Part shown: piece after piece, positions 1 to 64,000 of the stretch
How the letters are laid out: each line of letters opens with the position of its first letter
Numbering within the stretch: position 1 is the stretch's first letter
DNA from: Escherichia coli
GTDB taxonomy: Bacteria; Pseudomonadota; Gammaproteobacteria; Enterobacterales; Enterobacteriaceae
DNA: 64,000 bases
Reading direction: 5' to 3' (one strand)
Assembly: GCF_017348835.2 (NCBI RefSeq)
Contig: NZ_CP072315.1
Position numbers and translations under genes: made by a program
The notes under the pieces: model-generated
The model's database searches: none
What the model was told of the DNA's origin: nothing
Seen by the model: the letters and a program-made list of their open reading frames with translations, nothing else

Positions 1-1362
1 GTTGAATCTTCTACAAATGCCTGTGTTGGCATGATCCCATGTTCTGGAGGAACATGCGAAACTGGGCCAAAGGAAGAGAACAACGATTTTGGAAAAGTTG
101 CGGCTTATTCAAACATGGTTCAGTACATGCAGGGCGAAGCCAAATGCGAAGACCCTAACGATGCCAATTCCTGTTCTGTCTTTGAAGGAAAACCTGAATG
201 GTGTGGTCGTTCAGTAGGCTTTGTAAATGGCCTGGCAAAGACGGACTGCTGCGAAGCACCGCAGGGAACCGCAGGAGCACTTGAAGGTATCATGCTTGCC
301 GGATCTATGATCAGAAACACTAACTGGACCAGAGTTAATGCTCAGCTAATAAAATGGACCGGCGGTGATACAGGTACATGGGCTTCTATGTCCAATGCGG
401 TCGGTGAGTGGACTGCATCAGCTGGTAAAACAGTAGGGCAAATGTGGAACAATGTCACGAGCTCCTTAACGAGCGTATATGAAAACGTCGCTGGTAATCT
501 AAGCAGGGCAGTTGGGTCTTCCGCAACTTCTGGAGGGGCAGGAGGTGCTGGCCAGTTGGCACAGGAAACAATGTCCAGCTTCGGTATAGGTCAGCTTAAG
601 CAGATGGCAATGAAGAAAGCCTACGAATTGCTACCAGATACAGTTCGAGACTTTGTCTTTAAGAACGTTGCTACTACCGGAGGAGAGGTTGTCTTCTCGG
701 CTGCGGTTCAAAACTTTATGCTTGCATTAAACGTGATCGGTTGGATTTATACAGCCTATCAGGTCACTAAAATGCTTTTAGAAATGTTGGTAGCATGCGA
801 CCAGAAAGAGATGGAAGCTTCTATTCATAAGAATCAAAAATCCTGTTTTACATTAGATACGGAACGATGCGTCAAATATCTGAATGTTGGTTTCACAAAG
901 AAATGCGTTAAAAAAGCAACAGACATGTGCTGTTATAATTCCATGTTGTCACGCGTTATTATGCAACAAGCTTATCCGCAATTAGGAATAGACCCTGTCG
1001 CCTCTAATTGCGTGGGGCTATCAATAAAGCAAATACAGCAACTGGATTTCGATAAAATTGATCTGACGGAGTGGATTAATGATGCAGTTCAGGTAGGAGA
1101 AGTTCCTGATCAATATTCAAAATTCTCCGAAGAATCAATTGTGGAAAACTTACCATTCCAGAATGAGAACTATCAACTTCCATCAGAACGTACCAAGGAA
1201 GCAATGGGCGGTGAAGAAAATATGATAAAGGCCAGACAAGAAAATGCTCAGGCTATAAAAGAGGAAAATGTAGATTGTAGCTATTTACCTCGACCGGCCA
1301 TATGTGAGGTAGGTTCAACTACGCTGGATCCGGTTACGGGCAAGCAGTTGCCGAAATATTGA
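1..1362 (+). CDS. Cysteine-rich conjugative transfer protein, TraN-like (C-terminal part; frame open to window start)
   Basis: No stop codon between position 1 and the track ORF at 31; many spaced Cys (CETG, TDCCE, CVKYL, KKCVKK, DMCCYN) as in TraN-type outer-membrane mating-pair proteins; family assignment from memory. Confidence 0.4.
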   Translation, partial: VESSTNACVGMIPCSGGTCETGPKEENNDFGKVAAYSNMVQYMQGEAKCEDPNDANSCSVFEGKPEWCGRSVGFVNGLAKTDCCEAPQGTAGALEGIMLAGSMIRNTNWTRVNAQLIKWTGGDTGTWASMSNAVGEWTASAGKTVGQMWNNVTSSLTSVYENVAGNLSRAVGSSATSGGAGGAGQLAQETMSSFGIGQLKQMAMKKAYELLPDTVRDFVFKNVATTGGEVVFSAAVQNFMLALNVIGWIYTAYQVTKMLLEMLVACDQKEMEASIHKNQKSCFTLDTERCVKYLNVGFTKKCVKKATDMCCYNSMLSRVIMQQAYPQLGIDPVASNCVGLSIKQIQQLDFDKIDLTEWINDAVQVGEVPDQYSKFSEESIVENLPFQNENYQLPSERTKEAMGGEENMIKARQENAQAIKEENVDCSYLPRPAICEVGSTTLDPVTGKQLPKY

Positions 1363-1366
1363 AGAA

Positions 1367-1388
1367 GGGGCCGTTAGGCCCCTTTTTT
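1367..1388. terminator. Bidirectional intrinsic terminator between convergent genes
   Basis: GGGGCC-gtta-GGCCCC stem followed by TTTTTT, between the 1362 stop (+) and 1391 stop (-). Confidence 0.6.
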
Positions 1389-1390
1389 AA

Positions 1391-2263
1391 TTACTTGGCT
1401 TTCAATGTTTTTTCTGGGAAGCCTTTTTTACCGTATTCACCGGTAAAGAGGTAATAATCTTTTCCGTTGATGGAGGCTGCAACACCCCCTGGAGTTGTTG
1501 TATTTGGGCTATCAGAACGGAAAATGATACCCGAAAAATCAGCGCTTGTTTCGTTTCCTTTAAATGGGATGAACACATAACGAATTACAGCGTAATCACC
1601 AGCGGGAAGGTTTAGCTGAGGAATTTCGGTTCCTGTTGCGGGGCGAATCGCCTGAAAGCTGTACATTGAATCTGTAGGGAAAACATCAGCATCAGGCTTA
1701 GAGGGCAGATCACAGGTACTCCATTTATTGACGACTGCCATATCAATTTTACATGTGGCCAGAGCTGCTTTCTGTTTTTCAGGGTTGTATCCAAATGAGG
1801 CCTGAGTTGCTTTTGTATGCTCAAAAACATACTTAGCTCCTTCACGTACCAAACTTTCATCATTGTAAGGCAATTTTTTTGGATTGGGGACGAACACTAG
1901 GTATTGATTGACCTGGATGTATTCGGCGTCAGAAGAACTGTACAAAGAGCCGAGGCTCATGATCCCAAAACCTTTTAGACCGCCTGTTACGTAGCCCATC
2001 GAACTATTGATGAGATACTTAGAAAGAAAGTTGTCGGCATCCCCTCCAGGAGTAACCTCTTGCTCCTTAAAATTAACGTCGAAACCAGCAAACGAATAGG
2101 CATTCTTGGCGACAGAATCATTTGCTTTAGCATGCCAGTACTGGCCGTGACTGTACGCATTCAGAGCGGTGCCTGGCGTAGTGCCGGTGTCACCGGCACA
2201 ACCCGATAGGGAAAAACCAATGACGACAGAAGAGACCAGAGATACTAAACGTAAAAGTTTCAT
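1391..2263 (-). CDS. Lipoprotein of unknown function
   Basis: N-terminal signal peptide MKLLRLVSLVSSVVIGFSLSGC with lipobox LSGC; no recognisable catalytic motif. Confidence 0.6.
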   Translation of the reverse strand: MKLLRLVSLVSSVVIGFSLSGCAGDTGTTPGTALNAYSHGQYWHAKANDSVAKNAYSFAGFDVNFKEQEVTPGGDADNFLSKYLINSSMGYVTGGLKGFGIMSLGSLYSSSDAEYIQVNQYLVFVPNPKKLPYNDESLVREGAKYVFEHTKATQASFGYNPEKQKAALATCKIDMAVVNKWSTCDLPSKPDADVFPTDSMYSFQAIRPATGTEIPQLNLPAGDYAVIRYVFIPFKGNETSADFSGIIFRSDSPNTTTPGGVAASINGKDYYLFTGEYGKKGFPEKTLKAK

Positions 2264-2442
2264 TTAAAGCCCTTTTTGTAATGTCTTTTGGAGATGGAAC
2301 CATTATTCCATAGTCACGCGTTTCACAAACAACCTGATTGCATAAAAAAGGAAAAAAAGTGATTTCCAGTAGAACCAGCAGTACACAAGAAAAGCGCTTT
2401 TATAAAAATGTATAATTATTAAAACGAAGTAATGAGGTTGAA

Positions 2443-4227
2443 ATGGGTAAGCCAACAGAAGAGCAAAGACCTGTTATCGAGAATGCTAGCGCAAACAATA
2501 TGGTGATAGCAGCGCCTGGATCAGGCAAATCATTCACCATGATAGAAGCGGTTATATCGATTCTCAAAAAGTATCCATATGCAAGAATCGGGATGGTGAC
2601 CTTTACTCGCGCTGCAACAAACGCACTTGCAGCAAAGTTACAAAAGCGATTGAGCAAGAAGGATCTTGACCGGGTGCTGGTGGATACTTTTCACGGACTC
2701 GTTAAGAAGCAACTGGACATGATTCGCTGGCCGGGAAAGATGTTGATAGGGCCAGCACAGAGATCTGTCATTCACCGGGCTTTGAAAGAATCCGGTGTAA
2801 CGATGAAGTTTGCTGAAGCTGAATTCGTTATTGATGCTATCGGCAGAGAAATGGATACGGATGTGATTTCAGTTCGGCATAACAGACAACAGATCCATTT
2901 ATTTAATACCTATCAGGCGTTATGCCAGAAAGACCATGTGGCGGACCTCAATGCTCTTTCAAAATTTGTTGTCGGTCAAATGCATTCGGGAAAAATGCGC
3001 ACGTTAGATTTGACACATTTGATAGTAGACGAAGTTCAGGATACTGACTCTATACAATTCTCATGGATAGCATTGCATACAAGAGCTGGAGTCTATACGA
3101 GTATAGTTGGAGACGATGATCAGGCCATCTACTCCTTCAGATCCTCAGGAGGAGTCAAAATATTTCAACAGTTTGAAAAACACTTCAGACCTAACATATT
3201 TTACTTAAACACATGCTTTAGGTGTGAACCTGAAATTTTAGAGGTGGCCGGAGCACTGATAGGAAAGAATGTTTACCGTTATGCCAAAGAGTTACGCTCG
3301 GCAAAAAAGGGAGGAGGAAAGGTCACTTTTCGTTCATATGTAGATATGGAGGAACAGATACAGGGTATTTTAAGCCTTATAAATCAGGATCCACATGGAT
3401 GGGCAATTCTAAGCCGCAATAATGCTCACTTGGATGAGCTAGAAAGTTTGATCGAACAGCCAGTAATTCGTTACGGAGGTAAATCATTCTGGGATGAAAA
3501 AGAAACAAGCGATGTGTTAAGCCTTATGGCCTTTTTCCGACAATCAAATGATCCTCGCTTAATGAAGAGAGTATTGGCATTGTTTGGAGAACAGGAATCA
3601 GTTTTGGATGATGTGGCATTGAGTATGAGAGGAAGAAAAGTTACTTTTGGCGACCTTGCCATCCCGGAGGACAGTTCTCTCGAAACAAAAACATTACATT
3701 CAAACTTCGTGCGCTTTACCCAGGAAAGTACTGATAAAGTTGAGATAGCAAAACGTTTCGCCAACCTTACGAAATGGATGGAATCGTCGTCAATCAAGAT
3801 GAGGAGTAATAAAGGTACAGCAACCTTAACAAAAATTGCTTTAGACACTTGTAAACAGTGGGCAGAAAAGACTGGTTGGATGAATATGATCAATCGTGCT
3901 GCTGCAATGTCATTAGGCCCTAGGAAGAAGGACGAGGAATACAGCCCAGAGAAAGTAGTCCTATCAACCTTGCATGGTTCAAAGGGTCTTGAGTGGAATA
4001 AAGTAATAATAATGAGTTGTAATGCGGATCAGATACCAAGTAAAAGATCAGTTGGGGAGGAGGCAATAGAAGAAGAAAGACGTTTGCTTTATGTTGGATT
4101 TACGCGTGCAGAAAAGCAACTTTTTGTAATGTGGTATGGTGACCCTTCTTTCTTTTTAAGAGAATGCAGTGAAGAAAAGATAAAAGAAGCAGCTAATATT
4201 CGAATTTCTCCAGTTTATACAGAATAA
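2443..4227 (+). CDS. UvrD/Rep-type superfamily-1 DNA helicase
   Basis: Walker A AAPGSGKS, DEVQDTD (motif II), VGDDDQAIYSFR, C-terminal LHGSKGLEW and LLYVGFTRA. Confidence 0.85.
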   Translation: MGKPTEEQRPVIENASANNMVIAAPGSGKSFTMIEAVISILKKYPYARIGMVTFTRAATNALAAKLQKRLSKKDLDRVLVDTFHGLVKKQLDMIRWPGKMLIGPAQRSVIHRALKESGVTMKFAEAEFVIDAIGREMDTDVISVRHNRQQIHLFNTYQALCQKDHVADLNALSKFVVGQMHSGKMRTLDLTHLIVDEVQDTDSIQFSWIALHTRAGVYTSIVGDDDQAIYSFRSSGGVKIFQQFEKHFRPNIFYLNTCFRCEPEILEVAGALIGKNVYRYAKELRSAKKGGGKVTFRSYVDMEEQIQGILSLINQDPHGWAILSRNNAHLDELESLIEQPVIRYGGKSFWDEKETSDVLSLMAFFRQSNDPRLMKRVLALFGEQESVLDDVALSMRGRKVTFGDLAIPEDSSLETKTLHSNFVRFTQESTDKVEIAKRFANLTKWMESSSIKMRSNKGTATLTKIALDTCKQWAEKTGWMNMINRAAAMSLGPRKKDEEYSPEKVVLSTLHGSKGLEWNKVIIMSCNADQIPSKRSVGEEAIEEERRLLYVGFTRAEKQLFVMWYGDPSFFLRECSEEKIKEAANIRISPVYTE

Positions 4228-4621
4228 TTCGATATGGGCATTTACTTATGCTTAAAGCTATAGTATAAAAACAATGAGCTTAAATATCAGCTCCCAAATT
4301 TGAGTAACTTTGCTTAAAGTTACTTTCGCGTTAAGCGTTGATTTAGCCGTGAAAAGCGGCCAGCTTAAACAAGCTGTAAGACACCACCGGCAAAATGTCA
4401 CCTTTGTCGCTGGTGCACTTCCCATGCCTGAAAAAGGCAATCTGAATTTACCAAACCGTAACTAATTTAGCTCCTCCTGGAGCTATTTTTGTTGCGTACT
4501 TCTAATGCCAGATAGTATAAATCAGGCGGTTCATAGCTTACGGGAGATGAATGACAGGCTTTGCCTTCGTGTTGAAACAAAAAATTGTTTCTTCCTTCTT
4601 ACTATATATAGGTGACCCCAA

Positions 4622-5494
4622 ATGTCTAAAAATAAAGCTCGCAGTAAAGCCCTTCATCAAACCTTTAGTGAAATTATTCCAGAGATGGATAAGGCGCTAA
4701 ACAAACAGCTCTTAGAAGTTCTGATGAAATATACAGAACGTGATAATGAACTGATTGTTATTTTGAATGAGGACGGCCCAAATATCATTGAACTTAAGTC
4801 TCTTAAGCCTGTGTCTTTGTTGGCCGAAAAGCTTTCTGCTTATTCAAGCTATTATCATGTGGATGTTGTGGAGCTCGTGGTCAAGAAAATTGATTTCGAA
4901 GGAGCTTATAAGCTTCTTAAAGCTTCCCCAGATGTACCACTTTTTAAAAGCTTAACTGAACTGGATAAATATCTTGTTGAGGAGTTTGAAAAATACGGAT
5001 TAAATTCATTTCTTGACGTGGATAATCTGGATTACTCACTTGAAAAAGCCAGTGAACTCAAAAATGAGCAGTTAATAAATTGGGTTTCGGACATCATTTG
5101 CAAACGTGAAAAATTAACTTTACGTAAGCGTTTTGATGTCGCAGTAAAGGCCCACTACGAAAATGTAGAAAAAATGTATGATACCATTCGTCCGTTAATG
5201 AAAAAACTGGGTTTCCCAGAAGATCTCATGACGCACACCTTTAGTGAGTTAAGCGTTTTTGAAACTAAAGGATGGGACCATGCAATAAAATCGAAAATTG
5301 AGACTCTCGCTAAGCGTGAAACTCAATATTTAGATGATGCGGCTAAAGCAGAGAATCGACGTCTTGTAACAGAGAAGTTGGAGAACTCTTTAGCGATTGC
5401 ACCAACTAAACCAACAAGAAATTGGTTACATATTGCCGGAATTGCCTGTTTGGTAGTCTGCACGTTCATGTATGTAACTAATAAATTTATTTAA
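4622..5494 (+). CDS. Hypothetical protein, helical with C-terminal membrane anchor
   Basis: 290-aa ORF; hydrophobic C-terminus IAGIACLVVCTFMYV; upstream RBS-like stretch. Confidence 0.5.
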   Translation: MSKNKARSKALHQTFSEIIPEMDKALNKQLLEVLMKYTERDNELIVILNEDGPNIIELKSLKPVSLLAEKLSAYSSYYHVDVVELVVKKIDFEGAYKLLKASPDVPLFKSLTELDKYLVEEFEKYGLNSFLDVDNLDYSLEKASELKNEQLINWVSDIICKREKLTLRKRFDVAVKAHYENVEKMYDTIRPLMKKLGFPEDLMTHTFSELSVFETKGWDHAIKSKIETLAKRETQYLDDAAKAENRRLVTEKLENSLAIAPTKPTRNWLHIAGIACLVVCTFMYVTNKFI

Positions 5495-5551
5495 TCCTGT
5501 TAAGGGGGAACCCTAACGGGGCTTCTCTTTGAACAAATCGAGGAGCGGAAA

Positions 5552-5929
5552 ATGTCATATCTTGAATATATCAATGAAGTAAAAGTGTCCGGGATAGTTA
5601 TCAGTGCTGTGGAGAAAAAAATGACTGACCAGAGTATAGGTTTGTTAATAAAGCTCAAAAATAGGATGAAGACAGAAGTTGATGGTGAAATCACTGAGAG
5701 AGAATTTTCAGTTCAAATCAAGGTGTCGCCTGAAATGTATTCAACCTGTTTCACTGGTATAAATCAGGGTGATGAGTTGATGGTCTCCGGTTATATTGTT
5801 GTCGATACTATTATGATTGAAGGGAGAGAACATCCTCTTGACTACATGAGAGTGGTAGCAACAAGTAAGTTGGCTCACATACCTAAACCTCTAAAAGGTT
5901 TTGGACAAAGTAGCTTTAATCAGATCTGA
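5552..5929 (+). CDS. Hypothetical protein (125 aa)
   Basis: ORF with GGAG-type RBS upstream; no motif recognised. Confidence 0.45.
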   Translation: MSYLEYINEVKVSGIVISAVEKKMTDQSIGLLIKLKNRMKTEVDGEITEREFSVQIKVSPEMYSTCFTGINQGDELMVSGYIVVDTIMIEGREHPLDYMRVVATSKLAHIPKPLKGFGQSSFNQI

Positions 5930-5949
5930 CATTAAACCCACCCTAAAGG

Positions 5950-5980
5950 GGAGAAATCCCTTCATGGGATTTCTCCTTTT
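5950..5980 (+). terminator. Intergenic hairpin + U-tract (terminator/attenuator-like)
   Basis: GGAGAAATCCC-ttcat-GGGATTTCTCC then TTTT, immediately followed by GGAG and the ATG at 5990. Confidence 0.55.
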
Positions 5981-5989
5981 GGAGTCCCC

Positions 5990-6967
5990 ATGAAACAAAA
6001 ATTTAGGGCTACTGCAATAAGTAGTAATCAACTTAGTTTTTTTTCTATACTCGATATAGATGAAGATGAAATAACGCAAATAGTTGATTCACCCAAAGAG
6101 CATTTAAATGATGCTTACACGTCCGGATTAAACTTTAAATCAGAAGAAAGTAACATTTCTGAGATAAATTATGATTCTGAAAGGCGTGAAAATCACCTTT
6201 ATGAAAAATCCAAATTACTTAAAAATCAGATTTTGCATACAATTAATTTTGCAGCAGAAACAGATTATCTATATACGGTTGAAGAATATAACCCAGATTT
6301 GGGTGGTCTGGTAATAGAATGGACCCCTGAGGATGTGTATGTTGTTTTTCTATCCGCTATGGAAGAGTCTTTGGAAATCATTAAAGAACTAGTGTTGAGG
6401 AGAAAGTTATTCTTCAAAGATGACAATGGTAATATCACAGTGAATCCACTTTTAGAAGCTGAAACACGGTGGTATATGTCAAAATCATTTGAATACACTT
6501 GTTTATGTCATGGACTTGATGCATGTGAATTTAGAGCGGAATTAAAATCATGGCTCTATTATCATTCGCATCGTTCGATTAGTGAAAACACGAAATTAGC
6601 TGAATGCAGGAATGATGATGAAATCATTTTGCATGATTGCAATGACGATATGGGCTGGGACATCTTCTTTGATCAGGATTATTTAATGTCAGAAAAAAAA
6701 CTGGCTGTTAAATGGACTGACAGGGAAATTATGGATGTTTACATAAAAGCTTTTAAATCCACATTAGAGTTGTTTGACGAGCTTGTTTCATGTGATCTGT
6801 TAACTAAACGAAACGCTTTTGGCAAGTTAGAAATCAATCCAATATTCGAAAATCATTTTGAATGGATCATGTCTGAAGCTTTTGAAATAGTGGGAAATCA
6901 TCTTGGTTATAATGTGCCTCAAATCAGGAAACTGATGGCAACTATTTGCCAAATGAATCTCAAATAA
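5990..6967 (+). CDS. Hypothetical protein (325 aa)
   Basis: Long AT-rich ORF with RBS; no motif recognised. Confidence 0.5.
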   Translation: MKQKFRATAISSNQLSFFSILDIDEDEITQIVDSPKEHLNDAYTSGLNFKSEESNISEINYDSERRENHLYEKSKLLKNQILHTINFAAETDYLYTVEEYNPDLGGLVIEWTPEDVYVVFLSAMEESLEIIKELVLRRKLFFKDDNGNITVNPLLEAETRWYMSKSFEYTCLCHGLDACEFRAELKSWLYYHSHRSISENTKLAECRNDDEIILHDCNDDMGWDIFFDQDYLMSEKKLAVKWTDREIMDVYIKAFKSTLELFDELVSCDLLTKRNAFGKLEINPIFENHFEWIMSEAFEIVGNHLGYNVPQIRKLMATICQMNLK

Positions 6968-7024
6968 AATGCCACTGGCAAACATCTGCCAGAGGGCGGT
7001 GTTTGCATTTTACCGGAGTTAAAA

Positions 7025-8083
7025 ATGTCTAATGCCGCTATGAAGTTAAATGAAACATCTTCTGATGCTTATGAAAAATTAGAAGCTCTTCTTTCCCCGG
7101 ATGTTATAAAGTTAAAACATTATGTGGATAAAGGTGAGTATCTTTTAGTTCTAGCAAAGGACCTTTTTGGTATTCCAGAAATGGATCCAAAGATGGCTGT
7201 GCCTGTTTTCAAAACTAAAACCTCGTATCGAGCTCCGCTGAACAAAGACTACATACCAAATCCCCGAATACTTGAACAAGTGGTTAAACTGCTTATCAGT
7301 CCGGATATAGATTTAAGTGTGTGTCTTAAAGGTGAGTCCGGTTCTGGCAAGACTGAAATGGTAATGTACATTAGCCACATGATGAATTGGCCGCTGACAA
7401 TTAAGCAGATCAACAGCAATATTCGAGTTGATGAGCTTGAAGGTGAGCGCAGTCTTAATGGTGGTAATACAGGTTTTGTACACAGCGATTTGGTAACGGG
7501 ATTTCGTAATGGTCACCTCATTCTTCTGGATGAAGTGGACAAAATCGATCCTGATACGGCAGCAAAACTTCACATGCCCATTGAACGTAAGCCCTGGTCA
7601 CTCAGTGCTAATGGTGGTGAGGTTATAACTGCTAATGGCTACACGCGATTTATTGGTACTGCAAACACAAACATGAGTGGAGGCGCTCGCCGGTTCGTTT
7701 CTTCTCAACGTCAAGATGCAGCTTTTATAAAGCGGTTCTTGATAGTTGAAATGGAGAAGCCCGACAAAGTTGCTTTAACCAATGTGCTTACTAAACGATA
7801 TAGCTCTTTGCCTTTTCAGGTCATTGAGAAGTTCGTAAGAGTAGCGATTGCAGTAAATGACTCTGGTACAGAAGACAGTGTGATGGATATTCGTCAATTA
7901 GTAGCTTGGGTTGGCACGTCGATGACGTTAAAAACCTTTAGTCTTCTTGACACTTTCAAAATAGCTTTTGCTTCTGCTTTACCTTTACATGTGGTCGATC
8001 TTGTTCTTCAAGCTATAGATCTTTCTCTTGGCGAAGACAAGGATAAATCGCTGGAGTATTTCACAGCAAAAAAGTCGAGTTAG
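7025..8083 (+). CDS. AAA+ ATPase, MoxR/CobS-like
   Basis: Walker A GESGSGKT, Walker B HLILLDEVDK; size (~350 aa) matches CobS/MoxR-type ATPases. Confidence 0.75.
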   Translation: MSNAAMKLNETSSDAYEKLEALLSPDVIKLKHYVDKGEYLLVLAKDLFGIPEMDPKMAVPVFKTKTSYRAPLNKDYIPNPRILEQVVKLLISPDIDLSVCLKGESGSGKTEMVMYISHMMNWPLTIKQINSNIRVDELEGERSLNGGNTGFVHSDLVTGFRNGHLILLDEVDKIDPDTAAKLHMPIERKPWSLSANGGEVITANGYTRFIGTANTNMSGGARRFVSSQRQDAAFIKRFLIVEMEKPDKVALTNVLTKRYSSLPFQVIEKFVRVAIAVNDSGTEDSVMDIRQLVAWVGTSMTLKTFSLLDTFKIAFASALPLHVVDLVLQAIDLSLGEDKDKSLEYFTAKKSS

Positions 8084-8418
8084 ATGGGATTTGTTATGAA
8101 ACCTCTGATATTTGTATCTCAGAGTTATCCCATCTTGAATTTAGTGCGTTTTTAAGTACGGATGGTGCTGCTACCATTGCTATAGCAAAAAACGGAACTA
8201 ATTTTACTGGACTTATGCAACTGAATAACGACTATTCTTTATTGTTTTATCATGATGGTAAAATAAATATGGAAGGTCTGATTAAACAAATGGAATTAAA
8301 AGGTTATATGTATCAGGGAGCAATGGGCAATGATGATGTTGTTGCTGAGTTTCCCGGTATTCTTTTAATTTCACCAGAGAAGCTTTAATATCAACCCTAT
8401 CGGGAAATCTTTCCCGTT

Positions 8419-8441
8419 GGGGAGGGTTTCCCCTTTTTTTT
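8419..8441 (+). terminator. Intergenic hairpin + U-tract directly upstream of an RBS
   Basis: GGGGA-gggtt-TCCCC followed by an 8-T run, then GGAG and ATG at 8452; an additional CGGGAAA/TTTCCCG hairpin at 8401-8416. Confidence 0.5.
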
Positions 8442-8451
8442 GGAGAAACCC

Positions 8452-9579
8452 ATGACTTTAAATACTTCAATGCTTAACAAAGTATCTGCAAAACAAATCT
8501 CTGAGAATTTTGCAAAATCATATCCAGATTTACTGGAAGGTGCAGTTATAACAAAAATTGAAATAAGTGGCTGTCAAGGATCGCGTCGAACCGATAAAAT
8601 CGATTTGTCTTATGATGGAGATGATATTACGGATCAAAAAAGCGTATCTAAAAGCGAAGTACGCTGGATTGACATAAAAGCCCTTAGCTTCAAAAGTACG
8701 ATTACCAGCAGAATATCAACTCTTTGCTCACGCTTGTGCATCCGCTATAGCAATATGTGGATTTTACCAGTATCCAGTATGGAAGAGTTTCTGGAAGGGG
8801 CCCAAGAGATTGAACGAGAGTTTCAGGCAGGTATTCAAAACGTTGTAGACAATTATGAGATGCATATTGAGGCTGAAAAAAATAGAAGCCCAAGAATGTC
8901 TTCTTTGATTGATCAGTTGAAATTAACTAAAGATGATTTCATAAAATCCTTTAGATTTAATATTGCTCACTTTATTCCTTTTACGCCTATTAGCGTTGAA
9001 GGTGATGAAACCCAGGACTACTATCAGGAACAATTGATAACAGATCTGGCAGAAGAAGCAATGAAGGTTTATGAAAAAATTAGCAAAAATAACAATTTGC
9101 GCTCAAGTACTATTGACCGACTGAAGCAAATGCAAAATAAGATCATTAGCTTCATGTTTATACATAAAGAGGCGGCAGTACTTGCAGAAGCTATAAAACA
9201 CATAATGAATAATTTACCTAAAGGTGCCATTTCTGAACCTCGCGACGTTGCGGTGTTACAGCAGTGGTTTTATTTCATGAGTGATGCTTCAATGTTAAAG
9301 CGTATTATTTCAGGAGAGCAAAAGGTTACTGACTGGTTGGAATCTATTACCAGATCATTTAATCAAAGCTCACAAACAGAACCGAACGCGCTACAGAACA
9401 CAGGTATTGAAGCTATTTTAGATTCAACAAATGTGTTCCAGGTTGAACCTGTCGTAGAGAACGATATAAATAACAGCACGTTTTCAAACACTGATCCTGT
9501 AGCTGAACCTGAGAAATCAGTTTCGCAACAGGAAGACAATGTTGAAAATGGTTTTGATATCGAGCTCAAAGGCTGGTAA
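8452..9579 (+). CDS. Hypothetical protein (375 aa)
   Basis: Track ORF starts at TTG 8440; ATG at 8452 has a GGAG RBS. No motif recognised. Confidence 0.5.
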   Translation: MTLNTSMLNKVSAKQISENFAKSYPDLLEGAVITKIEISGCQGSRRTDKIDLSYDGDDITDQKSVSKSEVRWIDIKALSFKSTITSRISTLCSRLCIRYSNMWILPVSSMEEFLEGAQEIEREFQAGIQNVVDNYEMHIEAEKNRSPRMSSLIDQLKLTKDDFIKSFRFNIAHFIPFTPISVEGDETQDYYQEQLITDLAEEAMKVYEKISKNNNLRSSTIDRLKQMQNKIISFMFIHKEAAVLAEAIKHIMNNLPKGAISEPRDVAVLQQWFYFMSDASMLKRIISGEQKVTDWLESITRSFNQSSQTEPNALQNTGIEAILDSTNVFQVEPVVENDINNSTFSNTDPVAEPEKSVSQQEDNVENGFDIELKGW

Positions 9580-9599
9580 CTGTTTGCTTTATTAAAAAC

Positions 9600-9641
9600 C
9601 CCAGATGGGTACTTCACCATCTGGGTGAGTACCCCTTTTTT
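9600..9641 (+). terminator. Intergenic hairpin + U-tract
   Basis: CCCAGATGG-(8 nt)-CCATCTGGG stem, then ACCCC and TTTTTT, 16 nt before the ATG at 9657. Confidence 0.55.
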
Positions 9642-9656
9642 ATAAAGAGGTATTCT

Positions 9657-11669
9657 ATGAAATTAGATCTTAAATCATCACCGCGCCATATTAAGCGTTT
9701 ACAGAATATAGCAAAAGTCATTAGCGGCTTAGGCGATGTAAGAGTTGTAATAGACGACAATACCAAAGGACCGTATTTTGATCCTGTAAATAAAGTTTGT
9801 GTTTTACCAAACGGCGATTATAGCGATGATGACTTTGTCAGTCTGATTGAAGGTTTTACCTGTCATGAAGCTGGTCATGGTCGCTATACCGACAGCGAGG
9901 TTTACAGTGACGCCTTTAATAGTGTTCTCAAGTCATCTGAAGGGTTTACACGCTTCGATGACGGAATGAATGCAGAGTTTGAGAGCCTCGCTGAGAAACG
10001 TAAAGCTTATAGCAGGGCAAAACGTCTTACCGGGCTTATAAATCTGTTCGATGATGTACAGATGGAAGAGAAGGTTGGTAACGATTATCCGGATGCAAAG
10101 CGGCGGCTTGCAGCCACTTACGCACTGATGGTTAAAGCCGGAAGGATGACTCCTGATATATCTTCTCGTCCGGAAAATCCTGTCCTATTTATTGAGTGGT
10201 ATCTGCTTAACTCATTGCGAGTAAAAGTCCTTCAGCAGGCAGGTCACAAAGAAACACTCGATCCGTTTTTTGACTATGCCCAAAAGATACTTTCTCCAGT
10301 AATTTCTGATGTTGAGGAAATTTTTCATGATGCTCTTGGTTGTGAAAATACTCAGGGCTGTGAATCCCTTGCTCGTAAGACCCTGGCTCTTTTAGAGAGA
10401 CTGCGGGATGAGGCAAGGGAACAACAGCAGCAGACAGAGCAGGAGGAGCAGGAGGCATATGATGAATCCGAGACCGATACCGATACCGATACCGAATCAG
10501 AAGATAAATCGCTTGAGTCGACTGATAGTCGTGAGGATGATTCTGAGGACGATAGTGAAGGTCAGGCAGATACTTCCGATAACTCTGATCTTGCTCAAGA
10601 GGGATGTTCTGAGCCTTCAGAACTTGCTGAAGATAACGAGGGAAATAATGAACCCACCGGTGGCAATCCCACAGGTGATAACATTATTGAAGACGATACT
10701 GATGCGATTAACCCTTCCGAGAGTGAATCAGATGAAGCCAGTTCGACTAACGTTGAAGATGAAAGTAACTTTTCATCGGCTCAATGGGAGATACTGGCAG
10801 ATTTGTTGGATGCCTTTCTTGGCAGTGATGAGGATAGCGAAGATTATCACGATGCTTTGGCTAAAGAGATTGAAGGTATTGCATCAAAAGTATCCGATGA
10901 CGTGAAAGCCGAATTCGGTGCTTCTGAATGGGATATCCCTGATCTCCTTATCGATTTGAATGTTTACAATGAGGCTTTGTCTCTGAGTCATTCAATCGGT
11001 AGCGACTTGTCTGTTTTACAGCAGGTTAAAATGCGTGGCCGAAACAAAACTCATGAGCGTGGAATTACCTTCGATGGAAATCGATTAATTCTGTCACCAA
11101 TGGGAGTTCGTGATGTCTTCAGAGCTCAAAGCGAATCTAAAAATAGAGGGCATGTTGGCCTCGTATTAGTTCGTGATATTTCAGCGTCAATGGCTAATGA
11201 TGAAAGATATATTCATGCCATTAAGTCAGATCTTGCTTTATCGATGGCCGCTGAAAGTTTGTCAAAAATGCATGTCTCCAATATAGTCTTTCCCTTCAAG
11301 GAAAGTGAATTTGAGATTATCAAAACGTTTGATCAAAGCGTTGAGGAATCTCTATCGAAATTCACTCTTGGATGTAAGGGTTATTATACCCCTACGGGAT
11401 CGGCTTTAATGGCAGCTGTTGATCTGTTACTTGACAGCCAATTCGATAGGAAAATAATTTTTCTTATAACTGATGGTTATCCGAATAAATCGGAATTTAC
11501 TATCGGCGAAGTTATGGAAAAGGCTAAATGTAATGGAATAGAAATCGTTGGTGTTGGTATTAAGACTGATGAAATAATTGGTTTTGAAACGGACACTTTC
11601 GTAACAGTTGATGATACTTCTTTATTGTCTATTGAAGTCAGTAAGCTAGTTCATCAAATACTTTCTTAA
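9657..11669 (+). CDS. vWA-domain protein, CobT-like, with acidic linker and N-terminal HExxH motif
   Basis: C-terminal vWA with MIDAS DISAS and ITDG; central highly acidic D/E/S/T-rich segment; HEAGH at residues 70-74. Architecture resembles CobT, the usual partner of CobS-like ATPases. Confidence 0.7.
   Translation: MKLDLKSSPRHIKRLQNIAKVISGLGDVRVVIDDNTKGPYFDPVNKVCVLPNGDYSDDDFVSLIEGFTCHEAGHGRYTDSEVYSDAFNSVLKSSEGFTRFDDGMNAEFESLAEKRKAYSRAKRLTGLINLFDDVQMEEKVGNDYPDAKRRLAATYALMVKAGRMTPDISSRPENPVLFIEWYLLNSLRVKVLQQAGHKETLDPFFDYAQKILSPVISDVEEIFHDALGCENTQGCESLARKTLALLERLRDEAREQQQQTEQEEQEAYDESETDTDTDTESEDKSLESTDSREDDSEDDSEGQADTSDNSDLAQEGCSEPSELAEDNEGNNEPTGGNPTGDNIIEDDTDAINPSESESDEASSTNVEDESNFSSAQWEILADLLDAFLGSDEDSEDYHDALAKEIEGIASKVSDDVKAEFGASEWDIPDLLIDLNVYNEALSLSHSIGSDLSVLQQVKMRGRNKTHERGITFDGNRLILSPMGVRDVFRAQSESKNRGHVGLVLVRDISASMANDERYIHAIKSDLALSMAAESLSKMHVSNIVFPFKESEFEIIKTFDQSVEESLSKFTLGCKGYYTPTGSALMAAVDLLLDSQFDRKIIFLITDGYPNKSEFTIGEVMEKAKCNGIEIVGVGIKTDEIIGFETDTFVTVDDTSLLSIEVSKLVHQILS
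10473..10493 (+). repeat. In-frame hexanucleotide tandem repeat (ACCGAT) x3.5 encoding TDTDTDT
   Basis: accgataccgataccgatacc read directly in the acidic linker of the vWA gene. Confidence 0.6.
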
Positions 11670-11685
11670 TAAACTCTACCCAATC

Positions 11686-11712
11686 GGGGCAAAAGGCCCC
11701 GGTGGGTCTTTT
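11686..11712 (+). terminator. Intergenic hairpin + U-tract
   Basis: GGGGC-aaaag-GCCCC then GGTGGGTCTTTTT, downstream of the 11669 stop. Confidence 0.5.
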
Positions 11713-11740
11713 TGCTCCATGAAGGAATAAGGAGCAAAAT

Positions 11741-11962
11741 ATGACTCAGATAAAAACTTACCGTGTAGAACATGAAAAAGTCGGTGCGATGCATAAAGTC
11801 CGTATTTTCGGACGTGTTGGTGAAGTTATAAGCAATGATAGCCCTCAGGAAAGAATCTTCCGCGAAGTCACTATAGCGGAGGGTAATAGCCAGCAGGCTG
11901 CGTTACTTGTAGATAACTACATACAGTGTCTTGAGAATAATGGCTTCACGACTGAAGCATAA
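11741..11962 (+). CDS. Hypothetical small protein (73 aa)
   Basis: ORF with AAGGAG-like RBS (aataaggagcaaaatATG) and its own downstream terminator. Confidence 0.45.
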   Translation: MTQIKTYRVEHEKVGAMHKVRIFGRVGEVISNDSPQERIFREVTIAEGNSQQAALLVDNYIQCLENNGFTTEA

Positions 11963-11967
11963 ATGTT

Positions 11968-11991
11968 GAGGGCCCCCGGGCCCTCTTTCTT
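11968..11991 (+). terminator. Intrinsic terminator
   Basis: GAGGGCCC-cc-GGGCCCTC perfect stem followed by TTTCTT. Confidence 0.55.
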
Positions 11992-12075
11992 AAATTCTGC
12001 GTTGTGGGTTTCTCCCTGTCTTCTGCACCGCAGAAGGCATTGAGAAACTCACAATGCCAGATAAGAGAGATCATC

Positions 12076-13308
12076 ATGACTTATGCATCCCCGGCTCTTC
12101 GTCGTAATCCACAGGAAGTATCTGAACACTTTATTAAACTCGTTCATGCTCGAATTGCTGAAGTGTCTGGCTGGAAGTATATATTCGAAAGAATACCTGC
12201 TTTCAAAGACGCTTGTGCAAAAGCCCCGAGCCAGGTTCCTTGCCCGTTTACTGGCGCAGGGAAATCGAAGTTTCGTTTCCGACAAAAAGACCTTTATACC
12301 GGATGTGCGATCCATAATGACTTTCCGGTAAATGAGTTTTGCGACGGAATTGATGTTCTGGCGAAATATTATGAATTAAGTAAAACGCAGACTTGCAAAA
12401 AGATTCTCTCAGATTTTTTCGGGATGGATCTGCATGCTCCGTTAACTGACGCCGACATTGAAAATGAACGACGCTATAAATCAGCAGTTCGTGCCACAGA
12501 AACTCTTGACCGAGAGGAAGTGGCAAAGCGAATGCGAAAACTTGATGTGATGTATCACTATACCGGTGAAATCAAGCCTAATACTCCTGTTGCTTTGTAC
12601 CTCCGTAATCGTGGGATCTCCCGCTTACTGAGTCACTTACCAAAGGATTTAGGCTTTAATAACCGGATCTACTATTGGGATAAAGATAAGCAGAAATCGA
12701 TTATCTATCCGGGAATGATTGCGATCTATCGTGACACCCGAGGTCGGCCTCTGACTATTCATAGAACATACGTAGACAAAAATGGTGATAAGGCACCTGT
12801 AGAAAATCCAAAGCTGATGATGAAGCCTCCTGCCGATATGACAGGTGGCTCAATTCAGTTGTTTGACCCTCACTATGATTCAGGTAGTTCGACCTGGACA
12901 CTGGGAGTGGCTGAAGGGATCGAGAACGCGCTTTCTGTTGTAGAAGCGACTTCAACACCATGCTGGGCAGCCAGCTCCGCATGGTGCCTTGAAAACGTTA
13001 CTGTTCCTGATTTTTTACTGCCTCCGCCGGATGTAAAATCTATAAACTTTTATATCTGGGCGGATAAGGATATTGCTAACTCACAAGGCACTCGTGCCGG
13101 TATTGAAGCTGCTCAGCGACTTCAAAGCCGCATGGTTGAGTTTTTGGCTAAACGATATCCCGCATCAAAGCTGACAATTGAAGTCTTCGAACCAGCACAA
13201 GATATTCCTGATGGGAAAAAGGGTATCGACTGGAACGATGTTCTCCAGTTAACAGGGCAGGATGGATTCCCGATTCACTGGGCTCCTGAATGTCTTAATC
13301 AGCTGTAA
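12076..13308 (+). CDS. Toprim-domain DNA primase-like protein
   Basis: Toprim signature (conserved Glu in LGVAEGIENALS, DxD in YIWADKD), N-terminal Cys cluster (VPCPFTG, CAIHNDF) suggesting a zinc-binding region. ATG at 12076 has an AAGAGAGA RBS; track start 12004 is GTG without RBS. Confidence 0.55.
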   Translation: MTYASPALRRNPQEVSEHFIKLVHARIAEVSGWKYIFERIPAFKDACAKAPSQVPCPFTGAGKSKFRFRQKDLYTGCAIHNDFPVNEFCDGIDVLAKYYELSKTQTCKKILSDFFGMDLHAPLTDADIENERRYKSAVRATETLDREEVAKRMRKLDVMYHYTGEIKPNTPVALYLRNRGISRLLSHLPKDLGFNNRIYYWDKDKQKSIIYPGMIAIYRDTRGRPLTIHRTYVDKNGDKAPVENPKLMMKPPADMTGGSIQLFDPHYDSGSSTWTLGVAEGIENALSVVEATSTPCWAASSAWCLENVTVPDFLLPPPDVKSINFYIWADKDIANSQGTRAGIEAAQRLQSRMVEFLAKRYPASKLTIEVFEPAQDIPDGKKGIDWNDVLQLTGQDGFPIHWAPECLNQL

Positions 13309-13339
13309 CAACGATAACTCCCCCGCTTTTTGCGGGGGG

Positions 13340-13387
13340 GGTTATCTTATCAATATTATATTTTAAAATTGTATTGATAAGATAACC
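13340..13387. repeat. Perfect 16-bp inverted repeat with 16-nt AT-only spacer
   Basis: GGTTATCTTATCAATA - ttatattttaaaattg - TATTGATAAGATAACC, directly after a CCCCCGC/GCGGGGG hairpin (13320-13338) downstream of the primase-like gene. Confidence 0.75.
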
Positions 13388-13578
13388 GCTTTCCTTCGTG
13401 ATAATTACCTGCCTTTAAGGTCTTTTCACGGCTGAGATGCTTGCTCAGTTAAATAAATGTGCGGTACTACTGGCTATGGTCGGTTGTATGACATGGTTAT
13501 TCCATAAACTATTAAAACCCATAACGGGAGTATTACCGTTATGGTGATGCTCGTCGTTTTACATCGGAGAGCATTTTA

Positions 13579-14100
13579 ATGAATTTTCAAATTAACGAAG
13601 TTTTTAATAAATTTGCTGCTGTTATAAAATCGCGCATCGTCAATGAACCATCGTCATGCTATTTGCTGCATGATAATGAGATAGATATAACGATTTTGAA
13701 ACATAGCATATTAGAAAATGACAGAAACCTGTTGTACGTAGTTCGTCCTTCAGGAACGTGTTTGTTGCGTTGTGACAAATATTTCTATCCGAAATATTAT
13801 CTTCGTTGCCGTGGAGATTATAAGTCATTCATATATGTCCATCTTGATCTACATAGTGGTGAAGCTAAAGAAATCACATGGGAGCAAGCAGACGATATGC
13901 TGTCTAGTCCAGGAAAACCCCCATTAAAAGGGAATCTTGGACGATTTGAGTATATAAAAGTTGTGGTTGAGGACCTTCGTATTCGAGGTTACGCTGATTA
14001 TCTTCCTGCGTATAATCTTGATGACCTTCGCCGTTTTGCCTTACAGGACGACCGCCCATCCCTTGTCAGATACATTGACAATGTCATGGCAACGGTCTGA
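13579..14100 (+). CDS. Hypothetical protein (173 aa)
   Basis: ORF with RBS (cggagagcattttaATG); no motif recognised. Confidence 0.45.
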   Translation: MNFQINEVFNKFAAVIKSRIVNEPSSCYLLHDNEIDITILKHSILENDRNLLYVVRPSGTCLLRCDKYFYPKYYLRCRGDYKSFIYVHLDLHSGEAKEITWEQADDMLSSPGKPPLKGNLGRFEYIKVVVEDLRIRGYADYLPAYNLDDLRRFALQDDRPSLVRYIDNVMATV

Positions 14101-14178
14101 TTGATTGCTAATTGATTTACATATTTTCCCTGATGGCCAACCTGCATCAGGGAGGCCTCAATAACGAATGGAGGCTGT

Positions 14179-15057
14179 ATGAAGTTAGCTACGGACCTGG
14201 TAAAAGCTATTTTGATTAGAAATGGCGTTGAACCAGTAAATATAAGCGAATCATCTAAGTTATCTTTGAAACAACCACTGACAGAACTTAAATTCAGTTT
14301 ATATTTGCGAACTGAGCATTTATCTCACTTCCTACCCGGTTATGTTTATTCTATAAAAGAATGTCCACTGTCATATGACATCGGGATCGAAATTCAGAAA
14401 ATCTTCGAAAGTTTACATTTGTTAAACGAAGAATTTGAATCCCTCGGTTTTGTTTCTGTATGGATAGAAATGCATCAAAGCATTTTTGAACAAAGTCGGT
14501 TTAAGAAAAGTAACTTTACTTTTCGGGAGGAAGAGGTCGAGCTTGCTAAAGGGCTTGTTTGTTCTCACAATTCACAAATAAGTAATGCGGCTTATTTCTG
14601 GCTTCAGCACTTTGAGGAGTTTATGATTTATGTTCGTAATAAGCTTATCGACCTCTTTCGAGAGGCCTATGACCTGATCCTTGGAATGCAGCAAGTATTT
14701 TTCATTCGGGAAAAGGAAGAGCTGTTGAAAACTATAAGTTATGGCGATGAGCTGTATGAGGTGAAATTCATGGCGGCTGAGCTTTACTCTATCGAACAGA
14801 ACTTAAAGTGTTCTGAATCGATAAGTACAAAATCTCAAGCTTCGGCATATATTAACCGCATCCGTGAGTTTGTGCGTTCGGGGTGGAGGCAGGGCTATAT
14901 AGTCTGCCATCATAAGCGAAGTAATCAAATTTCATCATTGTCATTACCGATGTACTTGAAAGATACGTCAGGCCGAAGTGCTCGAAAGCGAGTAAAACGT
15001 CTTATATCTTCTACAGTTTGTGGTAGAAATAAAGATTTAGGTCTTACAGATTTTTAA
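14179..15057 (+). CDS. Hypothetical protein, member 1 of a tandem array of ~300-aa genes
   Basis: 292 aa; same size class and N-terminal pattern as the next four genes; own RBS (ggaggctgtATG). Confidence 0.5.
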   Translation: MKLATDLVKAILIRNGVEPVNISESSKLSLKQPLTELKFSLYLRTEHLSHFLPGYVYSIKECPLSYDIGIEIQKIFESLHLLNEEFESLGFVSVWIEMHQSIFEQSRFKKSNFTFREEEVELAKGLVCSHNSQISNAAYFWLQHFEEFMIYVRNKLIDLFREAYDLILGMQQVFFIREKEELLKTISYGDELYEVKFMAAELYSIEQNLKCSESISTKSQASAYINRIREFVRSGWRQGYIVCHHKRSNQISSLSLPMYLKDTSGRSARKRVKRLISSTVCGRNKDLGLTDF

Positions 15058-15075
15058 TTAAATTATACCCATGTG

Positions 15076-15111
15076 GGGATCACACCCCATATGGGAGTGA
15101 TCCCTTTTTTT
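15076..15111 (+). terminator. Intrinsic terminator between array genes 1 and 2
   Basis: GGGATCAC-(13 nt)-GTGATCCC stem followed by a 7-T run, then GAGAGG RBS and ATG at 15128. Confidence 0.6.
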
Positions 15112-15127
15112 ATTGAGAGAGGATCAC

Positions 15128-16063
15128 ATGAAAATTATCGAAAAAATCATTAATGCCTTTTTGGTTGTTCAACATAAAAAAATACAGGTTAAAAACATTA
15201 CATTTTTAGACAATGGGCAGGGCATGTTCTCTGGTATGTCTTTTGATGCTGATGTTTCACTGGAGTTTATGTATGAATCAGCAAAAGCATATAGTTCTTG
15301 TTTCTGTGATATTCCCTTTCCAGGTTTTGAAGATGCAAATCTGGAGGAAATTACGAAATTTCAATTAGATGCTTTGAAGCAAAGAAAGAATCATTCTTTC
15401 TTTGTTAACCATTTGAGGTTTCCTATAGTTTTAAGGGAAGGGTGCAAAATCGAAAGAGGAGAAGTCTATTCAATTTCGAATTGCACTTATAATAAAGAAA
15501 GATTGCAGTATCTTTTTTCTCAGGATATTTACGGTAAGTTGTATAATTCCTTAGAGAAAGAATTAAGCTCGTTTTTCTCATTTATCAATGTTGAGGTGCA
15601 CGAGTTGTTAAAAGATGCTGTATGCTTTGCATTAAAAATCCTGAATAAGATATCTTTGGATACACCTGAAAGACTTATTAAAGCTTTTAATTATCGTGAC
15701 TGGTATTGTAGTTACGATGTTGAGCTTTTTAGGAAAGGCTTACCTGGTCATATTCTGGAAGAGCTCATTGCTCCAGATATCTTACTTTCAGACCTTAACG
15801 GTTGTAGAAAAATACTTAGAAATGCAAAACGAGTTCTAAATGGACATACACAAACCAATTGTGTTTATATTAAATATGAATGGTGGTTGGGGCCTGTTGA
15901 TACCTCACACTCAGCTAAGTTGATGTCTGACAAAGAAATTAATAACCGAAGTGACTTGAAGAATTTTTCAAAGGTCTTTTTCAAAGAGTGTTTAAGTTCT
16001 GGTAAGTCGGAATATGAAAACCATCTTAGTGAAAAAGAACATGCGCTTCGCTATAATTATTAA
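15128..16063 (+). CDS. Hypothetical protein, array member 2
   Basis: Track start 15113 is TTG; ATG at 15128 has a GAGAGG RBS. 311 aa. Confidence 0.5.
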   Translation: MKIIEKIINAFLVVQHKKIQVKNITFLDNGQGMFSGMSFDADVSLEFMYESAKAYSSCFCDIPFPGFEDANLEEITKFQLDALKQRKNHSFFVNHLRFPIVLREGCKIERGEVYSISNCTYNKERLQYLFSQDIYGKLYNSLEKELSSFFSFINVEVHELLKDAVCFALKILNKISLDTPERLIKAFNYRDWYCSYDVELFRKGLPGHILEELIAPDILLSDLNGCRKILRNAKRVLNGHTQTNCVYIKYEWWLGPVDTSHSAKLMSDKEINNRSDLKNFSKVFFKECLSSGKSEYENHLSEKEHALRYNY

Positions 16064-16084
16064 TTAAAATTATTTTCTCCCATA

Positions 16085-16111
16085 GGGATTTCTCCCTATG
16101 GGAGAAATCCC
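16085..16111 (+). other. Perfect 12-bp stem hairpin between array genes 2 and 3
   Basis: GGGATTTCTCCC-tat-GGGAGAAATCCC; no clear U-tract after it. Confidence 0.6.
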
Positions 16112-16131
16112 TCTATTAAGAGGGTATTGAA

Positions 16132-17052
16132 ATGAATGCTATACAAAAGTTAGTTGAATCTATTCTTGTTAAAATGGGTTTTGTTGGCGCTGTAGTGGAA
16201 AATATATATTTGGATTCAAAACCATTTCGGCATATTCGATTTGTGGCTGATATTCCAGTAATATCTTTTCTACCTCATTTGGTGAAATATCTTAAGGGTG
16301 CAGACCATCTTTACAGTGGTAACGATGATTTGCATCCTCTTTTCATTTATTTTTCCGAAGCGGCTACATTAAAAGCAGGTCCTGTAAATCTCGCGAACTT
16401 TCGTTTTGAAGTTTCTATAGCTTCAACTCATTTACGACTGGTCTCAGAGCAGCCTGATTTGCTTTTCAAAGGATTTAACCGGGATAATCTAGAATACGTT
16501 TATTACCGCTCAGATTTGGCCTCTAAGGATCTTATACTAGGCCTTGTTGAACACGGTTCTCCTTTCATAAAACATCTACATGGACTTATACAAAAGCGAA
16601 TTTTAAACGAGTTCTCTCTGATTTTTTCTGTTCTTGAAAAGATTTTAGAAAGCGCGAAGCCACAAATTCTTGCTTGCTTCCATAGTGTTGATTATGAAAT
16701 GAACGTAAAAATAATAGCCGAAGCTATACCTGAAACTGTATCTAATCAGATAGTCACATCTGATTATATAGTTAATTCTATATCAGATGCGGACAAGTTT
16801 ATAAATCATGTTCGTCGCTATTTAGCAGGCAGGGTAATGAAGAGGCGGATATACGCTGAATTAGATGTTTGTGAAGAAACATCAAGTATTTCACTAGTGA
16901 ACTTAGGATGCTTTACGTCTCCTCTGCTCGTTACGGAATATCAAATGTTTAAGCCACACTCTTCAGGGTTATATCGAAAAGCTATAAACAACTCCTTAAA
17001 ACAGTTCAAACCAGAAATGCATGTACCTTCTGAAGAACTCTTTTATAATTAA
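16132..17052 (+). CDS. Hypothetical protein, array member 3
   Basis: 306 aa ORF; RBS agagggtattgaaATG. Confidence 0.5.
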   Translation: MNAIQKLVESILVKMGFVGAVVENIYLDSKPFRHIRFVADIPVISFLPHLVKYLKGADHLYSGNDDLHPLFIYFSEAATLKAGPVNLANFRFEVSIASTHLRLVSEQPDLLFKGFNRDNLEYVYYRSDLASKDLILGLVEHGSPFIKHLHGLIQKRILNEFSLIFSVLEKILESAKPQILACFHSVDYEMNVKIIAEAIPETVSNQIVTSDYIVNSISDADKFINHVRRYLAGRVMKRRIYAELDVCEETSSISLVNLGCFTSPLLVTEYQMFKPHSSGLYRKAINNSLKQFKPEMHVPSEELFYN

Positions 17053-17062
17053 TCTAACCCAT

Positions 17063-17100
17063 CCGGGAACCTGCTTCCCGGTGGGAAGCACTTCCTTTTT
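17063..17100 (+). terminator. Double hairpin + U-tract between array genes 3 and 4
   Basis: CCGGGAA-cctgc-TTCCCGG followed by GGAAG-ca-CTTCC and TTTTT; then GAGGTAGTGTA RBS region and ATG at 17119. Confidence 0.55.
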
Positions 17101-17118
17101 AGTCATGAGGTAGTGTAA

Positions 17119-18057
17119 ATGTTTAAAGAATCTGACCACGTGGAATTTGTTAGTGCCTTTCTTTATCAAAATTTAGGCCTTAATGTTTCCGCTGACGATA
17201 TAACCGTTCAATTATCTGATACTTCGTTCGACAAAGTAACCTTTGATTACGATGTAGATATCGATAATTTAAATTGTATGTTGGATCTCTACATATCTGA
17301 GCTAATAAAGCACAACGCATCTTACTCCGATTCTATTCTTTTGAAACAAAAAATAATTTATTTTCTTGGAGTATTTAAGAATTTCGGATTTTTTACGTTT
17401 GATATTCGCGGATATAGTAATACTTTAAGCCCAGTTAAAGTTATTGATATTGTTTCAATGATTATTAATGACTGTGAAGAGTTATCTAAAGCTAATTCTT
17501 CTACTGATGCTATAAGAAATCTTTATCTCGATAAAATGAAGGTGGATGGGAAAGTGTTAGTTGCGAAATTTGCACTTAAACAGTTTTTTCATTCCGACTT
17601 TGGTGACTTTATCTCATTTGTCGAGAAAAGAATTACAGATTGTCTTAATGAAACTTTAAGGATTATCAAAGCTGTTGAACATGGCTTTGTACGTGTAGGG
17701 CAGCATAAGATTAATCGCCGTATTAATGATGACTTAAAGTTATGCATTGATTTCAATACTGATGATTATCCGGCAAATATGCCAGATATATATATTAAGT
17801 TTAACGATACATTTGATGGGAACGGGGCGTTATATTGTGACAATGATGCCCTCATATCCCTCTATACCGATGTTGCTTCAATTATCAATGTGCCGGTGAT
17901 GATGGAAGTAAGATTGATCAATAAAAGAGGGCGTGTTGTCTGTGATTCTTCGCATTCAACTTACGTATCTCTCGAAAGTAATGACCGATACAGAGTAACT
18001 GATCGCACATTACTAATAACTGAAGCTTTTGACGATTTTCGTAACGCGTCTCAATGA
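17119..18057 (+). CDS. Hypothetical protein, array member 4 (clear paralogue of member 5)
   Basis: Blocks shared with the next gene: KMKVDGKVLVAKFALKQFFHSDFGDFISFVEKRIT vs LMQVDGQVMIARFALQQFWDTHFIGLITFVSESIT, and HSTYVSLESNDRYRVTDR vs HTVYVSELTGGRIKIHDR. Confidence 0.6.
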   Translation: MFKESDHVEFVSAFLYQNLGLNVSADDITVQLSDTSFDKVTFDYDVDIDNLNCMLDLYISELIKHNASYSDSILLKQKIIYFLGVFKNFGFFTFDIRGYSNTLSPVKVIDIVSMIINDCEELSKANSSTDAIRNLYLDKMKVDGKVLVAKFALKQFFHSDFGDFISFVEKRITDCLNETLRIIKAVEHGFVRVGQHKINRRINDDLKLCIDFNTDDYPANMPDIYIKFNDTFDGNGALYCDNDALISLYTDVASIINVPVMMEVRLINKRGRVVCDSSHSTYVSLESNDRYRVTDRTLLITEAFDDFRNASQ

Positions 18058-18176
18058 TCCTTTTGCTTCAGTCCAAAAAAGTAACTTTGGTTGGCTGAAG
18101 ACACTTGTCTATGACAATGTAAAATCTGTCGCTGGCATCTTCTTTTAGCTTAACCAAATTTTTATCTAACCCAGTG

Positions 18177-18191
18177 GGGAAGTCGCTTCCC
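18177..18191 (+). other. Hairpin in 5' region of array gene 5 (copy of the gene-4 upstream element)
   Basis: GGGAAG-tcg-CTTCCC; followed by the same GAGGTAGTGTA-N-ATG leader seen upstream of gene 4. Confidence 0.5.
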
Positions 18192-18228
18192 TTCTGGGGC
18201 ACTTCCTCTCAAATTCGAGGTAGTGTAT

Positions 18229-19185
18229 ATGACACATTCATCTGATGATAAAAACTATGTCCGAGCAGTTCTGAGTTATCTTGGCATAGATTTTGATGAG
18301 GCGGATATAGTATTAAGTGTTTGCCATTGTCAAAGTGACGAGCTTTCTTTTACCTGTAATATCAAAGCTATTGAACTCAAGAATGTTGTTGATTTATATG
18401 TCGATAGTATCTCTGAGAATGAAATAGAAGCTTTAAACAGAGAATCTTTAAAATCGCGACTCTGTTACTTTCTTGAGGTGTTTGACGCAGTCTCTGGTCA
18501 GTACCTTGAAATTTCAGGAAAACACTTTGCAACTAGTCGTTTTGAATATGATGATGTTTGTAGTGAAGTTCTTAGCATGTCTAATGATGTTTCTCAGTCG
18601 AAAGGTTATGACCGGGATGAATATAACAGACTGATGCAGGTTGATGGTCAGGTTATGATTGCCCGTTTTGCTTTGCAACAGTTCTGGGATACTCATTTTA
18701 TTGGACTAATAACATTTGTATCTGAGTCTATAACATCGAGCCTCTATAAAGCTTATGAAACTTTTAGTGATATTAGTTTGGCTTGCTATAAACTGAGTGA
18801 ATATTCTTATTCACGCTCTATCAACAGTGAATTGACCCTTAATATTTCACTTAAAGAAAATGACTTCTGTGAGGACCTATCTGATTGCTATATGGAAGAT
18901 GAGGCTTTACCTTCTGGTAGGGTAATTTCTCGACGCAACAATGACTCCATAATAAGTATTTATGAGAGCTATGCTGCGGCTTCTTATATTCCGATGATTG
19001 CATCTTTGGAAGTCGTTGATGAATACGGCGAAGTGGTTACTGACCTCTGCCATACCGTTTATGTTTCAGAGTTAACCGGTGGGCGGATTAAAATCCACGA
19101 CCGTAATGACTTAGTATCTGAAGTTTTCGATAACCTAAGAAATTTAAATCTTGCAGTTGGAGATTCAGTTTCACAAGCTGCTTGA
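18229..19185 (+). CDS. Hypothetical protein, array member 5
   Basis: Track start 18223 is GTG; ATG at 18229 has a GAGGT RBS. Paralogue of 17119-18057. Confidence 0.6.
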   Translation: MTHSSDDKNYVRAVLSYLGIDFDEADIVLSVCHCQSDELSFTCNIKAIELKNVVDLYVDSISENEIEALNRESLKSRLCYFLEVFDAVSGQYLEISGKHFATSRFEYDDVCSEVLSMSNDVSQSKGYDRDEYNRLMQVDGQVMIARFALQQFWDTHFIGLITFVSESITSSLYKAYETFSDISLACYKLSEYSYSRSINSELTLNISLKENDFCEDLSDCYMEDEALPSGRVISRRNNDSIISIYESYAAASYIPMIASLEVVDEYGEVVTDLCHTVYVSELTGGRIKIHDRNDLVSEVFDNLRNLNLAVGDSVSQAA

Positions 19186-19224
19186 TTCTTTCCCTGATTT
19201 TGATTTTTTCTCACATACTCTTAT

Positions 19225-19249
19225 GGCACGGTTTCCGTGCCTTTTTTTT
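19225..19249 (+). terminator. Intrinsic terminator closing the paralogue array
   Basis: GGCACGG-ttt-CCGTGCC followed by an 8-T run. Confidence 0.7.
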
Positions 19250-19448
19250 GCCTCGCTTACAAGCGTCTACTCCTCTTCTACCTATCCCACCTTACATCAC
19301 CACTTAAAATCTATCTTTCTAATTCCATTATCCTTTTCGTAGCCTCTAATGCTCTGGTATGAACATACTCTTTAAACTCAAAAAAGTGCTATTAACGAAA
19401 AAAAATCCCTAAAGAGATTTGTATACTGTTCTCAACCAAGGAGAGCTC

Positions 19449-19724
19449 ATGAATGAACTAAAATCCAAAAACGAGAACAGTACCAAAAGCAACTTTCCCC
19501 CGGTTGATAATCAGTTTTGCTTTTACCATGTTGATTTCAGCATAGAACGACTACTTTCTACGGCCGAGGATCTCCAGCTTGAGTACATCTTCCAGAAACC
19601 TGGAAGTGAAGTAAGAAAGGATTTGGTTGAGCGATTCGAACGTGGAGAGCGCTTTGTTACAGCTTCACACTGTGACAATTTCTGTGAAATCCTTGGTTGT
19701 CAAGGCCATCAGGAAAATGCATAA
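19449..19724 (+). CDS. Hypothetical protein (first gene of an eight-gene operon)
   Basis: Track start 19419 is TTG; ATG at 19449 is preceded by AAGGAGAG. Confidence 0.45.
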   Translation: MNELKSKNENSTKSNFPPVDNQFCFYHVDFSIERLLSTAEDLQLEYIFQKPGSEVRKDLVERFERGERFVTASHCDNFCEILGCQGHQENA

Positions 19725-19768
19725 ACCCATAAACCTACATTTCCACTTTTAAGGATGTTCACTAAAGA

Positions 19769-20359
19769 ATGATTGGAGAAAGTATTTTTGACTGGGTAAT
19801 TTACGGAATATCCATTTTGATATTTGCCTCAGCACTAATTGAAGGAAAGACAACTCGCTACCCAGCACTTTTTTTCTATGGGAGTTTAATTTTAATGTTA
19901 ATCCTGATAGTTGCTGGAGGCCTTAACTGGTGGTTCTACAGGTCAAAATATGGCGCAGTAATCGTTATCTTCACAGTGGTTTCTTTACTGATGACTCGAT
20001 TCCGCCTGGTCATATATAAATTAAGATTAAGAAAGTTAGTTTCAGAGATCAGATTTCGTATAAAAACGGGTTTTCGTATAATTCTTGTTTTGTCGGATAA
20101 TGAGGATGAGCGTAATGTTCTGCTGTCTATGCTTAGCAACGTATTGCCAGAGCAAACGCTTATTCACACGCGTGATGCTCTCGGACCTCATTCAGGGCCT
20201 ATCCTAAAAGCTCTTGAGCTACATCATCAACAGGGAACAGGTTACATACTCGTCTGTGAACAACAAATCTCAGCGCGTACGTGGTTGAGTATCGTAGAAA
20301 ATGGGAAACCTGATACATCTATAGCTGTTAATTTTCATTCGATCCCAGAAATGGAGTGA
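19769..20359 (+). CDS. Membrane protein (three N-terminal TM helices + cytoplasmic domain)
   Basis: Hydrophobic segments WVIYGISILIFASALI, LFFYGSLILMLILIVAGGL, AVIVIFTVVSLLM; tightly spaced after the previous gene. Confidence 0.5.
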   Translation: MIGESIFDWVIYGISILIFASALIEGKTTRYPALFFYGSLILMLILIVAGGLNWWFYRSKYGAVIVIFTVVSLLMTRFRLVIYKLRLRKLVSEIRFRIKTGFRIILVLSDNEDERNVLLSMLSNVLPEQTLIHTRDALGPHSGPILKALELHHQQGTGYILVCEQQISARTWLSIVENGKPDTSIAVNFHSIPEME

Positions 20360-20366
20360 TTTTTCA

Positions 20367-20624
20367 ATGAGTAGAACCGTTTCACAAAGTGTCACAGAAG
20401 ATTGTCTTTTTGATACCCGCACACAAGTCAGATTACAACTAAGTCGAAGCGTTCATAAAACGCTGGCATCTGCTAAAGAAATTTTACAGGGAAGGGGGGT
20501 TGATTCGGTCTCTATTGAAGATCTTGTGCGAGCCTGTCTTGAAGAGAACCAGCCAATTGATCTCGCCTCACTTTACCTTGAAAATCTCTTAAAACAGAAA
20601 GGTACCAGCATTTGCGATTTTTAG
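20367..20624 (+). CDS. Hypothetical small protein (85 aa), possibly DNA-binding
   Basis: 8-nt gap from upstream gene; weak ribbon-helix-helix-like impression only. Confidence 0.4.
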   Translation: MSRTVSQSVTEDCLFDTRTQVRLQLSRSVHKTLASAKEILQGRGVDSVSIEDLVRACLEENQPIDLASLYLENLLKQKGTSICDF

Positions 20625-20697
20625 TGTTTTCAAACCTATTAGATAAAATGCCGGTTGTGTTTATATAACATCAATAATTTCATGCAACAGGTAAAAC

Positions 20698-21234
20698 ATG
20701 AGTACTCAAAAGCAACTTTCCAGAACAACCGGCACTGAACGTATGTTTAAGGAAGAGCTGGCGTTATCCTTAATTTGTTGGGTTTTCACCAGTCCATTTA
20801 CCAACTGGACCGATAAAGTCTTCAGTGGTATTGAAGTTCCGTCTGAAGGACCGTCAACATTACTGGGTGAGGCTGAAAAATTCTTTCGTTTTGTCGTTAA
20901 TGAAGAAGGCTACGACGCAGGAAGGGCTGCTCTTGGTCTTGACCTATGTTGTTTTTCACTTCCGTCGTGTTTGTTCCCGGACGCTGCCCTGTCTGAGGAA
21001 GAGGTTATGAGTAAGTTAACCGGAGAAGTTATCCATGGGATTCTTCTTTCCTTACCTGAATTTATTGATATGCCAGAAGTGCTCGCTTACCAGGTCAGGG
21101 ATGAAATTCTTGCTTTTAACACTCGCTGTGGAGACGGGATCTTTCATGGTTGGAACACGGCTTCAGAATTGTGGAAGTTTGAAATCTTTCCCCGCACCAC
21201 CATCATGATGCAGCATACTTCGGCAATACATTAA
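20698..21234 (+). CDS. Hypothetical protein (178 aa)
   Basis: ORF in the same operon; no motif recognised. Confidence 0.45.
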   Translation: MSTQKQLSRTTGTERMFKEELALSLICWVFTSPFTNWTDKVFSGIEVPSEGPSTLLGEAEKFFRFVVNEEGYDAGRAALGLDLCCFSLPSCLFPDAALSEEEVMSKLTGEVIHGILLSLPEFIDMPEVLAYQVRDEILAFNTRCGDGIFHGWNTASELWKFEIFPRTTIMMQHTSAIH

Positions 21235-21250
21235 AATTAGGCGGGGCAGA

Positions 21251-21697
21251 ATGCATAAAAAACTTTTTCTTCTCGAATGGAAACCCTGTCAGAGCCGCGT
21301 ATGGGCCGGTTGGATGGCCCTGTGGTTGACTATCAGTTTTCTGATGTTATCTGCCTTGCTTATGACAGATCATCTCCTGAACAAAGTCATCCTGCCGCCA
21401 ACATGGTTGTTGATCTGGTTTTCGCCAATGCTGGGGTTTTTGATAAAAGTTCGCGTCGTCGAAACTCAACATTTCCTGGAGCATGACCTCTGTGTTGCAG
21501 GTTTCTCTTTTTACCGCTGGAAGAGGTTAGTTTCTCCCGGGCTTTGGTCAGTTGACTGTATAAATGGTCGTTTTCGCCTCAATCGGATCACCCAGGTGGG
21601 TAAGACTATCCACTATCCATGGCGTCTCCATTATCATCCTTTGTTCATGAGCCCTATCGAACATAAATCGCATGCTGTGAAAGCTGTTTCAAAATGA
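21251..21697 (+). CDS. Hypothetical membrane protein (148 aa)
   Basis: Hydrophobic segments (WMALWLTISFLMLSALLM; LPPTWLLIWFSPMLGFLI). Confidence 0.45.
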   Translation: MHKKLFLLEWKPCQSRVWAGWMALWLTISFLMLSALLMTDHLLNKVILPPTWLLIWFSPMLGFLIKVRVVETQHFLEHDLCVAGFSFYRWKRLVSPGLWSVDCINGRFRLNRITQVGKTIHYPWRLHYHPLFMSPIEHKSHAVKAVSK

Positions 21698-21769
21698 CTT
21701 CTTTAGAGGTTTACATGACATTTATGTTCTGCAAGGTCAGCCAGGGCAGCAAAATTGATTTGAAATAAC

Positions 21770-22750
21770 ATGAGCCTGGAGAAACGTATGAGTTATGACG
21801 ATTTGCCCTATTTTCGTGACCAGATTCTGGAACGTATCGACTCGCTTAAGTGTTTTCTTTCGAACACCCCCCCGCTGATGGCAAACCTGATGACTGTCTC
21901 CACCGTATCTCGAACAGAAGAGCGACTGAAGCAGGTTAAACCCATCAGGGTTAGTGTTAAAGACGATGCTTCGGTTGAGGAAATTATTCAGGCACTTACT
22001 GACATCTGTGTGGATGACATAGAGTCATTAAGTCATGATTCCACCAAAGTGACCACTAAATACCCGGGTCTTATCATTGTCCCAGAAAGAGCAGATCTTC
22101 TCGAAAGCTTGATCACATCTATAAATGAAGCAAAAAATGATTTTGCTGCGGCAATGAGGCGTATCGATAATAAAAAGAATGTCCGTTTTGATAAAGTGCA
22201 CAAGAAGCTCCCGGGCCTTGTCGCTATGCACTCAACAAGAAATGTCCTTTTCATCAAGTCCCAGCTTAAAAAAGTTACTTTTTCATGGCGGCTAAACCGA
22301 AACCAGGAAGTTAAAACAGCAGAGCAACTTGTGAGTTTGTTGGAGCGCAGGAGAGCCTCAGAAGTAAAAAATGTAGCAACTACCAATTTGAATGTCGTGT
22401 CTAATATCGATAAGGCTTTACACCGTCTTGAATTTCACCCACTGAAGCAGGGCGAATCTTATCGCCTTTGTCGAACTAACTCTTTCCCTGTTCCGATTGC
22501 TCACATTTTTGCATTTAGGCCTGAAGGGCAGGAACGAAACGGGAATAAATATGCTGAGACTGATTATTCAGTAGTAAAAGCATCCTTGCCCATTTTCGCA
22601 GCAGGCAACATACCTCAATTAAAAACGCTCTCTGACTGGGCTCCTGAAAACAGCCAGGGCCCGTCCAACCAACGGAAGCTGAGCCTGAAATATACAGAAC
22701 TCGTGCCGGGGGCTGAGCTGGGCATTTTCATTGTCAGCCCCGAAAATTAA
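21770..22750 (+). CDS. Tus-like protein (replication terminus-binding family), tentative
   Basis: VHKKLPGLVAMHSTRNVLF...VTFSWRLNRNQEVKTAEQLVSLLERR resembles my recollection of E. coli Tus [52 protein letters not shown]; similar length. Not verified by alignment. Confidence 0.45.
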   Translation: MSLEKRMSYDDLPYFRDQILERIDSLKCFLSNTPPLMANLMTVSTVSRTEERLKQVKPIRVSVKDDASVEEIIQALTDICVDDIESLSHDSTKVTTKYPGLIIVPERADLLESLITSINEAKNDFAAAMRRIDNKKNVRFDKVHKKLPGLVAMHSTRNVLFIKSQLKKVTFSWRLNRNQEVKTAEQLVSLLERRRASEVKNVATTNLNVVSNIDKALHRLEFHPLKQGESYRLCRTNSFPVPIAHIFAFRPEGQERNGNKYAETDYSVVKASLPIFAAGNIPQLKTLSDWAPENSQGPSNQRKLSLKYTELVPGAELGIFIVSPEN

Positions 22751-22759
22751 GGAACAACA

Positions 22760-23665
22760 ATGCAATGGATTTCCACAGCCAGCCAGAAAATCGATGAGCG
22801 TCTCTATCGTGTCTGCGTCTGGGTAAAAAAATATCACGCTGATGCGATTAACCGCGTTGTGCTTACCGTTGATCTAAGTAAAGCCCGACATGACCCTGAC
22901 GAGGACCAGGTAAGAGCAGAGCTGCTGTGCGGCCATTATTTTTTGCTTCGTAAGGAAAACGCTTCGAACTCTGCGCCTGACGATCAAAAGTTTGCTTTCC
23001 TGCCTGACGGGCGCAATCTGTGTTGGCAGACCGCAACCCCGGTGCTTCAGCATCTCCTGCTCAATAAAAACGTTCCTGAGTCGCTGAGGTTGCTTACGGA
23101 CTACATACATATGCGTCTGGCCAGGCTGACAATGGTACCAATGTCCGGAACCATCATGAACGAGGCTCTGCTGGACAGCATCAGCTGGGTTAAGGTGGAT
23201 TTGACCTACTTCTGGCAGTACGAACAGCTCAGCTCTCATCTGGGACCCATCCAGATAACCCACAAGGCACTAGTACGCTTCGGGCATCTGGCAAAGAATG
23301 ATGAAAACTCCAGTGCCATAAGAATCCTGCGTCAGCGTCTGTCTTCAGAATTCTTACAAGAATTTCAGATGGCTGAGGATGAGCTAAAGCGCAAACAGTC
23401 GTTGATGGGCACCATGGACGTGAAAATGCTGTTTCATGCTCATTACCCCAGCCAGAAGATGCTGGTGGCTCGATATAAAAATGGTTGGGTAATGGTGGAT
23501 TGTTTTCTGTTTCATCATACCAAACCTAAGAAAAAAGCAAAAAACAAAACTACTGTGGCTAAGCCTCAACTTAAAGAGACTAAAAGAGAAGGGAGTGAAA
23601 ATGGAACTGGGCATTATGGTGTGCATCGTGTTGTTACTCTCCGTGGCGGCGGCGTGGATCAGTAA
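22760..23665 (+). CDS. Hypothetical protein (301 aa)
   Basis: ORF 10 nt after the previous stop; no motif recognised. Confidence 0.45.
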   Translation: MQWISTASQKIDERLYRVCVWVKKYHADAINRVVLTVDLSKARHDPDEDQVRAELLCGHYFLLRKENASNSAPDDQKFAFLPDGRNLCWQTATPVLQHLLLNKNVPESLRLLTDYIHMRLARLTMVPMSGTIMNEALLDSISWVKVDLTYFWQYEQLSSHLGPIQITHKALVRFGHLAKNDENSSAIRILRQRLSSEFLQEFQMAEDELKRKQSLMGTMDVKMLFHAHYPSQKMLVARYKNGWVMVDCFLFHHTKPKKKAKNKTTVAKPQLKETKREGSENGTGHYGVHRVVTLRGGGVDQ

Positions 23666-23945
23666 TAAGACAGTTGATTTGCTCGAAAGATTCTATTTCA
23701 AGCGTCCGCTGAGCATGGAGTACGCGGCATGGCTACGTGTAATGTGTGCAGGCTTGTTATTGGTTTTTATTCAGGTTGCTCCACAATTTACACTTCTGTA
23801 TACCCTTAAACTTGTCACGCTTATTAATCTTGGAATCCAGACAATGAAATTAAATGGCGTGTACAAATATAAAAGAACGGGAATTTTGCCTCCGGGAGGG
23901 GCACTCTCTAATCTCACCAGACTTAACCCGTTCAAGAAAAAATAA
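23601..23945 (+). CDS. Small membrane protein (114 aa)
   Basis: ATG at 23601 with AAGGGAG RBS; overlaps the previous gene by 65 nt in another frame; two hydrophobic helices. Confidence 0.45.
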   Translation: MELGIMVCIVLLLSVAAAWISNKTVDLLERFYFKRPLSMEYAAWLRVMCAGLLLVFIQVAPQFTLLYTLKLVTLINLGIQTMKLNGVYKYKRTGILPPGGALSNLTRLNPFKKK

Positions 23946-23951
23946 AGTTAT

Positions 23952-23967
23952 GCGCCCGTGAGGGCGC
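23952..23967. terminator. Bidirectional hairpin between convergent genes
   Basis: GCGCCC-gtga-GGGCGC between the 23945 stop (+) and the 23967 stop (-). Confidence 0.5.
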
Positions 23968-25151
23968 TATTCATCAAAGGCATTTCGCATAAGCTTGATC
24001 ATTGCTTTTTTACCAGCTTCAATATTACGAATGTAGCGCATAACCATTTCTTCATTCGACCAGTTCCCCATTTCCATAATCTGTGGTAGCGAGTAACCTT
24101 CAATATTTAGCTGTATCGCTCCGCCTACACGAACGCTGTGCCCTGTCCAGTAACGAGTTTTAGTCTCATTTGGATAAAGCTCATTCCACATCTCTTTAAA
24201 TGCTCGTAAAAGGGAATTTTTGCTGAGCATACCGGCATCGTCCACAGTGTCTTCTTCATCTTCATCGTTCAGAAGACTTTGCTTAGCACGATAGGGTAGG
24301 TTATGCCTTTTAAGAAGTTCAGATAGCTCATTCCCCTTACTCCGAAGCTTCCAGCCGGGTGGCATATAGCCTGTATCATGGAAATTTACGGCCTGGAAAA
24401 GGAATTCATCCGGATGACTGTGCTGATCCATTTTCACGAGGTTCATCAATCTCAAGAGGCAGTTAGTTAACTGACGTGTCAGCCGGTAGGTAAGAAGTGT
24501 ACTAATGTTCGTTTTTGTACGGTATACCGTCAGGTTAAATTCACCGGTCATACTATCCAGAGACAGATCTTTCAGACGTATACGTCGAATTTCGGATGAA
24601 CGGAGCAGTGTTTCAAAGCCTGTCCAGATCAGGCACAGGTCACGAAGTTTACGAACTGAGTTTGTAGTACTGCGTAACTTTATCAGAGCCTTGAGATCGC
24701 CAATAAGAAAGGGAGTTGCCTGTTTAGTCGTCTTTCGCTTCCGGGCTTCCGATTGTTTTAAGGCTTCCAGCATGTACCATGCTTCAGACGTAATAATCCC
24801 GGGCAGGTTAAGCCCTTTTTTATGGATACTATTTAAGGCCTGAAGACAGCTGTTTATGCTGCTTCGTGACAATTTGCCTTCAAGATGCCCCATAAACGCA
24901 AGCAGAGCGTCCTCAGACACGGGGAGCGAACTTACTGGCCAGTCTGTATGCAACCGGGCATTCGCCAGATACCATTCGTTCCATACTCGTAGCCAGTGCA
25001 GATAGGTTTTAGCAGTGTTGTATCTCAGATGGGAAAAGTAACGGATCAAGCGTGAAAGCTGTTTATCATGGTTGCCGAACGTTTCCAGCTGCTGATGCAA
25101 TTCGCTTTCCGAAAACTGTCTGATCACTGATTGATTCTTCATCCTGCTCAC
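23967..25151 (-). CDS. Tyrosine site-specific recombinase (phage-integrase family)
   Basis: C-terminal catalytic signature HSVRVGGA (H-x-x-R) and the Tyr in MVMRYIRN; upstream Arg in LRSSEIRRIRLKDL. Confidence 0.8.
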   Translation of the reverse strand: MSRMKNQSVIRQFSESELHQQLETFGNHDKQLSRLIRYFSHLRYNTAKTYLHWLRVWNEWYLANARLHTDWPVSSLPVSEDALLAFMGHLEGKLSRSSINSCLQALNSIHKKGLNLPGIITSEAWYMLEALKQSEARKRKTTKQATPFLIGDLKALIKLRSTTNSVRKLRDLCLIWTGFETLLRSSEIRRIRLKDLSLDSMTGEFNLTVYRTKTNISTLLTYRLTRQLTNCLLRLMNLVKMDQHSHPDEFLFQAVNFHDTGYMPPGWKLRSKGNELSELLKRHNLPYRAKQSLLNDEDEEDTVDDAGMLSKNSLLRAFKEMWNELYPNETKTRYWTGHSVRVGGAIQLNIEGYSLPQIMEMGNWSNEEMVMRYIRNIEAGKKAMIKLMRNAFDE

Positions 25152-25312
25152 CGGGATACACTGGTTTTAATTACAGGTCATTTTAGCACTCATGTACCTG
25201 GTTATGAACAGGGTGGAAACAACGAAAAAGGTTGTGAAATCGTTAGGCTTAAGTGAAAAATGATATTAAGATTATCCCTGGCCAGTTGAGGCCTGTCTAA
25301 AGAAGGTTGATT

Positions 25313-25525
25313 ATGTCTGACACAAAGCAGTCTTATTTAATGAAATTCCGTAAGTGTAGTTCGTTCGAAACGCTCGAAAAAGTATTTGAAAGGTTATGTG
25401 AAAAAAACTCGGGTGTCGCCTCTCTTGAAATTTCTGGTGCTTATGATCATCGTAAAGCCGAACTGACAATGAAAAAGTTATATGACAAAGTTCCTGCGAG
25501 TGTGTGGACCTTTGTTCGCGAGTAA
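25313..25525 (+). CDS. hha: Hha/YmoA-family modulator (H-NS co-regulator)
   Basis: YLMKFRKCSSFETLEKVFE...YDHRKAELTMKKLYDKVPASVWTFVRE aligns by eye with E. coli Hha (YLMRLRRCQTIDTLERVIE...[26 protein letters not shown]). ATG at 25313 with GAAGG RBS. Confidence 0.8.
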   Translation: MSDTKQSYLMKFRKCSSFETLEKVFERLCEKNSGVASLEISGAYDHRKAELTMKKLYDKVPASVWTFVRE

Positions 25526-25885
25526 TTATTAATATTGGCACAACAAAAAGACTGTGCCTAGATTTGAAAATAGTTTATGCCCCTTTCGGGGCTAAAGGCA
25601 TTGTAATAGCCTGTCTTTTAAAGTTGTTTATTAAGTTCGGAGAAAAACTTTAATCATAAGCCAAGCCCACTGCTAAATACATCCGATATTCTCCTTCATT
25701 TTATTAGAAGTGATAAAAGTTACTTTACCTAAACTTCTCTCTCAATATTTGTAAGGCTCTCATTTGATTTTTGTCAAACATTAATCTGGAAGACGGAAAA
25801 ATCATTTCTTTTAATACGTTTTACAGAAATCCTCCTCCGTTATTTCGGATATAGTTTGAATCATTATCAAAAACGGGGTGCAGCC

Positions 25886-26968
25886 ATGCGTAAGAGTTAT
25901 ACATTTGGTATTCCATTTGGACTCCAGCGAGAATCAGGACTCTTTTTAGATATTACAGAGGTCAGCCGGGGTATTGACTGTAACTGCATCTGCCCCGCTT
26001 GCAAAACTGATCTGTTAGCAAAGCAGGGGGAGGTCAAGCTTTGGCATTTCTCACACAGTACAGCTGTAGCCGGTGACTGTGATGGTCTGATGGAAGCCAT
26101 CCGGGGAAAGATTATTGAAGTCATCAACGAGCACCAGGTTCTTGGTTTCCCAAATCTTCTCGCTGGCGACGATGGTGGGCCGGTTTCACTGAATGAGGTT
26201 AGTGGAAGCGGCAGTATGTTCGGAGGCACAGCTGATCTGTTCGTAAAGGTTAATGATTTATGTGTGGCCGTCTTTCTGGACAGGGATCGCAGCATTTCAG
26301 AGAAGTTAACCTTTGACCATCTTCATCCTTCCGAAAGAGTTGCCGCATTGCGTATCGATCTTCCTGATATTGAATATGAAATCAGTCAGGTGCAGCTCGG
26401 GCGACGTAAAACAACATACAGTGAGTGCATTGAAAGCCTGATCATTGATGAGACCAGTTCCCGGGAATGGCTATATCATCCATTAATGCATGAACTTGAA
26501 TCTGAACCTCTTCAGGAGTATCGGGGACGGGAGCCTTCAGAGGAAGGGCCTCTTCTTCAGCGCCTTGCTGACTGTAAGATGAAATTGCCTGATATCCTTC
26601 CGGGCAGTCATAACGCGCTAGTCAGGTTACAGCAGGATACGATTGTATGTCTGTGTCGGTTAACGGTTCGGGCTTATGACATCGCTCAGACCGATGAATT
26701 TCCTTTGTTCCTTCGCTATTTCAGGTTGCACTGCCTGGAAAACAGCGAACATGTCAGTTACGAAAGACTGATCTGCTGGCAGGAAATGATTTCAAAAACC
26801 CAGGAAGGCCAGTCCTTGACACAAAACGAACTTGAATATCTTCATGAGATTGTCCGCATCGCCTTTTACAATCACCGGCTTAACAATGTCAGTATTTCAG
26901 ATGTTAAAAACCATGACACTGGAAAGAAGAGCGGCAGGGTAGAGTCACAAAATTATTCACTTTTATAA
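25886..26968 (+). CDS. Zinc-finger protein, possibly CoiA-like nuclease family
   Basis: N-terminal CNCICPACKTDL...KLWHFSH (Cys cluster + HF[AS]H) recalls competence protein CoiA; otherwise unassigned. Track start 25856 is TTG; ATG at 25886. Confidence 0.4.
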   Translation: MRKSYTFGIPFGLQRESGLFLDITEVSRGIDCNCICPACKTDLLAKQGEVKLWHFSHSTAVAGDCDGLMEAIRGKIIEVINEHQVLGFPNLLAGDDGGPVSLNEVSGSGSMFGGTADLFVKVNDLCVAVFLDRDRSISEKLTFDHLHPSERVAALRIDLPDIEYEISQVQLGRRKTTYSECIESLIIDETSSREWLYHPLMHELESEPLQEYRGREPSEEGPLLQRLADCKMKLPDILPGSHNALVRLQQDTIVCLCRLTVRAYDIAQTDEFPLFLRYFRLHCLENSEHVSYERLICWQEMISKTQEGQSLTQNELEYLHEIVRIAFYNHRLNNVSISDVKNHDTGKKSGRVESQNYSLL

Positions 26969-27134
26969 ATAACTTGGGCTTTGCGCATTAAACCCTTGCC
27001 GCAGGCGGTGTACCGCATATCCGGCACAGACAGTCAGTTTTTTCTGGCAGCTTAAATTTGACACTGCTTAATATAGTGATTCATTAAACAGGTTCAGTAT
27101 GCTGCCAGAACGTTTTAGTCGTAATGGGCGTCCG

Positions 27135-28688
27135 TTAGTTTTCAACTAACTGAACGACGACCAGCCTGCCGCCTTCCTCCTTTGACAGAACAAACTGAGC
27201 GTTATTCGTCAGTTCAATTTTTTCCCCAATGGCAATCTGTCGTTTATCCGGTAATGACATAAGCCCATTTATGCCTTCATTTACTAACCACCACTGATCG
27301 TTATGGAAAACAAAATACCCAACTCGTTTCCTTTGTGCATCGGTTGTGCGCTCATTTGGCGCAATGAGGCGATTCACATGCCACGCATAGATTGACTGCC
27401 CGCTCCACACCATCAACCGGTGGTCGTCAGGACGATAACTGCCTTCCTTTCGGGATGAATATAAATTTAGAACCGGTAATTTACCCTTGTATGGCGTACC
27501 GCAGTAGGGACAAACCGGCTTTGTCTTACCTGAGAAAACGTACCATTTCTGTTCACACGCCTTGTTCTGGCAGGGCTGTATCAGATCGACTGTTTTAACC
27601 AGGGCACTTTCCCACTCATCGGCGGTCGGGCGTTTATTGGCATCGTGTAAGCCATCAATAAAGGCGCGTTCAAACAAAGGCGTCAAATAAGGGCCCATGA
27701 TGGTGTAAGGAATTTTCTCCGGGTCAGCCCAGGGCAGTGAAAAGGAGGATAGCTGACTGACTTTGACTGCATTGCTTTTGTCTGTCGGATGTTCAATGAA
27801 GAGTGCCTTCTCACCCATAGATAAGGTCTCATCACGTACTTCATCCGACATGTCATGTATTTTTCCGCCACGTAGCGGATGACGGAAGAACAGATACATG
27901 TAGATAAGCACCGACAGCGCATGACGGTCAGTAGAAATGCTTGGCAATACGCGGTTCGGATCCTCTTTGGAAAGATGGCTGGTTTTCACCACTTCCGGAG
28001 CGATAAAATCCGGGGTGCCCACGACGTCGGGAGGATACTTTCCAGGGACAACCAGGCCGTCTACGTCAATGATGCAGGCATGTCCCATTTCTGGATCGAT
28101 AAGCACGTTTTTATAGCTTAGATCGCTGTGACAGAGACCTGCCGCATGCATCCTTCTGACGGCTCTTGTTAGCAGCAGACAGACCTTGAGATAGGTAAGC
28201 GTATTGCCTCGTTCACGTGGGTCGAGAAATTTATTCTGGTTGCTGGCGCTGGCAAACCATTTGCCTTCCTTTTCACGGCCTTTTATGCCAAGAAAATCAT
28301 CGTTTTTAGAGCCGTATTTAAAGAAAAAGTAGCTTTTGTAGGTTGGAACCACGATGCCGATTTTATCCCCATGCTCAACAACGTGGGTCGGCCAGCAAAA
28401 CAGGTCCTTCCAGTATTCACCTCCGGACTGGCCAAAAATGTTTTGCCTGTAGCGTCCGGTGATCATATCAATCCGATCCCGGGCCTGCTCGTTCTGCGGT
28501 TTATGATAAAAAGCGACGACGTATGATTTATCAGGCGAGAAGTAAACATCCTTCATCGAGCCCGAACCAATTACCTCGTCAACATACTGGACTGTTTCGC
28601 CGTCCTTTGTTTTGCACGTAACAATATTTGCCATATTGATCACCGAAGAAGCGTATCCCTTACCACAACACCGCAATAGTGCGGTCAT
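27135..28688 (-). CDS. Ser/Thr protein kinase of the TerY-associated triad, with C-terminal zinc ribbon
   Basis: Catalytic loop CHSDLSYKNVLID, DFG-equivalent IIDVDG, later CQNKACEQ...CPYCGT; last gene of the TerY operon. Confidence 0.8.
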   Translation of the reverse strand: MTALLRCCGKGYASSVINMANIVTCKTKDGETVQYVDEVIGSGSMKDVYFSPDKSYVVAFYHKPQNEQARDRIDMITGRYRQNIFGQSGGEYWKDLFCWPTHVVEHGDKIGIVVPTYKSYFFFKYGSKNDDFLGIKGREKEGKWFASASNQNKFLDPRERGNTLTYLKVCLLLTRAVRRMHAAGLCHSDLSYKNVLIDPEMGHACIIDVDGLVVPGKYPPDVVGTPDFIAPEVVKTSHLSKEDPNRVLPSISTDRHALSVLIYMYLFFRHPLRGGKIHDMSDEVRDETLSMGEKALFIEHPTDKSNAVKVSQLSSFSLPWADPEKIPYTIMGPYLTPLFERAFIDGLHDANKRPTADEWESALVKTVDLIQPCQNKACEQKWYVFSGKTKPVCPYCGTPYKGKLPVLNLYSSRKEGSYRPDDHRLMVWSGQSIYAWHVNRLIAPNERTTDAQRKRVGYFVFHNDQWWLVNEGINGLMSLPDKRQIAIGEKIELTNNAQFVLSKEEGGRLVVVQLVEN

Positions 28689-30300
28689 CGTGGTTCCCTG
28701 TGGAGAAAAAGTTAAGCCAGTCGCCTAACCTCTCAGGCGCAATACTGGCGTCTGTAAGGACAGGGATGAGCTCATCAAGGAGACGGGTCCATTTTTCGTC
28801 ACTGCGAAGCCCGTTATCTGTCTCAAACAGAGGGTCTGATACGCCATCTGTCATGAGGATCAAGTGAGATACATCATTCCATTTACCCACGCTGATGCGG
28901 CCGCTAAACGAGGGGTCTGCGATAATGCTCTGGTCAAGAAAGCGGGTTTGTCCTGCGTATTCTCCGCTATCGGGATTTCCCAGTATCCTGACTTTACCGG
29001 AAGGGCTGTATGCACCTATCGCACCATCACCAAGCCAGAATGCAGCCGCAAACAGCTCGTTATCAGTTCGTAGCGCTACAGTTGCCAGTAGGGTTGTTGA
29101 ATAGGATTTCACAGGTTGTTCTGCACAAATGGCTTCGTTCTGGATACTGTTGACCGCGAGCGTAGCTGCCTGTTTAAAATGATGAAGCATGGCGTTTATG
29201 GTTGCCTGCTGATCGCTCCCTTCCCACGCCGTGATGTGCTGCTTTAGATGGACGCCTTTCAAACCACTGAGCTGATTGAAAAGGTAATCGCCAGCCGTTT
29301 GGACTGCAATCCGGGAGCCTTCCCGGGAATTTACCGCACTACCGGCCCCGTCTGCGACCAGCATGACAGACCATCCTGTTTCCTGGCAGTGGTTGATATA
29401 GAAGTCGTCATCTCTGAAGCTCCCGGCATGCTCATGAGATCGTCCCCGGCGACTGGCGGCAGCAATACGTATGTCACCCCTGACCAGGCCAGCAGCGTCC
29501 AGATGGGACTTAGGGTAGGAAGCGTCTGCTGGTGGCTCTACCACCTTCCACAGGCTTCTCGGATCGGGATTGACTATAAAAAGCTGTTTTGTTTCGCATT
29601 CGTCGTGCGAAGCGCATGACCAGAGTACTGAAAGCTCTATATCGCCGCTTTCGGTGGGTGTACCTGTCAGCAACTTATGCTCTTTGTCAAAGGTCAGGCC
29701 AATGTTCCTGGGAAAGACAACGTCCCTGACAGTAGCCTGCTGGCCCTCATCCAGAACTATAGCAACCGGCGAAGAGAAACGTTCGCCTGCGCGGGCGTTG
29801 GGAATAACTATTTTAGCTCTCGGGGGAACGGCAGGTGGCACAGCTAATCCGGCCCGCTGCTGGCCTGTCGGTATCTGCCCGGGTTTTAATACCAGGGAAG
29901 ACAGGTTTTCGTCTTCCCTCTGTGCTGGTTTATCAAATTCGTAATAAGGCATCAGCTTCCAGAACGGAGGATGAGGTTCATTTTCTGGCAGGGGTTGCAG
30001 TAATGGTGTATCGGTAGCGTCAATGCCCGGGTTATCAGCATCACTTACGACCGTTTGTTGCTGATCGGAAAGGCTGGATGCTGACGAGGGGGCGATCTCT
30101 GCGTCGTTATAACCTTCGCTAACCCGCGCAGATAAACCCTGTGCAAGGCTCTCAATCCGCTCTTTAAGCCGCATAATCTCTTCAGTAAGGGAAGGGTCGT
30201 GCGATAGAAGAAAAAGCCGCTCACCTTCTACAGGGTGGCCCAGCTCAGACAGCACTAAGCGGATAATCTTCTCTTCAAGTAAAACATTTTGCGACATCAA
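28660..30300 (-). CDS. PP2C-family Ser/Thr phosphatase of the TerY-associated triad
   Basis: Metal-binding motifs LVADGAGS and LILMTDGVSD; start ATG overlaps the upstream stop (ATGA). Confidence 0.8.
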   Translation of the reverse strand: MMSQNVLLEEKIIRLVLSELGHPVEGERLFLLSHDPSLTEEIMRLKERIESLAQGLSARVSEGYNDAEIAPSSASSLSDQQQTVVSDADNPGIDATDTPLLQPLPENEPHPPFWKLMPYYEFDKPAQREDENLSSLVLKPGQIPTGQQRAGLAVPPAVPPRAKIVIPNARAGERFSSPVAIVLDEGQQATVRDVVFPRNIGLTFDKEHKLLTGTPTESGDIELSVLWSCASHDECETKQLFIVNPDPRSLWKVVEPPADASYPKSHLDAAGLVRGDIRIAAASRRGRSHEHAGSFRDDDFYINHCQETGWSVMLVADGAGSAVNSREGSRIAVQTAGDYLFNQLSGLKGVHLKQHITAWEGSDQQATINAMLHHFKQAATLAVNSIQNEAICAEQPVKSYSTTLLATVALRTDNELFAAAFWLGDGAIGAYSPSGKVRILGNPDSGEYAGQTRFLDQSIIADPSFSGRISVGKWNDVSHLILMTDGVSDPLFETDNGLRSDEKWTRLLDELIPVLTDASIAPERLGDWLNFFSTGNHDDRTIAVLW

Positions 30301-31337
30301 CCTCTCCCTCTGTTTACGTCGAAGTTAGTGTTTCCGCCATCATTGCTGAATGACAGACCTGTTTCACACCACGGGCAGATCACGTCATCCGGGCCGTCAA
30401 TGCACAGCAATTTTCCGCATGAGCACAGGGCAAACGCACTGGCATTACCGCAGTGAGGGCAACCCGGTACGCCATGCAGTTCGCTGGTGTTTACCTGCAA
30501 ACCGGTAGCGGTGGCATCTGACCATGCAAAATAGTCTTCATCGATGGGATAGCATCCGGCAATATTAAAGCTGTTCAGGTTCAGGCTGAAATCGAGCCCG
30601 GAAATCCTTGCTGGTGGCCGTTCATACTTCATCAGATACGGACGACGGGTCTTGCTGCAACGGCCGGTAAGCGTAACGCAGTTTTCGTCGTACGCTTTTA
30701 CTGGCTCGTCCTTGGCCAGCCGGACTATGTATTCAGTCTGGCTGAGCTCAGGTTGTTTGTCGTCTCCGACGCTGCGGCTGTGCGCCGTAACCGAGGCTGT
30801 GATCCATTTGATGAAGCGGGTAAAGTCCCCTTCCTGAGACTCGGTGAACAGCATGACATTCTCTGTCAGTTGCCGCAGGGTATTCAGGTCCGCTGACGGC
30901 CCCAGGCCAACGGCAATGAGATTCACTTTACTCGCGTAGTGATCCTTCCAGCGCTTCACTTCTGCGGTTGTGTCGTCAGTCGGACGTCCGTCGGTAAGGA
31001 GATACACGACGGGTTTCCAGTCGCCTTTAGCCTCATGAGTGGTTTTTCTGACCTGGGTATCAATTTGTACGGTCAGCTCACGCAATGCGGCCCCAAGGCT
31101 CGTACCGCCGCCAACGGGAAGGCGGGGAGGGTAGAACGAGGCAATTTCGTGAAGAGGTACAATCGTACGGGCTACACCGGCAAATGCGATTACCGAAACC
31201 CAGGCTGTTTCAAGTGCGTGTGGATCCTTTCTTAAATCTCCGATGATCATTTGCAGACCATCAGTCATTTTTTTCAGGTTTTCACCAATCATGGACTCTG
31301 AACAGTCCAGGACAAAAAACACGGGAAGGCGTCTCAT
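30297..31337 (-). CDS. TerY-like vWA protein with C-terminal Cys-rich zinc-ribbon region
   Basis: MRRLPVFFVLDCSESM (MIDAS DxSxS), YLLTDGRPTDD; C-terminal CPHCG...CSCGKLLC...CPWCE. ATG at 31337 with GAGGAAAA RBS; the track's upstream extension lacks an RBS. Confidence 0.75.
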   Translation of the reverse strand: MRRLPVFFVLDCSESMIGENLKKMTDGLQMIIGDLRKDPHALETAWVSVIAFAGVARTIVPLHEIASFYPPRLPVGGGTSLGAALRELTVQIDTQVRKTTHEAKGDWKPVVYLLTDGRPTDDTTAEVKRWKDHYASKVNLIAVGLGPSADLNTLRQLTENVMLFTESQEGDFTRFIKWITASVTAHSRSVGDDKQPELSQTEYIVRLAKDEPVKAYDENCVTLTGRCSKTRRPYLMKYERPPARISGLDFSLNLNSFNIAGCYPIDEDYFAWSDATATGLQVNTSELHGVPGCPHCGNASAFALCSCGKLLCIDGPDDVICPWCETGLSFSNDGGNTNFDVNRGRG

Positions 31338-31422
31338 AATTTTCCTCGTACGGCTGGTACGGCCAGCAGAAAACGTTGCTGTACAGAAAGGTGCTGCCCG
31401 GAAAGCAGCACCTTTCTGTCTG

Positions 31423-32064
31423 TCAGAGCACCAGCTGGATTTCTGGTGGAGGAGGGGGAAGGGTATCAGTTCCGTTATTGATCCCCGCGCTTGTGCTGCC
31501 GGAAGACACGCTGGCCGATACCCATTTAAAGAAACCTGCAAACGCGGTTGAATCTAGCGTCTCCAAAGACACAACCTTATCGGTGAGCTGTTTTAAGTGC
31601 TCATGGCCTGCTTTAGGACCAACGGCGCAGGCAATGATGGATCCGAATCCCCGGCCGCGAATCGCTTTTACCGCTTCACCGTACGCCAGGGCATCAGAAG
31701 GGGTTCCATCAGTCATCAGGAATACCAGAGGACGCCAGTCTCCTTTTGTATCACCATCTGAGCGACGTACATCCCGTTCAACACACTGCATCAGACATTC
31801 AAGGGCAGCACCGGTGAACGTCCCGCCTGCGCTTGGCACAACGATGTCAGAAAAGTGGAAGTCTTCCAGCGGCGTGAGAGGAATGAACTCACGCGCCTCA
31901 TTGTCATAGGTGATAATGGAGATATGAACGCTTTCGAGGGCGTAGGGATCCTGGCGAAGAGCGCTAAGCATCGCCTGAATTCCAACGTTAACGGAATGGA
32001 TGGACTCACCGCGCATCGAGCCGGATGTGTCGATAACAAGGTAAACAGGCAGGCGGCGCATCAC
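31423..32064 (-). CDS. TerY-like vWA protein
   Basis: MMRRLPVYLVIDTSGSM and FLMTDGTPSD MIDAS motifs; ATGA overlap with terX stop. Confidence 0.8.
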   Translation of the reverse strand: MMRRLPVYLVIDTSGSMRGESIHSVNVGIQAMLSALRQDPYALESVHISIITYDNEAREFIPLTPLEDFHFSDIVVPSAGGTFTGAALECLMQCVERDVRRSDGDTKGDWRPLVFLMTDGTPSDALAYGEAVKAIRGRGFGSIIACAVGPKAGHEHLKQLTDKVVSLETLDSTAFAGFFKWVSASVSSGSTSAGINNGTDTLPPPPPEIQLVL

Positions 32065-32702
32065 ATGTAATTCCTCAGGTGCGAGACAAACGAATCTGAT
32101 TCTGAAGGCTCACCAATTGCCCTGAGTTTCCAGCCTGTAGCCTCGCGTATCAGCTCGGCAAAAACCATGGAGCGCTGGCTGGCGAAGGCGGGTCCGCCAG
32201 AAAGATCGAATCGTGCCATTTCAATATTACGGGCATCTACTGCCCGGATGAAGGCATTCTGAACTTTACCAAAGTGCTGCTGGAGCTTTTCACCATTGTA
32301 GATCTGAACGATGAACACAATTTTCTCGTACTGAGCGTCAAGGGAATTCAGGCGCACAATAATTTGCTCATCGTCACCATCACCGGCTCCGGTTCGGTTA
32401 TCGCCCGTCAGCCAGATATTTCCTGACTTATGGCGAAGGCTGTTGAAAAAGATGATATCGCCATTCACAAGCGTTGGTTTACCATTTTCCACATTGCCGA
32501 GATCGGTCACCTTTCCGGCTGAATTACACAGGAAAGCGATCACATCAAGGTCGTATTCTTCTTCTTTTTTACCAAAGATCCCGCCGAGGAAACCTTTCTT
32601 TTCCTCATTAATATCCCAACCCAGGCCGATAGTAACGGACGAGAGATCGTATTCATTTTTTTTCAGGCTTACGCCCTGGCCTTTGCTCAGACTGACAGAC
32701 AT
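32061..32702 (-). CDS. terX: TerD-family protein TerX
   Basis: TerD-domain hallmarks: N-terminal SLSKGQGVSL, GLGWD, GDNRTGAGDGDDEQI; sits between TerY paralogues as in known ter loci. Confidence 0.75.
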   Translation of the reverse strand: MSVSLSKGQGVSLKKNEYDLSSVTIGLGWDINEEKKGFLGGIFGKKEEEYDLDVIAFLCNSAGKVTDLGNVENGKPTLVNGDIIFFNSLRHKSGNIWLTGDNRTGAGDGDDEQIIVRLNSLDAQYEKIVFIVQIYNGEKLQQHFGKVQNAFIRAVDARNIEMARFDLSGGPAFASQRSMVFAELIREATGWKLRAIGEPSESDSFVSHLRNYM

Positions 32703-32724
32703 GACATCCCCTTAATTAATAAAA

Positions 32725-33363
32725 TTATAAGACCACGTTTACTTCTGGCGGCGGCGGTGGCAGGTCTTCAAGACCGATCACTTCTTTTTTGCTGGACTCC
32801 ACTTTCTGACTGCCTACCGAAATGCTCGCACTGACCCATTTAAAGAAAGCTTTAATCGTCGAACTGTCAGCTGTATCGAGCTGAACCACGATTTCAGTGA
32901 TTTCTTTGAGGACGCTGGTATCGGCATCATGCCCGGCTGCACATGCCACAACAACGCCGGTTCTGGCCGCTTTAAAGTCATTCAGGCCTTTACGCCAGTC
33001 ATCATTCGGACTTCCATCCGTCATCAGGAATACAAGGGGACGCCAGTCACCTTTAGTGTCAGCCGTCGTTTTCTGTACTTCTTTGGCAATGGAGCTGGCC
33101 GTCAGGGTAAGCGCTTCGCCAAGAGAGGTGGTGCCGCTGGCTGTTAGTGCTGGCATCTGGAAACTCAGGAGGTCTGTCAGGGGGACTGCCTGTCGGGCTG
33201 AAGAATCAAAGGTGATCACTGACACGTAAGCCGTTTCGAGTGCATACGGATCCTGTTTCAGCGTGGTAAGCAGCGTCTGAACGCCATTCTTAACCGCTTC
33301 GATAGGCTCTCCGTGCATAGAGCCGGACGTGTCGAGTAGCAGATATACGGGTAAGCGTCTCAA
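32725..33363 (-). CDS. terY: TerY vWA protein (first gene of the TerY operon), TTG start
   Basis: RRLPVYLLLDTSGSM, FLMTDGSPNDD. Homology begins at a TTG (revcomp of caa 33361-33363) preceded by AAGAAGGAA RBS; the track's longer N-terminal extension is not supported. Confidence 0.75.
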   Translation of the reverse strand: MRRLPVYLLLDTSGSMHGEPIEAVKNGVQTLLTTLKQDPYALETAYVSVITFDSSARQAVPLTDLLSFQMPALTASGTTSLGEALTLTASSIAKEVQKTTADTKGDWRPLVFLMTDGSPNDDWRKGLNDFKAARTGVVVACAAGHDADTSVLKEITEIVVQLDTADSSTIKAFFKWVSASISVGSQKVESSKKEVIGLEDLPPPPPEVNVVL

Positions 33364-33825
33364 ATGTAATTCCTTCTTAAGAGATCGGAAGAGGAGAGTA
33401 GTTTCAGGAAGAGGCCAGAGTTTGTAGATTTGATAAAACGGCACGACATCTGTCGGGTGGAGATTAAATACTCAGAAGCGGCATTAAAGAAATAAGTTAA
33501 CCACCATTGAATTACCGACATGTGAATGGCCTCTTATCAGAGAAAAAAATTCAGACCGTACTGGAATATAAATTTCTGAAAAAAACTCCGGCAAAAATAA
33601 ACTTTCTTATGTATGAAAATCATCATACATCACAGATCTGCATGAATGGAGTGTAAATCGCCCAAAGATTGATGTGTAGCACAAGAGGATGTCAAGACAC
33701 CAGGTTTTGTAGGCAGAAAGGCGCTGCTGACATTGCGGGAGGAGAATAGATCAAAACTCCGTCACGCAGATACAGAGGTGAAATATGACAAAACCGGGGT
33801 TTTCACCCCGGTCTGAGATTTAGCG

Positions 33826-34293
33826 TCAGGACTTTTTAGCGCTGTATTCTTTTATCAGTTCATCAACGGAGTGCAGAGCCAGCTTCTCTACCGCTTCACT
33901 TCGGGTCGAGCCACTCAGCGCAGCCAGACGGTCAATTTTTCTTAAAATCCGCATGCGTAGCGATAATGACACGGCTGTTTTTTTATCCTTATCGAGTACG
34001 ACCTTCCCTGTGGACTCACCGGTTTTCAGTTCAGCATTCTGTGCGAGCGCTTCATTCATCCGGCGAAGGGTCTTTTTATCCAGCTGGCCCGGATTAACGA
34101 GATGGTAGGAATGACCTGCCTTGCTGTATTTGATCTCCGCAGAATATGACTCGCGTAGCTCTTTGAGTGCCCGGGTTAATGTCGGCTCTGAGCATTCCAG
34201 ACTGGTTATAATGTCGGCAGCGGAAACGGGCTTGCCGGTGCCCAGTAAGTTGGCAAGCTTAAAAATCCGGGCCTGTCTGGTATTTAATTGCAT
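33826..34293 (-). CDS. terW: TerW, winged-helix DNA-binding protein of ter loci
   Basis: 155 aa, HTH-like N-terminus (ARIFKLANLLGTGKPVSAADIITSLECSEPTLTRALKELRE); position upstream of terY matches the known terW location. Confidence 0.65.
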   Translation of the reverse strand: MQLNTRQARIFKLANLLGTGKPVSAADIITSLECSEPTLTRALKELRESYSAEIKYSKAGHSYHLVNPGQLDKKTLRRMNEALAQNAELKTGESTGKVVLDKDKKTAVSLSLRMRILRKIDRLAALSGSTRSEAVEKLALHSVDELIKEYSAKKS

Positions 34294-34310
34294 CGTAAGA
34301 TTTAGCCTGC

Positions 34311-35519
34311 TTAAAGGGTTAGTGGTTCAATAGGCTGAAAAATGAAGGTACTGCTCATCTTTCGAATAACCGGGTGATCGCCTAACGCTTCAACCGGATC
34401 AATGTGTTCTAAGCCTGCAAAATTTACTGACGACATCTGGCTGCGACTGCATTTGCAGGACAGGATATACTCATCCTCCAGATAGCCGGTCCGCTTACTG
34501 ACCCGTTGCGTAAAGCCTGACACAATCACGTTGTCGAACGGTAGCGTATGTAAAACGATACCGACCAGGCGGAACAAGCAGCCATGGACGTGGCGGGCAT
34601 AGTTTTCGCGTACGGCTTTTTGCGTCATGGCTTTTTCCGTCAGCTCCGTGCCCCGGGCATTAACGCCGTAAATCTTATCAGGGAAATCTTCAATCTCAGC
34701 TAAATCAACATCCAGCAGGACTGCTGATAGCTCCGGCTTTACTTCAAATGCAACAAGCGTTTCACGCGGCCATTCAGTTTCTGCCAGCACACCCGCCAGG
34801 TATGATTCGAAAAACGCGGCGTCTGTCCGGAACTGCTGCCGGGCATCTGCCTGAGCCGTGGCGAGCCGTTTTTCATGTTCTTCAGCCTCAAACTTCCAGT
34901 TTGCATACTGTTCGGCCCAGGCCGTCCGTTGTTGCTGGTACCGGTGCTGTCGAAGGGTATTCTCACGCTCCACATCAATCAGCTCCTGCTGCCACCGGCG
35001 AAGATTTTCGGCGTGGCGCTCAGCTTTAGCTGATTCCGATTCAAACCATTTACCCAGAAAACTAATGCCTTCGCTCTCGGCAGGCTTTTCCGGCAATGCA
35101 AGATAGTCTGGCTTTTCTGGACGCACCGGTGCCGGAACCTGAAAAGGCGACGTTCTGTTATGCAGGTATACTGCTTCCAGCTCTGCCCAGCTGATGCCTG
35201 TTTTAGGATCCGGCGTCAGCTCGTGAATATTACGGATTGCGGTCACCGCTGACATGAGATCAGCGGCTTCCTCCTCAAGCGCCTGTCTGAGCCCCGGGTC
35301 GGTAGCCGTCCGGTTCCCACCTCCGGAACGCGCGGCCCGATCAAGCCGGGTACGGTAACTCAGCCCGGTACCGGGCAAGCCCAGATTGGCATAGGTCCCC
35401 CGGCTTCCAAAAGAAACGGAAGCACCTCTCGGCCCGACACTCAGGCTCGGTGCACCGTTACTCAGGTTGAGGCGAACACCAGGAATAATGTTGATCGACT
35501 TTCTGAATCTGAACCCCAT
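34311..35519 (-). CDS. Hypothetical protein with DUF4236-like N-terminus
   Basis: N-terminal MGFRFRKSINIIPGVRLNLS typical of that uncharacterised family (recalled); coiled-coil middle; last gene of the biosynthetic operon. Confidence 0.5.
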   Translation of the reverse strand: MGFRFRKSINIIPGVRLNLSNGAPSLSVGPRGASVSFGSRGTYANLGLPGTGLSYRTRLDRAARSGGGNRTATDPGLRQALEEEAADLMSAVTAIRNIHELTPDPKTGISWAELEAVYLHNRTSPFQVPAPVRPEKPDYLALPEKPAESEGISFLGKWFESESAKAERHAENLRRWQQELIDVERENTLRQHRYQQQRTAWAEQYANWKFEAEEHEKRLATAQADARQQFRTDAAFFESYLAGVLAETEWPRETLVAFEVKPELSAVLLDVDLAEIEDFPDKIYGVNARGTELTEKAMTQKAVRENYARHVHGCLFRLVGIVLHTLPFDNVIVSGFTQRVSKRTGYLEDEYILSCKCSRSQMSSVNFAGLEHIDPVEALGDHPVIRKMSSTFIFQPIEPLTL

Positions 35520-35529
35520 TATGATTTCC

Positions 35530-36489
35530 TTAATGATGCTGGGTCACGGTAAGTAATCTGATTCCATCAGCGCTTTGCTCGTTCTGTAACCCATAAAAAC
35601 GAGCTCTGTCCAGAATGCCAGCCGCCCAGCGGCGATGTGTGGCGGGTTCACACATTGCTCCCTGCGACTTAAACACGGCCTGGGTAGAGTTCAGGATCCG
35701 CAGAGCGTCAGAATGCTCACCCTGAGTGACCATCAGCGCGTTTTGAATGACCTCTATCTGACCCGGGTGAATGGCCGTTTTCCCAACAAGCCCATGTGCC
35801 ATATCAAGAGCCAGCTCTCTGGCCATTACGGCATGATCGTCAATATGCTCACATACGGGCGCGGTCAGGGCAAAATCACGCGGGCCGAAGACCGAAACGA
35901 GCATTTTGATGACGTAGCCCATCGGGCTGTCATACAGCGTCAGGTCCCGGGGACGGCGAAGCGACACAACGTTCATAAGATCGTTGCCGCCGATTCGAAG
36001 CGCAATAATGCGGTCGTGGCAGGGATGTTCCACCAGACGGGTGGCCAGCTCCCGCATCTGAACCACGTCAAAGACGTCTTCTGTTTCCAGCGTTGGCATC
36101 ATGCACAGGTGAGTCCCGCCCATGATATCCCACCATTCAGCTAACGAACTGAGGGTAAATTTCGGCAACACAAACCCGTCGACAGCGGAAAGATCATAAT
36201 GCGCTTTTAACCATCTGCCCATTTCGGCATGCCGGGGGCGAATGAACACCAGAGGCCAGTCATTTTTACCCAGGCTATGCATGCTGTTACTGAGCTCGTG
36301 CAGCAGGTGCTCCAGATTTTTGAGGGCGACGGGGATGTCTGCTTCACTGACAGCATCCTCCAGGCAAATCACCAGAGAGCGCAAACCCGGGATTTTCCCG
36401 TGCAGGACGGCATCAGCAATATCTTCCCGTGTTGCAGGCATGTATAGCGTGGCTCCCAGATTCCAGGGAGAAAGACGATTTTTCATCAA
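35530..36489 (-). CDS. HpcH/HpaI aldolase / citrate-lyase beta (CitE)-like enzyme
   Basis: TIM-barrel lyase-like motifs (LRIGGNDL, GKTAIHPGQIEV); stop/start overlap with upstream gene. Confidence 0.7.
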   Translation of the reverse strand: MMKNRLSPWNLGATLYMPATREDIADAVLHGKIPGLRSLVICLEDAVSEADIPVALKNLEHLLHELSNSMHSLGKNDWPLVFIRPRHAEMGRWLKAHYDLSAVDGFVLPKFTLSSLAEWWDIMGGTHLCMMPTLETEDVFDVVQMRELATRLVEHPCHDRIIALRIGGNDLMNVVSLRRPRDLTLYDSPMGYVIKMLVSVFGPRDFALTAPVCEHIDDHAVMARELALDMAHGLVGKTAIHPGQIEVIQNALMVTQGEHSDALRILNSTQAVFKSQGAMCEPATHRRWAAGILDRARFYGLQNEQSADGIRLLTVTQHH

Positions 36490-37565
36490 AGTACCTTCTT
36501 GATAATGGTTACAGCCCGATACTGGCCGAGGGTTCCCCCCATTTCTGTAACAACTATTCCCTTTTCACGAGCAAGCCCTACAAGCAAGGCAACGTCCGAG
36601 TCGTCAATAGAACGCACAAATACATGGTCCGGTACCCGACGTAATACAGCCCGGGTTGCTTCAGCAATACCGGGTTTTATACGATTGACGCTGTCCACTT
36701 TAAATTCATCGGCCAGGAACGCGATAACGTCGCGACTTGTCTGCCATAAGACCCGGGCTGACTCCGTATTCCAGCTCAGGGGAGCGAGGGATGACGGGGT
36801 TAACTTCTTACGGAAATGAGCGACGGTATCGACAAGCATCCGGCTGCATTCGAATTCACTGAGATGCTCGCAAACCATGCACCCGTGTAATCCTTCAGAG
36901 GACCACACTGACCGGGAGATCAGGCCTGACACCGGCGCACCCATGATGCCAAAAGGAATGAGCCAGTCATCATCACTGGCTGCAAGCCAGGAGCAGCCAC
37001 AGGGATCGGCCAGGACAACCAGTCGCGGCTGCTCAGGATAGCCCGGGCGATCTTTCAGTGCGCGTACAAGCTCTCCGGTAATTGCGCCTTTACCTGTCCA
37101 TCCGTCAACAAAGACAATACCGCTGGTACCATGCCGCTCTTCAATGACGTCGAGGGCTGCACCGTCAATTCCACGATCCCGGATAATGCTGATACCGTAA
37201 TGCCATGAGGTTTTCCCCATGTCACGCAGGGCCTGGTGCAGCATAACGCCGAGCGGCACGCCAGCCCTGACAAGACTGGCCAGTACAATGGGCTCATCAC
37301 CAAAGCGTTTGGCCAGAGCAATAGCGAGCTGTGTGACTTCTTTTGCAAGTCTCTCTGCGCCCCGATCCAGCGCCCGGTGAAACAAATCAAGATGCCATTG
37401 TGTTGGCGCTGGCTCCTGACTGAGCATGTCCGAATAATGTTTCTTCCCTGACTGAATCAGCTCTTCTTTTTGCTCAACCGGCGTCATCTCAATGACAACC
37501 GGCTTTAGCAGAAATTCCACGTCACCGGGCTGGTATGAGCCGGTAAATGTGTCATGTGGCTGCAT
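36486..37565 (-). CDS. Ter-associated protein, phosphoribosyltransferase-like (annotated in databases, as I recall, as cysteine protease StiP family)
   Basis: VFVDGWTGKGAITG and DPCGCSWLAASDD; ATG at 37565 follows GGAG RBS and abuts the upstream stop. Family name from memory. Confidence 0.5.
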   Translation of the reverse strand: MQPHDTFTGSYQPGDVEFLLKPVVIEMTPVEQKEELIQSGKKHYSDMLSQEPAPTQWHLDLFHRALDRGAERLAKEVTQLAIALAKRFGDEPIVLASLVRAGVPLGVMLHQALRDMGKTSWHYGISIIRDRGIDGAALDVIEERHGTSGIVFVDGWTGKGAITGELVRALKDRPGYPEQPRLVVLADPCGCSWLAASDDDWLIPFGIMGAPVSGLISRSVWSSEGLHGCMVCEHLSEFECSRMLVDTVAHFRKKLTPSSLAPLSWNTESARVLWQTSRDVIAFLADEFKVDSVNRIKPGIAEATRAVLRRVPDHVFVRSIDDSDVALLVGLAREKGIVVTEMGGTLGQYRAVTIIKKVL

Positions 37566-37566
37566 T

Positions 37567-38340
37567 TTAATTTTCTCCAAAAATTCGCTGTGAAATGGCA
37601 TCTGCAAACTGACTCTGACGCGGGATGCCAAACCAGCTGCACAGTTTCATAAAACGATGATCGCTCAGGCTGTCGCCCAGGCCAATTACGGGGAAGACTC
37701 CGCGTTCAGCCCGAAGTTTTTCAAGCAGCCATCTGACTGCCAGCCCTTTCTCAACCGGGGTGGGAAGCCAGGCCACGTTATTACTGTTGCGGTGGATGTA
37801 GAAGCCCTCGGTCGGAAACACCGTTTCTATCTCATCTGCAATGGCATTAAGCTCGTCAAGGCGGGTGCTGTCGCGGTGCTTCATCACCATATAAACCGCC
37901 GTTTCACCGTATTCGAAGTTCAGCCTTGCCCAGGCATTGATCCCTTTTGCGTCCATCATTTCAGTGATCAGACGCTGCATCGATGTCAGCTTTTCCTGGT
38001 AGGGAGCCAGCTGGCCAAGCATATGGGCCTTCCACTCCTCGTCGGGTTTGCCTTCAGGCGTGAGAATGACGGCCCCGTGCGTGGTGATTGCCCAGGAGTG
38101 GAAAGGGATCCGGACGCGGCTGATTTCTTCAGTTCCCCGGGCGGTAACAGGTATGAGTTCAGCCTGCTCCAGGAGCCAGTCCACCAACATGGACTGTTCT
38201 TCCGTCATAAAGCTTCGTGGATTCAGGGTGCGATCAACGGCACCGGTACGGAATGGCTCCAGGGCCAGCTCGTCCACCATTTTACGACGGGTCTGAAAGA
38301 GCGTGTCGTCAAGGTCGCTCAGAACAACGGGTTTATTCAT
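37567..38340 (-). CDS. HAD-superfamily hydrolase
   Basis: Motif I VVLSDLDDTLF (DxD), C-terminal VIGLGDSLSD. ATG at 38340 overlaps upstream stop in the sequence ATGAATAAA. Confidence 0.7.
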   Translation of the reverse strand: MNKPVVLSDLDDTLFQTRRKMVDELALEPFRTGAVDRTLNPRSFMTEEQSMLVDWLLEQAELIPVTARGTEEISRVRIPFHSWAITTHGAVILTPEGKPDEEWKAHMLGQLAPYQEKLTSMQRLITEMMDAKGINAWARLNFEYGETAVYMVMKHRDSTRLDELNAIADEIETVFPTEGFYIHRNSNNVAWLPTPVEKGLAVRWLLEKLRAERGVFPVIGLGDSLSDHRFMKLCSWFGIPRQSQFADAISQRIFGEN

Positions 38341-39481
38341 AGGTAACAATCTCCACGACGGGCGCAACCTCAGCCAGGGCTTTAAGAAGCTGCGTGTCAA
38401 TACTTTCTGCGGGTGTCTCAGTACACACAAGAATACGGTCAAACTGCTGGTGGGCGACGTTATAGACAAAATTGGGGATGCCCAGCCCGTAGTTATCCGT
38501 AAAGGAAATGGCGGACTCAATGGCATAACCAACGGCGATAGGGGAGCGGGTGGTCGAACCATAAAGTGCCTGTGCTCCGGCAGCTTCGAGCCGTTCAGCA
38601 AGCAGGAACGGCTCCCAGACGAATTCCCCGGTCCCGAGAACCAGAATACGTTCCCCCTTGCGGACGGAGACCTCATGGCCGAGATCGGCCGCAGGTGCGA
38701 GCATCCCCAGTCGACCCCAGGACTGTTTTCCCAGGATGTCCCATTCTCCGCGTGAAGTTACGTTGACTTTCGGCATGTCCGGGACAGGTGCATCAGGTAA
38801 TGGGGTCCATCCCCACTGACCGCTTACAAGCGAAACCGAAGTGACGGGCAAGGATGTGCGCTCCGACAGGGCGTTGCTACTCCAGTCGGTAAGCGTAACG
38901 GCGATAACCTGTTCAATATGTTGAAGCTTGCCGGTATTACGCAGGGCAGAAAGCAGGTTAATAAAGGTATTACCGGTGGTTGCCTCGTCATCAATCAAAA
39001 CCAGCGTTCGTGCGTTGGTAACACGACGTCTTTTCTCTTCATCATCTGGCAGATAGATCAGATGATCGGTGGCGTGGCTGTGTTCTTCCTTGAACTCGCA
39101 AAGTAACGTGCCATCAACCGGGTGACGGGTAGAGGTCAGATAGACAGATTCACGATGCTGGTGGCGCACTTCATCAAACACACCGGCCCCTAGCCCAACG
39201 GCGGTTTCAGCCATACCGATAAAAAGTACGGGCCCTGTCAGCGTTGCGGGGAACTGGCTGGCAAGCTGTCTGTAGGCCTGCCGCATGACTGAGGGTGGCA
39301 CGGGAATGTGCCTGCCGAGTACTTTGCTGACAAACAGAAAGGCGCGTTTCGGGTTACGTCTTTCAGCGATATCAAACAGGTCATCGAGCGAAACATCACC
39401 CTGGTCGCGGGTTACCTGTATCGTACCGCATGAGAGGGTACGGCGATAAATCATATCTTCGAGGGTATCAGACATAAACAC
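38333..39481 (-). CDS. Phosphoribosyltransferase (PRTase)
   Basis: PRPP-binding loop TLVLIDDEATTGNTF. Confidence 0.75.
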   Translation of the reverse strand: MFMSDTLEDMIYRRTLSCGTIQVTRDQGDVSLDDLFDIAERRNPKRAFLFVSKVLGRHIPVPPSVMRQAYRQLASQFPATLTGPVLFIGMAETAVGLGAGVFDEVRHQHRESVYLTSTRHPVDGTLLCEFKEEHSHATDHLIYLPDDEEKRRRVTNARTLVLIDDEATTGNTFINLLSALRNTGKLQHIEQVIAVTLTDWSSNALSERTSLPVTSVSLVSGQWGWTPLPDAPVPDMPKVNVTSRGEWDILGKQSWGRLGMLAPAADLGHEVSVRKGERILVLGTGEFVWEPFLLAERLEAAGAQALYGSTTRSPIAVGYAIESAISFTDNYGLGIPNFVYNVAHQQFDRILVCTETPAESIDTQLLKALAEVAPVVEIVTYE

Positions 39482-39484
39482 GCC

Positions 39485-40543
39485 TTAATTCAGATGGTTA
39501 GAGAGTGATTCCGGGTAAACGATGACATCTGTGATGGATCTCACTGCAACCGGAGAAAAGGTATTTCTGGCGCTCTGGATCACCGCATCTTCAGACATCA
39601 GACCGAGCTTAAAGGCAGCAAACAACCCGGGAAGGTTCACCCCGCTGTGAAGGGTATAACCCACCCCGCCTGACGGACGCATGTTGGTTTCAAGCAGCAC
39701 CGGGTTGCCATTCACATCGTTTCGCGTCTGAACATTCACCAGCCCGTCGGCCTTCATAACCCGGGCGCAGTCACAAGCCAGTTCCCAGGCGCTTCCTTCG
39801 TTTACCAGATACTGGATAGCCCCTTCCTTACGGCGTCCCACGGCTGCGAGTATTTCGCCCTTATCCGCGAGGATATCGACGGAAAATTCCGGGCCTGGCA
39901 GGTACGGCATCAAAACAAGGGGTTTAAACGACTCAGAAGCCGATGCTGCTGCAATATACTGTTGCGGACTGACCAGACGATGTTCGGGATGATTAAAGAC
40001 GGCCATGGGCGAAGCACTGTCATCAAAGCGCCAGAATCCCATGCCATAGATACCCGTCACCGGCTTCACGCATACCGGGCTGTCCGAGAACGGCGGGGCC
40101 GCGAGGTGCGTCTTTAATTCTGCCAGCGTATTCACCCGCCAGGACGGTACGACCGGGAGCCCGTTTTGCTCCATAAACTGAGCAAAAGTAACTTTTTCGT
40201 CAGCCAGAGTTAACCAGTCGACGCCTGTTGCACCGGTAGTAAGGGTGGCTCCGGTCGATTCAATGGCTGAACGGTGTTCTTCAAACCACTGGCTGTTACG
40301 GCCAGTATGAATATGGTGGATGCCGTAGGTCTGAATGGTTTCCTGAATAAACTGAAGACGTTTTTGAGGATCTTCAGGTTCAGTCAAAGAATAATCGGCA
40401 ACGGAAAGAATTTCATGTCTTTCGTTACGGTGGGAGGCAAATACGGTAATAGCAAAATTATTTTTTTGTGCAAATGATTTTACCCCCTGAATAATATCTC
40501 GCTGGGAGGACAAACCTTCCATAAACCAAATTTTCTTGTTCAT
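39485..40543 (-). CDS. ATP-grasp enzyme
   Basis: ATP-grasp-like C-terminal motifs (VLLETNMRPSGG); first gene of the operon divergent from terZ. Confidence 0.7.
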   Translation of the reverse strand: MNKKIWFMEGLSSQRDIIQGVKSFAQKNNFAITVFASHRNERHEILSVADYSLTEPEDPQKRLQFIQETIQTYGIHHIHTGRNSQWFEEHRSAIESTGATLTTGATGVDWLTLADEKVTFAQFMEQNGLPVVPSWRVNTLAELKTHLAAPPFSDSPVCVKPVTGIYGMGFWRFDDSASPMAVFNHPEHRLVSPQQYIAAASASESFKPLVLMPYLPGPEFSVDILADKGEILAAVGRRKEGAIQYLVNEGSAWELACDCARVMKADGLVNVQTRNDVNGNPVLLETNMRPSGGVGYTLHSGVNLPGLFAAFKLGLMSEDAVIQSARNTFSPVAVRSITDVIVYPESLSNHLN

Positions 40544-40865
40544 TTTTTTTAATTATCCGGAACGCCATGCAAATTTATGATTGAGAAGTGAGTCTATGAG
40601 TGTCTACGCTACATGTCAATCATAATATGATTAATAACTTCAGTGGTTATGGAGTGCGTCAGTGTTTTTTTAGTGCCTTATAACGTATTGATATTTAAAT
40701 TAAAAATAGAAAAATGAACACCATGAAAAGGATTTATTTTTGTGTTTTTGAAGAAAACTACCAAAATTTCCCTTGTCAGAGAACTTCATCATGATATGAT
40801 TTTCTTCGTCAGTTACTAAATATACCTTTGATTGTCTCGGTCATTACCATTTTAAGGAATAAAAC

Positions 40866-41447
40866 ATGGTTTCATTAAGTAAGAACCAGACGGTATCACT
40901 CAGCAAAGAATCTTCAGCATTAAGCCAGCTTCAATTCGGTCTCGGTTGGGATCCGGTTAAGAAAAAAGGTCTTCTTGGAGGATTGTTTGGAGGCAACGAC
41001 TCAATCGATCTCGATGCTGGCTGCGTATTAATGGACAGCACCGGTAAAACAATTGACACCATCTGGTTCCGCAAACTGGAATCCACCTGCGGCGCTGTTG
41101 TGCACAGTGGCGATAACCTGACCGGTGAGGGTGACGGTGACGATGAGGTGATTAAGGTCAACCTCTCCCGACTGCCTGCAAACGTTGAATACCTGGCGTT
41201 TACGGTAAACAGCTTCCGTGGTCAGTCGTTCAATGACGTCGAAAACGCGTTCTGCCGCGTTGTCGATCAAACCGGCAAAGAGCTGGCTCGCTACAAGCTG
41301 ACTGAGCAGGGCTCACATACCGGGATCGTTATTTCTTCGCTGCGCCGTAATAACGGCAACTGGGACTTTACCGCCCTTGGCCATGCCTGTCGCGGCCGCA
41401 CAATTGACGATATGCACTCCGATATCGTTTCAGCGGTTATTCGCTAA
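40866..41447 (+). CDS. terZ: Tellurite resistance protein TerZ (TerD family)
   Basis: MVSLSKNQTVSLSK..., [20 protein letters not shown]; first gene of terZABCDEF. Confidence 0.85.
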   Translation: MVSLSKNQTVSLSKESSALSQLQFGLGWDPVKKKGLLGGLFGGNDSIDLDAGCVLMDSTGKTIDTIWFRKLESTCGAVVHSGDNLTGEGDGDDEVIKVNLSRLPANVEYLAFTVNSFRGQSFNDVENAFCRVVDQTGKELARYKLTEQGSHTGIVISSLRRNNGNWDFTALGHACRGRTIDDMHSDIVSAVIR

Positions 41448-42604
41448 TGAACCTGACGCCGGGGGGCAATGCCCCCGTTCCAGCCCAGGAGTTGCGGGTC
41501 CGGATCACCTCGGGCGGCCAGGTGGATGCTTCGGCGTTTCGCCTGTATGCCGACGGGAAGGTGCAGGGTGATGCGGACATGGTGTTTTATGGTCAGCCAC
41601 GTAACGATGATGGTACCGTCAGCCTGGTCAGTGAAGGCCAGTACTCAACCTTTACTGTCGCGCTCAACCGGCTGAAACCTGATGTCCAGAAAATTGCGTT
41701 CACCGTGACCTGTGACGGTGGGCAGACGGTGTCCGGTCTTCGTAATCTTTCCATCGACGTGGAGCAAGGGGCTACCGGCCTGGTTAGCGGCAGTGTCGAA
41801 CTGAGCGGCCGTCAGGAAGCAGCCTTAATTCTGGGTGAATTTTACCGTCGTAATAATGACTGGAAATTCCGCTTCGTTGCGCAGGGGTTCAACGGTGGAC
41901 TTAAACCGCTGGCAGAGCATTTCGGCGTAAATATTGCCGACGAACCGGCTCCCGCAGCCCCGACTCCTCCGGTTGTAACCCCTCCGCCAGTTGAGACAAA
42001 AATCAGCCTGAGCAAGGTATCGCTGACAAAAGAGAAGCCTGCAATCAGCCTGACCAAACGGGATAACTTCGGTGAAATCCGGATCAACCTGAACTGGCAC
42101 CGGGGCAGCGGCAAATCAGGCTTTGCAGGCATGTTCGGCTCCAAAGGAATCGACCTGGATCTGGGGGCCTTTGTTGAGCTTCAGGACGGGTATAAATCGG
42201 TCATTCAGGCGCTCGGTAATGCATTCGGTAATTATCGCGATGAACCGTATGTTCAGCTCAAGGGCGATGACCGGACGGGTGATGTATCAGACGGCGAGTG
42301 GCTGCATATCAATGGACGTGAATGGAAGCATATCCGCGAAGTGCTGATTTACGCCTTTATTTATGAAGGTGTTCCCAGCTGGGACAAGACTGATGGTGTG
42401 GTCACCATTCATGTGCCGGATCAACCGCCCATTGAGACCCGCCTGACCGAAGGTGAAAACCGTCGCACATTGTGCGCCATTGCCAGACTCGTAAACGAAA
42501 ACGGCGCAATTAAAGTCGAGCGAATTAACCAGTACTTCAAAGGCCAGGACGAAATGGACCGGGCATTTGGCTGGGGATTTCGCTGGAGCGCCGGTTCTAA
42601 ATAA
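41447..42604 (+). CDS. terA: Tellurite resistance protein TerA (TerD-domain containing)
   Basis: 385 aa, start overlapping terZ stop (TAATG); proline-rich linker PAAPTPPVVTPPPVE between TerD-like halves. Confidence 0.85.
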   Translation: MNLTPGGNAPVPAQELRVRITSGGQVDASAFRLYADGKVQGDADMVFYGQPRNDDGTVSLVSEGQYSTFTVALNRLKPDVQKIAFTVTCDGGQTVSGLRNLSIDVEQGATGLVSGSVELSGRQEAALILGEFYRRNNDWKFRFVAQGFNGGLKPLAEHFGVNIADEPAPAAPTPPVVTPPPVETKISLSKVSLTKEKPAISLTKRDNFGEIRINLNWHRGSGKSGFAGMFGSKGIDLDLGAFVELQDGYKSVIQALGNAFGNYRDEPYVQLKGDDRTGDVSDGEWLHINGREWKHIREVLIYAFIYEGVPSWDKTDGVVTIHVPDQPPIETRLTEGENRRTLCAIARLVNENGAIKVERINQYFKGQDEMDRAFGWGFRWSAGSK

Positions 42605-42626
42605 CACAGCAACAAAGGAAACAGGT

Positions 42627-43082
42627 ATGAGCTTTTTCGACAAGGTAAAAGGTGCCATTAACTCTGGCCGGGACGAACTGACCCGCCAGGTTGGTCGTTT
42701 CAAAAACAAAAAATTTATGCACGGCACCGTTGCTGTATGTGCCCGTATTGCCGTATCGAGTGACGGCGTGAGTTCGGAAGAAAAGCAGAAAATGATGGGC
42801 TTTCTTCGCTCTTCAGAAGAGCTGAAGGTCTTCGATACCAATGAGGTGATCGAGTTCTTCAATAAACTGGTTTCAAGCTTCGATTTCGATGTTGAAATCG
42901 GCAAGGGCGAAACCATGAAATACATCCTGGCGCTGAAAGATCAGCCTGAGGCCGCTCAGCTGGCCTTACGTGTTGGTATTGCCGTTGCGAAAAGTGACGG
43001 TAACTTCGATCAGGACGAGAAACTGGCCTCCCGCGAGATCGCTATCGCGTTGGGCTTCGACCCGGCTGAATTTGGCCTCTGA
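42627..43082 (+). CDS. terB: Tellurite resistance protein TerB
   Basis: 151 aa from ATG 42627 (RBS AAAGGAAACAGG); MSFFDKVKGAINSG N-terminus; track start is an RBS-less upstream extension. Confidence 0.85.
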   Translation: MSFFDKVKGAINSGRDELTRQVGRFKNKKFMHGTVAVCARIAVSSDGVSSEEKQKMMGFLRSSEELKVFDTNEVIEFFNKLVSSFDFDVEIGKGETMKYILALKDQPEAAQLALRVGIAVAKSDGNFDQDEKLASREIAIALGFDPAEFGL

Positions 43083-43104
43083 TCCACATCCCTAAGGGTA
43101 AAAT

Positions 43105-44145
43105 ATGGTTTCCACACACATCGGCTTCCCGACTGAAACGGTCATTGTTTTCATTGCGCTTTCAGTCGGTGCCATCTTTATTGACCTGTTTATGCACCGT
43201 GATGACAAGCCCATTTCCCTGAAGAGTGCGGCGCTCTGGTCCGTATTCTGGGTTGTGGTTGCGATGGCATTTGCCGGTTTCCTCTACATCCACCACGGTG
43301 CTGAGGTTGCCAGCCTGTTTGTAACGGGTTATGCGCTGGAGAAAGTGCTGTCGGTCGACAACCTGTTTGTCATGATGGCCATCTTCTCCTGGTTCGCCGT
43401 TCCTGATCGTTACCGCCACCGTGTTCTCTACTGGGGGATCATTGGTGCCATCGTCTTCAGGGGCATCTTTGTCGCCATCGGTACGAGCCTGCTGAGTCTG
43501 GGGCCGTATGTTGAAGTTGTCTTCGCTATCATCGTCGCCTGGACGGCGGTCATGATGCTTAAAAGCGGTGATGACGATGATGAAATTGAGGATTATTCCC
43601 AGCATCTGGCTTACCGCATGGTTAAACGCTTCTTCCCTATCTGGCCGAAGCTCAGAGGTCATGCTTTCCTGCTTAACCAGAAGGAAGTGGATGCCGAACT
43701 GGCGAAACCAGAAAACAGCGATGTCACCATTGGCCGTGGTAAAAAGGCGGCGCTGTATGCGACCCCTCTGTTCCTGTGTGTGGCCGTGGTTGAACTCTCG
43801 GATGTTATGTTTGCGTTTGACTCGGTACCGGCAATCATTGCCGTCAGTCGTGAACCGCTTATCGTCTATAGTGCCATGATGTTTGCTATCCTGGGCCTGC
43901 GTACTCTGTACTTTGTCCTTGAAGCACTGAAACAGTACCTGGTTCATCTGGAGAAGGCCGTTATCGTGCTGCTGTTCTTCATCGCGGCAAAACTGGGCCT
44001 GAATGCGACCGATCACATTTGGCATCATGGTTACAGCATCGCGGCGACAACCAGCCTGTATGTTGTACTGGGTGTTTTGGCGCTGGGCATTCTCGCAAGC
44101 GTCATATTCCCGGGCAAACCTGAATCTGAGGAAAAGGGGAGCTGA
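43105..44145 (+). CDS. terC: Integral membrane protein TerC
   Basis: Multi-pass membrane protein (~9 hydrophobic helices) in the canonical position. Confidence 0.9.
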   Translation: MVSTHIGFPTETVIVFIALSVGAIFIDLFMHRDDKPISLKSAALWSVFWVVVAMAFAGFLYIHHGAEVASLFVTGYALEKVLSVDNLFVMMAIFSWFAVPDRYRHRVLYWGIIGAIVFRGIFVAIGTSLLSLGPYVEVVFAIIVAWTAVMMLKSGDDDDEIEDYSQHLAYRMVKRFFPIWPKLRGHAFLLNQKEVDAELAKPENSDVTIGRGKKAALYATPLFLCVAVVELSDVMFAFDSVPAIIAVSREPLIVYSAMMFAILGLRTLYFVLEALKQYLVHLEKAVIVLLFFIAAKLGLNATDHIWHHGYSIAATTSLYVVLGVLALGILASVIFPGKPESEEKGS

Positions 44146-44193
44146 TCCCCTGAAGTGTTAACCTGAACAATTACTAATCGAAGAGGTTATTTT

Positions 44194-44772
44194 ATGAGTG
44201 TTTCTCTTTCCAAAGGCGGGAACGTCTCCCTGAGTAAAGCAGCTCCGTCAATGAAAAACGTCCTGGTGGGCCTTGGCTGGGATGCGCGTTCAACAGACGG
44301 TCAGGACTTTGACCTGGATGCTTCAGCATTCCTGCTGGCCGCAAATGGCAAAGTGCGCGGCGATTCAGATTTCATCTTCTATAACAACCTGACGTCATCT
44401 GACGGTTCCGTAACCCATACCGGTGATAACCGTACCGGTGAAGGTGATGGTGATGATGAATCGCTGAAAATTAAACTGGACGCCGTCCCGTCTGATGTTG
44501 ACAAGATCATCTTCGTTGTCACTATCCATGATGCTCAGGCTCGTCGCCAGAGCTTTGGTCAGGTATCCGGTGCGTTTATTCGCCTGGTCAATGACGATAA
44601 CCAGACTGAAGTCGCTCGCTACGATCTGACCGAAGATGCGTCCACTGAGACTGCCATGCTGTTCGGCGAGCTGTATCGCCACAATGGTGAGTGGAAATTC
44701 CGCGCAGTGGGCCAGGGTTATGCTGGTGGTCTGGCATCTGTATGTGCTCAGTACGGCATTAACGCGTCCTGA
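44194..44772 (+). CDS. terD: Tellurite resistance protein TerD
   Basis: 192 aa, [35 protein letters not shown]. Confidence 0.9.
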
Positions 44773-44839
44773 TCGAAAAGTAACTTTTCACCCGGGGCTG
44801 TTAATGCAGCCCTCATTCAACTGTTTGCAGGAGCTAAAA

Positions 44840-45415
44840 ATGGCAGTTTCTCTCGTAAAAGGCGGCAACGTATCTCTGACCAAAGAAGCACCAACCATGA
44901 ATATCGCTATGGTTGGCCTCGGCTGGGATGCCCGTGTAACTGACGGTCAGGCTTTTGACCTGGACGCTTCCGTGTTCGCAGTAGGCGAAGACGGTAAAGT
45001 GCTGTCAGATGCGCATTTCATTTTCTTCAATAACAAAACCAGCCCTGATGGCGCGGTAGAGCACCAGGGCGACAACCGTACCGGTGAAGGCGACGGTGAC
45101 GATGAGCAGGTCAAAATCGATCTGACCAAAGTCTCAGCAGATATCAAAAAACTGGTGTTTGCCGTTACCATCTATGATGCAGAAGCGCGTAAACAAAACT
45201 TCGGCATGGTGAGCAACAGCTTCATGCGCGTTTACAACAACGACAACGGCACGGAAATTGCCCGTTTCGATCTGTCTGAAGATGCCTCAACCGAAACCGC
45301 TATGGTCTTCGGTGAACTGTATCGTCATGGCGCTGAGTGGAAGTTTAAAGCTGTCGGTCAGGGCTTTGCCGGTGGCCTGGCGGCTCTTGCCTCCCAGCAC
45401 GGCGTTAACATCTAA
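44840..45415 (+). CDS. terE: Tellurite resistance protein TerE (TerD paralogue)
   Basis: 191 aa from ATG 44840 (RBS GCAGGAGC); [30 protein letters not shown]. Confidence 0.9.
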
Positions 45416-45432
45416 AACAACGCTGAATCATA

Positions 45433-45457
45433 CCCCGGCAATGCCGGGGTTTTTTTT
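45433..45457 (+). terminator. Intrinsic terminator after terE
   Basis: CCCCGGC-aat-GCCGGGG followed by an 8-T run. Confidence 0.75.
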
Positions 45458-45843
45458 GGTTGCGATCCGCTTTCAGGAGGGAGTAGTAGAAAGGGGACTG
45501 GAAATTTCAGAAAGCAGGTCATGTTAATTCAGACCTGAGCCTTTTAAAGGCAGGAAACGGATTTATCTCTGGTTGCTGGTTAAAGCCGGTATTCCGTGCC
45601 TTTTATCAACAGAATGCCCCTCTGATATATGTTACTTTTGCGGTTTATGAAGGAACGGGATCTGGAACATAAGATACCCGGTCAATCAAAATTCCAGTTC
45701 AACAGGTATAGAAACTTCAGCGTGATGAAATATGGTGTCACACCATATATACGCCTCACCAGAAATCCAGCGTCCTGAACTAAGCCTGGGGAACATATAT
45801 AAGCGCTGCGCTTTAAAAATAATCAAAAATCAGGAGAGTTAAT

Positions 45844-47085
45844 GTGAATCTACAATCCGGACAAAACATACCGCTTCAGCAATCTGCGATCAGGCTGAAT
45901 CTTCAGTACCCTGCCAAATCCGGCTTTAAAGGCGAACCCGATACCTGCCTCTTCCTGCTTAATGCTCAGGGAAAGGTAACCGGCGATTCTGACTTTATCT
46001 TTTATAATAATCTGTCTTCTCCTGAAGGGGCAGTAAAGCTCGTTACCGGTTCTCAGCAGTCCAGCATTGAGATAGCACTGGATCGTGTTCCGGCGAACGT
46101 CAGTAAGATTGCGATCACCGTTGTCATTGATGGTGAAGATACTATCAGTGGGCTCAGTTTATTGAGCATTCAGGCTCCTGGTATCGCTGATTTTCAGGCT
46201 GAGACTCAGGGCCGCAGTGAGAAAGCAATCATCCTGGGTGAAGTATATCGGCACAATGGCGCCTGGAAGCTTCGTGCGCTCGGGCAGGGTTTCAACGGTG
46301 GTCTTGAGCCTCTGGCCATTAGCTTTGGCGTTGATGTCGCACAGCCAGCTCCGCAGCCAGCAAAGCCTGCTCGTATCAGTCTGGAAAAGAAACTTGAAAC
46401 CAGATCTCCGCGCCTCGTAAGCCTCGCTAAAAAAGCCTCGGTCAGTCTCACTAAAAATAAACTGGACACCCTTGAGGCAGCGGTTGCATTTGTACTTGAC
46501 GCATCCGGCTCAATGAGTGGCCAGTTCAGTAAGGGCAACGTTCAGTCTGTGCTGGACCGCATCGCCGTTCTTGCCGCCCAGTTCGACGACGACGGTGAAA
46601 TGGATGTCTGGGGATTTGGAGAGAAGCACAAGAAGTATCCAAACGTCACACTGGACAACCTGGACACATATATTCAGTCCATTCGCGGGTCTGGAAAGCG
46701 TTCAGCCTGGGAGAACCTGCCGGGACTTGGTGGGACAAACAATGAGCCCCCTGTGATGGAAGAAATTGTCGACTACTTTAAGGACTCGAAAATCCCGGTA
46801 TATGTTGTATTTATTACCGATGGCGGGATCAGCAAGACCCGGGCGATTAAAGATGCAATCCGGCGTTCTGCCAACTACCCCATCTTCTGGAAGTTTGTCG
46901 GCCTGGGTGGTTCAAGCTACGGTATCCTCAAAAATCTGGATGACTTTACTGACCGCCGGGTTGATAACACCCACTTCTTTGCCATGGATGATTTCGGTTC
47001 GATCAGCGATGAAAAGTTATATGATAATTTACTGGAAGAATTCAGACCGTGGATCGATGAAACAAAAAGGTTAGGCATCCTGTAA
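45844..47085 (+). CDS. terF: TerF: TerD-domain + C-terminal vWA-like domain, GTG start
   Basis: N-terminal TerD-like region, C-terminal VLDASGSM and FITDGG; GTG at 45844 preceded by AGGAGA RBS; own promoter region after the terE terminator. Confidence 0.8.
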
Positions 47086-47113
47086 TACGCACAGTTTTCG
47101 CATGGTTAAAGGA

Positions 47114-47147
47114 GCTCTACAGCAGCTTAATACTGTAGAGCCTTTGT
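47114..47147 (+). terminator. Hairpin downstream of terF
   Basis: GCTCTACAG-(10 nt)-CTGTAGAGC then CTTTGTT; U-tract weak. Confidence 0.4.
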
Positions 47148-47175
47148 TCACTGGAAATCGTACAGGGAGGAGCAT

Positions 47176-47307
47176 ATGGACCGCATCAAGTACCTGAAAT
47201 GGATAGCTGAAGAATCACCAACTGATGATGAAATCGACAACTACGATAGTATCATTAGTCGGGGCGCAGAAAGGGCCGAGAAGGTTCAGTTGTCTTTAAG
47301 ACGTTAA
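47176..47307 (+). CDS. Possible small protein (43 aa)
   Basis: ATG preceded by GGGAGGAG at ideal spacing; below the 60-aa track cut-off; no homology recognised. Confidence 0.3.
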   Translation: MDRIKYLKWIAEESPTDDEIDNYDSIISRGAERAEKVQLSLRR

Positions 47308-47647
47308 TATACGGGAGTTTAAATGTTCGCAGAAATCAAAGATAATTATTCGTTAGGTGGATAAAGAAAGGTTGCCATTACCAGCTTTCGACGAGTCGAA
47401 AATAAAAACCTTATTTATAGTGACAGGGAGTATGAGCTGACGCTTGCCAATGGAACAATAATTAAAAATGTACTTAGAAAAGAAGAGTGGGAACTGTTAG
47501 AAAGCAATTCAATTAAGGTTATATTATAACGAAAATATATTTACAGTTTTGGATAGGTTTCAAACGAGTCCGGACATTTGTACCTGAAGTATCTGACATT
47601 ACAGTTAAGTGACGATTATGCCAGCACGTCTGTTGCTGGCAGCTTAG

Positions 47648-47929
47648 CTATCGGTCTAAAAGCTGATCCATTAATAATTCTTCGTAAAGCCCAGAGGTAT
47701 CGGGCTTTATTACAATATCCGTTATTTCGAAGCGTTCAAGTACAAATTGCAGATATTCCGGAGTAACGTAGTAGGGATCAGGTTCAGCCAGATTAGTATA
47801 GAGTGGGTCTTCTGCTGCATTAATGTCATAATCAATGCACATATGAAACCACTGCAAAGGTGGATCCCAGCCTAACATCACCTGAACAATTCCCTGATTG
47901 CTTTTCACCTCATACCAGTGCTGGCTCAT
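47648..47929 (-). CDS. Hypothetical protein (93 aa)
   Basis: ORF only; no motif recognised. Confidence 0.4.
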   Translation of the reverse strand: MSQHWYEVKSNQGIVQVMLGWDPPLQWFHMCIDYDINAAEDPLYTNLAEPDPYYVTPEYLQFVLERFEITDIVIKPDTSGLYEELLMDQLLDR

Positions 47930-47978
47930 ACTTAGTCCTTAAGAAAATTTGTCATCGGAAAATAACACGAAGCCTGCA

Positions 47979-48170
47979 TCATCGAGGCGCATAACCTTCT
48001 TCCCTTAACGCCTGTTGTAATTTATCAACTGCGCTTTTCATTACCCAGGCTTCTTCGTCACTCACAGCACAACCACGTAGATCGCTCCAGCTCAGACGTT
48101 TAACAAATTGAGCAAGGGCCATAGTTTCGTTCTCATCAAGCCGCAAACTCAGTGTCTCAATACCTTCCAC
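47979..48170 (-). CDS. Hypothetical small protein (63 aa)
   Basis: ORF with RBS (aaggaggttagattgtgg on the minus strand); no motif recognised. Confidence 0.35.
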   Translation of the reverse strand: MEGIETLSLRLDENETMALAQFVKRLSWSDLRGCAVSDEEAWVMKSAVDKLQQALREEGYAPR

Positions 48171-48261
48171 AATCTAACCTCCCTTATAATGAAAAATGGC
48201 GCTTTACTTCTGACCAGATGCCGAAGCCTTGAATGCAGCCGGAACTGTCGTTGTTTCTACT

Positions 48262-48633
48262 TTACAGAAATGGAATTAAAAAGTGGTGATGCTGGGCACG
48301 TTTCTTTTCCAGCCGGGGTTTAAGCCAGAGCTGAAACTCATTCAACTTCTCAGCAGCCAAAACCGCTTCAACGGGGAAAACTTTATATTTACCCTGTTGC
48401 TGAGGTTCACCCAGCCATCGCCTGATGGCTCCGTCAGTCCATAAACGAGTCTCTTTTAGCCTAGTTACAGTGACCCATTTTCTGGACCATTCATCAAATT
48501 GTCGCTGGCGATCCCGATAACGTTGTTCTTCCTGCTGCCGAAGCCACTCGCGATCAACAGCAAATTTTCGGTATCCAACAAAGAGCCCTTGTACTTTGGC
48601 CATGTCATATTCCGGTTGCTTAGAGTTACTCAT
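48262..48633 (-). CDS. Hypothetical protein (123 aa), basic/Arg-rich
   Basis: ORF only; Arg/Gln-rich helical central region. Confidence 0.4.
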   Translation of the reverse strand: MSNSKQPEYDMAKVQGLFVGYRKFAVDREWLRQQEEQRYRDRQRQFDEWSRKWVTVTRLKETRLWTDGAIRRWLGEPQQQGKYKVFPVEAVLAAEKLNEFQLWLKPRLEKKRAQHHHFLIPFL

Positions 48634-48975
48634 TCAACCAAAACCTAAACGTCGATACAAACTCTGTTTCATAACCAGGGTTTTATCCTTACCGCGACAG
48701 TAAGTAACAGGGGCTGCATAAACCGGTCATTTAGTCCGTTATGCAAAAATTATTGAGGATCCGGGCTGTTAAACTGTTCTTCCTCTTTCGCTTCCGGTGA
48801 AAAGGGGAGGTGTCACCCTGCGAGCCCGTGTAGTGAAAGGGATTCGTCGTAATACAGGCCAAAGGCTAACATGACCGCAAAGGACGCCCGGGCGACCGGA
48901 TACCTGCCGGGTTGTGCGATGTAAAATCCGGAAGCAGTGATAACACAAACAGGCCCCTACAGCGTAAGGATTGTG

Positions 48976-49368
48976 ATGGACGATAAAGAGCAGTTTACGA
49001 ATCTTGTGGCAAAGCATGCCTCCGGACTCACCGAAGAGCAGCTGGCCGGGTACGATGCCTGTTCCCTGGATGGTGAATGCGTCACGCCTTCATACGAGGT
49101 TTTCCGGGGGTATCGTACCCGCCACACACTGGATGAATTTCTGGAGATGGCCATATCGCTGAATGCCATCCACCCGGATGAATATTTAACGGATATGCTG
49201 CTGAAGCCTCATGAGGTGATCGGCGCTCTGGCCGATGAAGGCGACCAGCTGAACAACGCCACCCCGGTTTATTTCTTTCCGGATACCGGCGTCTATGCAG
49301 CGGCCGTTAGTGAAACCCGGGTGCTCGATGCCTGGCTTTGCTGGCCATGCTACCCGGCGAACTGGTAA
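48976..49368 (+). CDS. Hypothetical protein (130 aa)
   Basis: ATG at 48976 with AAGGA RBS; track start 48937 is GTG. Confidence 0.45.
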   Translation: MDDKEQFTNLVAKHASGLTEEQLAGYDACSLDGECVTPSYEVFRGYRTRHTLDEFLEMAISLNAIHPDEYLTDMLLKPHEVIGALADEGDQLNNATPVYFFPDTGVYAAAVSETRVLDAWLCWPCYPANW

Positions 49369-49436
49369 CGCGGCCGTTGGAATTGCACCGGCCGGATACG
49401 AATTTAACCGATCCCGTGGCGGGAAGGCTATCAGAG

Positions 49437-49689
49437 TTGCATGTCCTCATCCCTCAAGCCCCCTGCCAGGCCCCAACGTGCTGTCAGGCTTCGCCTGATT
49501 CCCGATCTGCGCCGATACTTCAGCCGATAACTTTTTGTTTTCTTTTTATTTTCTTCCCATTTCCTCAAAAATCGCGGGCGGCGTGGACAGGGCACCATTG
49601 CCGCATGTGGGGTCTTAATAAGGGCAGGGTGGTCAGTTTTGCTCGATGCCATGGGTAGGCCCTCCCCTTCATGGGATGAGGACATGCAA
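49437..49689. repeat. Element bounded by perfect 17-bp terminal inverted repeats (MITE-like or large stem-loop)
   Basis: TTGCATGTCCTCATCCC at 49437-49453 and its exact reverse complement at 49673-49689, ~220 bp apart, with no convincing ORF inside. Confidence 0.5.
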
Positions 49690-49842
49690 GTAAGCTAACT
49701 ATCTGAAATGACGAAGGTTCATTTGGTGAATGTCGCTTCATATTAATGTTGTGTCACTTATGATCGTATGTAGCTGGTTGCAAAGAGGAGCGATGAGACA
49801 ATAAAGTTGTATCGCTAACAAGATTTATGCTGCCACATAGTA

Positions 49843-49941
49843 ACAGCCTAAAAGTTGTACGCCCTATTTAACAGCTTTTAGGCTGTTAATTTGATATTAC
49901 AGCTTTTAGGGTGTATGTTTAGGAAACAGCCTGCAAGGTGT
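49843..49941 (+). promoter_or_regulatory. Four evenly spaced operator-like repeats upstream of hipB
   Basis: ACAGC-N6-GTTGT (49843), ACAGC-ttttag-GCTGT (49871, perfect palindrome), ACAGC-ttttag-GGTGT (49899), ACAGC-ctgcaa-GGTGT (49926); spacing 27-28 bp, ending 28 nt before the hipB ATG. Confidence 0.6.
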
Positions 49942-49968
49942 ATCAGAGGAAACTACTGAGGCCAGCTT

Positions 49969-50265
49969 ATGATCAATAATGATTACCCGTTAAACACGCT
50001 CAACCAGCTGCGTCCCTTGCTCATTGGTTTTCGCAAGGCGAATGGCCTGACGCAAAAAGACCTGTCCGAAAGGTTAGGCGTCACTCAACAGACATACTCA
50101 CGTCTGGAAGCCAACCCTGCCAGTGCGAGCATTGAACGGCTATTCAAGGTGTTTTCCATCCTGGGCGTAAAAATCAGCTTCTCCTCGGCAACCACCTCTT
50201 CAGAGAGGAAGCAGACGGAAGAAATGCTTAAATCAAACTCACCTGCACGACAGGAGGATTGGTAA
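49969..50265 (+). CDS. hipB: HipB antitoxin (XRE-family HTH repressor)
   Basis: 98 aa; LIGFRKANGLTQKDLSERLGVTQQTYSRLEANP matches HipB helix-turn-helix; 4 nt upstream of hipA. Confidence 0.85.
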   Translation: MINNDYPLNTLNQLRPLLIGFRKANGLTQKDLSERLGVTQQTYSRLEANPASASIERLFKVFSILGVKISFSSATTSSERKQTEEMLKSNSPARQEDW

Positions 50266-50269
50266 CGAT

Positions 50270-51595
50270 ATGAGCCGGAAACAGCAACGTCTGGTAATTT
50301 GGATGAACGGCATCAAAGTCGGGTACTGGGAAAAAAGCAAAGGGGTAGACAGCTTAGAATACCTTCCTGAATGGGTTGCTGACGAACAGGGAAGGCCGCT
50401 GTCATTGTCCCTTCCTTTTACTCCCGGGAACCAGGTCTGGCGTGGAAATGTGGTACGTGACTATTTTGATAATTTACTGCCGGACAGCGAAGGCATACGC
50501 AGACGTCTGGCAATGCGTTACAAGGCCGATAGCCTGGAGCCTTTTGATCTGCTGACGGAGCTGGGAAAAGACTGCGTGGGCGCGATACAGCTGCTTCATG
50601 ACGGAGATGAACCCACTGATTTATATTCCGTGAAGTATCACCCGCTTACTGAATCAGAAATTGCGGCAACTTTGCGTAATACCACGGAGACATTGCTACC
50701 GGGCAGGCCAGAAGATAACGACGACTTACGTTTATCTATTGCCGGTGCTCAGGAGAAAACAGCCCTACTGTGGCATGAAGATCGGTGGTGTATGCCGGAG
50801 GGTAATACACCAACGACGCATATATTCAAGCTACCGCTCGGACTTGTGGGGAACATGAAAGCCGACATGAGCTCGTCGGTTGAAAATGAATGGCTCTGCT
50901 CGGTACTTCTCGGCCAGTACGGGCTCCCCGTGGCAAGAACGCAGATTGCTCACTTTGAAGATCAGAAAGCGCTGGTGGTAGAACGTTTTGACCGAAAATG
51001 GTCAGGAGACGGACAATGGATCATTCGTTTACCCCAGGAGGATATGTGTCAGGCCCTGGGCGTTTCGCCATTACGAAAATATCAGGCGGACGGCGGGCCA
51101 GGTATATCGGAAATTATGGAGGTTCTGAGTAATTCAGACCGTGCTGAGCGTGACAAAGCGCAGTTTTTTATGACGCAGATAATTTTCTGGATGATGGCCG
51201 CAACAGATGGCCACGCTAAAAATTTCAGTATTTCTATTGGGCCACAGGGACGTTATCACCTTACACCAAACTATGATGTGTTGTCGGCATGGCCGGTGAT
51301 CGGTCATGGGAACAATCAGATATCCTGGCAGAAGTGCAAACTGGCGATGGCCGTACGTGGCAGTAGCAACTATTACCAGATATATCGAATACAACGACGC
51401 CACTGGATCAGGCATGGTGAGATAACCGGCCTGAGTAAACAGCAGACAGAGGCGATGATAGAGGAAATCATCGCCAGAACCCCGGGTGTCATTGAACGTG
51501 TTAGCGGGCTTCTTCCGGACCAGTTCCCCCAGCAGCTTGCGGAAAGTATTTTTGATGGAATGAGGCAGCAATGCAGGCGCCTGGCTGAGAAATGA
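50270..51595 (+). CDS. hipA: HipA-family Ser/Thr kinase toxin
   Basis: 441 aa; blocks shared with E. coli HipA (PLSLSLP, FDNLLPDS, SIAGAQEKTALL, ATDGHAKNFS, RLPQEDMCQ). Confidence 0.9.
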   Translation: MSRKQQRLVIWMNGIKVGYWEKSKGVDSLEYLPEWVADEQGRPLSLSLPFTPGNQVWRGNVVRDYFDNLLPDSEGIRRRLAMRYKADSLEPFDLLTELGKDCVGAIQLLHDGDEPTDLYSVKYHPLTESEIAATLRNTTETLLPGRPEDNDDLRLSIAGAQEKTALLWHEDRWCMPEGNTPTTHIFKLPLGLVGNMKADMSSSVENEWLCSVLLGQYGLPVARTQIAHFEDQKALVVERFDRKWSGDGQWIIRLPQEDMCQALGVSPLRKYQADGGPGISEIMEVLSNSDRAERDKAQFFMTQIIFWMMAATDGHAKNFSISIGPQGRYHLTPNYDVLSAWPVIGHGNNQISWQKCKLAMAVRGSSNYYQIYRIQRRHWIRHGEITGLSKQQTEAMIEEIIARTPGVIERVSGLLPDQFPQQLAESIFDGMRQQCRRLAEK

Positions 51596-51655
51596 CAGCC
51601 GCAATTTATAGTGTGCATGTTTTCAGAATAGCTGATGTAAGCGTGAGGATTCAGT

Positions 51656-51862
51656 ATGACTGAAGAACAAAAAAGAATAGAGCGGGCTATTGAGTTGGCT
51701 TGTCGTTACGGCGGAACCGATGAAATGCATCATCTGCAATGGGTCGTGGATCAGATGGTAAGAGAACTTGCTGGAGAACGTTATGCACAGATTGTAGCTG
51801 ATGCCACCAGCGGAGAAGATGGGCCTGATACTTACAAATGGAGTGTTGGGATCGCGCCTTAA
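51656..51862 (+). CDS. Hypothetical small protein (68 aa)
   Basis: ORF only. Confidence 0.35.
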   Translation: MTEEQKRIERAIELACRYGGTDEMHHLQWVVDQMVRELAGERYAQIVADATSGEDGPDTYKWSVGIAP

Positions 51863-51963
51863 CAGCTGTCGGTCTGGGGGTGAAAACGTATTCTTCATTC
51901 AGCGAATTCCCAGGCTTCACATTAAGACTAAAGCGGCGGCCGCAGTAACGTAAGAGAAAATAA

Positions 51964-52374
51964 ATGGCTATTTTAGCAATCATTGCAGTTATCGCCCTGG
52001 GTGGGTACGCCTACGGATTTATTAAAACCCGTGAGCTGAGCGCTTTGCGTAAAGAAATGAAACTATACGTGGATCGCATGGAAGCGGCGGAGCTGGACTT
52101 ACACGCAATCAGAAGTGTAGCGGAGCACCGGTTGCACGGTGCAGGTAAACAGTTTGCCGACCTTTACAGCCGTATCGACGGTGCAACTGTGACGCTGACA
52201 CCCGAAGATCAGCTGTTACTGGCAACGATGCCATTTAATATTCAGGATGTAGAAGACATCGTAAACGAGCGCGGTCCAAAGACAATTAGCGGCCGTCCAT
52301 TCTGGGAAGTTGAGCCAGGCCCGCATGATTATGAATATGGCCCGCAATATCCGTATTTCCCAGACCAGCGCTAG
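51964..52374 (+). CDS. Hypothetical protein with N-terminal TM anchor
   Basis: MAILAIIAVIALGGYAYGFI hydrophobic N-terminus; 12 nt upstream of the HNH gene. Confidence 0.45.
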   Translation: MAILAIIAVIALGGYAYGFIKTRELSALRKEMKLYVDRMEAAELDLHAIRSVAEHRLHGAGKQFADLYSRIDGATVTLTPEDQLLLATMPFNIQDVEDIVNERGPKTISGRPFWEVEPGPHDYEYGPQYPYFPDQR

Positions 52375-52386
52375 GAAGAGATCAAG

Positions 52387-53202
52387 ATGAGAGAGCCAAG
52401 ACCACGCCATACCTTGCAGGTCATTCGTGTACCTTCTCTGGAGGTTCAGGACCTGGGGCTGACCAGCTTTGATAGCTGGCTTGACGAGCACGGGTATGAC
52501 AAAACGAATGCCAGAAATAACCGTACCATCTGGGCGAGAGAAGGCGGATGGCATCTGAAACGTTGCAGAAATCTTGAAACTGGCACGGACGATTTCTGGT
52601 TTATCGCTTTCGATGGTAAAGGCGGGAAGATTTACCCGCTGAAAACCCAAAGAGACTACCGGGCTGCATATCGTAAGCTGGAAGCAGAAGGTTATGCGCC
52701 TGCGGTCATCGAGCAAATGACCACAGGCGCAGCATATAACCTGGCCTATCCACGTTCCATCCTAAAACAAGCTGAGACGGCCACCAGCGAGCCAATTCGG
52801 AAACCTGACGTAGATATCCAGGGTGAGCACTGCGAGCGCGTAGTGACGCAACGTAGTGGCGTGGCACAGGGTAAATTCAAAGCTCTGCTCATCGAGAATT
52901 TCGCAGGCCGTTGTGCGGTAACCGGTTGGGTTAATGGAGGTGTCCTGGATGCGGCACACATTGAACATGGAACCCGGTACAATCCGTCTAATGGCATCCT
53001 GATGACTCCAACAATGCATGCGCTGTTTGATGCCGATCTTATGGGCATAGATCCGGCCACCCTGACCGTTCATTTTAAGCCAGGCATTGAGGTGGGCGAG
53101 CTGTTTGAAGGCCGTAAAATCACACCGCTGGTGTACGATCTGGACTTAGAGCGGCTGGCCGTACGCTGGGCAGAATACCAGGGCCTTGCTCAGGACCAAT
53201 GA
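52387..53202 (+). CDS. HNH-nuclease-domain protein
   Basis: C-terminal HNH-like signature GRCAVTGWVNGGVLDAAHIEHGTRYNPSNGILMTPTMHALFD; N-terminal ~150 aa unassigned. Confidence 0.6.
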   Translation: MREPRPRHTLQVIRVPSLEVQDLGLTSFDSWLDEHGYDKTNARNNRTIWAREGGWHLKRCRNLETGTDDFWFIAFDGKGGKIYPLKTQRDYRAAYRKLEAEGYAPAVIEQMTTGAAYNLAYPRSILKQAETATSEPIRKPDVDIQGEHCERVVTQRSGVAQGKFKALLIENFAGRCAVTGWVNGGVLDAAHIEHGTRYNPSNGILMTPTMHALFDADLMGIDPATLTVHFKPGIEVGELFEGRKITPLVYDLDLERLAVRWAEYQGLAQDQ

Positions 53203-53485
53203 AGGGTGACAGCCAGGTTGTGCCTAAACCTGGCAGTAAAACCTGCATGCCACAAACCTTTAAATTCTGACTCAAGAGCCTGGCACAAGATAAAAGCGAA
53301 ATGAAAAGGTTAAAACCGGTGCACCAGACCTCTTAGGTTTAATACCTGAGCCAGTATACTGGCAGTCTCAGGTAAGTGGGTATCATACACTTCAGAAATA
53401 TCCACACCGAGATAACCGCAACAGTTAAAGGGTGATGCTGCCAACTTACTGATTTAGTGTATGATGGTGTTTTTGAGGTGCTCCA

Positions 53486-53761
53486 GTGGCTTCTGTTTCT
53501 ATCAGCTGTCCCTCCTGTTCAGCTACTGACGGGGTGGTGCGTAACGGCAAAAGCACCGCCGGACATCAGCGCTATCTCTGCTCTCACTGCCGTAAAACAT
53601 GGCAACTGCAGTTCACTTACACCGCTTCTCAACCCGGTACGCACCAGAAAATCATTGATATGGCCATGAATGGCGTTGGATGCCGGGCAACCGCCCGCAT
53701 TATGGGCGTTGGCCTCAACACGATTTTCCGCCATTTAAAAAACTCAGGCCGCAGTCGGTAA
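53486..53761 (+). CDS. insA: IS1 InsA
   Basis: [42 protein letters not shown]..., canonical InsA. Confidence 0.9.
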
Positions 53762-54183
53762 CCTCGCGCATACAGCCGGGCAGTGACGTCATCGTCTGCG
53801 CGGAAATGGACGAACAGTGGGGATACGTCGGGGCTAAATCGCGCCAGCGCTGGCTGTTTTACGCGTATGACAGGCTCCGGAAGACGGTTGTTGCGCACGT
53901 ATTCGGTGAACGCACTATGGCGACGCTGGGGCGTCTTATGAGCCTGCTGTCACCCTTTGACGTGGTGATATGGATGACGGATGGCTGGCCGCTGTATGAA
54001 TCCCGCCTGAAGGGAAAGCTGCACGTAATCAGCAAGCGATATACGCAGCGAATTGAGCGGCATAACCTGAATCTGAGGCAGCACCTGGCACGGCTGGGAC
54101 GGAAGTCGCTGTCGTTCTCAAAATCGGTGGAGCTGCATGACAAAGTCATCGGGCATTATCTGAACATAAAACACTATCAATAA
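53680..54183 (+). CDS. insB: IS1 InsB reading frame (expressed as InsAB' transposase by -1 frameshift)
   Basis: Canonical InsB sequence (...[36 protein letters not shown]...). Confidence 0.9.
53737..53743 (+). other. IS1 programmed -1 ribosomal frameshift motif A6C
   Basis: AAAAAAC inside the insA/insB overlap. Confidence 0.7.
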
Positions 54184-54226
54184 GTTGGAGTCATTACCGG
54201 AGAATTGTATCATTAACAGTCTAGTT

Positions 54227-54892
54227 CTAACGACTACCACTTTTAAGTATGTATTGAGCCAGTTTTATATTCAGGCACACCATATTGCACTCTAGCTCTT
54301 TCATCATTCTTGAAGAACTCTTAATTAAGTATTCTTCAAGTGGGCCAGCATATGCCCCTGATGTCACGATCGTTAGTTGCGTAAGAGGATGAGTCAAACT
54401 CTCAATGCCCTTCAGGATGTCATTCTGGACAGCAGCAATATAAACAGGCGAAGCCGCAATCAAATATTCATCATTCGGGCTGGACTGCATTAACTGGCTT
54501 ATAGTTGCGCAACGGTTATGCTTACCTAGTGATTTTGTGATGGCTTTCCACCAGAGATCATGCCTGAATGGTACTTGATGAAATGTCGCCTCGTAAGAGG
54601 GCACCCGATCTCGACTATTTAAAAACCCCATCCCGGCAGAGATTATCCACAACTCCAGATTTCTGGTTGAGTTTAAAATTTCCTTTGCCGTAGACCAGTG
54701 ATTACCTGAATACAAGGACAATGCCGGTACCGCCTGATTACTTCTGGCGTCGTCTACAATGTTACTCCAGGCATATGCTGCGTCGTCCGGGGTTTGTTTT
54801 GGATCTATGTCCAATGTCGGCCAGACGTGGCCCTGATGATTCTTGCCCTTTGTACAGGAAGTGATTAAGTGTACTGAGCGTTCAGAGAACAT
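54227..54892 (-). CDS. Hypothetical protein (221 aa)
   Basis: ORF only; no motif recognised. Confidence 0.45.
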   Translation of the reverse strand: MFSERSVHLITSCTKGKNHQGHVWPTLDIDPKQTPDDAAYAWSNIVDDARSNQAVPALSLYSGNHWSTAKEILNSTRNLELWIISAGMGFLNSRDRVPSYEATFHQVPFRHDLWWKAITKSLGKHNRCATISQLMQSSPNDEYLIAASPVYIAAVQNDILKGIESLTHPLTQLTIVTSGAYAGPLEEYLIKSSSRMMKELECNMVCLNIKLAQYILKSGSR

Positions 54893-54949
54893 TATCTTCC
54901 TTACATACCCATAGAACAGCTTTCTAAGAACGGTGGGCTCGCCTGAAAA

Positions 54950-55330
54950 TTACAAATCAGCCCCTTTCACGGCATCATTTTGATTCTTCGCGTCTGCCCC
55001 CAGTAAGATGACCGGTTTTCTGCATGACAGTGTTATTCCTAACAAACGCAACACAAAACCACGCCAGCCAGAGCAAATTTTTTCATTTGCTGCGTAAAGC
55101 CTATTGTTTTCTCTTTTAAGCTTCGCCCACTCGTTACAGAGGGTAACATCATCAAGCGCTGTTATATGCTTCGCCTCACCTTCGACGATAACGGTATGGA
55201 TACCGTATGCTGTAAATCTCATACTATTTTCCAGAACCCAGTTGCGGTATTCGTCGAGTCCACCTTCGGAACCGGTAGCTCTGCGCCACATTTCAATTTG
55301 CTTGTGTGATGGGTCAAGTGTACTTGTCAT
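54950..55330 (-). CDS. Hypothetical protein (126 aa)
   Basis: ORF only. Confidence 0.4.
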   Translation of the reverse strand: MTSTLDPSHKQIEMWRRATGSEGGLDEYRNWVLENSMRFTAYGIHTVIVEGEAKHITALDDVTLCNEWAKLKRENNRLYAANEKICSGWRGFVLRLLGITLSCRKPVILLGADAKNQNDAVKGADL

Positions 55331-55960
55331 TGAAGCCTCGTCTCAGCGATAACGCTTGAAATAGCCCGCTTTGGTCATCATGAAATTAGCCATCTGACTG
55401 GCGATTTGATTGTATCTTACTCATAGTGCCCTACCTATAGGTTAAAAAGGGGCATTTTCGCTTTATAGCGTGTTCAGCAGCATCAATCCTCCCAAGAAAG
55501 GCTGGCTTATTAAGCCGGTCCATCATTTTCTGTATATCTCTCATCAATTTTTATATCCGCCCTGGAGTGCACCGTTCAAGCACACCGATTAGGCAGATAG
55601 TCACTAGTTAACTCTTTACTAGTGACTAAATTCCATTGATATACGTGACAACGTCACGTCATGAAAGCTTATAAATGCCTATTTTTCATACAATGGGATT
55701 TAATTAGGAGTAAATCCCATAGGCTTACATAAGGATGACAATTAAAAGCGTTAAATATCAACCAGATAGAATGATTACCCCCAATTAATGGGCTCATCAC
55801 ATTATTTCACTGGCTGGGGTTATTGCTGGCATATCTGAAAGTGCTAATATGTTAGTCATTAGTAATTAGTAAAGCCTTTACTAAACGCGTTTCTACGTAA
55901 ATTCTATAGGTTTTATAGTGTCCTACCTTTGCTCAAATCAAAATGTTCTGACATACCAAA

Positions 55961-56791
55961 ATGGAGTGTAAAATGACTCAAAACCAGGGTTCTGAGCCAG
56001 TACCGGCGAGCCGGACAGGGCAGCTCATCAGCGCCCGGGATATGGCCATGCAGAAATTCGAAGAAGGGATGCGGTTAATCTCGGAAGCGTCGGAACTGTG
56101 CGGTCTCTCTCTCTTCACCAGCAGAATTATGCAGCCCAACGCATTTGGTCTTCCGTCGTCACTGGATCGCACCATCGAGGAGGGGCGTAAGGAAATTGAC
56201 CGTAAAACGTGGAAAAGGCTCTTTGAAGAAACAGGTATGGACCGGTACTGGAACCATAAGCAAAAAGAAGCCTTTAACGAATCCCTTCGTACGGATCCGC
56301 CCGTCGCTTCCCTGGAGATTGTTAAGGGAACATTACAGCATGCACTGGCTAACAGACGAGACACCCTTGCAGAAGGTTTCGTTGATGTTCTCAACAAGCT
56401 TGACCGAAGTTTCAAAAGCAATGCCAGGCAATATACAATGCCAAAAAAGCTTGTTCTTCGGGGGATTTTTCCTGGTGTGAACGTGCTGAGGTACAACGGT
56501 TTCTCGCAGGACAATCACTTTTGTTTACGCGACTTTGAGAATATTGTATGCATCTGTTCTGATACTCCAACACCTGCAACCGGCGGTGGGCTGAGTATGG
56601 TCGACAGGCTGACGGCCATGAGAAATACAGAATTCACAGGCGAGGTCAGTGATGAGAATGGCTGGCGGTGTCGCCTGTTTGAGAATGGAAACGTTCATAT
56701 TTGCATCGACAGTATCTCGCTTCTGAATGCTCTGAACGATCTTATCAGCATATATTTTGCAAACCAGCTTCCGGCCGCAGGAAAAAAATGA
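55961..56791 (+). CDS. Hypothetical protein (276 aa)
   Basis: ORF whose stop overlaps the start of the next gene (ATGA); no motif recognised. Confidence 0.5.
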   Translation: MECKMTQNQGSEPVPASRTGQLISARDMAMQKFEEGMRLISEASELCGLSLFTSRIMQPNAFGLPSSLDRTIEEGRKEIDRKTWKRLFEETGMDRYWNHKQKEAFNESLRTDPPVASLEIVKGTLQHALANRRDTLAEGFVDVLNKLDRSFKSNARQYTMPKKLVLRGIFPGVNVLRYNGFSQDNHFCLRDFENIVCICSDTPTPATGGGLSMVDRLTAMRNTEFTGEVSDENGWRCRLFENGNVHICIDSISLLNALNDLISIYFANQLPAAGKK

Positions 56792-57993
56792 TGATTGAAA
56801 ATGATAAAGAAAAAAGCCTGAACGATGCTACCCCGCCAGAGGTGCAGAATGACATCCGCAGCGAATCCACTGAAAAATCAAAGGAAATGGGTCGTTCAAG
56901 GTACTCATCTATCGCGATGATCGATTACTTCAATGCAATCGAACGTCTGTGCAAAGAGAAAGAAATTAACCCGGAAAATATCGATCTGAGCTTCAAAGTT
57001 CACTGGCTCAGAAACGCTGTTGGCGGCTCGTTTGCAAGGTCACAGGAGATGTTCGCGGAGTACCAGAAGTATGTTAAAGAGGTTCCTGAAGAGGCCCGTT
57101 ACCTGGATATACCCGATGAGGTAAAGGTTGCACTCGGCGATATTATCTCGTACATCACCTGGCACTACCGTAGAAGCTATACCGCAATACAGAATGATAG
57201 TGTTAAAAAAGCTGAAGCACGTAGCATGCAGCTGGAGGAGGAGGTAACGCAGCTGTTACAGCGGCTTGAGCAAAGCGCTACCGATATGGATGAGCTGAAA
57301 CTTGAGAATCAGGCACTACAGGGTCGATTAGAGATCCGGGACAGTACCGTCAAGGAGTTAGAAACAAGGCTGAATGTTGCCGAAGCAGAACTCGAAACCT
57401 GCCATCACCAGTTAGATAGCACACGGCATGAATTGAGCCTCGCACAGCAGTCAAATGACTCACTCTCCCAGCAACTGGCTGAACGTAAAACAGAGATCGC
57501 TGGTCACCTTGAATATCAAAAAAAGCTGAACGAAGAGATCAACACGCAGCGTTCTGATAACGCCGGTCTTTCCAGACAATGCGACCAGTTAAGTCAGACT
57601 GTGTCAGATACAAAGGCAGAGAGGGACAGGTTTGAACAGGAATTGATTGCTGCACAGAACCTTTGTACTGAGCTGAAAAGTGCACTGTCCGGGAAAGAGG
57701 GTGACCTGGTGGCGGTGAATGCCGAGCTTACTGAACTCCATAAACTAAACGAGTCGCTGAGCGCCGACCTGAATAAAGTAACTTTGGTCAGCCAGGGCTA
57801 TGAAGCGGAAGTGGCTGAACAAAGCAATGAACTCAAAACGCTCCAGGCCAAAGTAATGAAGCTGGAAGCTACCCTGGAGGCGGAGAAAACAATCTCAGAA
57901 TCCCTAAAAGGCACCATTGATACATTAACTGGTGCAATGGCAGGGGGAGGTACTGGAAAGTCAAAACAGCCGCGTAGCAGAAAAACATCATGA
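56788..57993 (+). CDS. Coiled-coil protein, KfrA-like (tentative)
   Basis: N-terminal globular region followed by ~250 aa of heptad-like Q/E/L-rich sequence and a basic tail (GKSKQPRSRKTS); resemblance to KfrA is architectural only. Confidence 0.4.
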   Translation: MMIENDKEKSLNDATPPEVQNDIRSESTEKSKEMGRSRYSSIAMIDYFNAIERLCKEKEINPENIDLSFKVHWLRNAVGGSFARSQEMFAEYQKYVKEVPEEARYLDIPDEVKVALGDIISYITWHYRRSYTAIQNDSVKKAEARSMQLEEEVTQLLQRLEQSATDMDELKLENQALQGRLEIRDSTVKELETRLNVAEAELETCHHQLDSTRHELSLAQQSNDSLSQQLAERKTEIAGHLEYQKKLNEEINTQRSDNAGLSRQCDQLSQTVSDTKAERDRFEQELIAAQNLCTELKSALSGKEGDLVAVNAELTELHKLNESLSADLNKVTLVSQGYEAEVAEQSNELKTLQAKVMKLEATLEAEKTISESLKGTIDTLTGAMAGGGTGKSKQPRSRKTS

Positions 57994-58056
57994 TAAATGA
58001 AGCCAGGTTGATACACTTCTCTGCATCCCCTGGCACATAAGAACTTCTGCGGACAT

Positions 58057-58260
58057 TCAGCCCGTCCGCAGGAGTTTTCGTCCTTCAGTCAACAAATGCA
58101 CTACCTTTTTTGAGTCTCCACTTTCCAGAGCAGAAAACACGTTACCGATTCTACCAACAGCTTGTATCTGAGTGATAACCCCAGTCTTGTAATCATCTAG
58201 GATCCCTGACAGGAAAGCGTTCAGTTTTGTCTGTTCGCTTAGCGAAAGCATGTAGGACAT
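58057..58260 (-). CDS. Hypothetical small protein (67 aa)
   Basis: ORF only. Confidence 0.3.
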   Translation of the reverse strand: MSYMLSLSEQTKLNAFLSGILDDYKTGVITQIQAVGRIGNVFSALESGDSKKVVHLLTEGRKLLRTG

Positions 58261-58272
58261 TTTTTCTCCATT

Positions 58273-59592
58273 TTAAGCAGGTGTGTCAGTTGAAAGAGGT
58301 TTGCGTGATTCTGGAAAATGAGGCAGCACCATAGTTTCAGATGCTGTGGTCGCATCCCAGTGCCACCATCCATAAGGCCCATATTCACGGTTGTAATAAT
58401 CTTTTTTGAGTTGCTTTCGGGCCAGATAAGCAGGAGTGGCCATACCAAATACTTCCATCGGGAACGGCTTATCGCTTTTTGTGTCGAGCAGGTAGAAGTC
58501 AGGGAACACCTCACTAATACTCGCATCATAACGCATGGGCTTAACGTACTGCCGGTGCTCTGCATCCAGCTTTTCTGCAACAACCGCCTCATAGGAGGAG
58601 TCCAGAGGTATCCAGTTCTCGCTAACGTGCATCAGCACAATTTGATGAGCTCTTACAGAAGGGCCTCTGCCGGTTACCACAGCTGGTGACGTCAACGCAA
58701 AGACAACTATTTTCGCCCCGGATTTCCATGCTGCGTACTCCGATGAAAATCGTTTCTTTACGCTATCCCAATGGACTTCTGAATTGAAAAAAATCAGCGG
58801 TAGCCCCCCAAAATTCCGCAGGGGTAAAAATTTAAGTGGCTTCTCATGCTTTTCAGCATCGTAGCGAGGTAAAACTGACAGGAGCATGAGACGTTTATCA
58901 CTCATCGCCTGTGATGAAAGACGCTGAATTTGCGACTGAGCGACAGGTTGTTTCGGGTCAGGTACACCAATGAATAAATGGTCACCTATGCAGGCTCTGC
59001 CGGTACGAATTTGTTTAGCGGTTTCAAGCAGACGATACCGTACCAGTGAATCGTTACGTTTCCCTGCCATTTTCGGGTACCAGACATTCAGACCAGACTC
59101 TGTCCACAAAAGACTAAGCAAGCCCAGGAGGGTCATTGAGGCCTGACCTCCTTCTGGTCGCTGAACATGGGGCAGGGGAGGCACTTCTGATTTTTCAGGA
59201 GGATCTTTCTCTGTCATACCGATACCGAGCCTTACAGCCATATCACCTTCGGTTGTAATCCGGACCACACCACTCGCATATCCTTTCAGGCCGGTATGCC
59301 GGGCATCAAGGGAGAAGAATACACAGGAAGGATCATGCTCAATGCCCGTGTTAGCGGCTTTGACGAGAATAAAGGCATCACCGTTCGGTAAAGCACGAAC
59401 ATAAAGTCGCTTTTCTCCTTTTCCACGACATCCGCAGGTGATGACTGATTTTTGACCTGAGGTGTGGTGTGCCTTTTTAAGAGCCGACTGCCACCCTTTA
59501 GCAAACTCATCCTGCGTTTGAAAGTCAGGTGAATACCTTTTGACGTTTGGATCGTCGTCGTAAGCAATCATCACTGCGAATTTTTGGCTCAT
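58273..59592 (-). CDS. Hypothetical protein (439 aa), downstream of dcm on the same strand
   Basis: Large ORF with good start context; no catalytic motif recognised. Confidence 0.5.
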   Translation of the reverse strand: MSQKFAVMIAYDDDPNVKRYSPDFQTQDEFAKGWQSALKKAHHTSGQKSVITCGCRGKGEKRLYVRALPNGDAFILVKAANTGIEHDPSCVFFSLDARHTGLKGYASGVVRITTEGDMAVRLGIGMTEKDPPEKSEVPPLPHVQRPEGGQASMTLLGLLSLLWTESGLNVWYPKMAGKRNDSLVRYRLLETAKQIRTGRACIGDHLFIGVPDPKQPVAQSQIQRLSSQAMSDKRLMLLSVLPRYDAEKHEKPLKFLPLRNFGGLPLIFFNSEVHWDSVKKRFSSEYAAWKSGAKIVVFALTSPAVVTGRGPSVRAHQIVLMHVSENWIPLDSSYEAVVAEKLDAEHRQYVKPMRYDASISEVFPDFYLLDTKSDKPFPMEVFGMATPAYLARKQLKKDYYNREYGPYGWWHWDATTASETMVLPHFPESRKPLSTDTPA

Positions 59593-59614
59593 AGTAGTCT
59601 CCTAAACAGGAAGT

Positions 59615-59782
59615 TTAATATCCCAACCAGAGCAACACTTCCTGAGCGTCATACTGTTCCTTTACGCCCATGTCGCTAAAGAATTCTTCGAAATCTGTTT
59701 CGGGAACGCAATGCCTGGACAGTTCTTGTAATGCTCGTTCTTTAGATACCGTCTCACCTTCAGCTGATTCGAAATACGTCAT
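59615..59782 (-). CDS. Possible small acidic protein (55 aa) between dcm and the 439-aa gene
   Basis: Translation MTYFESAEGETVSKERALQELSRHCVPETDFEEFFSDMGVKEQYDAQEVLLWLGY; acidic; not in the track (<60 aa). Confidence 0.3.
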   Translation of the reverse strand: MTYFESAEGETVSKERALQELSRHCVPETDFEEFFSDMGVKEQYDAQEVLLWLGY

Positions 59783-59842
59783 GGTTGACCTCTGACATTA
59801 TTACAACAATCTTAAGCATTTAAATTGATGAAGGAGCTCAGG

Positions 59843-61312
59843 TCAGCTGACTTCGTCGTAAAACTGCCGCAAGCGCTGGGAGGCTGCAAATTCAATTCGT
59901 GACTTCAGCAGTTTGGCGACGGCCGCAAAGACATCAACGACCACGGAGTTCCCAAACTGTCTGTAAGCCTGTGTATTGGACACAGGGATACGGAAAACAC
60001 TTTCCCCGGGTTTATCGAAGCCCATTAGCCTGCTGCATTCACGTGGCGTTAGCATGCGTGGCCGACGGTCCATGTTGTATGTGTTATGGAAATCAGTTTC
60101 TCCCAGTTCATGAGACCAGCCCCGATCAATAAGAATTTCAGATCCGTCTTTCATATAGCGGCTTGAGAGGGTTCTGGTGACACTATTAACATTGGAAGGA
60201 TCTACTAGTCCAAAACCAAAACCATTGCCTTTTGCCGCATGTTTCTTTGCATAGTTGTATAAGTACTCCCAGAGTTTAGGGGAGAGGATGTATTTACTAT
60301 CTACGCTCGGATCCAGTAAATCTGAGAGAGAAGGGCGCTTGTCCGGATAAAAGTCTTTAATGTCTCTCAGAGTAAAACCGTCTTTCAGACGTAGGTCGCG
60401 GCGAAAACCAATAAGGACGATACGTTCACGGTGCTGGGGTCGGAAATGACGGCCATCGATGACTTTAGGATCATCCGCGCCCGTGCTTTCGCTGTTTGCG
60501 ACGTCGTAGCCAAGCTCATCGAGCGTTTTCATGATGATGTTAAAGGTATTACCCTTATCGTGACTCTTCAGATTTTTTACGTTTTCCAGAACAAAAATTG
60601 CAGGTTGTTTTGCCCGGATGATCCTGGCCACATCAAAGAAGAGCGTACCCTGAGTGTCGCACTCGAAACCGTGTTTGCGACCCATAGAGTTCTTTTTACT
60701 GACACCGGCGATGCTGAATGGCTGGCATGGAAATCCCGCAAGAAGAACATCATGATCCGGGATAGAGGCATCGATAAATTTGTATGCCTCGTCATCAGTA
60801 ACCTCGGGCCGGTTGCTAAGAGTGATGTCACGGATGTCTGAATTGAAGCGGTGCTCGTTCTCATCGCAATACCAGTTCGCCCGGTAAGTACGGCTGGAAT
60901 AAGTATTCCATTCGCTCGTGAAAAGACATTTACCACCGATGGCATCAAATCCGCTTCGCAGTCCACCTATCCCTGCAAACAGATCGATAAAGCTAAAGTG
61001 CCTGTCCTCATAATCAGCAGGTCGTGAAGGTATTAAAGTCTGTAGATAGCGTCCATCTGCGATACTCAGCTCACAATGCTCAGGTATGCATGTAACCTGA
61101 CGTTTAAGGGATGCACGGGACCAATTACTGCCATTTTCATCATTTAATACCTGAGCCAGATATTTCAGGTCATAAATGGTCGAAGCTGTTAACAAAGTTT
61201 TGTGGATCAGAGATGGTGTTTTATCCACATCATTCAGGTCTGTCTCAAGATCATGAGTGTAACGTTTCATCCAAACTCTCTCAGGAATAATATCTTTGAG
61301 ATAGATTAACAC
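59843..61312 (-). CDS. dcm: DNA cytosine-5 methyltransferase, Dcm orthologue
   Basis: Motif [11 protein letters not shown], motif [10 protein letters not shown], motif VI ENVKNL; long stretches near-identical to E. coli Dcm (recalled) including C-terminal RLMGF...QFGNSVVV. Confidence 0.9.
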
Positions 61313-61481
61313 GCTTAATTTGGATTATTTTTTGGTTCAGGTTCTAAATTTATTGTGATTATTCTGCCTTTAAGTTGCAAAAAGATTGGTTTTAAGCCCG
61401 CCCATGAAATAATGACTTGTTAAAATACTGCCTGTAAATAGGCTTGTGGATACATGTCTGTACTCAACAAATCAAGGTGAA

Positions 61482-62000
61482 ATGATGTTTTTTTTAACAA
61501 AGTTACTTTTGCCCATCATGATTGTTGTATTCCCAGTGGCGTCCTGGGGGAACTCAACAACTTTTGAGGCAAAGGTGGTTAAGATTGTTGACGGTGACAC
61601 CATAACTGCGTTGGATGCTCAAAACACAACCATCAAAATACGGATGTATGGTATAGACGCTCCTGAATCTAAACAGGCTTTTGGCCAAAAAGCAAAACAG
61701 GCCTTAACCACAGCTATAGCAACTAAAATCGTTACCGTGATAGACCATGGTACGGATATCTATGGCCGTATGTTAGGTACCATCTGGTTAGATGGATATG
61801 ATATCAATGCCTCTATGGTGGACAGTGGATATGCGTGGGTTTATCGGTTCGAAGATAACGCCATTGTCCCTGGCTATATCAAATATGAATCCGCAGCACA
61901 AAAGGAGGCAAAAGGGTTATGGGCAGACACCAACCCTGTCCCACCATGGCAGTGGAGACAGGCAAACGAAAAGCCCAGAAAGGTGAAAGAGAAGAAATAA
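61482..62000 (+). CDS. Secreted thermonuclease (SNase-like) homologue
   Basis: Signal peptide MMFFLTKLLLPIMIVVFPVASWG; SNase core VDGDTI...RMYGIDAPE. ATG at 61482 with AAGGTGA RBS; track start 61446 is GTG. Confidence 0.75.
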   Translation: MMFFLTKLLLPIMIVVFPVASWGNSTTFEAKVVKIVDGDTITALDAQNTTIKIRMYGIDAPESKQAFGQKAKQALTTAIATKIVTVIDHGTDIYGRMLGTIWLDGYDINASMVDSGYAWVYRFEDNAIVPGYIKYESAAQKEAKGLWADTNPVPPWQWRQANEKPRKVKEKK

Positions 62001-62002
62001 CC

Positions 62003-62899
62003 ATGATGAAAGAGCCTCATCCGTTACTTCAGTTGGTACTAAACGATTCCGGTCGTCTAACCATGCCTGTTTATTATAGAGATCAACAGTATTGCCCGAC
62101 TTGCCTTACAAAGGTGTTGAAGAGTGAGGATGGAAGTTTGGCGCACCTCGGGGAAATAAATCAAAATACATGTAGACCTTCTATTTCAGTAGTTGTGACA
62201 AAAGCAATTATTGAAATGTTATGTGACGGGGAAAAAATATATGTAAATCCAATACGACACCGAGGCCGGGTGCTGGCACCCTCAGTAATTTTTTCTCCCG
62301 ACACTCACACTTTCAAACCGTTTATAAATACAGACTATCAGCCTGTGGGAGCAAACTGGAAAAGTGAAAAGGGATATAAACTCGGTCTGTTTTATCTCAA
62401 AGATCGAGCCAACTCTATCAATAAAGAGGAATTTGATTTCATTGCCGTTATAGACCCTGAGGCAATGCAGAAAGAATTTATTTCGGCCTGGTCTGAGGTT
62501 GATGAAAAAAATCCATTGGAAACGCTGAAGCAGATCTTACGATCTAAAAACAACTCTTCTTTATGGGTAAAATGGCCTGGCAAAATTGAGCATGCGCAAA
62601 AAGGAAATTACAACGAAAATTACTGGTTCGATTATCAATCTGATAATCAGGAAGTGAACTGTACGGTCTCTGTTGTAGGTATCGAAGGTAACAGTTCCGG
62701 TGAGACAATTTATAGATTGCAAACTTTGCTAAAGCGTAAGCTCAATGAATATCAACTGGTTCGGTCTTTAGGGACTATTATGCTTCTTGATAATACCGGG
62801 AATATGATTCCATCAAACCATCCTTATTTTGAAGTCATCTCAAAAGCATGTATAAATGGAGTGCGTGACTTTGTTCGTCAAAACCCGTGGGTAGTCTGA
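62003..62899 (+). CDS. Hypothetical protein (298 aa)
   Basis: ATG 62003 immediately after the nuclease stop; no motif recognised. Confidence 0.5.
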   Translation: MMKEPHPLLQLVLNDSGRLTMPVYYRDQQYCPTCLTKVLKSEDGSLAHLGEINQNTCRPSISVVVTKAIIEMLCDGEKIYVNPIRHRGRVLAPSVIFSPDTHTFKPFINTDYQPVGANWKSEKGYKLGLFYLKDRANSINKEEFDFIAVIDPEAMQKEFISAWSEVDEKNPLETLKQILRSKNNSSLWVKWPGKIEHAQKGNYNENYWFDYQSDNQEVNCTVSVVGIEGNSSGETIYRLQTLLKRKLNEYQLVRSLGTIMLLDNTGNMIPSNHPYFEVISKACINGVRDFVRQNPWVV

Positions 62900-62946
62900 C
62901 GGTCAACTATAAAGCATAATATAATTAGTAATAACAAGGAACAGAC

Positions 62947-63354
62947 ATGAATGAAAACTCAGTAATCTTAATAAGTTTATTTTGGTTTTTTTTGGGATCG
63001 AGTGTTGTAGCTGGTTTTATGGATGCATCATTATATTGCTGGATTTTTGCAGCCATAAGCGCATTGTTTCTTCTTTCGGTGATACAAACACCAAAGGAGT
63101 TAACGGTATCTATTAGTCATATGACAAGCAAAACGCTGATCTCAAAGACAGATGATGGATACACATTTAGCATTTCACCTTACGGAGACGGGTACCGCTT
63201 ATCAGTCTCGCCTGAAAATCGTCACAATGGTACCCAAAGCTTTGACGGCTGGTTCCCACGTTTTTTTTCCGAACCACAGTATGCCAAATCATCTTTAACT
63301 AAATTTCTCGGTGAGTCCTTAGTATGGGAAGAAGATTCAAGTAATGCTCTATGA
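62947..63354 (+). CDS. Hypothetical membrane protein (135 aa)
   Basis: Two N-terminal hydrophobic helices. Confidence 0.45.
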   Translation: MNENSVILISLFWFFLGSSVVAGFMDASLYCWIFAAISALFLLSVIQTPKELTVSISHMTSKTLISKTDDGYTFSISPYGDGYRLSVSPENRHNGTQSFDGWFPRFFSEPQYAKSSLTKFLGESLVWEEDSSNAL

Positions 63355-63399
63355 GATTACTTATTATAAATTTTTCTATTAATCTCCATGGAGTGATAT

Positions 63400-63654
63400 A
63401 TGAATTTGGCCTATTTTTTATTTTTGTCTATAACTGTTATGCTTACGAGCTTTATTATTAAATCACTTGTCGTATTGGTAAAGTTCAAATTACTTCGTGA
63501 TGAACGTCTCGAATATACCAGCAATAAAAATATTGATGAGATGTACGATTTAATGAATGCGAAGGAAGAAATCCTCATAAGGCATCATAAGCAGATGTTG
63601 GCATTGCATCTTTCACTATTAATATTCGTTCTATTTATTGCTTACATTTACTAA
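63400..63654 (+). CDS. Small membrane protein (84 aa)
   Basis: Hydrophobic N- and C-terminal helices. Confidence 0.4.
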   Translation: MNLAYFLFLSITVMLTSFIIKSLVVLVKFKLLRDERLEYTSNKNIDEMYDLMNAKEEILIRHHKQMLALHLSLLIFVLFIAYIY

Positions 63655-63691
63655 AAATAATTTTATTCAACATTTCAACAAAGGGTTTTCA

Positions 63692-63979
63692 ATGGAAAGC
63701 TTCGAAACTGAACAAATGATTCAATATGCTTTCTACATAAATATCGTAATAACGACTGGTTTGGCATGGTTTTGCTTGCGGTCAGGATTGCATTACAATT
63801 TTTTCAGAAAAGCAGAGAGTGCCAGAACAAAAGGGCTGAGTAGTACCTCTACTGAACACGGTCCAGCAATAGTGAGACTAAAGAAGCTACAAGCATTAGT
63901 AGATTTTATTAGTAACTGTGCTTTTCTAATCCTTTCAATTGGCACAGCTTATATTTTGTATGTTTGGAGCCACAGTTAA
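63692..63979 (+). CDS. Small membrane protein (95 aa)
   Basis: ATG 63692 with AAGGG RBS; the track's upstream extension overlaps the previous gene. Confidence 0.4.
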   Translation: MESFETEQMIQYAFYINIVITTGLAWFCLRSGLHYNFFRKAESARTKGLSSTSTEHGPAIVRLKKLQALVDFISNCAFLILSIGTAYILYVWSHS

Positions 63980-64000
63980 CTCATACGAGGTAACTTCGGC

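Follow-up and report, generated by a model that had tools for sequence, protein, structure and literature searches.

Does the alternation of AT-rich and GC-richer DNA along this locus record assembly from modules of different sources, and are its AT-rich parts silenced by H-NS and Hha? From the database comparison, it is clear that the 64,000 nucleotides analysed here (the window) are a portion of an IncHI2 conjugative resistance plasmid of 242 kb. The window differs by a single mismatch from positions 34,112-98,111 of NZ_CP090540.1, a record typed as IncHI2A/MOBH/MPF_F that carries repHI2 elsewhere, and is one base apart from the IncHI2 plasmid p2016062-242. Two transfer genes of the IncHI2 backbone, trhN and trhI, lie inside it, and an Rfam scan of the window gave zero matches.

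The compositional mosaic noticed in the initial annotation is real, but its shape is unlike the description given there, with a two-stage rise and no lasting step at 47 kb. Against a GC content of 0.453 for the whole window, the ter region at 27-47 kb is indeed GC-richer (0.513), and the stretch of 2.4-26.9 kb that had been called markedly AT-rich averages 0.402. In likelihood-ratio segmentation, position 25,960 is the strongest change-point (LLR 226). None of 200 shuffles reached this value, whatever the block size tested: the maxima were 7.6 (single bases), 42.5 (300 bp), 78.8 (1 kb) and 171 (3 kb). The second-strongest change-point lies at 61,120 (LLR 72.7). When 4-kb flanks are compared, GC rises by 0.081 at ~19,450, within the backbone, and by another 0.081 at ~27,500. 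Since the rise thus comes in two stages, the 20.7-27 kb segment is intermediate (0.44-0.45) rather than markedly AT-rich, and the step proposed at ~27 kb accounts for only half of the increase.

No lasting step exists at ~47 kb: at 47,150, GC falls by just 0.025. A bigger drop (−0.062) comes earlier, at 45,100, still within the ter block, and at 48,900 GC goes back up by 0.037. To the right of a dip at 47-49 kb, the values are 0.49-0.52 at 49-54 kb, 0.43 at 54-56 kb, 0.476-0.481 at 56-61 kb and 0.381 at 61.1-64 kb, so that the AT-richness ascribed to 55-64 kb holds at its two ends but not at 56-61 kb. No individual step is sharper than those of 1-kb block shuffles (95th percentile 0.134; observed maximum 0.081, as 4-kb contrasts). 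The GC signal is one of long-range persistence of composition rather than of abrupt edges.

The same difference is found in the coding sequences. Per-gene GC3 is 0.27-0.41 for the 21 genes of 1-20.6 kb and 0.52-0.62 for the 20 ter genes, with no overlap (Mann-Whitney p = 4.6e-8), and GC1/GC2/GC3 amount to 0.487/0.348/0.343 in the AT-rich backbone versus 0.595/0.416/0.554 in ter. Windows of 200 bp with GC below 0.40 make up 55% of 1-20.6 kb versus 4% of ter. The codon-usage analysis suggested in the initial annotation placed ter closest to the E. coli core genes (GC3 0.554 vs 0.572 for 28 core genes), with an RSCU distance to this host set of 0.087, versus 0.177 for the AT-rich backbone. Composition-normalised tetranucleotide signatures did not cleanly separate backbone from ter (r = 0.76 between the AT-rich halves, 0.67-0.78 between backbone and ter) and were dropped as a test of separate origin, the heterogeneity within the backbone being as large as the backbone-to-ter difference.

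Comparison with the IncHI1 plasmid R27 shows how much of this heterogeneity is old. Homologues in conserved order exist in R27 for 39 window genes, including all 29 genes in 1-26,968 and the majority of those from 48,976 rightward. The per-gene GC values of the window and R27 are strongly correlated (r = 0.90, n = 38), the R27-shared genes span 0.32-0.555, and the mean gene GC of the backbone right of ter is 0.473. Thus, much of the GC heterogeneity was inherited with the backbone and did not arise by recent assembly. The R27 counterparts of the intermediate-GC genes at 20651..27133 have an even higher GC of 0.42-0.51. At ~4.6-20.6 kb, the genes are unnamed and mostly strongly diverged from their R27 counterparts; a faster evolution of AT-rich backbone genes was not significant when GC was compared with amino-acid identity to R27 (Spearman rho = 0.30, p = 0.065). 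The features of the window are collected in Table 1.

Table 1. Features of the window, with their composition and the content or evidence by which they are described.
Feature	Position	Strand	Composition	Content and evidence
AT-rich domain, ancestral IncHI backbone	1..20650	+	GC 0.394, GC3 0.343	trhN 3′ part, trhI, AAA/DUF3150/VWA/toprim cluster, many unnamed genes (annotation); 21/21 genes with collinear R27 homologues, 48-89% aa identity
Intermediate-GC domain, ancestral backbone	20651..27133		GC 0.443, GC3 0.468	Tus-like gene, tyrosine recombinase, hha, CoiA-N-domain gene (Pfam matches); 8/8 genes collinear with R27
hha	25313..25525	+	GC 0.39	Hha/YmoA family, 70 aa; Pfam PF05321, E = 8.6e-19
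ter module	27134..47150		GC 0.512, GC3 0.554	20,017 bp, 20 genes
ter part 1	27135..33363	-		kinase, PP2C, TerY-C, VWA, TerD-family, VWA
AT-rich patch in ter module	33421..33720		GC < 0.37	200-bp windows
ter part 2	33829..40543	-		terW, DUF4236, HpcH, StiP, hypothetical, PRTase, ATP-grasp
AT-rich patch in ter module	40361..40940		GC 0.334	divergent intergenic region, ATP-grasp gene/terZ
ter part 3	40866..47085	+		terZABCDEF
Small genes	47151..48975		gene GC 0.42-0.47	no R27 homologues; source of local GC dip
Backbone gene, function unassigned	48976..49368	+	GC 0.555, highest in window	95.4% aa identity to R27 homologue; no Pfam family
hipB/hipA toxin-antitoxin pair and two small genes	49972..52374	+	GC ~0.50	no R27 homologues
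Backbone HNH-endonuclease gene	52387..53202	+	GC 0.531	79.3% aa identity; R27 homologue at 151,485-150,688
IS1 element	53431..54192	+		replaces 8,070-bp backbone segment
R27-shared backbone	54193..61120		GC 0.463, intermediate	DUF6884, DUF4942, DUF1173, Dcm methyltransferase genes
AT-rich backbone resumes	61121..64000	+	GC 0.381	thermonuclease gene and unnamed genes; R27 homologues

The boundaries of the ter module were taken from an E. coli chromosome that matches 27,134-47,150 in one piece (97.9% identity) and from plasmid pGMI17-003_1, which has the same left end. RefSeq and AMRFinder annotation identified terZ, terC, terD, terW, TerB, TerD-family and VWA proteins, and the GC of the module (0.512) differs from that of its 10-kb flanks (0.419 on the left, 0.477 on the right). 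At its ends there are no terminal direct or inverted repeats, tRNA or dedicated integrase; the module ends at a stop codon and at the terF terminator hairpin, and the repeats reported reflect TerD and VWA paralogy within the cluster, which was confirmed by blastp. The tyrosine recombinase at 23,967-25,142 was considered as the agent that imported ter and was rejected, because a same-position orthologue (63.6% identical) is present in the ter-less R27. Resistance to tellurite, phage or colicin was reportedly demonstrated by experiment for the ter cluster of R478 (Whelan et al. 1995, as cited in PMC3064760).

The distribution of ter differs from that of the DNA around it. None of its 20 genes has a homologue in R27. 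In E. coli strain 1070/13, it is present as one 20,017-bp piece of 97.9% identity in a chromosomal island with IS21 and IS66 remnants on its flanks, and 714 chromosomal ter places were found in 5,426 E. coli genomes, a majority of them with the sub-block 33,762-46,149. In IncHI1B-type plasmids, ter lies at another backbone site in the opposite orientation, between a umuC remnant and the thermonuclease-side genes, with the same left end at 27,134; its nucleotide identity to the window is 94.8%, versus 71.1% for the alignable backbone. At the present site, ter is found in ~1,155 records, and it has been described as a core IncHI2 component carried by at least 94% of plasmids (PMC11003894, PMC11058233). 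Modular acquisition of the ter block is thus supported, by comparative evidence rather than GC alone, since ter is absent from R27, recurs in E. coli islands, is placed and oriented differently in IncHI1B-type plasmids, and is far more similar between these plasmids than their backbones are.

Smaller lineage-specific pieces lie to the right of ter. Homology to the window ends at ~47,142 or 48,624 in some IncHI2 lineages, around the small genes listed in Table 1. The segment replaced by IS1 is preserved in the IncHI2 plasmid pSI85-1, in which the missing 8,070 bp carry an H-NS-family gene, a helicase, an HNH gene and small ORFs, between flanks 99.95% identical to the window. Only 27 plasmid records have IS1 in place of these 8,070 bp.

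Taken together, these data are best explained, with a probability of roughly 85%, by a heterogeneous ancestral IncHI backbone that received the ter module and smaller lineage-specific pieces. The backbone has an AT-rich domain (GC 0.33-0.42), at ~4.6-20.6 kb and again beyond 61 kb, and a moderately GC-rich one (0.44-0.55) at 20.7-27 kb and 49-61 kb, and both GC domains were inherited from before the IncHI1/IncHI2 split. The 20-kb ter stress/tellurite-resistance module (27,134-47,150) is inserted into the moderately GC-rich domain, the smaller additions being hipBA, IS1 and the small genes at 47.2-48.9 kb. In GC3 and codon usage, ter resembles enterobacterial chromosomal genes, and its exchange between chromosomes and IncHI-type plasmids is far more recent than the divergence of those backbones; it may have come from, or cycled through, enterobacterial chromosomes. 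The low GC of the backbone would be what is normal for DNA that has long resided on plasmids.

The picture implied by the initial annotation, in which a uniformly AT-rich backbone (2.4-26.9 and 55-64 kb) surrounds a GC-richer ter region with steps at ~27 and ~47 kb, each class being a separately sourced module, fits the mean GC values (0.402 vs 0.513), and the ter boundaries defined by comparison (27,134 and 47,150) are close to the coordinates it gave. It is nonetheless unlikely: the R27-shared genes by themselves range from 0.32 to 0.555 in a pattern conserved in R27, half of the GC rise falls at ~19.5 kb within collinear backbone, no lasting step exists at 47 kb, and the 56-61 kb segment is at 0.48. 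For these reasons, the composition classes do not correspond one-to-one with modules; assembly from different sources stands for the ter block, but not for AT-rich and GC-rich DNA as two states. Chance fluctuation of local base composition might be argued from the 4-kb contrasts, which remain below the 95th percentile of the 1-kb block shuffles, yet it is refuted by the change-point LLR, which exceeds even the 3-kb shuffle maximum (226 vs 171), and by the GC3 ranges, which do not overlap.

Two further readings explain the GC difference in other ways. One attributes it to what the proteins do or how they are expressed, acting through amino-acid composition or codon selection, rather than to history. 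In its favour, GC1 and GC2 differ as well, and the host-like codon usage of ter could reflect translational selection; however, the third codon position differs most (0.343 vs 0.554), and the comparative evidence for transfer is independent of composition, which makes this explanation very improbable. We give slightly less credence still, and hence very little, to the idea that R27 lost a ter block ancestral to IncHI plasmids, which would make the GC difference an old internal feature. Its near-universal presence in IncHI2 plasmids, where it is counted as core (PMC11058233), agrees with such a history, and IS1 and RepFIA insertions in R27 near the corresponding junction indicate that rearrangement did occur there. 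Neither point accounts for the other site and orientation in IncHI1B-type plasmids, for the excess similarity of ter between lineages whose backbones are only ~71% identical, or for the occurrence of the 20-kb unit in chromosomal islands of E. coli.

The Hha-family gene noted in the initial annotation is present, and its product is 90% identical to R27 Hha and 50% identical to E. coli Hha at the amino-acid level. By H-NS/Hha complexes, AT-rich acquired DNA is silenced and R27 transfer at 37 °C is repressed (PMC2686267, PMC7366339). The AT-rich segments are AT-richer than the host DNA (GC 0.394 at 1-20.6 kb and 0.381 at 61.1-64 kb; GC3 0.343 vs 0.572 for the core genes). The high-affinity H-NS motif tCGATAAATT, with at most two mismatches, occurs 32 times in 1-20.6 kb (27.0 expected from composition) and 8 times in ter (10.3 expected), and its density appears to follow composition, with no excess. 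The searchable literature yielded nothing usable on H-NS ChIP or hns/hha mutant transcriptomes for IncHI2, or on a published GC analysis of R478.

A tblastn search of the 242-kb plasmid with E. coli and R27 H-NS as queries revealed no H-NS homologue (best E-value 6.4). A 126-aa ORF at 54,950-55,330, near the position of hns in R27, was considered as a divergent H-NS and set aside, as it belongs to no Pfam family. The plasmid's own hns was lost in the present lineage through the IS1-associated 8-kb deletion. Because of this loss, H-NS would have to be supplied by the host, and host H-NS could substitute for the absent plasmid protein; the AT-rich backbone would be a preferred target of host H-NS, aided by plasmid Hha. 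A stronger proposal, that the AT-rich domain at ~4.6-20.6 kb has been kept AT-rich through H-NS/Hha silencing and that the IS1 deletion marks a natural 'Hha-only' IncHI2 sub-lineage wholly dependent on host H-NS, is speculative and, in our estimate, rather improbable. If it were true, fitness cost, host range or thermoregulated transfer should be measurably affected in such a sub-lineage. H-NS proteins encoded by plasmids are believed to make plasmid carriage less costly, and the loss of hns with hha kept, in a widely circulating multidrug-resistance lineage, is the only point here of some practical interest.

The presence of ter in an IncHI backbone is itself real but ordinary and already known. 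That ter is mobile, and that its O157 and R478 clusters are homologous, has been published (PMC3064760, PMC11003894), and since IncHI2 mosaicism and ter mobility are already established, nothing changes for the field. The use of the analysis is rather one of orientation, in that it separates the ancestral IncHI backbone, several stretches of which would have been misassigned by GC alone, from later additions (ter, hipBA and IS1).

Among known systems, the closest is the R478-type IncHI2 backbone, which shares with this plasmid the Trh transfer genes, the Tus-like gene, hha and the ter cluster. The gene order is also collinear with R27 except for the lineage-specific insertions; R478 and R27 were reportedly compared by Gilmour et al. 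in 2004 (as cited in PMC6764697), who defined the shared IncHI backbone. The ter clusters of R478 and of the E. coli O157:H7 islands OI-43/48 have in common with the present one the genes terZABCDEF and terW, the terXY-type VWA/TerD genes and the ATP-grasp/PRTase/HpcH/StiP group, with 97% identity to O157-type chromosomes over 33,762-46,149. In contrast to the published chromosomal ter islands, which lie at tRNA genes (PMC11003894), the module here occupies a fixed site on IncHI2 plasmids and has neither a tRNA nor a prophage-like integrase beside it. The 90% identical Hha orthologue and the AT-rich backbone recall the 'stealth' silencing by Hha/H-NS of R27 and by Sfh; however, R27 and many IncHI2 plasmids encode their own H-NS partner, whereas the present lineage carries Hha without a plasmid H-NS.

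From the computed GC profile, it is clear that the window (GC 0.453) is a compositional mosaic, as the initial annotation had proposed, with a mean GC of 0.402 at 2.4-26.9 kb, 0.513 at 27-47 kb (the tellurite-resistance, or ter, block), 0.484 at 47-55 kb and 0.439 at 55-64 kb. In recursive likelihood-ratio segmentation the best-supported change-point falls at 25,960; its LLR of 226 exceeds all 200 shuffles, whose maxima were 7.6 for single bases and 42.5, 78.8 and 171 for 300-bp, 1-kb and 3-kb blocks, respectively. Per-gene GC3 likewise showed no overlap: the 21 genes at 1-20.6 kb have values of 0.27-0.41, the 20 ter genes values of 0.52-0.62 (p = 4.6e-8). Since the LLR lies above every shuffle and the GC3 ranges are apart, the contrast between the AT-rich domain and ter holds, far beyond chance.

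A two-state reading of this mosaic is nevertheless too simple. With 4-kb flanks, GC climbs in two equal rises of +0.081, one near 19,450 and the other near 27,500, so that 20.7-27 kb is intermediate (0.44-0.45), although the whole of 2.4-26.9 kb had been called markedly AT-rich. The step expected at about 47 kb does not hold as stated: the contrast at the right end of ter is just -0.025, a drop of -0.062 lying inside the block at 45,100; at 48,900 GC recovers, remaining at 0.49-0.52 to about 54 kb. Nor does the description of 55-64 kb as AT-rich stand in that form, since 56-61 kb has a GC of 0.476-0.481 and AT-richness is confined there to 54-56 kb and 61.1-64 kb. The same segmentation gave a second change-point at 61,120 (LLR 72.7) and weak ones at 45,450, 20,720 and 14,200. 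Shuffles of 1-kb blocks yield steps as sharp as any single one in the window (95th percentile 0.134), and the signal is one of long-range compositional persistence, not of abrupt edges.

GC skew in 1-18 kb and in the ter block broadly tracks the direction of transcription. It is +0.05 to +0.14 throughout 1-18 kb, where every gene is on the plus strand, and within ter it tends to change sign with gene orientation: it is positive over terZABCDEF and, for the minus-strand genes, slightly below zero for the most part, with near-zero or slightly positive exceptions among the latter at about 33-35 kb and 38-40 kb.

Codon usage, proposed earlier as a check, also separated the two classes when compared with a host reference of 28 core genes from one 50-kb E. 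coli chromosome stretch. GC3 is 0.554 in ter, 0.572 in the host set and 0.343 in the AT-rich backbone, and the codon-usage distance to the host set is smallest for ter (0.087) and 0.177 for the AT-rich backbone. The compositional outlier is the AT-rich backbone, not ter. Of the three codon positions, the third shows the largest gap between the two (0.21, versus 0.11 for the first and 0.07 for the second), which argues for background composition, not protein-level causes, behind the GC difference. Composition-normalised tetranucleotide signatures were of no help, the AT-rich domain being internally as heterogeneous as it is different from ter. Across the whole 242-kb plasmid (GC 0.469), the transfer and maintenance regions have a GC of 0.36-0.47, the resistance region reaches 0.50-0.61, and ter is the GC-richest backbone-associated stretch.

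When window positions 20,000-44,000 were compared with a plasmid collection by megablast, many large Enterobacteriaceae plasmids matched at 100%, and Salmonella plasmid p2016062-242 (NZ_CP090540.1, 34,112-98,111; typed IncHI2A, MOBH, MPF-F) differs from the window by 1 base. By annotation, trhN and trhI, which close the Tra1 transfer region, precede a long series of genes, most of them without a name, after which come a Tus-like gene, a tyrosine recombinase gene, hha, the ter cluster, hipBA, IS1 and more backbone genes, including those for DUF1173, Dcm methyltransferase and thermonuclease.

Coordinates of the features discussed, in the window unless another record is named
Feature	Coordinates	Remarks
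AAA ATPase, DUF3150, VWA-domain and toprim-domain protein cluster	7,025-13,308	In R27 too, 68-80% identity
Five successive same-strand ORFs, ~300 aa each	14,179-19,185	AT-richest stretch, GC 0.33-0.38; no Pfam family
hha	25,313-25,525 (+)	
CoiA-N-domain gene	25,886-26,968	
ter block	27,134-47,150	20,017 bp
ter genes	27,135-47,085	R27 homologues 0/20 (tblastn)
Four small genes	47,176-48,603	No R27 homologue (tblastn)
130-aa gene	48,976-49,368	GC 0.555; no Pfam family
hipB, hipA and two small genes	49,972-52,374	GC ~0.50
IS1	53,431-54,192	
R27 hns	148,225-148,629 (R27)	
R27 IS1 and RepFIA (repE) replicon	155,773-157,603 (R27)	Between hha and the CoiA-N-domain gene
pSI85-1 segment with hns	7,745-15,814 (L014)	8,070 bp

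Each window protein was mapped by tblastn onto the whole of the IncHI1 plasmid R27 (NC_002305.1). For each of the 29 genes in 1-26,968 there is an R27 homologue, collinear without a break and with 48-90% amino-acid identity. R27 homology is absent from ter and starts again at the 130-aa gene, is broken by hipB, hipA and two small genes, and carries on through an HNH gene and then 54,227-62,899. The hipB/hipA toxin-antitoxin pair and the two small ORFs constitute a second lineage-specific GC-richer insertion, apart from ter. In the AT-richest stretch, paralogy among the five ORFs is detectable for the last two only (27% identity, E = 2e-36), and their R27 counterparts (48-67% identity) are among the backbone's most diverged.

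In R27, the CoiA-N-domain gene lies ~1.4 kb from the homologue of the 130-aa gene, with one small ORF between them. The R27 IS1/RepFIA insertion directly adjoins the junction occupied by ter in IncHI2 (window 25.5-27.1 kb compared), and since both insertions are at or next to this junction, the backbone stretch beside it seems permissive to insertion in either lineage. Per-gene GC in the window correlates with that in R27 at r = 0.90 (n = 38; R27 mean 0.028 higher), so the GC structure within the backbone is older than the IncHI1/IncHI2 split. The R27-shared genes have a GC of 0.32-0.555, with means of 0.452 at 20.7-27 kb and 0.473 to the right of ter; where ter was inserted, the backbone was moderately GC-rich beforehand. 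The GC of the 130-aa gene, alike in R27, is the window's highest, and at 95.4% identity to its R27 homologue versus 48-90% for its neighbours this gene is unusually conserved for the IncHI backbone.

In about 1,155 plasmid records, 80% or more of 24,001-49,000 is covered, both junctions included, and ter is therefore at the same site throughout IncHI2. On the chromosome of E. coli 1070/13 the block is matched as one piece of full length (97.9%), within an island and between an IS21 pseudogene and an IS66 transposase gene; its limits, given earlier as 27-47 kb, had thus been placed accurately. Matches to ter occur at 714 chromosomal places across 5,426 complete genomes of E. coli, with O157:H7-type strains having the sub-block 33,762-46,149 at ~97%, and Klebsiella plasmids have terZABCDE only (~78%). 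The block is also carried, at ~94-95% and with an identical left end, by pGMI17-003_1 and the IncHI1B-typed plasmid pB18196_2, yet there it occupies a different site, is inverted with respect to the backbone and lies between a umuC remnant (beside dsbA) with Tra2 genes on one side and the thermonuclease/Dcm/DUF1173 group on the other. When the window is aligned with pGMI17-003_1, identity in ter is 94.8% over 18.3 kb, whereas no more than 3.5 kb of the adjoining 10 kb of backbone can be aligned, at 71.1%. Taken together, the chromosomal copies, the other site and orientation, and the identities of ter versus backbone show that the transfer of ter between replicons is much more recent than the divergence of the IncHI backbones.

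The left end of the block falls at the same base, 1 base past the kinase gene stop codon, in three unrelated contexts, and the right end at ~47,142-47,150, just beyond the terF terminator hairpin, in several. Neither terminal direct or inverted repeats nor a tRNA was found at the block, and no mechanism moving it is visible. The neighbouring tyrosine recombinase gene was rejected as a dedicated ter mobility gene, being a backbone gene also present in R27, which lacks ter.

The Hha-family gene noted in the initial annotation is genuine (Pfam E = 8.6e-19, 90% identical to R27 Hha). Silencing of AT-rich acquired DNA by H-NS-Hha complexes has been published; R27 transfer at 37 °C is repressed by chromosomal and R27-encoded H-NS and Hha (PMC2686267), and R27 hha expression is higher at 37 °C (PMC7366339). 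The share of 200-bp windows below 0.40 GC, taken as a proxy for H-NS binding, is 55% in 1-20.6 kb, 61% in 61.1-64 kb and 4% in ter. Inside ter, two patches of AT-rich sequence lie at 33.4-33.7 and 40.4-40.9 kb. The high-affinity H-NS motif tCGATAAATT (PMC2094087) is not commoner than local composition predicts in the AT-rich domain (32 versus 27.0 expected) or in ter (8 versus 10.3 expected), and a literature search for IncHI2 found no H-NS occupancy or mutant expression data. Putative H-NS/Hha silencing of the AT-rich stretches is a reasonable reading.

An H-NS homologue was found nowhere on the window's plasmid, even at E < 10. The hns neighbourhood of R27 is syntenic with window 53-55 kb, and many large Enterobacteriaceae plasmids encode an H-NS ~81% identical to that of R27 (736 records in the 80-90% identity class). 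In one of them, the IncHI2A plasmid pSI85-1, hns belongs to a backbone segment located between the DUF6884 gene and the HNH gene and comprising the H-NS-family gene, an ATP-dependent helicase gene, an HNH gene and small ORFs. In the window, IS1 replaces this segment (flanks 99.95% identical), an arrangement seen in 27 plasmid records only, so that the plasmid has hha and no hns; any H-NS/Hha silencing of it must therefore use host H-NS. This loss, which bears on the silencing proposal, is an unexpected side finding.

The compositional observation itself is correct but ordinary, already known in a well-studied plasmid family. Gilmour et al. reportedly described in 2004 an IncHI backbone common to R27 and the IncHI2-type plasmid R478 (cited in PMC6764697). 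The ter cluster is a core IncHI2 feature (PMC11058233), is highly homologous to chromosomal O-island copies in O157:H7 (PMC3064760) and is mobile among genomes (PMC11003894).

Follow-up and report, generated by a model that had tools for sequence, protein, structure and literature searches.

The window, a stretch of 64,000 nucleotides from Escherichia coli, is IncHI2 plasmid backbone, and its positions 2300-7000 share 100% nucleotide identity with hundreds of IncHI2 plasmids in which trhI is annotated. The genes of the locus are arranged as follows:

31-1362, + strand: 3' end of trhN, encoding a TraN-type mating-pair stabilisation protein, at the distal end of Tra2
1391-2263, - strand: conserved lipoprotein gene (R27 R0004), divergent from trhI, with a signal peptide and the lipobox LSGC
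2443-4227, + strand: trhI (R27 R0003), SF1A UvrD/Rep/PcrA-type helicase of 594 aa
4622-5494, + strand: 290-aa tail-anchored membrane protein (R27 R0002), with a predicted C-terminal TM segment
5552-5929, + strand: 125-aa protein (R27 R0001), predicted SSB/PriB-like OB fold (AlphaFold2, Foldseek)
5990-6967, + strand: 325-aa acidic protein (R27 R0210), a disordered N-terminus (1-73) and two tandem alpha/beta domains of ~100 aa
7025-13308, + strand: rest of the co-regulated cluster (R27 R0209-R0204), assigned with Pfam and NCBIfam, in the same order in ten loci, and made up of the next six entries
7025-8083, + strand: CobS/MoxR-like AAA_5 protein
8215-8388, + strand: small ORF
8440-9579, + strand: DUF3150 protein
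9657-11669, + strand: CobT-like VWA protein
11741-11962, + strand: small ORF
12076-13308, + strand: primase-like protein, DUF7146 and Toprim_3

The TrhI helicase and its neighbourhood

By identity and by context, the helicase is almost certainly trhI, the SF1A helicase (UvrD/Rep/PcrA-type) encoded in the backbone of IncHI plasmids. The protein is identical to the RefSeq "IncHI-type conjugal transfer helicase TrhI" of more than 1000 plasmids; identity is 100% in hundreds of IncHI2 plasmids, 82% in IncHI1 and ~49% in IncHI3/5. It is the same gene as trhI of R27 and of the RefSeq group and occupies the same place, with trhN and the divergent lipoprotein gene ahead of it, immediately past trhN at the edge of the transfer region Tra2. 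The identification of trhN is based on the NCBIfam model NF011459 (TraN, 1051 bits, model positions 620-1062) and on the name given to the gene in identical plasmids. The possibility raised in the earlier note, that this is the known transfer helicase of its plasmid family, thus largely stands as far as conservation and name are concerned, but a search of the accessible literature, the primary R27 papers aside, found no biochemical or genetic demonstration of what the protein does.

As the earlier note had recognised, this is a plasmid-borne SF1 helicase of the UvrD type, with Pfam matches to UvrD-helicase (9e-33) and UvrD_C (4e-32) as well as AAA_19 and UvrD_C_2. Residues 12-614 of E. coli UvrD align with TrhI end to end, motifs I (GSGKS), II (DEVQD), III (GDDDQAIYSFR), V and VI are intact, and the SF1 core is complete. 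TrhI has all four subdomains of the core and every conserved motif in common with the SF1A 3'->5' helicases UvrD and Rep of E. coli and PcrA of Gram-positive bacteria; unlike UvrD, it lacks the C-terminal extension and is encoded by a plasmid. The domain search detected no accessory domain, leaving the core only. The best NCBIfam scores, 180 bits for Rep and 175 bits for UvrD, lie far below the equivalog cut-offs of 950-1140, and a phage helicase family reaches 237 bits. Enteric plasmids with a match to TrhI are essentially those of the IncHI groups; distant relatives (28-29% identity) occur in Xanthomonas, on a MOBH plasmid, and in Ralstonia, also on a plasmid, and both lie beside ssb, AAA and DUF3150 genes.

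The description of the helicase as solitary was mistaken, because it is part of a fixed syntenic block of more than ten genes that adjoins mating-pair genes. The order trhN, lipoprotein gene (- strand), trhI, a spacer of ~400 bp, the genes for the 290-, 125- and 325-aa proteins, CobS-like AAA+, DUF3150, VWA and Toprim is identical in ten IncHI-type lineages, down to ~20% protein identity (19-22% for the 325-aa protein). Every lineage compared keeps the locus next to traU/traN, and the lipoprotein gene is found at the same place in 10/10 loci. With coordinates mapped to R27 locus numbers, the downstream trio are the IncHI2 orthologues of R0002, R0001 and R0210, the first three genes of the nine-gene, operon-like cluster R0002 to R0204 of R27. 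The notion of three unknown genes holds in that none of them matches a family in Pfam, NCBIfam, PHROGs or PADLOC, but not in their number, as the trio opens a longer co-directional array.

The 290-aa protein, which has neither a family nor a PDB sequence match and whose homologues occur only in IncHI-type elements, is tail-anchored as first thought: its single hydrophobic segment lies at the C-terminus (residues 267-290) and is kept in 10/10 orthologues. The 125-aa protein is predicted to have an SSB/PriB-like OB fold. Its AlphaFold2 model (pLDDT 83, topology b1-b2-b3-a-b4-b5) has SSBs and PriB as top Foldseek matches (E ~5e-6, prob 1.0, TM 0.6-0.78), family members give weak Pfam matches to OB and SSB domains, and one is named 'primosomal replication protein N' by JGI. 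The likeness to bacterial SSB and PriB resides in the fold, without a significant sequence match, and in place of the acidic tip of SSB the protein carries a conserved basic/aromatic C-terminal tail, PKPxKGFGxSSF. The 325-aa protein (pI 4.7) is a tandem duplication of one domain, for which no known structural relative was found.

The spacer between trhI and the downstream operon

The spacer from trhI to the gene for the 290-aa protein (394 bp, 4228-4621) holds several conserved elements:

4241-4269, + strand: P1, putative sigma-70-like promoter (TTTACT-17 nt-TATAAA) immediately behind the stop codon of trhI
4276-4494, + strand: conserved structured non-coding RNA of ~220 nt with eight hairpins (4276-4293, 4302-4325, 4327-4337, 4346-4360, 4361-4376, 4382-4415, 4425-4439 and the terminator); the predicted ends are approximate
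4447-4462, + strand: unpaired and conserved block TTTACCAAACCGTAAC, shortly before the terminator
4468-4493, + strand: intrinsic terminator from the terminator scan, stem 4468-4485 and T-run
4493-4531, + strand: P2, putative promoter with a weak -35 TTGCGT and the -10 TATAAA (4516-4521)
4529-4566, + strand: leader hairpins, HP-A (4529-4534/4547-4552), then GAC, then HP-B (4556-4566)

Both hairpins noticed earlier, at about 4303 and 4471, are present, the former as a perfect 9-bp inverted repeat (4303-4311/4316-4324) and the latter as the terminator hairpin, whose 7-bp G+C stem (4468-4485) covaries and is followed by TTTTTGTTG. The minimum free energy of the + strand at 4276-4494 is -69.8 kcal/mol, compared with -45.0 +/- 4.2 for shuffled sequences (z = -5.9; 0/200 shuffles as low); the minus strand of the spacer is also structured (z = -3.8). 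A covariance model, R1, matches the + strand in all lineages, including L008, L135 and L004, which were not in its seed, with 93% of cells paired and compensatory changes in 19/29 pairs, as against 2-5 in slid controls. No ORF within the RNA is conserved across lineages, Rfam holds no match for the RNA, the promoters or the leader, and the literature searched contains no description of a conserved structured spacer RNA. The TTTACCAAACCGTAAC block, with the consensus TTTNCC(C)AAATCGYAAC across lineages, is unpaired in both MFE and centroid structures and may possibly be a seed or a protein-binding site; no complementary target was found.

P1, with TTTAC and TATA invariant in 7 divergent lineages and an overlapping match in the promoter scan (4235-4264), would act as a promoter. 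Across 10 lineages, no block of the spacer is as conserved as P2, which has a hyper-conserved promoter spacer TAATGCCAG (4503-4511) and the start region TCAGGCGG; P2 is unique within the window and within R27 Tra1/Tra2 and is probably the regulated promoter of the downstream operon. HP-A, a 6-bp stem including G-U pairs with a 12-nt loop, pairs completely (100%) in 8 distinct sequences and shows compensatory changes in 3/6 pairs (slid controls 27-62% paired, 0 compensatory), while compensation in HP-B was read by eye from the alignment. FinP is a terminator-ended regulatory RNA of F-like plasmids. Like such plasmid RNAs, the spacer RNA is small and structured, has its own predicted promoter and an intrinsic terminator, and lies near conjugation-regulated genes; unlike FinP-type RNAs, it has no antisense partner gene, Rfam match or identified target.

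The thermoregulated R27 cluster R0204-R0002 (PMC7366339), to which the trio and the AAA+, DUF3150, VWA and Toprim genes here are orthologous, is 5-23x up at conjugation-permissive temperature and 19-61x up in the derepressed htdA mutant, and is almost silent at 37 C with the plasmid still replicating (Gibert et al. 2020, PMC7366339). The R27 trhI signal is 560 versus 494 units when 25 and 37 C are compared, so trhI is not thermoregulated, and is 8.7x up in the htdA mutant; Table S3 of the same study sets the tra genes in bold but not trhI (PMC7366339). This expression of trhI independently of the genes after the spacer (PMC7366339) fits a spacer that carries a terminator and a distinct promoter under regulation.

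Other readings of the spacer are less likely. It might be no more than the 3' stabiliser and terminator of the trhI mRNA, seeing that 14 nt separate its start from the stop codon of trhI; against this, an invariant TTTAC-17-TATAAA stands in front, and the structure is 200 nt longer than a terminator requires. A single-strand initiation signal in the DNA, for primosome or primase, would suit the neighbouring genes (helicase, SSB/PriB-like, primase-like) and the structured minus strand, but several conserved G-U pairs become A-C mismatches on the other strand, the model matches only the + strand in orthologues, and a T-run follows the last stem. Lastly, it could be an antiterminated leader, in which an antiterminator overrides the terminator and the P2 block is RNA instead of a promoter. 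Lambda nut and HK022 put are promoter-proximal antitermination RNAs, and here, too, hairpins lie directly downstream of a predicted promoter; operon regulation is all-or-none, and two hairpins of the IncHI1/2 clade (4346-4360 and 4425-4439) resemble lambda boxB in having a 5-bp stem topped by a GAAAA loop. These boxB-like loops are not conserved beyond that one clade, and the operon gives a stronger signal than trhI in the htdA mutant (PMC7366339), which shows a promoter downstream of trhI, be it P1 or P2.

A DNA-processing module for conjugation?

We tentatively propose, at somewhat less than even confidence, that conjugation is served by a DNA-processing module which is encoded on the plasmid and made up of TrhI and the products of the downstream genes. 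The MOBH relaxase used by IncHI has no helicase domain. TrhI would open the nicked plasmid in the 3'->5' direction, in the manner of PcrA or UvrD on rolling-circle replicons. The 125-aa protein would either cover the displaced strand or use its conserved tail to recruit a partner, synthesis of the complementary strand would be primed by the Toprim protein, and the tail-anchored 290-aa protein would hold the apparatus at the membrane, close to the type IV secretion system. The terminator would insulate constitutive trhI from the operon, whose transcription would start at P2 and answer to the TrhR/TrhY-HtdA and temperature circuit. Beyond the fold assignments, these protein roles are suggested by neighbourhood and co-regulation. 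In ICEBs1 and rolling-circle systems a helicase-less relaxase nicks the DNA and an SF1A helicase unwinds it with the help of a small accessory or ssDNA-binding protein; ICEBs1 PcrA with HelP, and UvrD-dependent rolling-circle replication in E. coli, are our working analogy for TrhI and the 125-aa protein. There the helicase is a host enzyme, whereas TrhI is plasmid-encoded, and the 125-aa protein, its own fold being that of SSB/PriB, is compared with HelP by role only. The R27 relaxase has a TraI_2 domain only and no ATPase or helicase domain, and in MOBH relaxases generally the place of helicase or primase domains is taken by TraI_2_C (PMC6736028). Other MOBH systems seem to manage without a TrhI-like helicase: no helicase is among the 32 genes required for Rts1 conjugation, and enteric plasmids with a TrhI match are essentially those of the IncHI groups. 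Lawley et al. (2003) reportedly list 11 essential Mpf genes together with trhO, trhZ and htdA, and not trhI.

TrhI might serve maintenance rather than transfer, as a Rep/UvrD-like accessory replication or repair helicase of a very large plasmid that clears protein blocks, dismantles RecA filaments or displaces the plasmid's Tus-like protein, with the downstream genes as a vegetative replication or recombination module. UvrD and Rep are accessory replicative helicases, UvrD aids Tus removal, a Tus-like terminus-binding protein is encoded in the same co-directional array, and Rep and UvrD give the best NCBIfam scores. Equal expression of R27 trhI at 25 and 37 C, unlike that of the tra operons, points the same way, as does the AAA/DUF3150/ssb neighbourhood in the Ralstonia plasmid, typed non-mobilizable by PLSDB (MPF_T genes present). 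We nonetheless regard this as unlikely. R27 deleted for R0206-R0210 is stably maintained (PMC4853401), IS903B interrupts trhI in at least one sequenced plasmid (H26), making the gene dispensable for maintenance, and the cluster follows the HtdA conjugation circuit, near-silent at 37 C despite replication, at a locus fixed beside traU/traN. Alternatively the operon, and possibly TrhI, may act in the recipient on the incoming single strand, in ssDNA protection, priming, anti-SOS or anti-restriction, as do the leading-region genes ssb, psiB and ardA. The pairing of SSB-like and primase-like Toprim proteins resembles leading-region functions, the cluster is induced along with conjugation, the 325-aa protein is acidic, and the spacer is rich in hairpins; but the R27 locus lies ~70-105 kb from the oriT region adjoining mobI and trhR and hence is not a leading region. 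Moreover, the spacer hairpins are short (5-11 bp) and form no long promoter-mimicking fold of the kind seen in ssDNA promoters, the array signal stems from donor cultures, and profile searches of the locus proteins found no anti-defence family match, which together render recipient-side action quite improbable.

Defence, an option left open by the earlier note, is very improbable. Plasmids frequently carry defence genes, and as an anti-phage motor TrhI would belong to a Gabija-like system or to a new one with the three downstream proteins as partners; PADLOC models of GajB, the UvrD-like helicase of Gabija, match its core with up to 3e-42, and the DRT-associated helicase model RTasHel with 6e-40. 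The GajB match (143 bits) is however weaker than those to Rep, UvrD and the phage helicase family, and thus reflects the shared SF1 core. The absence of a Gabija-like partner noted earlier was confirmed, with no match to GajA, an ATPase-Toprim protein, or to any other PADLOC model in 15 neighbouring proteins; the sole nearby Toprim protein, 7.8 kb downstream, combines DUF7146 with Toprim_3 and lacks the ATPase domain of GajA. Furthermore, trhI is a vertically conserved backbone gene in fixed synteny across IncHI1/2/3/5, not a variable island gene, and its would-be partners are co-regulated with conjugation.

Taken as a whole, the explanation that joins the identity of TrhI, the architecture of the spacer and a conjugation DNA-processing module is one towards which we lean, at a confidence just above even. 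As a gene find the locus is ordinary, being already known and its helicase already named; what is added here is the predicted SSB/PriB-like fold of R0001, the tandem repeat in R0210 and a putative regulatory spacer with a structured RNA.

Identity and gene order of the trhI locus

The helicase gene (2443-4227, +; 594 aa) and the three genes that follow it at 4622-5494, 5552-5929 and 5990-6967 (290, 125 and 325 aa) lie where the earlier note had placed them, and the stretch 2300-7000 shows 100% identity with hundreds of IncHI2 plasmids carried by E. coli, Salmonella, Enterobacter and Klebsiella. The plasmid records matching this stretch number 1397, with query coverage of at least 80% in 1107, and the plasmids concerned are typed as IncHI2A with a MOBH relaxase and MPF_F. 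The helicase gene is already known: the identical records name it trhI ('IncHI-type conjugal transfer helicase TrhI') and place it in the IncHI backbone behind rsp, trhF, trhW, trhU and trhN, the distal part of transfer region Tra2. The 100% identity to named TrhI, the same neighbours and the position after trhN assign it to the TrhI orthologue group.

At the superfamily level TrhI is a predicted SF1A helicase of the UvrD/Rep/PcrA type, judging from its UvrD-helicase domain (114.5 bits against a Pfam gathering cut-off of 23) and UvrD_C domain (112.4 bits against 25.6). A search for accessory domains returned only UvrD-helicase, UvrD_C, AAA_19 and UvrD_C_2 from Pfam, a match to AAA_30 lying below threshold. 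Motifs I, II, III, V and VI are intact (GSGKS, DEVQD, GDDDQAIYSFR, TLHGSKGLEW and VGFTRA) in the translation and in the alignment with E. coli UvrD, which extends over residues 12-614 and leaves the UvrD C-terminal extension alone missing. TrhI is not UvrD, Rep or PcrA proper, since its scores fall far under the NCBIfam equivalog cut-offs (Rep 179.9 against 951, UvrD 175 against 1144, PcrA 158.5 against 911). The F TraI/TrwC type, an SF1B RecD-like helicase fused to the relaxase, was likewise rejected because TrhI is free-standing and of the UvrD type.

The word 'solitary', which the earlier note had used of the helicase, has to be given up in view of the fixed multi-gene order that surrounds trhI in ten loci. 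The loci comprise IncHI2 (the window, L001), IncHI1 (L002; the reference plasmid R27 itself being L131/L132), the IncHI1B type from Klebsiella (L003), pKP04VIM (L004) and six further contigs (L006, L007, L008, L134, L135 and L136) that were reached via distant homologues of the 325-aa protein. The helicase and the three genes after it co-occur throughout this sample. All ten loci read traU, traN, a lipoprotein gene on the minus strand, the helicase, a spacer of 330-425 bp, proteins of about 290, 125 and 275-330 aa, AAA_5, (a small protein), DUF3150, a VWA-like protein, a small protein and DUF7146+Toprim_3, and they keep this order despite a drop in identity to 19-22% for the 325-aa protein and to about 49% for TrhI. 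On R27, R0005 corresponds to trhN, R0004 to the lipoprotein, R0003 to trhI, R0002, R0001 and R0210 to the 290-, 125- and 325-aa proteins, R0209 to the AAA+ protein, R0207 to DUF3150, R0206 to VWA and R0204 to the Toprim protein.

Several neighbours deserve mention in their own right. The lipoprotein gene (1391-2263, -) is divergent from trhI and occupies the same spot in every lineage compared. A triad at 7025-11669 (+) encodes a CobS/MoxR-like AAA_5 ATPase, a DUF3150 protein and a CobT-like VWA protein; a literature search found no useful functional work on DUF3150. The triad or parts of it adjoin ssb and a TrhI-like helicase in unrelated plasmids of Xanthomonas (L129) and Ralstonia (L130), and the Xanthomonas plasmid with its distant TrhI-like helicase is MOBH. 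The DUF7146+Toprim_3 protein (12076-13308, +) is primase-like and is the last gene of the co-induced cluster. Further on, the adjacent hypothetical proteins of about 315 aa at 17119-18057 and 18223-19185 (+) are paralogues that share 27% identity across 309 residues (E = 3e-37) and sit within five successive ORFs of about 290-320 aa without a family match. Insertions of the IS1, IS2 or IS3 family occur inside 2300-7000 in other records (H1, H3 and H4), and trhI itself is split by IS903B in the 323-kb E. coli plasmid NZ_MG014720.1 (records H2/H26); such interrupted records are natural knock-outs.

The spacer between trhI and the downstream genes

The 394-bp spacer (4228-4621) was aligned in seven, then ten, lineages and is over its whole length at least as conserved as the flanking coding DNA, the identity to IncHI1 being 83% for the spacer, 74% for trhI and 70% for the 290-aa gene. 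Its structured nature, suspected from hairpins at about 4303 and 4471, is borne out by folding that is much better than that of shuffled sequence (z = -5.9), and both hairpins are real: the one is a perfect 9-bp inverted repeat at 4303-4324, the other the terminator-like stem with its T-run.

Features of the spacer and of the window start
31-1362, window start: C-terminal part of TrhN (family match)
4241-4269, +: promoter-like TTTAC(T/A)-17-TATAAA (P1), TTTAC and TATA invariant
4276-4494, +: structured RNA candidate of about 220 nt with eight hairpins, between trhI and the next operon
4447-4462, +: unpaired conserved block TTTACCAAACCGTAAC (lineage alignment)
4468-4493, +: predicted intrinsic terminator, stem 4468-4485 then T-run
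4500-4531, +: most conserved spacer block, TTCTAATGCCAG-A-AGTATAAATCAGGCGGTT (lineage alignment)
4500-4566, +: block of second promoter (P2) and leader, TAATGCCAG..GTATAAA..TCAGGCGG then two small covarying hairpins
4529-4566, +: the two leader hairpins, ahead of the 290-aa gene

Four helices are backed by compensatory changes across ten independent lineages of the IncHI type, which argues for a structured RNA. In a MAFFT alignment of six sequences the four named helices are 96.6% paired and 7 of their 29 pairs are compensatory; in three lineages outside this alignment (47 bits in L008, 41 in L135 and 27 in L004) the covariance model built from it recovers the element in the orthologous position and solely on the + strand. 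The model-guided alignment of eight sequences (A10) has 93% of cells paired and 19 of 29 pairs changed on both sides, although it is fitted to the covariance model and leans its way, the seed-only figures being the conservative ones. Sliding the partner by 1-3 columns leaves 2-5 such pairs, and none of 500 shuffles attains the observed values. G-U pairs conserved in both the spacer RNA and the leader hairpin speak for an RNA read from the + strand, rather than from the opposite strand, and against a DNA palindrome. The 4468-4493 element, a G+C-rich stem-loop with a T-run situated between differently expressed genes, is a predicted Rho-independent terminator.

Searches of the window and of 100 kb of R27 with the covariance model turned up no other convincing copy. 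On the minus strand of the window only, the model scores 30 bits (E ~3e-5) at 4459-4606, over the terminator, P2 and leader; the equivalent matches in other lineages reach at most 15 bits, and the match is probably an artefact of hairpin-rich sequence. Rfam covariance models gave no match to 4228-4621 at E <= 1, a literature search returned no description of an sRNA on IncHI plasmids, and we could not find an earlier description of the conserved RNA/promoter unit. No ORF of the spacer is conserved, the 51-aa ORF at 4310-4465 and the 36-aa ORF over P2 included, and a small protein encoded there was ruled out. For the unpaired block no complementary site came to light in either the window or 100 kb of R27, and unrestricted duplex folding for a target was uninformative. 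Two hairpins at 4346-4360 and 4425-4439 (+; GCCGUGAAAAGCGGC and UGCCUGAAAAAGGCA) consist of a 5-bp stem with a GAAAA pentaloop and in this resemble lambda boxB; outside the IncHI1/IncHI2-like clade the GAAAA loops are not kept. The spacer may act as a trans-acting small RNA, as an attenuator or antitermination leader or as a purely insulating element.

We read 4500-4531 as a second promoter whose -35 is weak and whose -10 is good, with a conserved element separating the two, and the R0002-R0204 cluster probably has its regulated promoter and leader in 4500-4566. The leader hairpin pairs in each of the eight distinct sequences, half of its six pairs being compensatory, and the 290-aa gene has a good Shine-Dalgarno sequence. 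Neither the window nor the 100 kb of R27 that cover Tra1 and Tra2 hold a second copy of the P2 motif, and the motif was rejected as a shared tra-operon promoter element. A contig scan with the very degenerate pattern TAATGCCAGN{9,13}TCAGGCG listed chance matches only, none with the extended motif. The 15-mer TAATGCCAGAAAAGT, the IncHI3/IncHI5 spelling of the P2 block, recurs in mobI next to oriT (R27 L133, 7925-7939, -; IncHI2 L137, ~1686) and was judged a coding coincidence because it codes there for GNARKV, a conserved peptide, and is lacking in IncHI3. The string GGCGGTTCATAG was considered as an RfaH ops site (GGCGGTAGnnTG) and was dropped because it differs at the essential positions.

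Downstream proteins and their expression in R27

The families of the 290-, 125- and 325-aa proteins are small and limited to IncHI-type elements. The predicted model of the 125-aa protein (R0001; pLDDT 83) has classical OB-fold topology and is superimposable on the SSB/PriB OB fold, its best Foldseek matches (probability 1.0, E ~5e-6, TM up to 0.78 against the target) being bacterial, mitochondrial and apicoplast SSBs and the PriB of E. coli and Klebsiella. The window protein itself has no Pfam match, and family members give weak Pfam OB-fold and SSB matches, the best to SSB reaching only E = 0.026; one source already names a family member 'primosomal replication protein N'. The acidic SSB tip is missing from the 125-aa protein, which carries instead a conserved tail, PKPxKGFGxSSF, that may serve as a docking motif. 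The 325-aa protein (R0210) is acidic; residues 1-73 are disordered and precede two copies of a domain of about 100 residues, 32% identical to each other (E = 3e-11; pLDDT 80-94). No convincing relative, by structure or by sequence, emerged for it, and in a search of 1.84 billion proteins its profile matched no more than 26 cluster representatives. We could not find an earlier description of the fold of R0001 or of the tandem-domain architecture of R0210. The 290-aa protein has, as the earlier note's tail anchor implied, a single hydrophobic segment at the extreme C-terminus, kept in ten lineages; comparison with PDB sequences gave noise only.

Published array data show that the R27 cluster R0204-R0002 is induced 5- to 23-fold at 25 compared with 37 C (Gibert et al. 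2020, PMC7366339), whereas trhI is flat in the supplementary tables of the same study (560 and 494 units, respectively); the signal of the lipoprotein gene R0004 is very high (9779 and 5433 units). When htdA is mutated and the circuit derepressed, signals at 25 C go up 19- to 61-fold for the cluster and 8.7-fold for trhI, and the cluster has already been noted in print as co-regulated, its function not known (PMC7366339). For trhI this joint derepression is the only link with conjugal transfer documented in the literature consulted, where papers naming the gene do no more than list it. Since expression in R27 differs across the spacer, trhI and the genes after it belong to separate transcription units, in keeping with what the terminator and the second promoter predict, and the unit downstream of the spacer obeys the conjugation circuit.

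A possible role in conjugative DNA processing

SF1A helicases unwind rolling-circle replicons, PcrA together with Rep or relaxase proteins and UvrD in E. coli, and ICEBs1 is unwound by PcrA/HelP. The R27 relaxase has a TraI_2 domain only, and MOBH relaxases carry TraI_2_C where other relaxases carry helicase or primase domains (PMC6736028); a relaxase of this kind, lacking a helicase domain, would need a separate factor to unwind the nicked plasmid. TrhI, a plasmid-encoded helicase of the UvrD type beside the mating-pair genes, would be that factor, and the SSB/PriB-like 125-aa protein and the primase-like Toprim protein, induced with conjugation, would join it in strand processing. We infer, tentatively and with some doubt, that trhI and the downstream genes cooperate in conjugative DNA processing. 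The proposal fits because TrhI adjoins mating-pair genes and the SSB/PriB-like and primase-like genes are co-induced, and the distant TrhI-like helicases beside ssb, AAA+ and DUF3150 in Xanthomonas and Ralstonia were counted in its favour. Against it, trhI is reportedly absent from the genes essential for R27 transfer, the MOBH plasmid Rts1 needs 32 conjugation genes and not one helicase, and at least one sequenced plasmid carries the IS903B-split trhI. The 2020 tables, too, do not single out trhI as one of the tra genes (PMC7366339). Somewhat more speculative is the fuller reading, in which the spacer would be a previously undescribed, IncHI-wide regulatory RNA unit (promoter, transcript of about 220 nt, at least four covarying helices, unpaired block and terminator, then the unique, hyper-conserved P2 and leader hairpin) gating the conjugation-co-regulated operon, and the operon with TrhI a strand-processing kit of helicase, SSB/PriB-like and primase-like proteins that compensates for the helicase-less MOBH relaxase.

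The alternatives are weaker. TrhI is unlikely to be a maintenance or repair helicase; for the neighbouring genes, R27 lost little stability when Tassinari et al. deleted R0206-R0210, and the adjoining 6.4-kb deletion R0199-R0205, which includes the Toprim gene, was never obtained despite repeated attempts (PMC4853401), a failure that hints at an essential function or one toxic when unbalanced. Improbable, too, is a recipient-establishment module, and a defence system is more improbable by far, the neighbours matching no defence model. Generic models of GajB, the helicase of the Gabija defence system, do match TrhI (3e-42), though housekeeping and phage helicase models match it better; moreover, none of the 15 flanking proteins matches GajA in PADLOC, and the sole Toprim protein lacks an ATPase domain. 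Gabija was rejected for want of GajA, in agreement with the earlier note, which had seen no partner nearby.

Among the major carriers of multidrug resistance, that of typhoid strains and mcr-1 included, are the IncHI1 and IncHI2 plasmids, whose transfer is temperature-gated. The helicase itself brings nothing new; the possible value of the locus lies in the adjoining nine-gene block co-induced with conjugation, and the conserved RNA/promoter element before that block may be the site of temperature and HtdA/TrhRY control. The fold of R0001, the architecture of R0210 and the spacer unit lift the locus slightly above routine annotation, the mechanism being a proposal only. Should the module prove dispensable, the locus would be conserved cargo only; should transfer or establishment depend on it, it would close a gap in the account of MOBH DNA unwinding and re-priming and would offer a plasmid-specific target for blocking spread.

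Follow-up and report, generated by a model that had tools for sequence, protein, structure and literature searches.

The 64,000-nucleotide stretch of DNA analysed here (the window) is IncHI2 plasmid backbone and belongs to a resistance plasmid of 232 kb. Directly downstream of trhI it carries a gene cluster of about 14 kb, the proteins of which are either orphans or of AAA_5, DUF3150, VWA and toprim types, and the gene boundaries of which are rich in hairpins (Table 1). The cluster is preceded by a promoter-like site and a 5′ leader with a weak, conserved hairpin; this leader is nearly base-for-base identical in five lineages, including Klebsiella-type plasmids, where protein identity is about 40%. 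As for an ops element for RfaH (GGCGGTAGnnTG), only GGCGGT is present, at 4525, and matches across the window are at chance level. The first gene of the cluster (4622), encoding a tail-anchored membrane protein, has no hairpin module in front of it. The gene-by-gene arrangement had been called phage-like, a view that finds no support: the DNA is plasmid backbone, a search of 50,697 phage records gave no match to it, and its proteins have no PHROG match.

Table 1. Leaders and transcription signals of the cluster (z, stop-to-ATG folding z-score; CM, covariance model)
Feature	Coordinates	Strand	Elements	Scores and remarks
Promoter-like site TTGCGT-18-TATAAA and conserved cluster 5′ leader	4492..4565	+	upstream of gene 4622	
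I1, weak family member	5496..5554	+	HP1 5496-5520; HP2 5521-5546; SD GAGGAG 5540-5545; ATG 5552	z -4.0; HP1 -13.0, HP2 -7.9 kcal/mol; CM 13.6 bits, E 0.31; no X:X′ match of the specific kind
I2	5941..5992	+	long hairpin 5948-5976 then TTTT; small SD hairpin 5973-5984; ATG 5990	terminator-like hairpin is the MFE; outside CM training set, still recognised (19.4 bits, E 0.008)
I3, degenerate	6971..7027	+	hairpin 6971-6997; weak second hairpin; SD 7015-7018; ATG 7025	z -1.8; CM 11.3 bits; kept in HI1 lineages
I5	8395..8454	+	HP1 8395-8422; B 8402-8432 then T8; HP2 8424-8451; SD 8442-8446; ATG 8452	z -4.4; B is the MFE on the nascent prefix, -21.5 kcal/mol; cognate X:X′ rank 0/30
I6	9600..9659	+	HP1 9600-9625; B 9607-9634 then T6; HP2 9627-9655; SD 9646-9650; ATG 9657	z -4.6; prefix HP1 -17.7 vs B -17.1 kcal/mol; cognate X:X′ rank 0/31
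I7	11678..11743	+	HP1 11678-11707 then CTTTTT; HP2 11710-11739; SD 11730-11734; ATG 11741	z -5.7; X GGGGCAAAAG mimic of X″ GGAGCAAAA; rank 0/30
I8, leader of a different kind	11968..12078	+	terminator-like hairpin 11968-11985 (+TTTCTT); 61-nt hairpin 11998-12058; toprim gene ATG 12076	z -9.2; long hairpin -40.6 kcal/mol, kept with compensatory changes
Strong bidirectional terminator	13313..13346	.		closes first transcription unit
I9	13519..13581	+	HP1 13519-13544; B 13526-13552; HP2 13546-13575; SD 13566-13571; ATG 13579	z -5.7; CM 40.5 bits; 210 nt past upstream stop codon
I10	14128..14181	+	HP1 14128-14152; HP2 14154-14176; SD 14170-14174; ATG 14179; no T-run	z -2.3; cognate X:X′ rank 0/32; CM 18.9 bits
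I11, best copy	15068..15130	+	HP1 15068-15095; B 15076-15104 then T7; HP2 15097-15127; SD 15117-15122; ATG 15128	z -7.5; CM 54.6 bits; triple covariation X, X′, X″
I12	16074..16134	+	HP1 16074-16107; B 16085-16111, no T-run; HP2 16109-16124 incl. SD; ATG 16132	z -6.0; HP1 -25.2 kcal/mol
I13	17058..17121	+	HP1 17058-17085; B 17066-17095 then T5; HP2 17088-17116; SD 17107-17110; ATG 17119	z -4.2
I14	18170..18231	+	HP1 18170-18198; B 18178-18206, no T-run; HP2 18199-18226; SD 18217-18220; ATG 18229	z -5.7; 112 nt past upstream stop codon
Canonical terminator GGCACGG TTT CCGTGCC + T8	19225..19249	+		cluster end

The original prediction had placed GC-rich hairpins, several of them with common GGGA..TCCC-type arms, at eight positions close to the next start codon. 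Such hairpins are present at all eight, well above chance (the long hairpin of I2, HP1 of I7, and B of I5, I6 and I11–I14). Their 3′ ends lie 13-33 nt upstream of the ATG and abut the Shine-Dalgarno sequence (SD), and they have arms in common. The hairpins form a family, 30 copies of which align over 74 columns. Five more leaders, those before genes 5552, 7025, 12076, 13579 and 14179, are also structured. The folding energies bear this out: when stop-to-ATG regions were compared with 200 dinucleotide shuffles each, ten of the 13 leaders gave z-scores of -4.0 to -9.2, with none of 200 shuffles equally stable, and the remaining three gave -1.8 to -2.4, compared with -0.15 to +0.64 for three control intergenic regions immediately downstream. 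Among the 68 annotated window genes scored by their 75-nt leaders, z was at or below -2.85 for 14 of the 15 genes spanning 5552-18229, and a single gene outside this span reached -3.26. A scan for terminator-like sites likewise returned 27, against 11.6 ± 4.1 expected.

Two mutually exclusive folds are available to these leaders, are conserved among related plasmids and are confined to the cluster. Each leader is about 57-76 nt long and contains, in order, seg1 (ACCCW..), segment X (GGG..), CCC, GGG, a C/U-rich anti-SD segment X′, after which a U-run is common, and X″, which is the SD region itself. In the default fold A all segments are paired within two hairpins: HP1, with a CCC...GGG base, and HP2, in which X′ pairs with X″ and the SD, located in the 3′ arm, is buried by -8 to -14 kcal/mol. 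Segment X, which is located in the top and loop of HP1, is a copy of the SD region and can pair with X′ instead. This X:X′ pairing, exclusive with both HP1 and HP2, is the GGGA..TCCC hairpin of fold B; it leaves seg1 and the SD unpaired and takes the form of an intrinsic terminator where a U-run follows. Of the 37 instances examined in four lineages, 35 have fold A as their minimum free energy (MFE) structure, and in the full leader this fold lies 8-14 kcal/mol below fold B, the hairpin of which ranges from -12.7 to -21.5 kcal/mol. HP2 amounts to -7.6 to -13.8 kcal/mol in ten leaders, and the predicted pairing of the SD is 66-98%. Since the SDs are canonical, with a spacing to the ATG of 4-8 nt, the genes need a mechanism for opening them. 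I1, I2 and I3 fit this three-segment logic poorly.

An SD-sequestering hairpin is the classic design of an RNA thermometer, and temperature controls both the conjugation of IncHI plasmids and many genes of R27 (PMC7366339). Nevertheless, it is extremely improbable that the leaders account for the temperature-sensitive biology of IncHI plasmids: the predicted SD pairing was constant from 15 to 50 °C in all eight modules tested, and both the stability of HP2, far above that of known thermometers, and the energy gap between the folds argue against it.

All three helices are kept, with compensatory changes, in IncHI1, IncHI2 and Klebsiella-type plasmids, although the proteins are just 40-60% identical. 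In the 30-copy alignment HP1 is 80.6% paired versus 69.1 ± 1.5 in shuffles, with 47 double-change cells versus 21 ± 3.7 (0/500 shuffles for both); slid controls are 33-62% paired. The X:X′ complementarity is specific to each module (mean -10.3 kcal/mol for cognate and -6.2 kcal/mol for non-cognate pairs). When X′ was permuted among the modules within a plasmid, the observed value was reached in none of 20000 permutations for HI2, HI1B and HI1A, and in 169 of 20000 for the five Klebsiella-type copies. One X′ column of I11 covaries with its partners in both X (CG to UA) and X″ (GC to AU); across five lineages fold B of this leader is 100% and fold A 96.7% paired. In I5, X′ and X″ change together from GGGTTTC/GAAACCC to GGTTTTC/GAAAACC. 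With a covariance model, 10-12 copies are recovered from the cluster and 9-12 from relatives, including I9 orthologs in L002 and L003 that were outside its training set, and none from the remaining ~218 kb of plasmid sequence (the rest of the window and another 168 kb). Neither this search nor leader folding z-scores detected modules downstream of the terminator that ends the cluster. Rfam 15 yielded chance-level matches only, far under gathering scores. A dispersed repeat of REP/BIME or MITE type was considered and rejected: the copies are not near-identical, having in common just short C3/G3 tracts and the architecture, and none lies elsewhere on the plasmid.

The hairpins could in principle act as DNA, as operators, cruciforms, single-strand initiation sites or ssDNA structures in conjugative transfer. 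The replicon is indeed conjugative, and two CCC-N4-GGG units are spaced about 21 bp centre to centre. However, folding is 2.2 kcal/mol more favourable for the sense than for the antisense strand (29/44, p = 4.5e-4), pointing to an RNA-level element. G-U pairing is common, with 12 of 30 copies using it at one HP1 position, the pairing includes the SD and stops 0-7 nt short of each ATG, and oriT, mobI and mobH are some 110 kb distant. Helix sequences differ among the copies, so there is no common operator. A role at the DNA level is therefore very improbable.

The T-runs proposed to follow the hairpins are there only in part: they are found at 8433, 9635, 11708, 15105 and 17096, but not at 5977 (four Ts), 16112 or 18207. 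Defined as at least five Ts within 8 nt 3′ of the stem, T-runs occur at seven leaders, those above and 11986 (I8) and 13553 (I9), and are absent from I2, I12 and I14; in I1, I3 and I10 a B-type hairpin is undefined. On the nascent prefix no other structure is more stable than the terminator-like fold at just two positions, 5948 (I2) and 8402 (I5), in addition to the plain terminators at 11678 and 11968. In I9 and I11–I14, HP1, which is also made before B, is more stable by 1.9-7.5 kcal/mol (3-7.5 for I11–I14), a comparison of stability and not of kinetics. In close relatives the T7 of I11 becomes TTTATTTAT or TTATAAAT, and the T6 of I6 becomes TTTATTAAT, being degenerate in HI1 and L011. T-runs have thus been gained and lost between close lineages, and, judged from sequence, SD sequestration is the constant feature of the leaders and termination an optional add-on. 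Control after transcription initiation at each gene boundary, as the original prediction implied, still follows, although hairpin plus T-run is just one of two mutually exclusive folds.

The leaders might simply tune expression without any switching: partial terminators and protective 3′ or 5′ stem-loops would set stoichiometry and stability, as in selective RNA processing and stabilisation, and SD hairpins would simply keep the expression of costly backbone genes low. Elsewhere, operon stoichiometry is known to be set by stem-loops between genes and by terminators inside operons (PMC4423207, PMC10311766, PMC9045158). The seven hairpins with T-runs, the AU-rich spacers flanking stable hairpins (a typical RNase E context) and the AT-rich, H-NS-type DNA, which favours low expression, all agree with such a role. 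We nonetheless consider static tuning fairly unlikely. It leaves unexplained why X, a loop in fold A, is complementary to X′ in every lineage and why three mutually exclusive helices are conserved; moreover, the T-run is not conserved, and most nascent transcripts favour HP1 over the terminator fold. Stabilising or processing roles for the hairpins, which had also been suggested, are possible. None of HP1, HP2 and B is longer than 15 bp, versus about 20 bp or more for RNase III sites of the phage T7 early-region kind; the separate hairpin at 11998-12058 is the sole one in the leaders that is long enough.

The reading that we tentatively prefer, at somewhat short of even confidence, is that the leaders form a family acting in cis on the mRNA, with one for each cistron, and work as a ribosome-gated relay or attenuator, the trigger and consequences of which we infer. 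The naked transcript would fold 5′ to 3′ into fold A; we propose that RNA polymerase therefore reads through and that the downstream gene is translationally silent. Occlusion of seg1, most likely by a ribosome completing the upstream cistron, would cause the leader to refold to B and open the downstream SD, and translation would be handed from gene to gene. A ribosome close behind the polymerase would let B form co-transcriptionally, leading to attenuation in the copies with a U-run. Masking of seg1 alone makes B the MFE structure, with the SD open, in I5, I6, I9, I12 and I13, and produces a tie in I11. A realistic ribosome footprint (stop +9 to +12 nt) is enough in silico to flip just I5 and I13 (the latter with a mask of +12 nt); I11 and I12 flip with a mask of stop +18 nt, and I6 and I10 with no such mask. 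The gap between stop codon and HP1 is 0-11 nt in most copies, 20-36 nt in I6, I10, I12 (HI1) and I5 (Klebsiella type), and over 100 nt in I9 and I14; because of this variation the module is considered anchored to the downstream gene and not to the upstream stop. Among the copies inspected, no upstream ORF runs into HP1. Nor is there a conserved small leader ORF, the nearest stops being those of full-length upstream genes or of trivial ORFs of 0-19 codons.

The position of I9 and I14, far from upstream stops, would fit a dedicated trans-acting regulator that reads HP1 (ACCC...GGG) or seg1 and toggles all leaders together. This could be a plasmid or host RNA-binding protein, a helicase, a chaperone or a small RNA, and the cluster would be its post-transcriptional regulon. 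The sufficiency of seg1 masking in silico agrees with this, as does the exclusive presence of the family in the cluster within the whole plasmid. So does the CCC/GGG/CCC/GGG series, whose sequence and orientation do not vary among 25-29 of the 30 aligned copies although pairing alone should matter. The fixed tracts, however, can be explained without a protein by the chain of complementarity to a purine-rich SD together with common descent, and no candidate is apparent among the cluster proteins, the module-less first gene encoding a membrane protein. On balance such a regulator seems rather unlikely. A family found only in the cluster, with CCC/GGG in fixed orientation, tells against the ribosome-gated reading in that it would also suit such a factor.

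Several known systems resemble parts of these leaders. In translational attenuation of ermC and cat, covering of segment 1 allows segments 2 and 3 to pair, which frees the SD. The leaders share with it the four-segment chain, the alternative pairing and a default fold that hides the SD of the regulated gene. They differ in having no short leader peptide, stalling codons or drug (the 'leader' is a full-length upstream gene), in their 10-12 serial repeats and in a segment 2 that explicitly copies the SD region. In the repY-repZ and repBA leaders, which control replication of IncI-alpha, IncB and IncL/M plasmids, translation is activated once upstream translation terminates, when the loop of an upstream hairpin pairs with the 5′ arm of the hairpin holding the RBS. 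These systems are likewise plasmid-borne, with the RBS inside a hairpin and upstream-hairpin sequence pairing with the 5′ side of the latter, but they rely on a pseudoknot together with an antisense RNA and serve one gene, whereas here a dozen genes are concerned and an antisense RNA is not known. A pseudoknot in our leaders is unlikely, being sterically disfavoured by a 1-nt linker across an 11-bp stem.

As in trp and pyrBI attenuators, antiterminator and terminator are exclusive, a U-run follows the terminator and ribosome position is the natural input. Here, however, the U-run is labile and dispensable, there is no leader peptide, a third helix sequesters the SD, and the elements lie between cistrons instead of at the operon head. 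A base-paired downstream RBS is also typical of RNA-unfolding coupling (rpmI-rplT, phage f1 VII-IX, MS2 coat-lysis/replicase), in which upstream translation relieves RBS pairing over tens of nucleotides, and across +52 nt in rpmI-rplT (PMC12548453). There, the inhibitory helix includes upstream coding sequence, whereas here both hairpins are intergenic, opening would need the SD-mimic relay and some copies are far from any upstream stop. Stable hairpins also mark successive gene boundaries of long operons such as Clostridium cip-cel and ABC operons, where they lead to partial termination or to differences in stability (PMC4423207, PMC10311766, PMC9045158); those are single hairpins without a conserved alternative pairing to the next SD.

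In kind, then, the leaders are of the attenuator type, and what would be new is their gene-by-gene repetition and the SD mimic. Nearly every gene in this cluster of unknown function is preceded by a predicted refoldable, SD-hiding element of about 65 bases. It is conceivable, if still doubtful, that they constitute a previously undescribed class of serially reiterated riboregulators, each an SD/anti-SD/SD-mimic switch with an optional built-in terminator. If so, each cistron of the cluster would be contingent on a common input, be it a ribosome coming off the preceding cistron (a 'ribosome relay') or a trans factor specific to the cluster. The device is peculiar to the IncHI plasmid family, throughout which it is conserved. 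Genes 17119 and 18229 are paralogs, and their modules, I13 and I14, have flanks in common.

The 15-kb region begins directly after the conjugative helicase gene trhI and matches, at 100% identity, the backbone of IncHI2 plasmids (~230 kb) from E. coli, Salmonella and Enterobacter. The entire window corresponds to NZ_CP084901 34112-98111 and differs from it by one SNP, so RefSeq gene coordinates can be used as window coordinates. The 15 genes of the region, all in the same orientation, encode an AAA_5 ATPase, a DUF3150 protein, a VWA protein, a toprim/DUF7146 protein and eleven orphans; 11 of the 15 proteins matched no Pfam family, and a search of genome contigs with the VWA protein returned one locus. 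In the plasmid papers that we checked the cluster appears merely as a 'hypothetical protein region', and the R27 and IncHI2 plasmid transcriptome papers hold no nucleotide-level data for it. Its G+C content is 35-42% (window 4000-20000) versus ~50% in the neighbouring ter region (28000-46000), and the cluster is likely an H-NS/Hha-silenced block. The idea that its gene-by-gene organization is phage-like found no support: megablast against 50,697 phage records found nothing, and PHROG hits were likewise absent.

When whole intergenic regions of the cluster are folded, the minimum-energy structure consists of two hairpins (fold A). HP1 is closed at its base by CCC...GGG pairing, and its inner helix is variable. 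In HP2, located 3' of HP1, a C/U-rich 5' arm (X'), often followed by a T-run, pairs with the Shine-Dalgarno (SD) region (X''), the pairing reaching to 0-7 nt upstream of the ATG. The energy of HP2 is -7.6 to -13.8 kcal/mol in ten leaders; the SDs are canonical and lie 4-8 nt from the ATG. In the alternative fold B, the top of the HP1 5' arm together with the loop (X) pairs with X', which is incompatible with HP1 as well as HP2 and frees the SD. X is effectively a copy of the SD region: among the leaders, numbered I1-I14 along the cluster, X is GGGGATCAC and X'' is GGATCAC in I11, and the two are GGGGCAAAAG and GGAGCAAAA in I7. The ground state is fold A, with a margin of 8-14 kcal/mol. If only the 5' segment of the leader (seg1) is masked in silico, I5, I6, I9, I12 and I13 fold best as B and their SD is open; I11 gives a tie. 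Pairing of the HP1 loop with X' as an H-type pseudoknot was judged, by inference, sterically implausible, with a 1-nt linker across an 11-bp stem. Folding of the sense strand is on average 2.2 kcal/mol better than that of the antisense strand, and G-U pairs occur frequently, both of which indicate a structure at the RNA level; the same strand asymmetry and G-U pairs led us to reject a DNA operator or cruciform. Sequence inspection also eliminated attC sites, as GTTAAGG...CCCTAAC is present in I1 only, and its order and consensus are wrong.

The original prediction had described a recurring hairpin, U-tract and ribosome-binding site before successive start codons, and as an observation it stands. 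A GC-rich hairpin is present at every predicted position, ending 13-33 nt upstream of the next ATG. In dinucleotide-preserving shuffles (n=200), 10 of 13 stop-to-ATG intervals had z-scores of -4.0 to -9.2, with 0/200 shuffles as stable, and by the same test three intergenic regions just past the cluster gave z ~0. When the 75-nt leaders of all the window's 68 annotated genes were compared, strong structure was limited to the genes from 5552 to 18229. The predicted 'GGGA..TCCC' hairpin does exist, but as the alternative fold B and not as the minimum-energy structure of the leader.

The suspicion that the hairpins form a repeat family was borne out by alignment. Thirty copies from nine different gene junctions, uniform in length (57-76 nt), align over 74 columns with invariant CCC, GGG, CCC and GGG tracts. 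On this alignment HP1 is 80.6% paired versus 69.1 +/- 1.5 in shuffles and 33-62% in slid controls, and has 47 double-change cells versus 21 in shuffles. A covariance model made from the 30 copies found in the window only the cluster leaders, including I2 (E 0.008), which was absent from training. It detected 9-12 sense-strand copies per related plasmid locus, including lineages and junctions outside training, and had no match in an Aeromonas MOBH plasmid or in the remaining 168 kb of the reference plasmid. Recent tandem duplication was rejected as the source of this recurrence, since the ~300-aa proteins are only 14-27% identical and modules also stand before unrelated genes (DUF3150, VWA, small ORFs). 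I13 and I14 probably result from an ancient co-duplication. The tandem ~300-aa paralogs themselves had no match in Pfam or PHROGs.

We compared syntenic clusters from an IncHI1B-type plasmid (L002), an R27-like IncHI1A plasmid (L003), Klebsiella/Raoultella IncHI1B(pNDM-MAR)-type plasmids (L005, L008, L009), two further HI2-like lineages (L011, L012) and metagenomic variants (L028, L036, L040, L060), whose proteins share 40-88% identity with those encoded in the window. The HP1+HP2 fold is present in 35 of 37 leaders tabulated for four lineages, and also in the leaders of L011, L012 and the metagenomic variants. Across five lineages, I11 is 96.7% paired in fold A and 100% in fold B, and a single X' column shows covariation in each fold, C-G becoming U-A opposite X and G-C becoming A-U opposite X''. 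Fold B is not countable on the family alignment, in which MAFFT does not keep X' in register, and permutation tests were used instead. The mean energy of the X:X' duplex is -10.3 kcal/mol for cognate versus -6.2 kcal/mol for non-cognate pairs. When X' was permuted among modules of one plasmid, the observed value was reached in 0/20000 permutations each in HI2 (the window lineage), HI1B and HI1A, and in 169/20000 for the five Klebsiella-type copies. The cognate energies and permutations show that a C/G-rich composition does not account for the complementarity of X and X'. The two folds are conserved and mutually exclusive. That the leaders are static tuning or stability elements seems to us unlikely.

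The terminator reading of the hairpins holds in part. At least 5 T within 8 nt after the stem are found in seven leaders; I10, I12 and I14 have no T-run. On the nascent transcript fold B is most stable for I2 and I5 only, with a near tie in I6, whereas in I9 and I11-I14 HP1 has an advantage over B of 1.9-7.5 kcal/mol and is also the earlier to form. I7 and I8 each consist of a simple hairpin with a U-run behind it. The T-runs are labile, those of at least 5 being gained and lost between close lineages. The conserved core is SD sequestration with three-way complementarity, to which only some copies add termination.

What might switch the folds? In most copies a gap of 0-11 nt separates the upstream stop codon from HP1, pointing to a ribosome terminating the upstream cistron as the natural agent. 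This would create a gene-to-gene translational relay and, were the ribosome just behind the polymerase, attenuation at U-runs as well. Attenuators of the ermC/trp type are one precedent; another, for RNA-unfolding coupling, is rpmI-rplT at +52 nt (PMC12548453). Several observations speak against a ribosome trigger: with a mask of realistic footprint (+9 to +12 nt) only I5 and I13 flip, several copies are 20-36 nt or >100 nt from the upstream stop, and I1 to I3 fit the scheme poorly. In addition, a dedicated trans-acting factor reading the leaders, an explanation that we find doubtful, would fit just as well with a family that is restricted to one cluster and has its CCC/GGG tracts in fixed orientation. 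The relay/attenuator reading is put forward tentatively, as quite possible though short of probable. An RNA thermometer was excluded at equilibrium, with no temperature effect; RfaH ops antitermination was rejected, there being no ops element; and no conserved small ORFs indicative of leader peptides were found. The product of the first cluster gene was considered as an RNA-binding regulator and rejected: it carries a membrane anchor at its C terminus, probably as a tail-anchored protein, and no homolog was informative.

A leader that hides the SD or forms a terminator by alternative folding is of a known kind. This family, however, appears undescribed, given that Rfam 15 holds no matching family (an E-value scan gave noise only) and that neither literature text searches nor the R27/IncHI2 papers examined provided a description. 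It combines an SD mimic with a terminator that is optional, occurs as 10-12 copies in series and is confined to a single conserved cluster of IncHI plasmids. These plasmids have a major part in carrying multidrug, mcr-1 and carbapenemase resistance, and the cluster downstream of trhI is conserved backbone. Leaders gating almost every cluster gene would offer a first handle on when and how it is expressed, and a defined, mutable target for testing its role. For RNA biology, they would be a natural case of one switch design reused a dozen times serially within operons, with a bearing on how polarity, stoichiometry and the coupling of transcription to translation are managed in horizontally acquired DNA that is AT-rich and silenced by H-NS. 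At ~65 nt the leader is also a small building block for engineering translational coupling or insulation.

Additional features of the cluster and its surroundings (window coordinates unless stated otherwise)
Position	Feature	Remarks
4492-4565	Promoter-like TTGCGT-18-TATAAA, then 5' leader GGCGGTTCATAGCTTACGGGAGATGAATGACAGGCTTTGCC	Leader almost base-for-base conserved, even in Klebsiella-type plasmids with ~40% protein identity; like first half of RfaH ops element, yet no match to one
4622-5494	First cluster gene	Sole gene without module; product has hydrophobic C-terminal tail, kept in all lineages
9577-9655	Extra in-frame stop	After stop at 9579; in HP2 loop, 2 nt before SD
9600-9625, 13519-13544, 16074-16107	Hairpins also scoring as antisense terminators (minus strand)	A-rich spacer before HP1 gives T-rich tail after same hairpin on minus strand
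11998-12058	61-nt near-perfect hairpin, -40.6 kcal/mol	Upstream of or overlapping toprim/DUF7146 gene start; kept with compensatory changes in all lineages
13313-13346	Bidirectional terminator	Runs into palindrome
13341-13386	46-bp palindrome (TTATCTTATCAATA...TATTGATAAGATAA)	
13488-13515	Promoter-like ATGACA-16-TATTAA	After palindrome; predicted start site within seg1 of I9
14098-14127	Second in-frame TGA	12 nt after TGA stop of gene ending at 14100; 12 nt before HP1
14179-19185	Five consecutive ~300-aa orphan proteins	Ancient tandem paralog family; pairwise identity 14-27%; genes at 17119 and 18229 27% identical (E 3e-38); genes at 15128 and 16132 weakly related
25313-25525	Plasmid Hha gene (hha)	Near cluster
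L006 (NZ_CP118989) 9469-17912	AAA-DUF3150-VWA core	Distantly related Aeromonas MOBH plasmid

The minus-strand terminators could curb antisense transcription in AT-rich DNA, while the extra in-frame stops would be relevant only given stop-codon read-through. The long hairpin near the toprim/DUF7146 gene, whose annotated start varies by lineage (GTG 12004, ATG 12076 or an ATG within the 3' arm), is of sufficient length for an RNase III substrate. The segment 13313-13515 may represent the regulated start of a second transcription unit. The Aeromonas plasmid has a different intergenic device, in which tiny GCCC-YYYG-GGC hairpins abut AAGGA Shine-Dalgarno sequences and the spacers are longer and highly structured.

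Follow-up and report, generated by a model that had tools for sequence, protein, structure and literature searches.

The closest described counterparts of the locus reported here are coding VNTRs of the MLVA type. In these, identical units stand head to tail, alleles are separated by whole units, all variation stays within the array and the length of the unit preserves the reading frame; alleles also differ on haplotypes that are otherwise identical. All of these properties are shared by a hexanucleotide tract carried on IncHI2 plasmids. However, the plasmid tract is very short (2-7 units across ~1,100 IncHI2 plasmids) and apparently slow, and it resides on a conjugative backbone rather than a chromosome. 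Phase-variable contingency loci are another point of comparison, as they seem to share the same mutational mechanism, repeat slippage. Unlike in those loci, changes in the plasmid tract cause neither a frameshift nor an effect on promoter spacing, and all alleles encode full-length proteins (665-676 aa). Nor was there any sign of the within-lineage hypermutability expected of contingency loci: each of the major alleles recurs in 70-465 independent plasmids, which points to a slow VNTR and not to a hypermutable contingency locus.

The protein that contains the tract also has described counterparts. True CobT consists of an M48C-like N-domain, a ~90-residue disordered linker that is absent from the cryo-EM density, and a VWA/MIDAS C-domain, and CobN is gripped between these N- and C-domains on a CobS motor (bioRxiv 10.64898/2026.07.21.739949). 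Compared with CobT of CobNST (and the related ChlD/BchD), the plasmid protein has the same domain order, with helices before the VWA domain and an AAA_5-type ATPase encoded nearby. CobT structures were absent from the PDB matches, and the two architectures were compared by means of the published description. The genetic context differs from that of CobT, since the plasmid has a DUF3150 gene between the ATPase and VWA genes, as well as conjugative-transfer and primase-like neighbours. Other systems, like NorQ-NorD, CbbQ-CbbO, RavA-ViaA and Rea1/Midasin, also resemble the plasmid locus in combining an AAA_5 ATPase, here encoded by a nearby gene, with a VWA domain that has an intact MIDAS. Rea1 has a long D/E-rich segment ahead of its MIDAS domain. 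As far as tested, NorD and ViaA lack an M48-like N-domain with an intact HExxH such as that of the plasmid protein.

The 64,000-nt stretch of Escherichia coli DNA analysed here (the window) is IncHI2 plasmid backbone. The gene of interest lies at positions 9657..11669 on the plus strand (670 aa) and matches 1,120 PLSDB records at 90-100% identity, all but one of them at at least 95%. The matches are large (~150-480 kb), mostly conjugative plasmids of Escherichia, Salmonella, Enterobacter, Klebsiella and Citrobacter, and every plasmid record that was opened was typed IncHI2A / MOBH / MPF_F. The prototype R478 is among the matches. The gene is found just downstream of trhN and trhI within a conserved gene string, in the order AAA_5 ATPase, small ORF, DUF3150, VWA protein, small ORF and toprim/DUF7146 primase-like protein. 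The AAA_5 (MoxR/CobS-like) ATPase is encoded at 7025..8083 (+; Pfam AAA_5, 98 bits) and also matches phrog_249 'porphyrin biosynthesis', a phage CobS-type family, with an E-value of 2.5e-30. The DUF3150 gene, at 8452..9579 (+), was identified by Pfam (E 2e-23) and by the RefSeq annotation in identical plasmids. No defence system was assigned by PADLOC.

The N-terminal domain of the protein (aa 1-272; 9657..10472, +) has an M48-like zincin fold with an invariant H70-E71-x-x-H74. It is followed by a predicted disordered acidic linker (aa 274-370; 10476..10766, +), with a block-mean pLDDT of 27-36 and no predicted secondary structure. The remainder (10767..11669, +) comprises a C-terminal helical extension and a VWA domain, the latter with the MIDAS residues D507-x-S509-x-S511, all three of which are invariant. 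This VWA domain was the only Pfam match in the protein (PF00092, E 2e-7). An AlphaFold model based on 25 homologues was confident for the N-domain (~6-272) and for the C-terminal helical extension plus VWA. In Foldseek, the C-domain was closest to the NorD VWA as bound in NorQ-NorD (E 1e-7) and to the MIDAS domain of Rea1/MDN1, while a sequence search of the PDB returned weak VWA matches only.

In an initial, sequence-only reading, the gene had been termed CobT-like. This term is fair for the architecture, namely the M48-like N-domain, disordered linker, VWA/MIDAS domain and nearby AAA_5 gene. It does not hold for the family models or for a cobalamin context, and sequence models do not place the protein in the CobT family. 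Against TIGR02442, the VWA protein scored 33 bits (cut-off 779); it had no match to PF06213 or PF11775, and reached only E 2e-4 against the phage 'CobT' PHROG. Within the family, a distant homologue (P0054) alone matches CobT_C. The partner ATPase likewise scored 34 bits against the CobS equivalog, for which the cut-off is 558. No cobN or cobalamin genes are annotated in the 50 kb around the gene; the annotated neighbours are trhN, trhI, DUF3150, the toprim/primase-like gene, and resistance and tellurite genes.

The tract itself opens the predicted disordered linker. Direct reading of the window at 10473..10493 (+) gives ACCGATACCGATACCGATACC, that is (ACCGAT)x3.5, and a codon boundary at 10473 places the repeat in frame with ORF 9657..11669. 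It encodes T273-D-T-D-T-D-T279 within the surrounding peptide ...AYDESETDTDTDTESEDKS..., right after a long helix (residues 232-272). The repeat and its TDTDTDT product were thereby confirmed as first described, as was their placement in an acidic linker: the stretch of residues ~250-405, which contains the tract, is D/E-rich and K/R-poor. The perfect period-6 match extends to 10495 (23 nt in total), and an imperfect unit, CCGAGA, lies 5' of the perfect array at 10468-10473. Tandem repeat detection with TRF placed the whole at 10468-10495, with a period of 6, 4.7 copies and 95% matches. This compound array, (CCGAGA)1(CCGATA)3CCGA (10468..10495, +), is the unit that varies in relatives, and is referred to as allele (1,3). 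An adjacent 9-nt repeat, GAGCAGGAG x2.1, was reported by TRF at 10437..10455 (+) and encodes EQEEQE.

Some other features in the window were considered and rejected. Period-6 TRF rows at 41123-41151 and 44437-44459 were not accepted as similar VNTRs; they resemble a conserved acidic motif in two paralogous ORFs. Similarly, the overlapping ORFs 10408..10905 (+) and 10207..10458 (-) were given no role, being mechanical by-products of the other reading frames of a gene that is well conserved.

Apart from the hexamer array, the 64-kb window contains no perfect tandem array of at least 18 nt with a period of 4-12. Dinucleotide shuffles of the window (0/200) and codon shuffles of the gene (0/2000) or of the linker (0/5000) never produced a run of this length, which excludes a chance origin. 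For the given peptide, a choice of ACC at all four Thr codons and of GAT at all three Asp codons has a probability of 0.0026 under the codon usage of the gene, and 0.0003 under that of the linker. Because identical codons are this improbable given the peptide, the repetition exists at the DNA level and not at the peptide level alone. The identical codons across units indicate recent DNA-level duplication.

Across IncHI2 plasmids, the tract takes the form (CCGAGA)n(CCGATA)m followed by CCGAA, and both sub-tracts vary; the peptide accordingly consists of n Thr-Glu units and then m Thr-Asp units. The sequence-only reading had predicted in-frame expansion and contraction of the linker between isolates, and this was seen, with ACCGAT present in 1-4 copies, all in frame. 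Rather than an identical copy number in all relatives, nine alleles were found. The window's allele, (1,3) or EDDD, is present in 465 PLSDB records. Allele (1,2), EDD, which includes R478, is present in 435 records and in one more, plasmid pD36-1 (L007). These are followed by (3,1), EEED (117 records); (2,3), EEDDD (70); (1,1), ED (11); (2,2), EEDD (9); and (3,2), EEEDD, and (3,3), EEEDDD, with 4 records each. One further PLSDB record, of four-unit length and with ~3-4 extra substitutions in the 97-nt query window, had its allele left unread. The same allele classes were recovered from 275 E. coli RefSeq records, which match at identities of at least 99% (188 records), 95-99% (46) and 90-95% (40). 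A seven-unit allele, (3,4) or EEEDDDD, was found in a single E. coli RefSeq plasmid among these 275 records, and allele (1,4), EDDDD, in 0/1,117 PLSDB records.

These counts were obtained from PLSDB with allele-specific queries of 85-103 nt, taken from a stretch free of lineage SNPs (10418-10514), and were read from identity bands. The blastn mode was used, which spans gaps where megablast splits alleles that are 12 nt apart into two pieces of 100% identity. For every query, the band totals came to 1,117 PLSDB records. The number given for (2,2) is the direct count of 9, and an estimate of 13-31 by rank interpolation was discarded. An exact-pattern scan with a variable gap over genome contigs gave no match.

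Full-gene matches in PLSDB have lengths of 2001, 2007, 2013 and 2019 nt. The encoded proteins are 666-676 aa across all alleles, and 665 aa in L007. Among aligned representatives, all indels in the gene fall within the hexamer tract with one exception, L007, which is also missing one 9-nt copy (window 10437-10445) of the GAGCAGGAG repeat. The 9-nt repeat at 10437..10455 would thus be a second site of slippage close by, although one that changes less often.

All nine alleles are joined in a single network by steps of one 6-nt unit gained or lost. A main path runs (1,1)-(1,2)-(1,3)-(2,3)-(3,3)-(3,4), with (2,3)-(2,2) and (3,3)-(3,2)-(3,1) as side branches. This network requires no point mutation.

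The flanking sequences were compared in a 5,984-column alignment around the gene, with loci picked to represent different alleles. Lineage A (the window, L001, L005, L006, L008, L010, L012, L013 and L015) has members that differ pairwise by 0-4 SNPs, and nine sites segregate in it outside the tract, yet it carries six tract alleles. Lineage B (L002, L004, L007 and R478) contains two alleles, with 0-2 SNPs between its members, and is separated from lineage A by ~44 SNPs in ~6 kb. Within lineage B, L002 and L004 have 0 SNPs between them over ~6 kb, and their alleles are EDD and EDDD. L004 retains B-type SNPs on both sides of the tract, 56 nt upstream and 22 nt downstream, which makes import of its allele by recombination very unlikely. 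Because the loci were chosen by allele, the finding of many tract alleles beside few flanking SNPs is ascertainment-biased and yields no mutation rate. As side observations, L004 has a 1-nt indel near window position ~9485 that looks like an assembly error, and a third lineage, C, resembles a mix of A-type and B-type SNPs.

Taken as a whole, the tract is very probably a coding VNTR that arose by replication slippage, that is probably near-neutral, and that is inherited as a lineage marker. Slipped-strand mispairing as the mechanism is drawn from the pattern of alleles. During replication, pairing between the nascent and template strands would occasionally slip by a single 6-nt repeat in (CCGAGA)n(CCGATA)m, with one Thr-Glu or Thr-Asp dipeptide added or removed each time. 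Because the unit length is divisible by three and the tract sits at the edge of a predicted disordered tether of ~100 residues, unit changes spare both the reading frame and the folded domains. Such changes would be tolerated as near-neutral and passed on as lineage markers, and the neutrality of changes in unit number appears probable. As a counterpoint, differences between E and D units could partly stem from T<->G substitution rather than from unit turnover.

This last point leads to an explanation that would dispense with slippage altogether, in which the alleles come from T<->G point substitution together with recombination or gene conversion between plasmid lineages. Alleles (1,3), (2,2) and (3,1) are equally long and can be told apart only by the periodic T/G sites at 10478 and 10484, and IncHI2 plasmids are mosaic, with lineage C looking like a mixture of A-type and B-type sequence. 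However, substitution cannot yield the length differences, in exact multiples of the unit, that are seen for seven of the nine alleles. Two independent T>G changes at homologous positions of the units are also less likely than the gain of an E unit and the loss of a D unit, especially as the lineage concerned has only 9 SNP sites in ~6 kb, and the intermediates (2,3), (3,3) and (3,2) are all present. Recombination meets a further difficulty in that L004 and L002 differ in the tract only, so that an imported patch would need to be shorter than 80 nt. We therefore regard this explanation as improbable. Even less credit, close to none, can be given to the idea that the variation is an artefact of sequencing or assembly. 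Some records do have 1-nt indels elsewhere that resemble assembly errors, L004 among them, but the tract differences are all exact 6-nt multiples that keep the frame, and the tract, at no more than 42 nt, is far below any read length. Moreover, each allele counted in PLSDB occurs in 4 to 465 independent assemblies from various laboratories and platforms, and the alleles track flanking SNPs.

A different question is whether the alleles, once formed, are shaped by selection. Under adaptive tuning of the linker, the length or charge of the tether between the M48-like and VWA domains would modulate an AAA_5-VWA machine, for instance via its reach to an effector, or would be adapted to the host, and particular alleles would be favoured in particular hosts. 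There is indeed a host skew: (1,2) prevails in the R478-like lineage, whose plasmids come from Enterobacter and other genera, whereas plasmids of E. coli and Salmonella mostly carry (1,3) or the E-expanded alleles. However, this skew matches the plasmid lineages (A versus B, ~44 SNPs in 6 kb) and also the published host division of IncHI2 into ST3 (E. coli/Salmonella) and ST1 (Enterobacter, R478) (PMC11058233), a division that the host split between lineages A and B fits. Since the skew coincides with both, it is explained by descent. Several alleles also occur side by side within E. coli alone, and the change amounts to at most +/-10 residues in a linker of ~100 residues, while relatives tolerate roughly four-fold differences in linker length. 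Adaptive tuning is thus very unlikely, although marginally less so than an artefact. The near-neutral slippage VNTR remains the preferred reading, and a difference of at most 10 residues at the edge of a predicted disordered tether of ~100 residues is unlikely to have a functional effect.

The wider protein family provides context for this view. The linker, delimited by the conserved RLRDEAKEQQQ and ESNFSxEQW blocks, is the least conserved segment of the family and spans 111-228 residues among homologues. In a clade from Yersinia and Buttiauxella, it consists of 5-26 QQQD[GSD] units in proteins that are otherwise similar, and other clades of homologues have linker repeats of 11 or 16 residues, or a 43-residue insertion. 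The TD/TE tract is restricted to the IncHI2 clade within the family. The range of spans and the number of QQQD[GSD] units among homologues suggest that linker length is weakly constrained. A more speculative alternative, to which we assign little likelihood, is that repeat-driven tether length is a selected, family-wide property of plasmid-borne AAA_5 / DUF3150 / M48-VWA systems. If this were true, tether length would tune the reach or specificity of the adaptor toward a variable target, and the alleles on IncHI2 plasmids would differ in function instead of being neutral markers.

In summary, the tract is an ordinary in-frame short tandem repeat polymorphism and not a phase-variation switch. 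Its biological consequence is probably close to nil, as it amounts to a few Thr-Asp or Thr-Glu dipeptides in a predicted tether of ~100 residues. Searches of the literature on DUF3150, IncHI2 tandem repeats and conjugative CobS/CobT returned no description of the locus or of its use in typing. The two-locus pDLST scheme for IncHI2 uses smr0018 and smr0199 (PMC11058233), and the gene's position in R478, at ~44 kb, suggests that it is neither of these.

The tract offers a cheap, nine-allele marker that is readable by PCR or short reads and could add resolution to pDLST. It subdivides the globally important IncHI2 resistance plasmids, including carriers of mcr-1, mcr-9 and blaCTX-M, even where they are nearly SNP-identical across 6 kb. 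The analysis also provides a better description of a strongly conserved module of the IncHI2 backbone, which consists of an AAA_5 ATPase, a DUF3150 protein and an M48-like/linker/VWA adaptor with the architecture of CobT.

Across the family of the VWA protein, the linkers carry tandem peptide repeats that differ clade by clade, as seen in the protein sequences of several homologues (P0043-P0050, P0041/P0042, P0030/P0031 and P0054). In the Yersinia/Buttiauxella clade, for instance, the repeat is built of 5-26 QQQD[GSD] units, and protein sizes are 601-722 aa. At the protein level, a QQQSNDGA-type repeat has unequal copy numbers in P0041 and P0042, and the Shewanella homologue P0054 has a DSSDSDDANGSDDSEG-type repeat of about 16 residues. 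P0031 differs from P0030 by a 43-residue insertion.

Beside the hexamer tract lies a second tandem repeat, GAGCAGGAG (x2.1, 10437-10455), which encodes EQEEQE. A gap of 13 nt separates it from the tract, which lies downstream; in the protein, the repeat falls where the helix predicted just before the linker reaches its C-terminal end. Citrobacter plasmid pD36-1 has lost one of the copies (10437-10445), the sole loss of this kind seen among the 1,117 plasmids.

TRF lists two further period-6 rows in the window, namely CGGTGA x5 (41123-41151, in ORF 40866-41447) and GGTGAT x3.8 (44437-44459, in ORF 44194-44772). The two ORFs are paralogous, of ~192 aa each, and both repeats encode ...TGEGDGDDE..., which resembles an acidic motif conserved in proteins of the TerD family. 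Judged from their sequence, these rows look like coding for a conserved motif rather than a VNTR.

The VWA gene itself belongs to a conserved string of genes (7025-13308), immediately downstream of trhN-trhI, that comprises an AAA_5 ATPase, a small ORF, DUF3150, the M48-VWA adaptor, a further small ORF and a toprim-DUF7146 primase-like protein. PADLOC returned no match on this string, and there is next to no literature on it, with DUF3150 mentioned in one preprint.

Compared with all other loci, Enterobacter plasmid OW969785.1 has gained 10 nt at window-equivalent ~7503 and lacks 1 nt at ~9485. The missing nucleotide falls within DUF3150, and this gene is annotated as shorter there; both changes may be errors of assembly and not biological. 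One PLSDB plasmid has a tract region of four-unit length and, over the 97 nt used for the test, about 3-4 further substitutions; it may represent a divergent IncHI2-like lineage; homologue P0002, with a protein identity of 91% and an ED-type tract (one Thr-Glu and one Thr-Asp unit), can be compared with it.

Disrupted copies of the VWA gene have also been identified. In E. coli plasmid NZ_CP119735.1 the gene is broken by IS903B, while in Enterobacter plasmid NZ_CP042489.1 it is reduced to its last 19%. Some hosts at least can therefore maintain the plasmid without an intact VWA gene.
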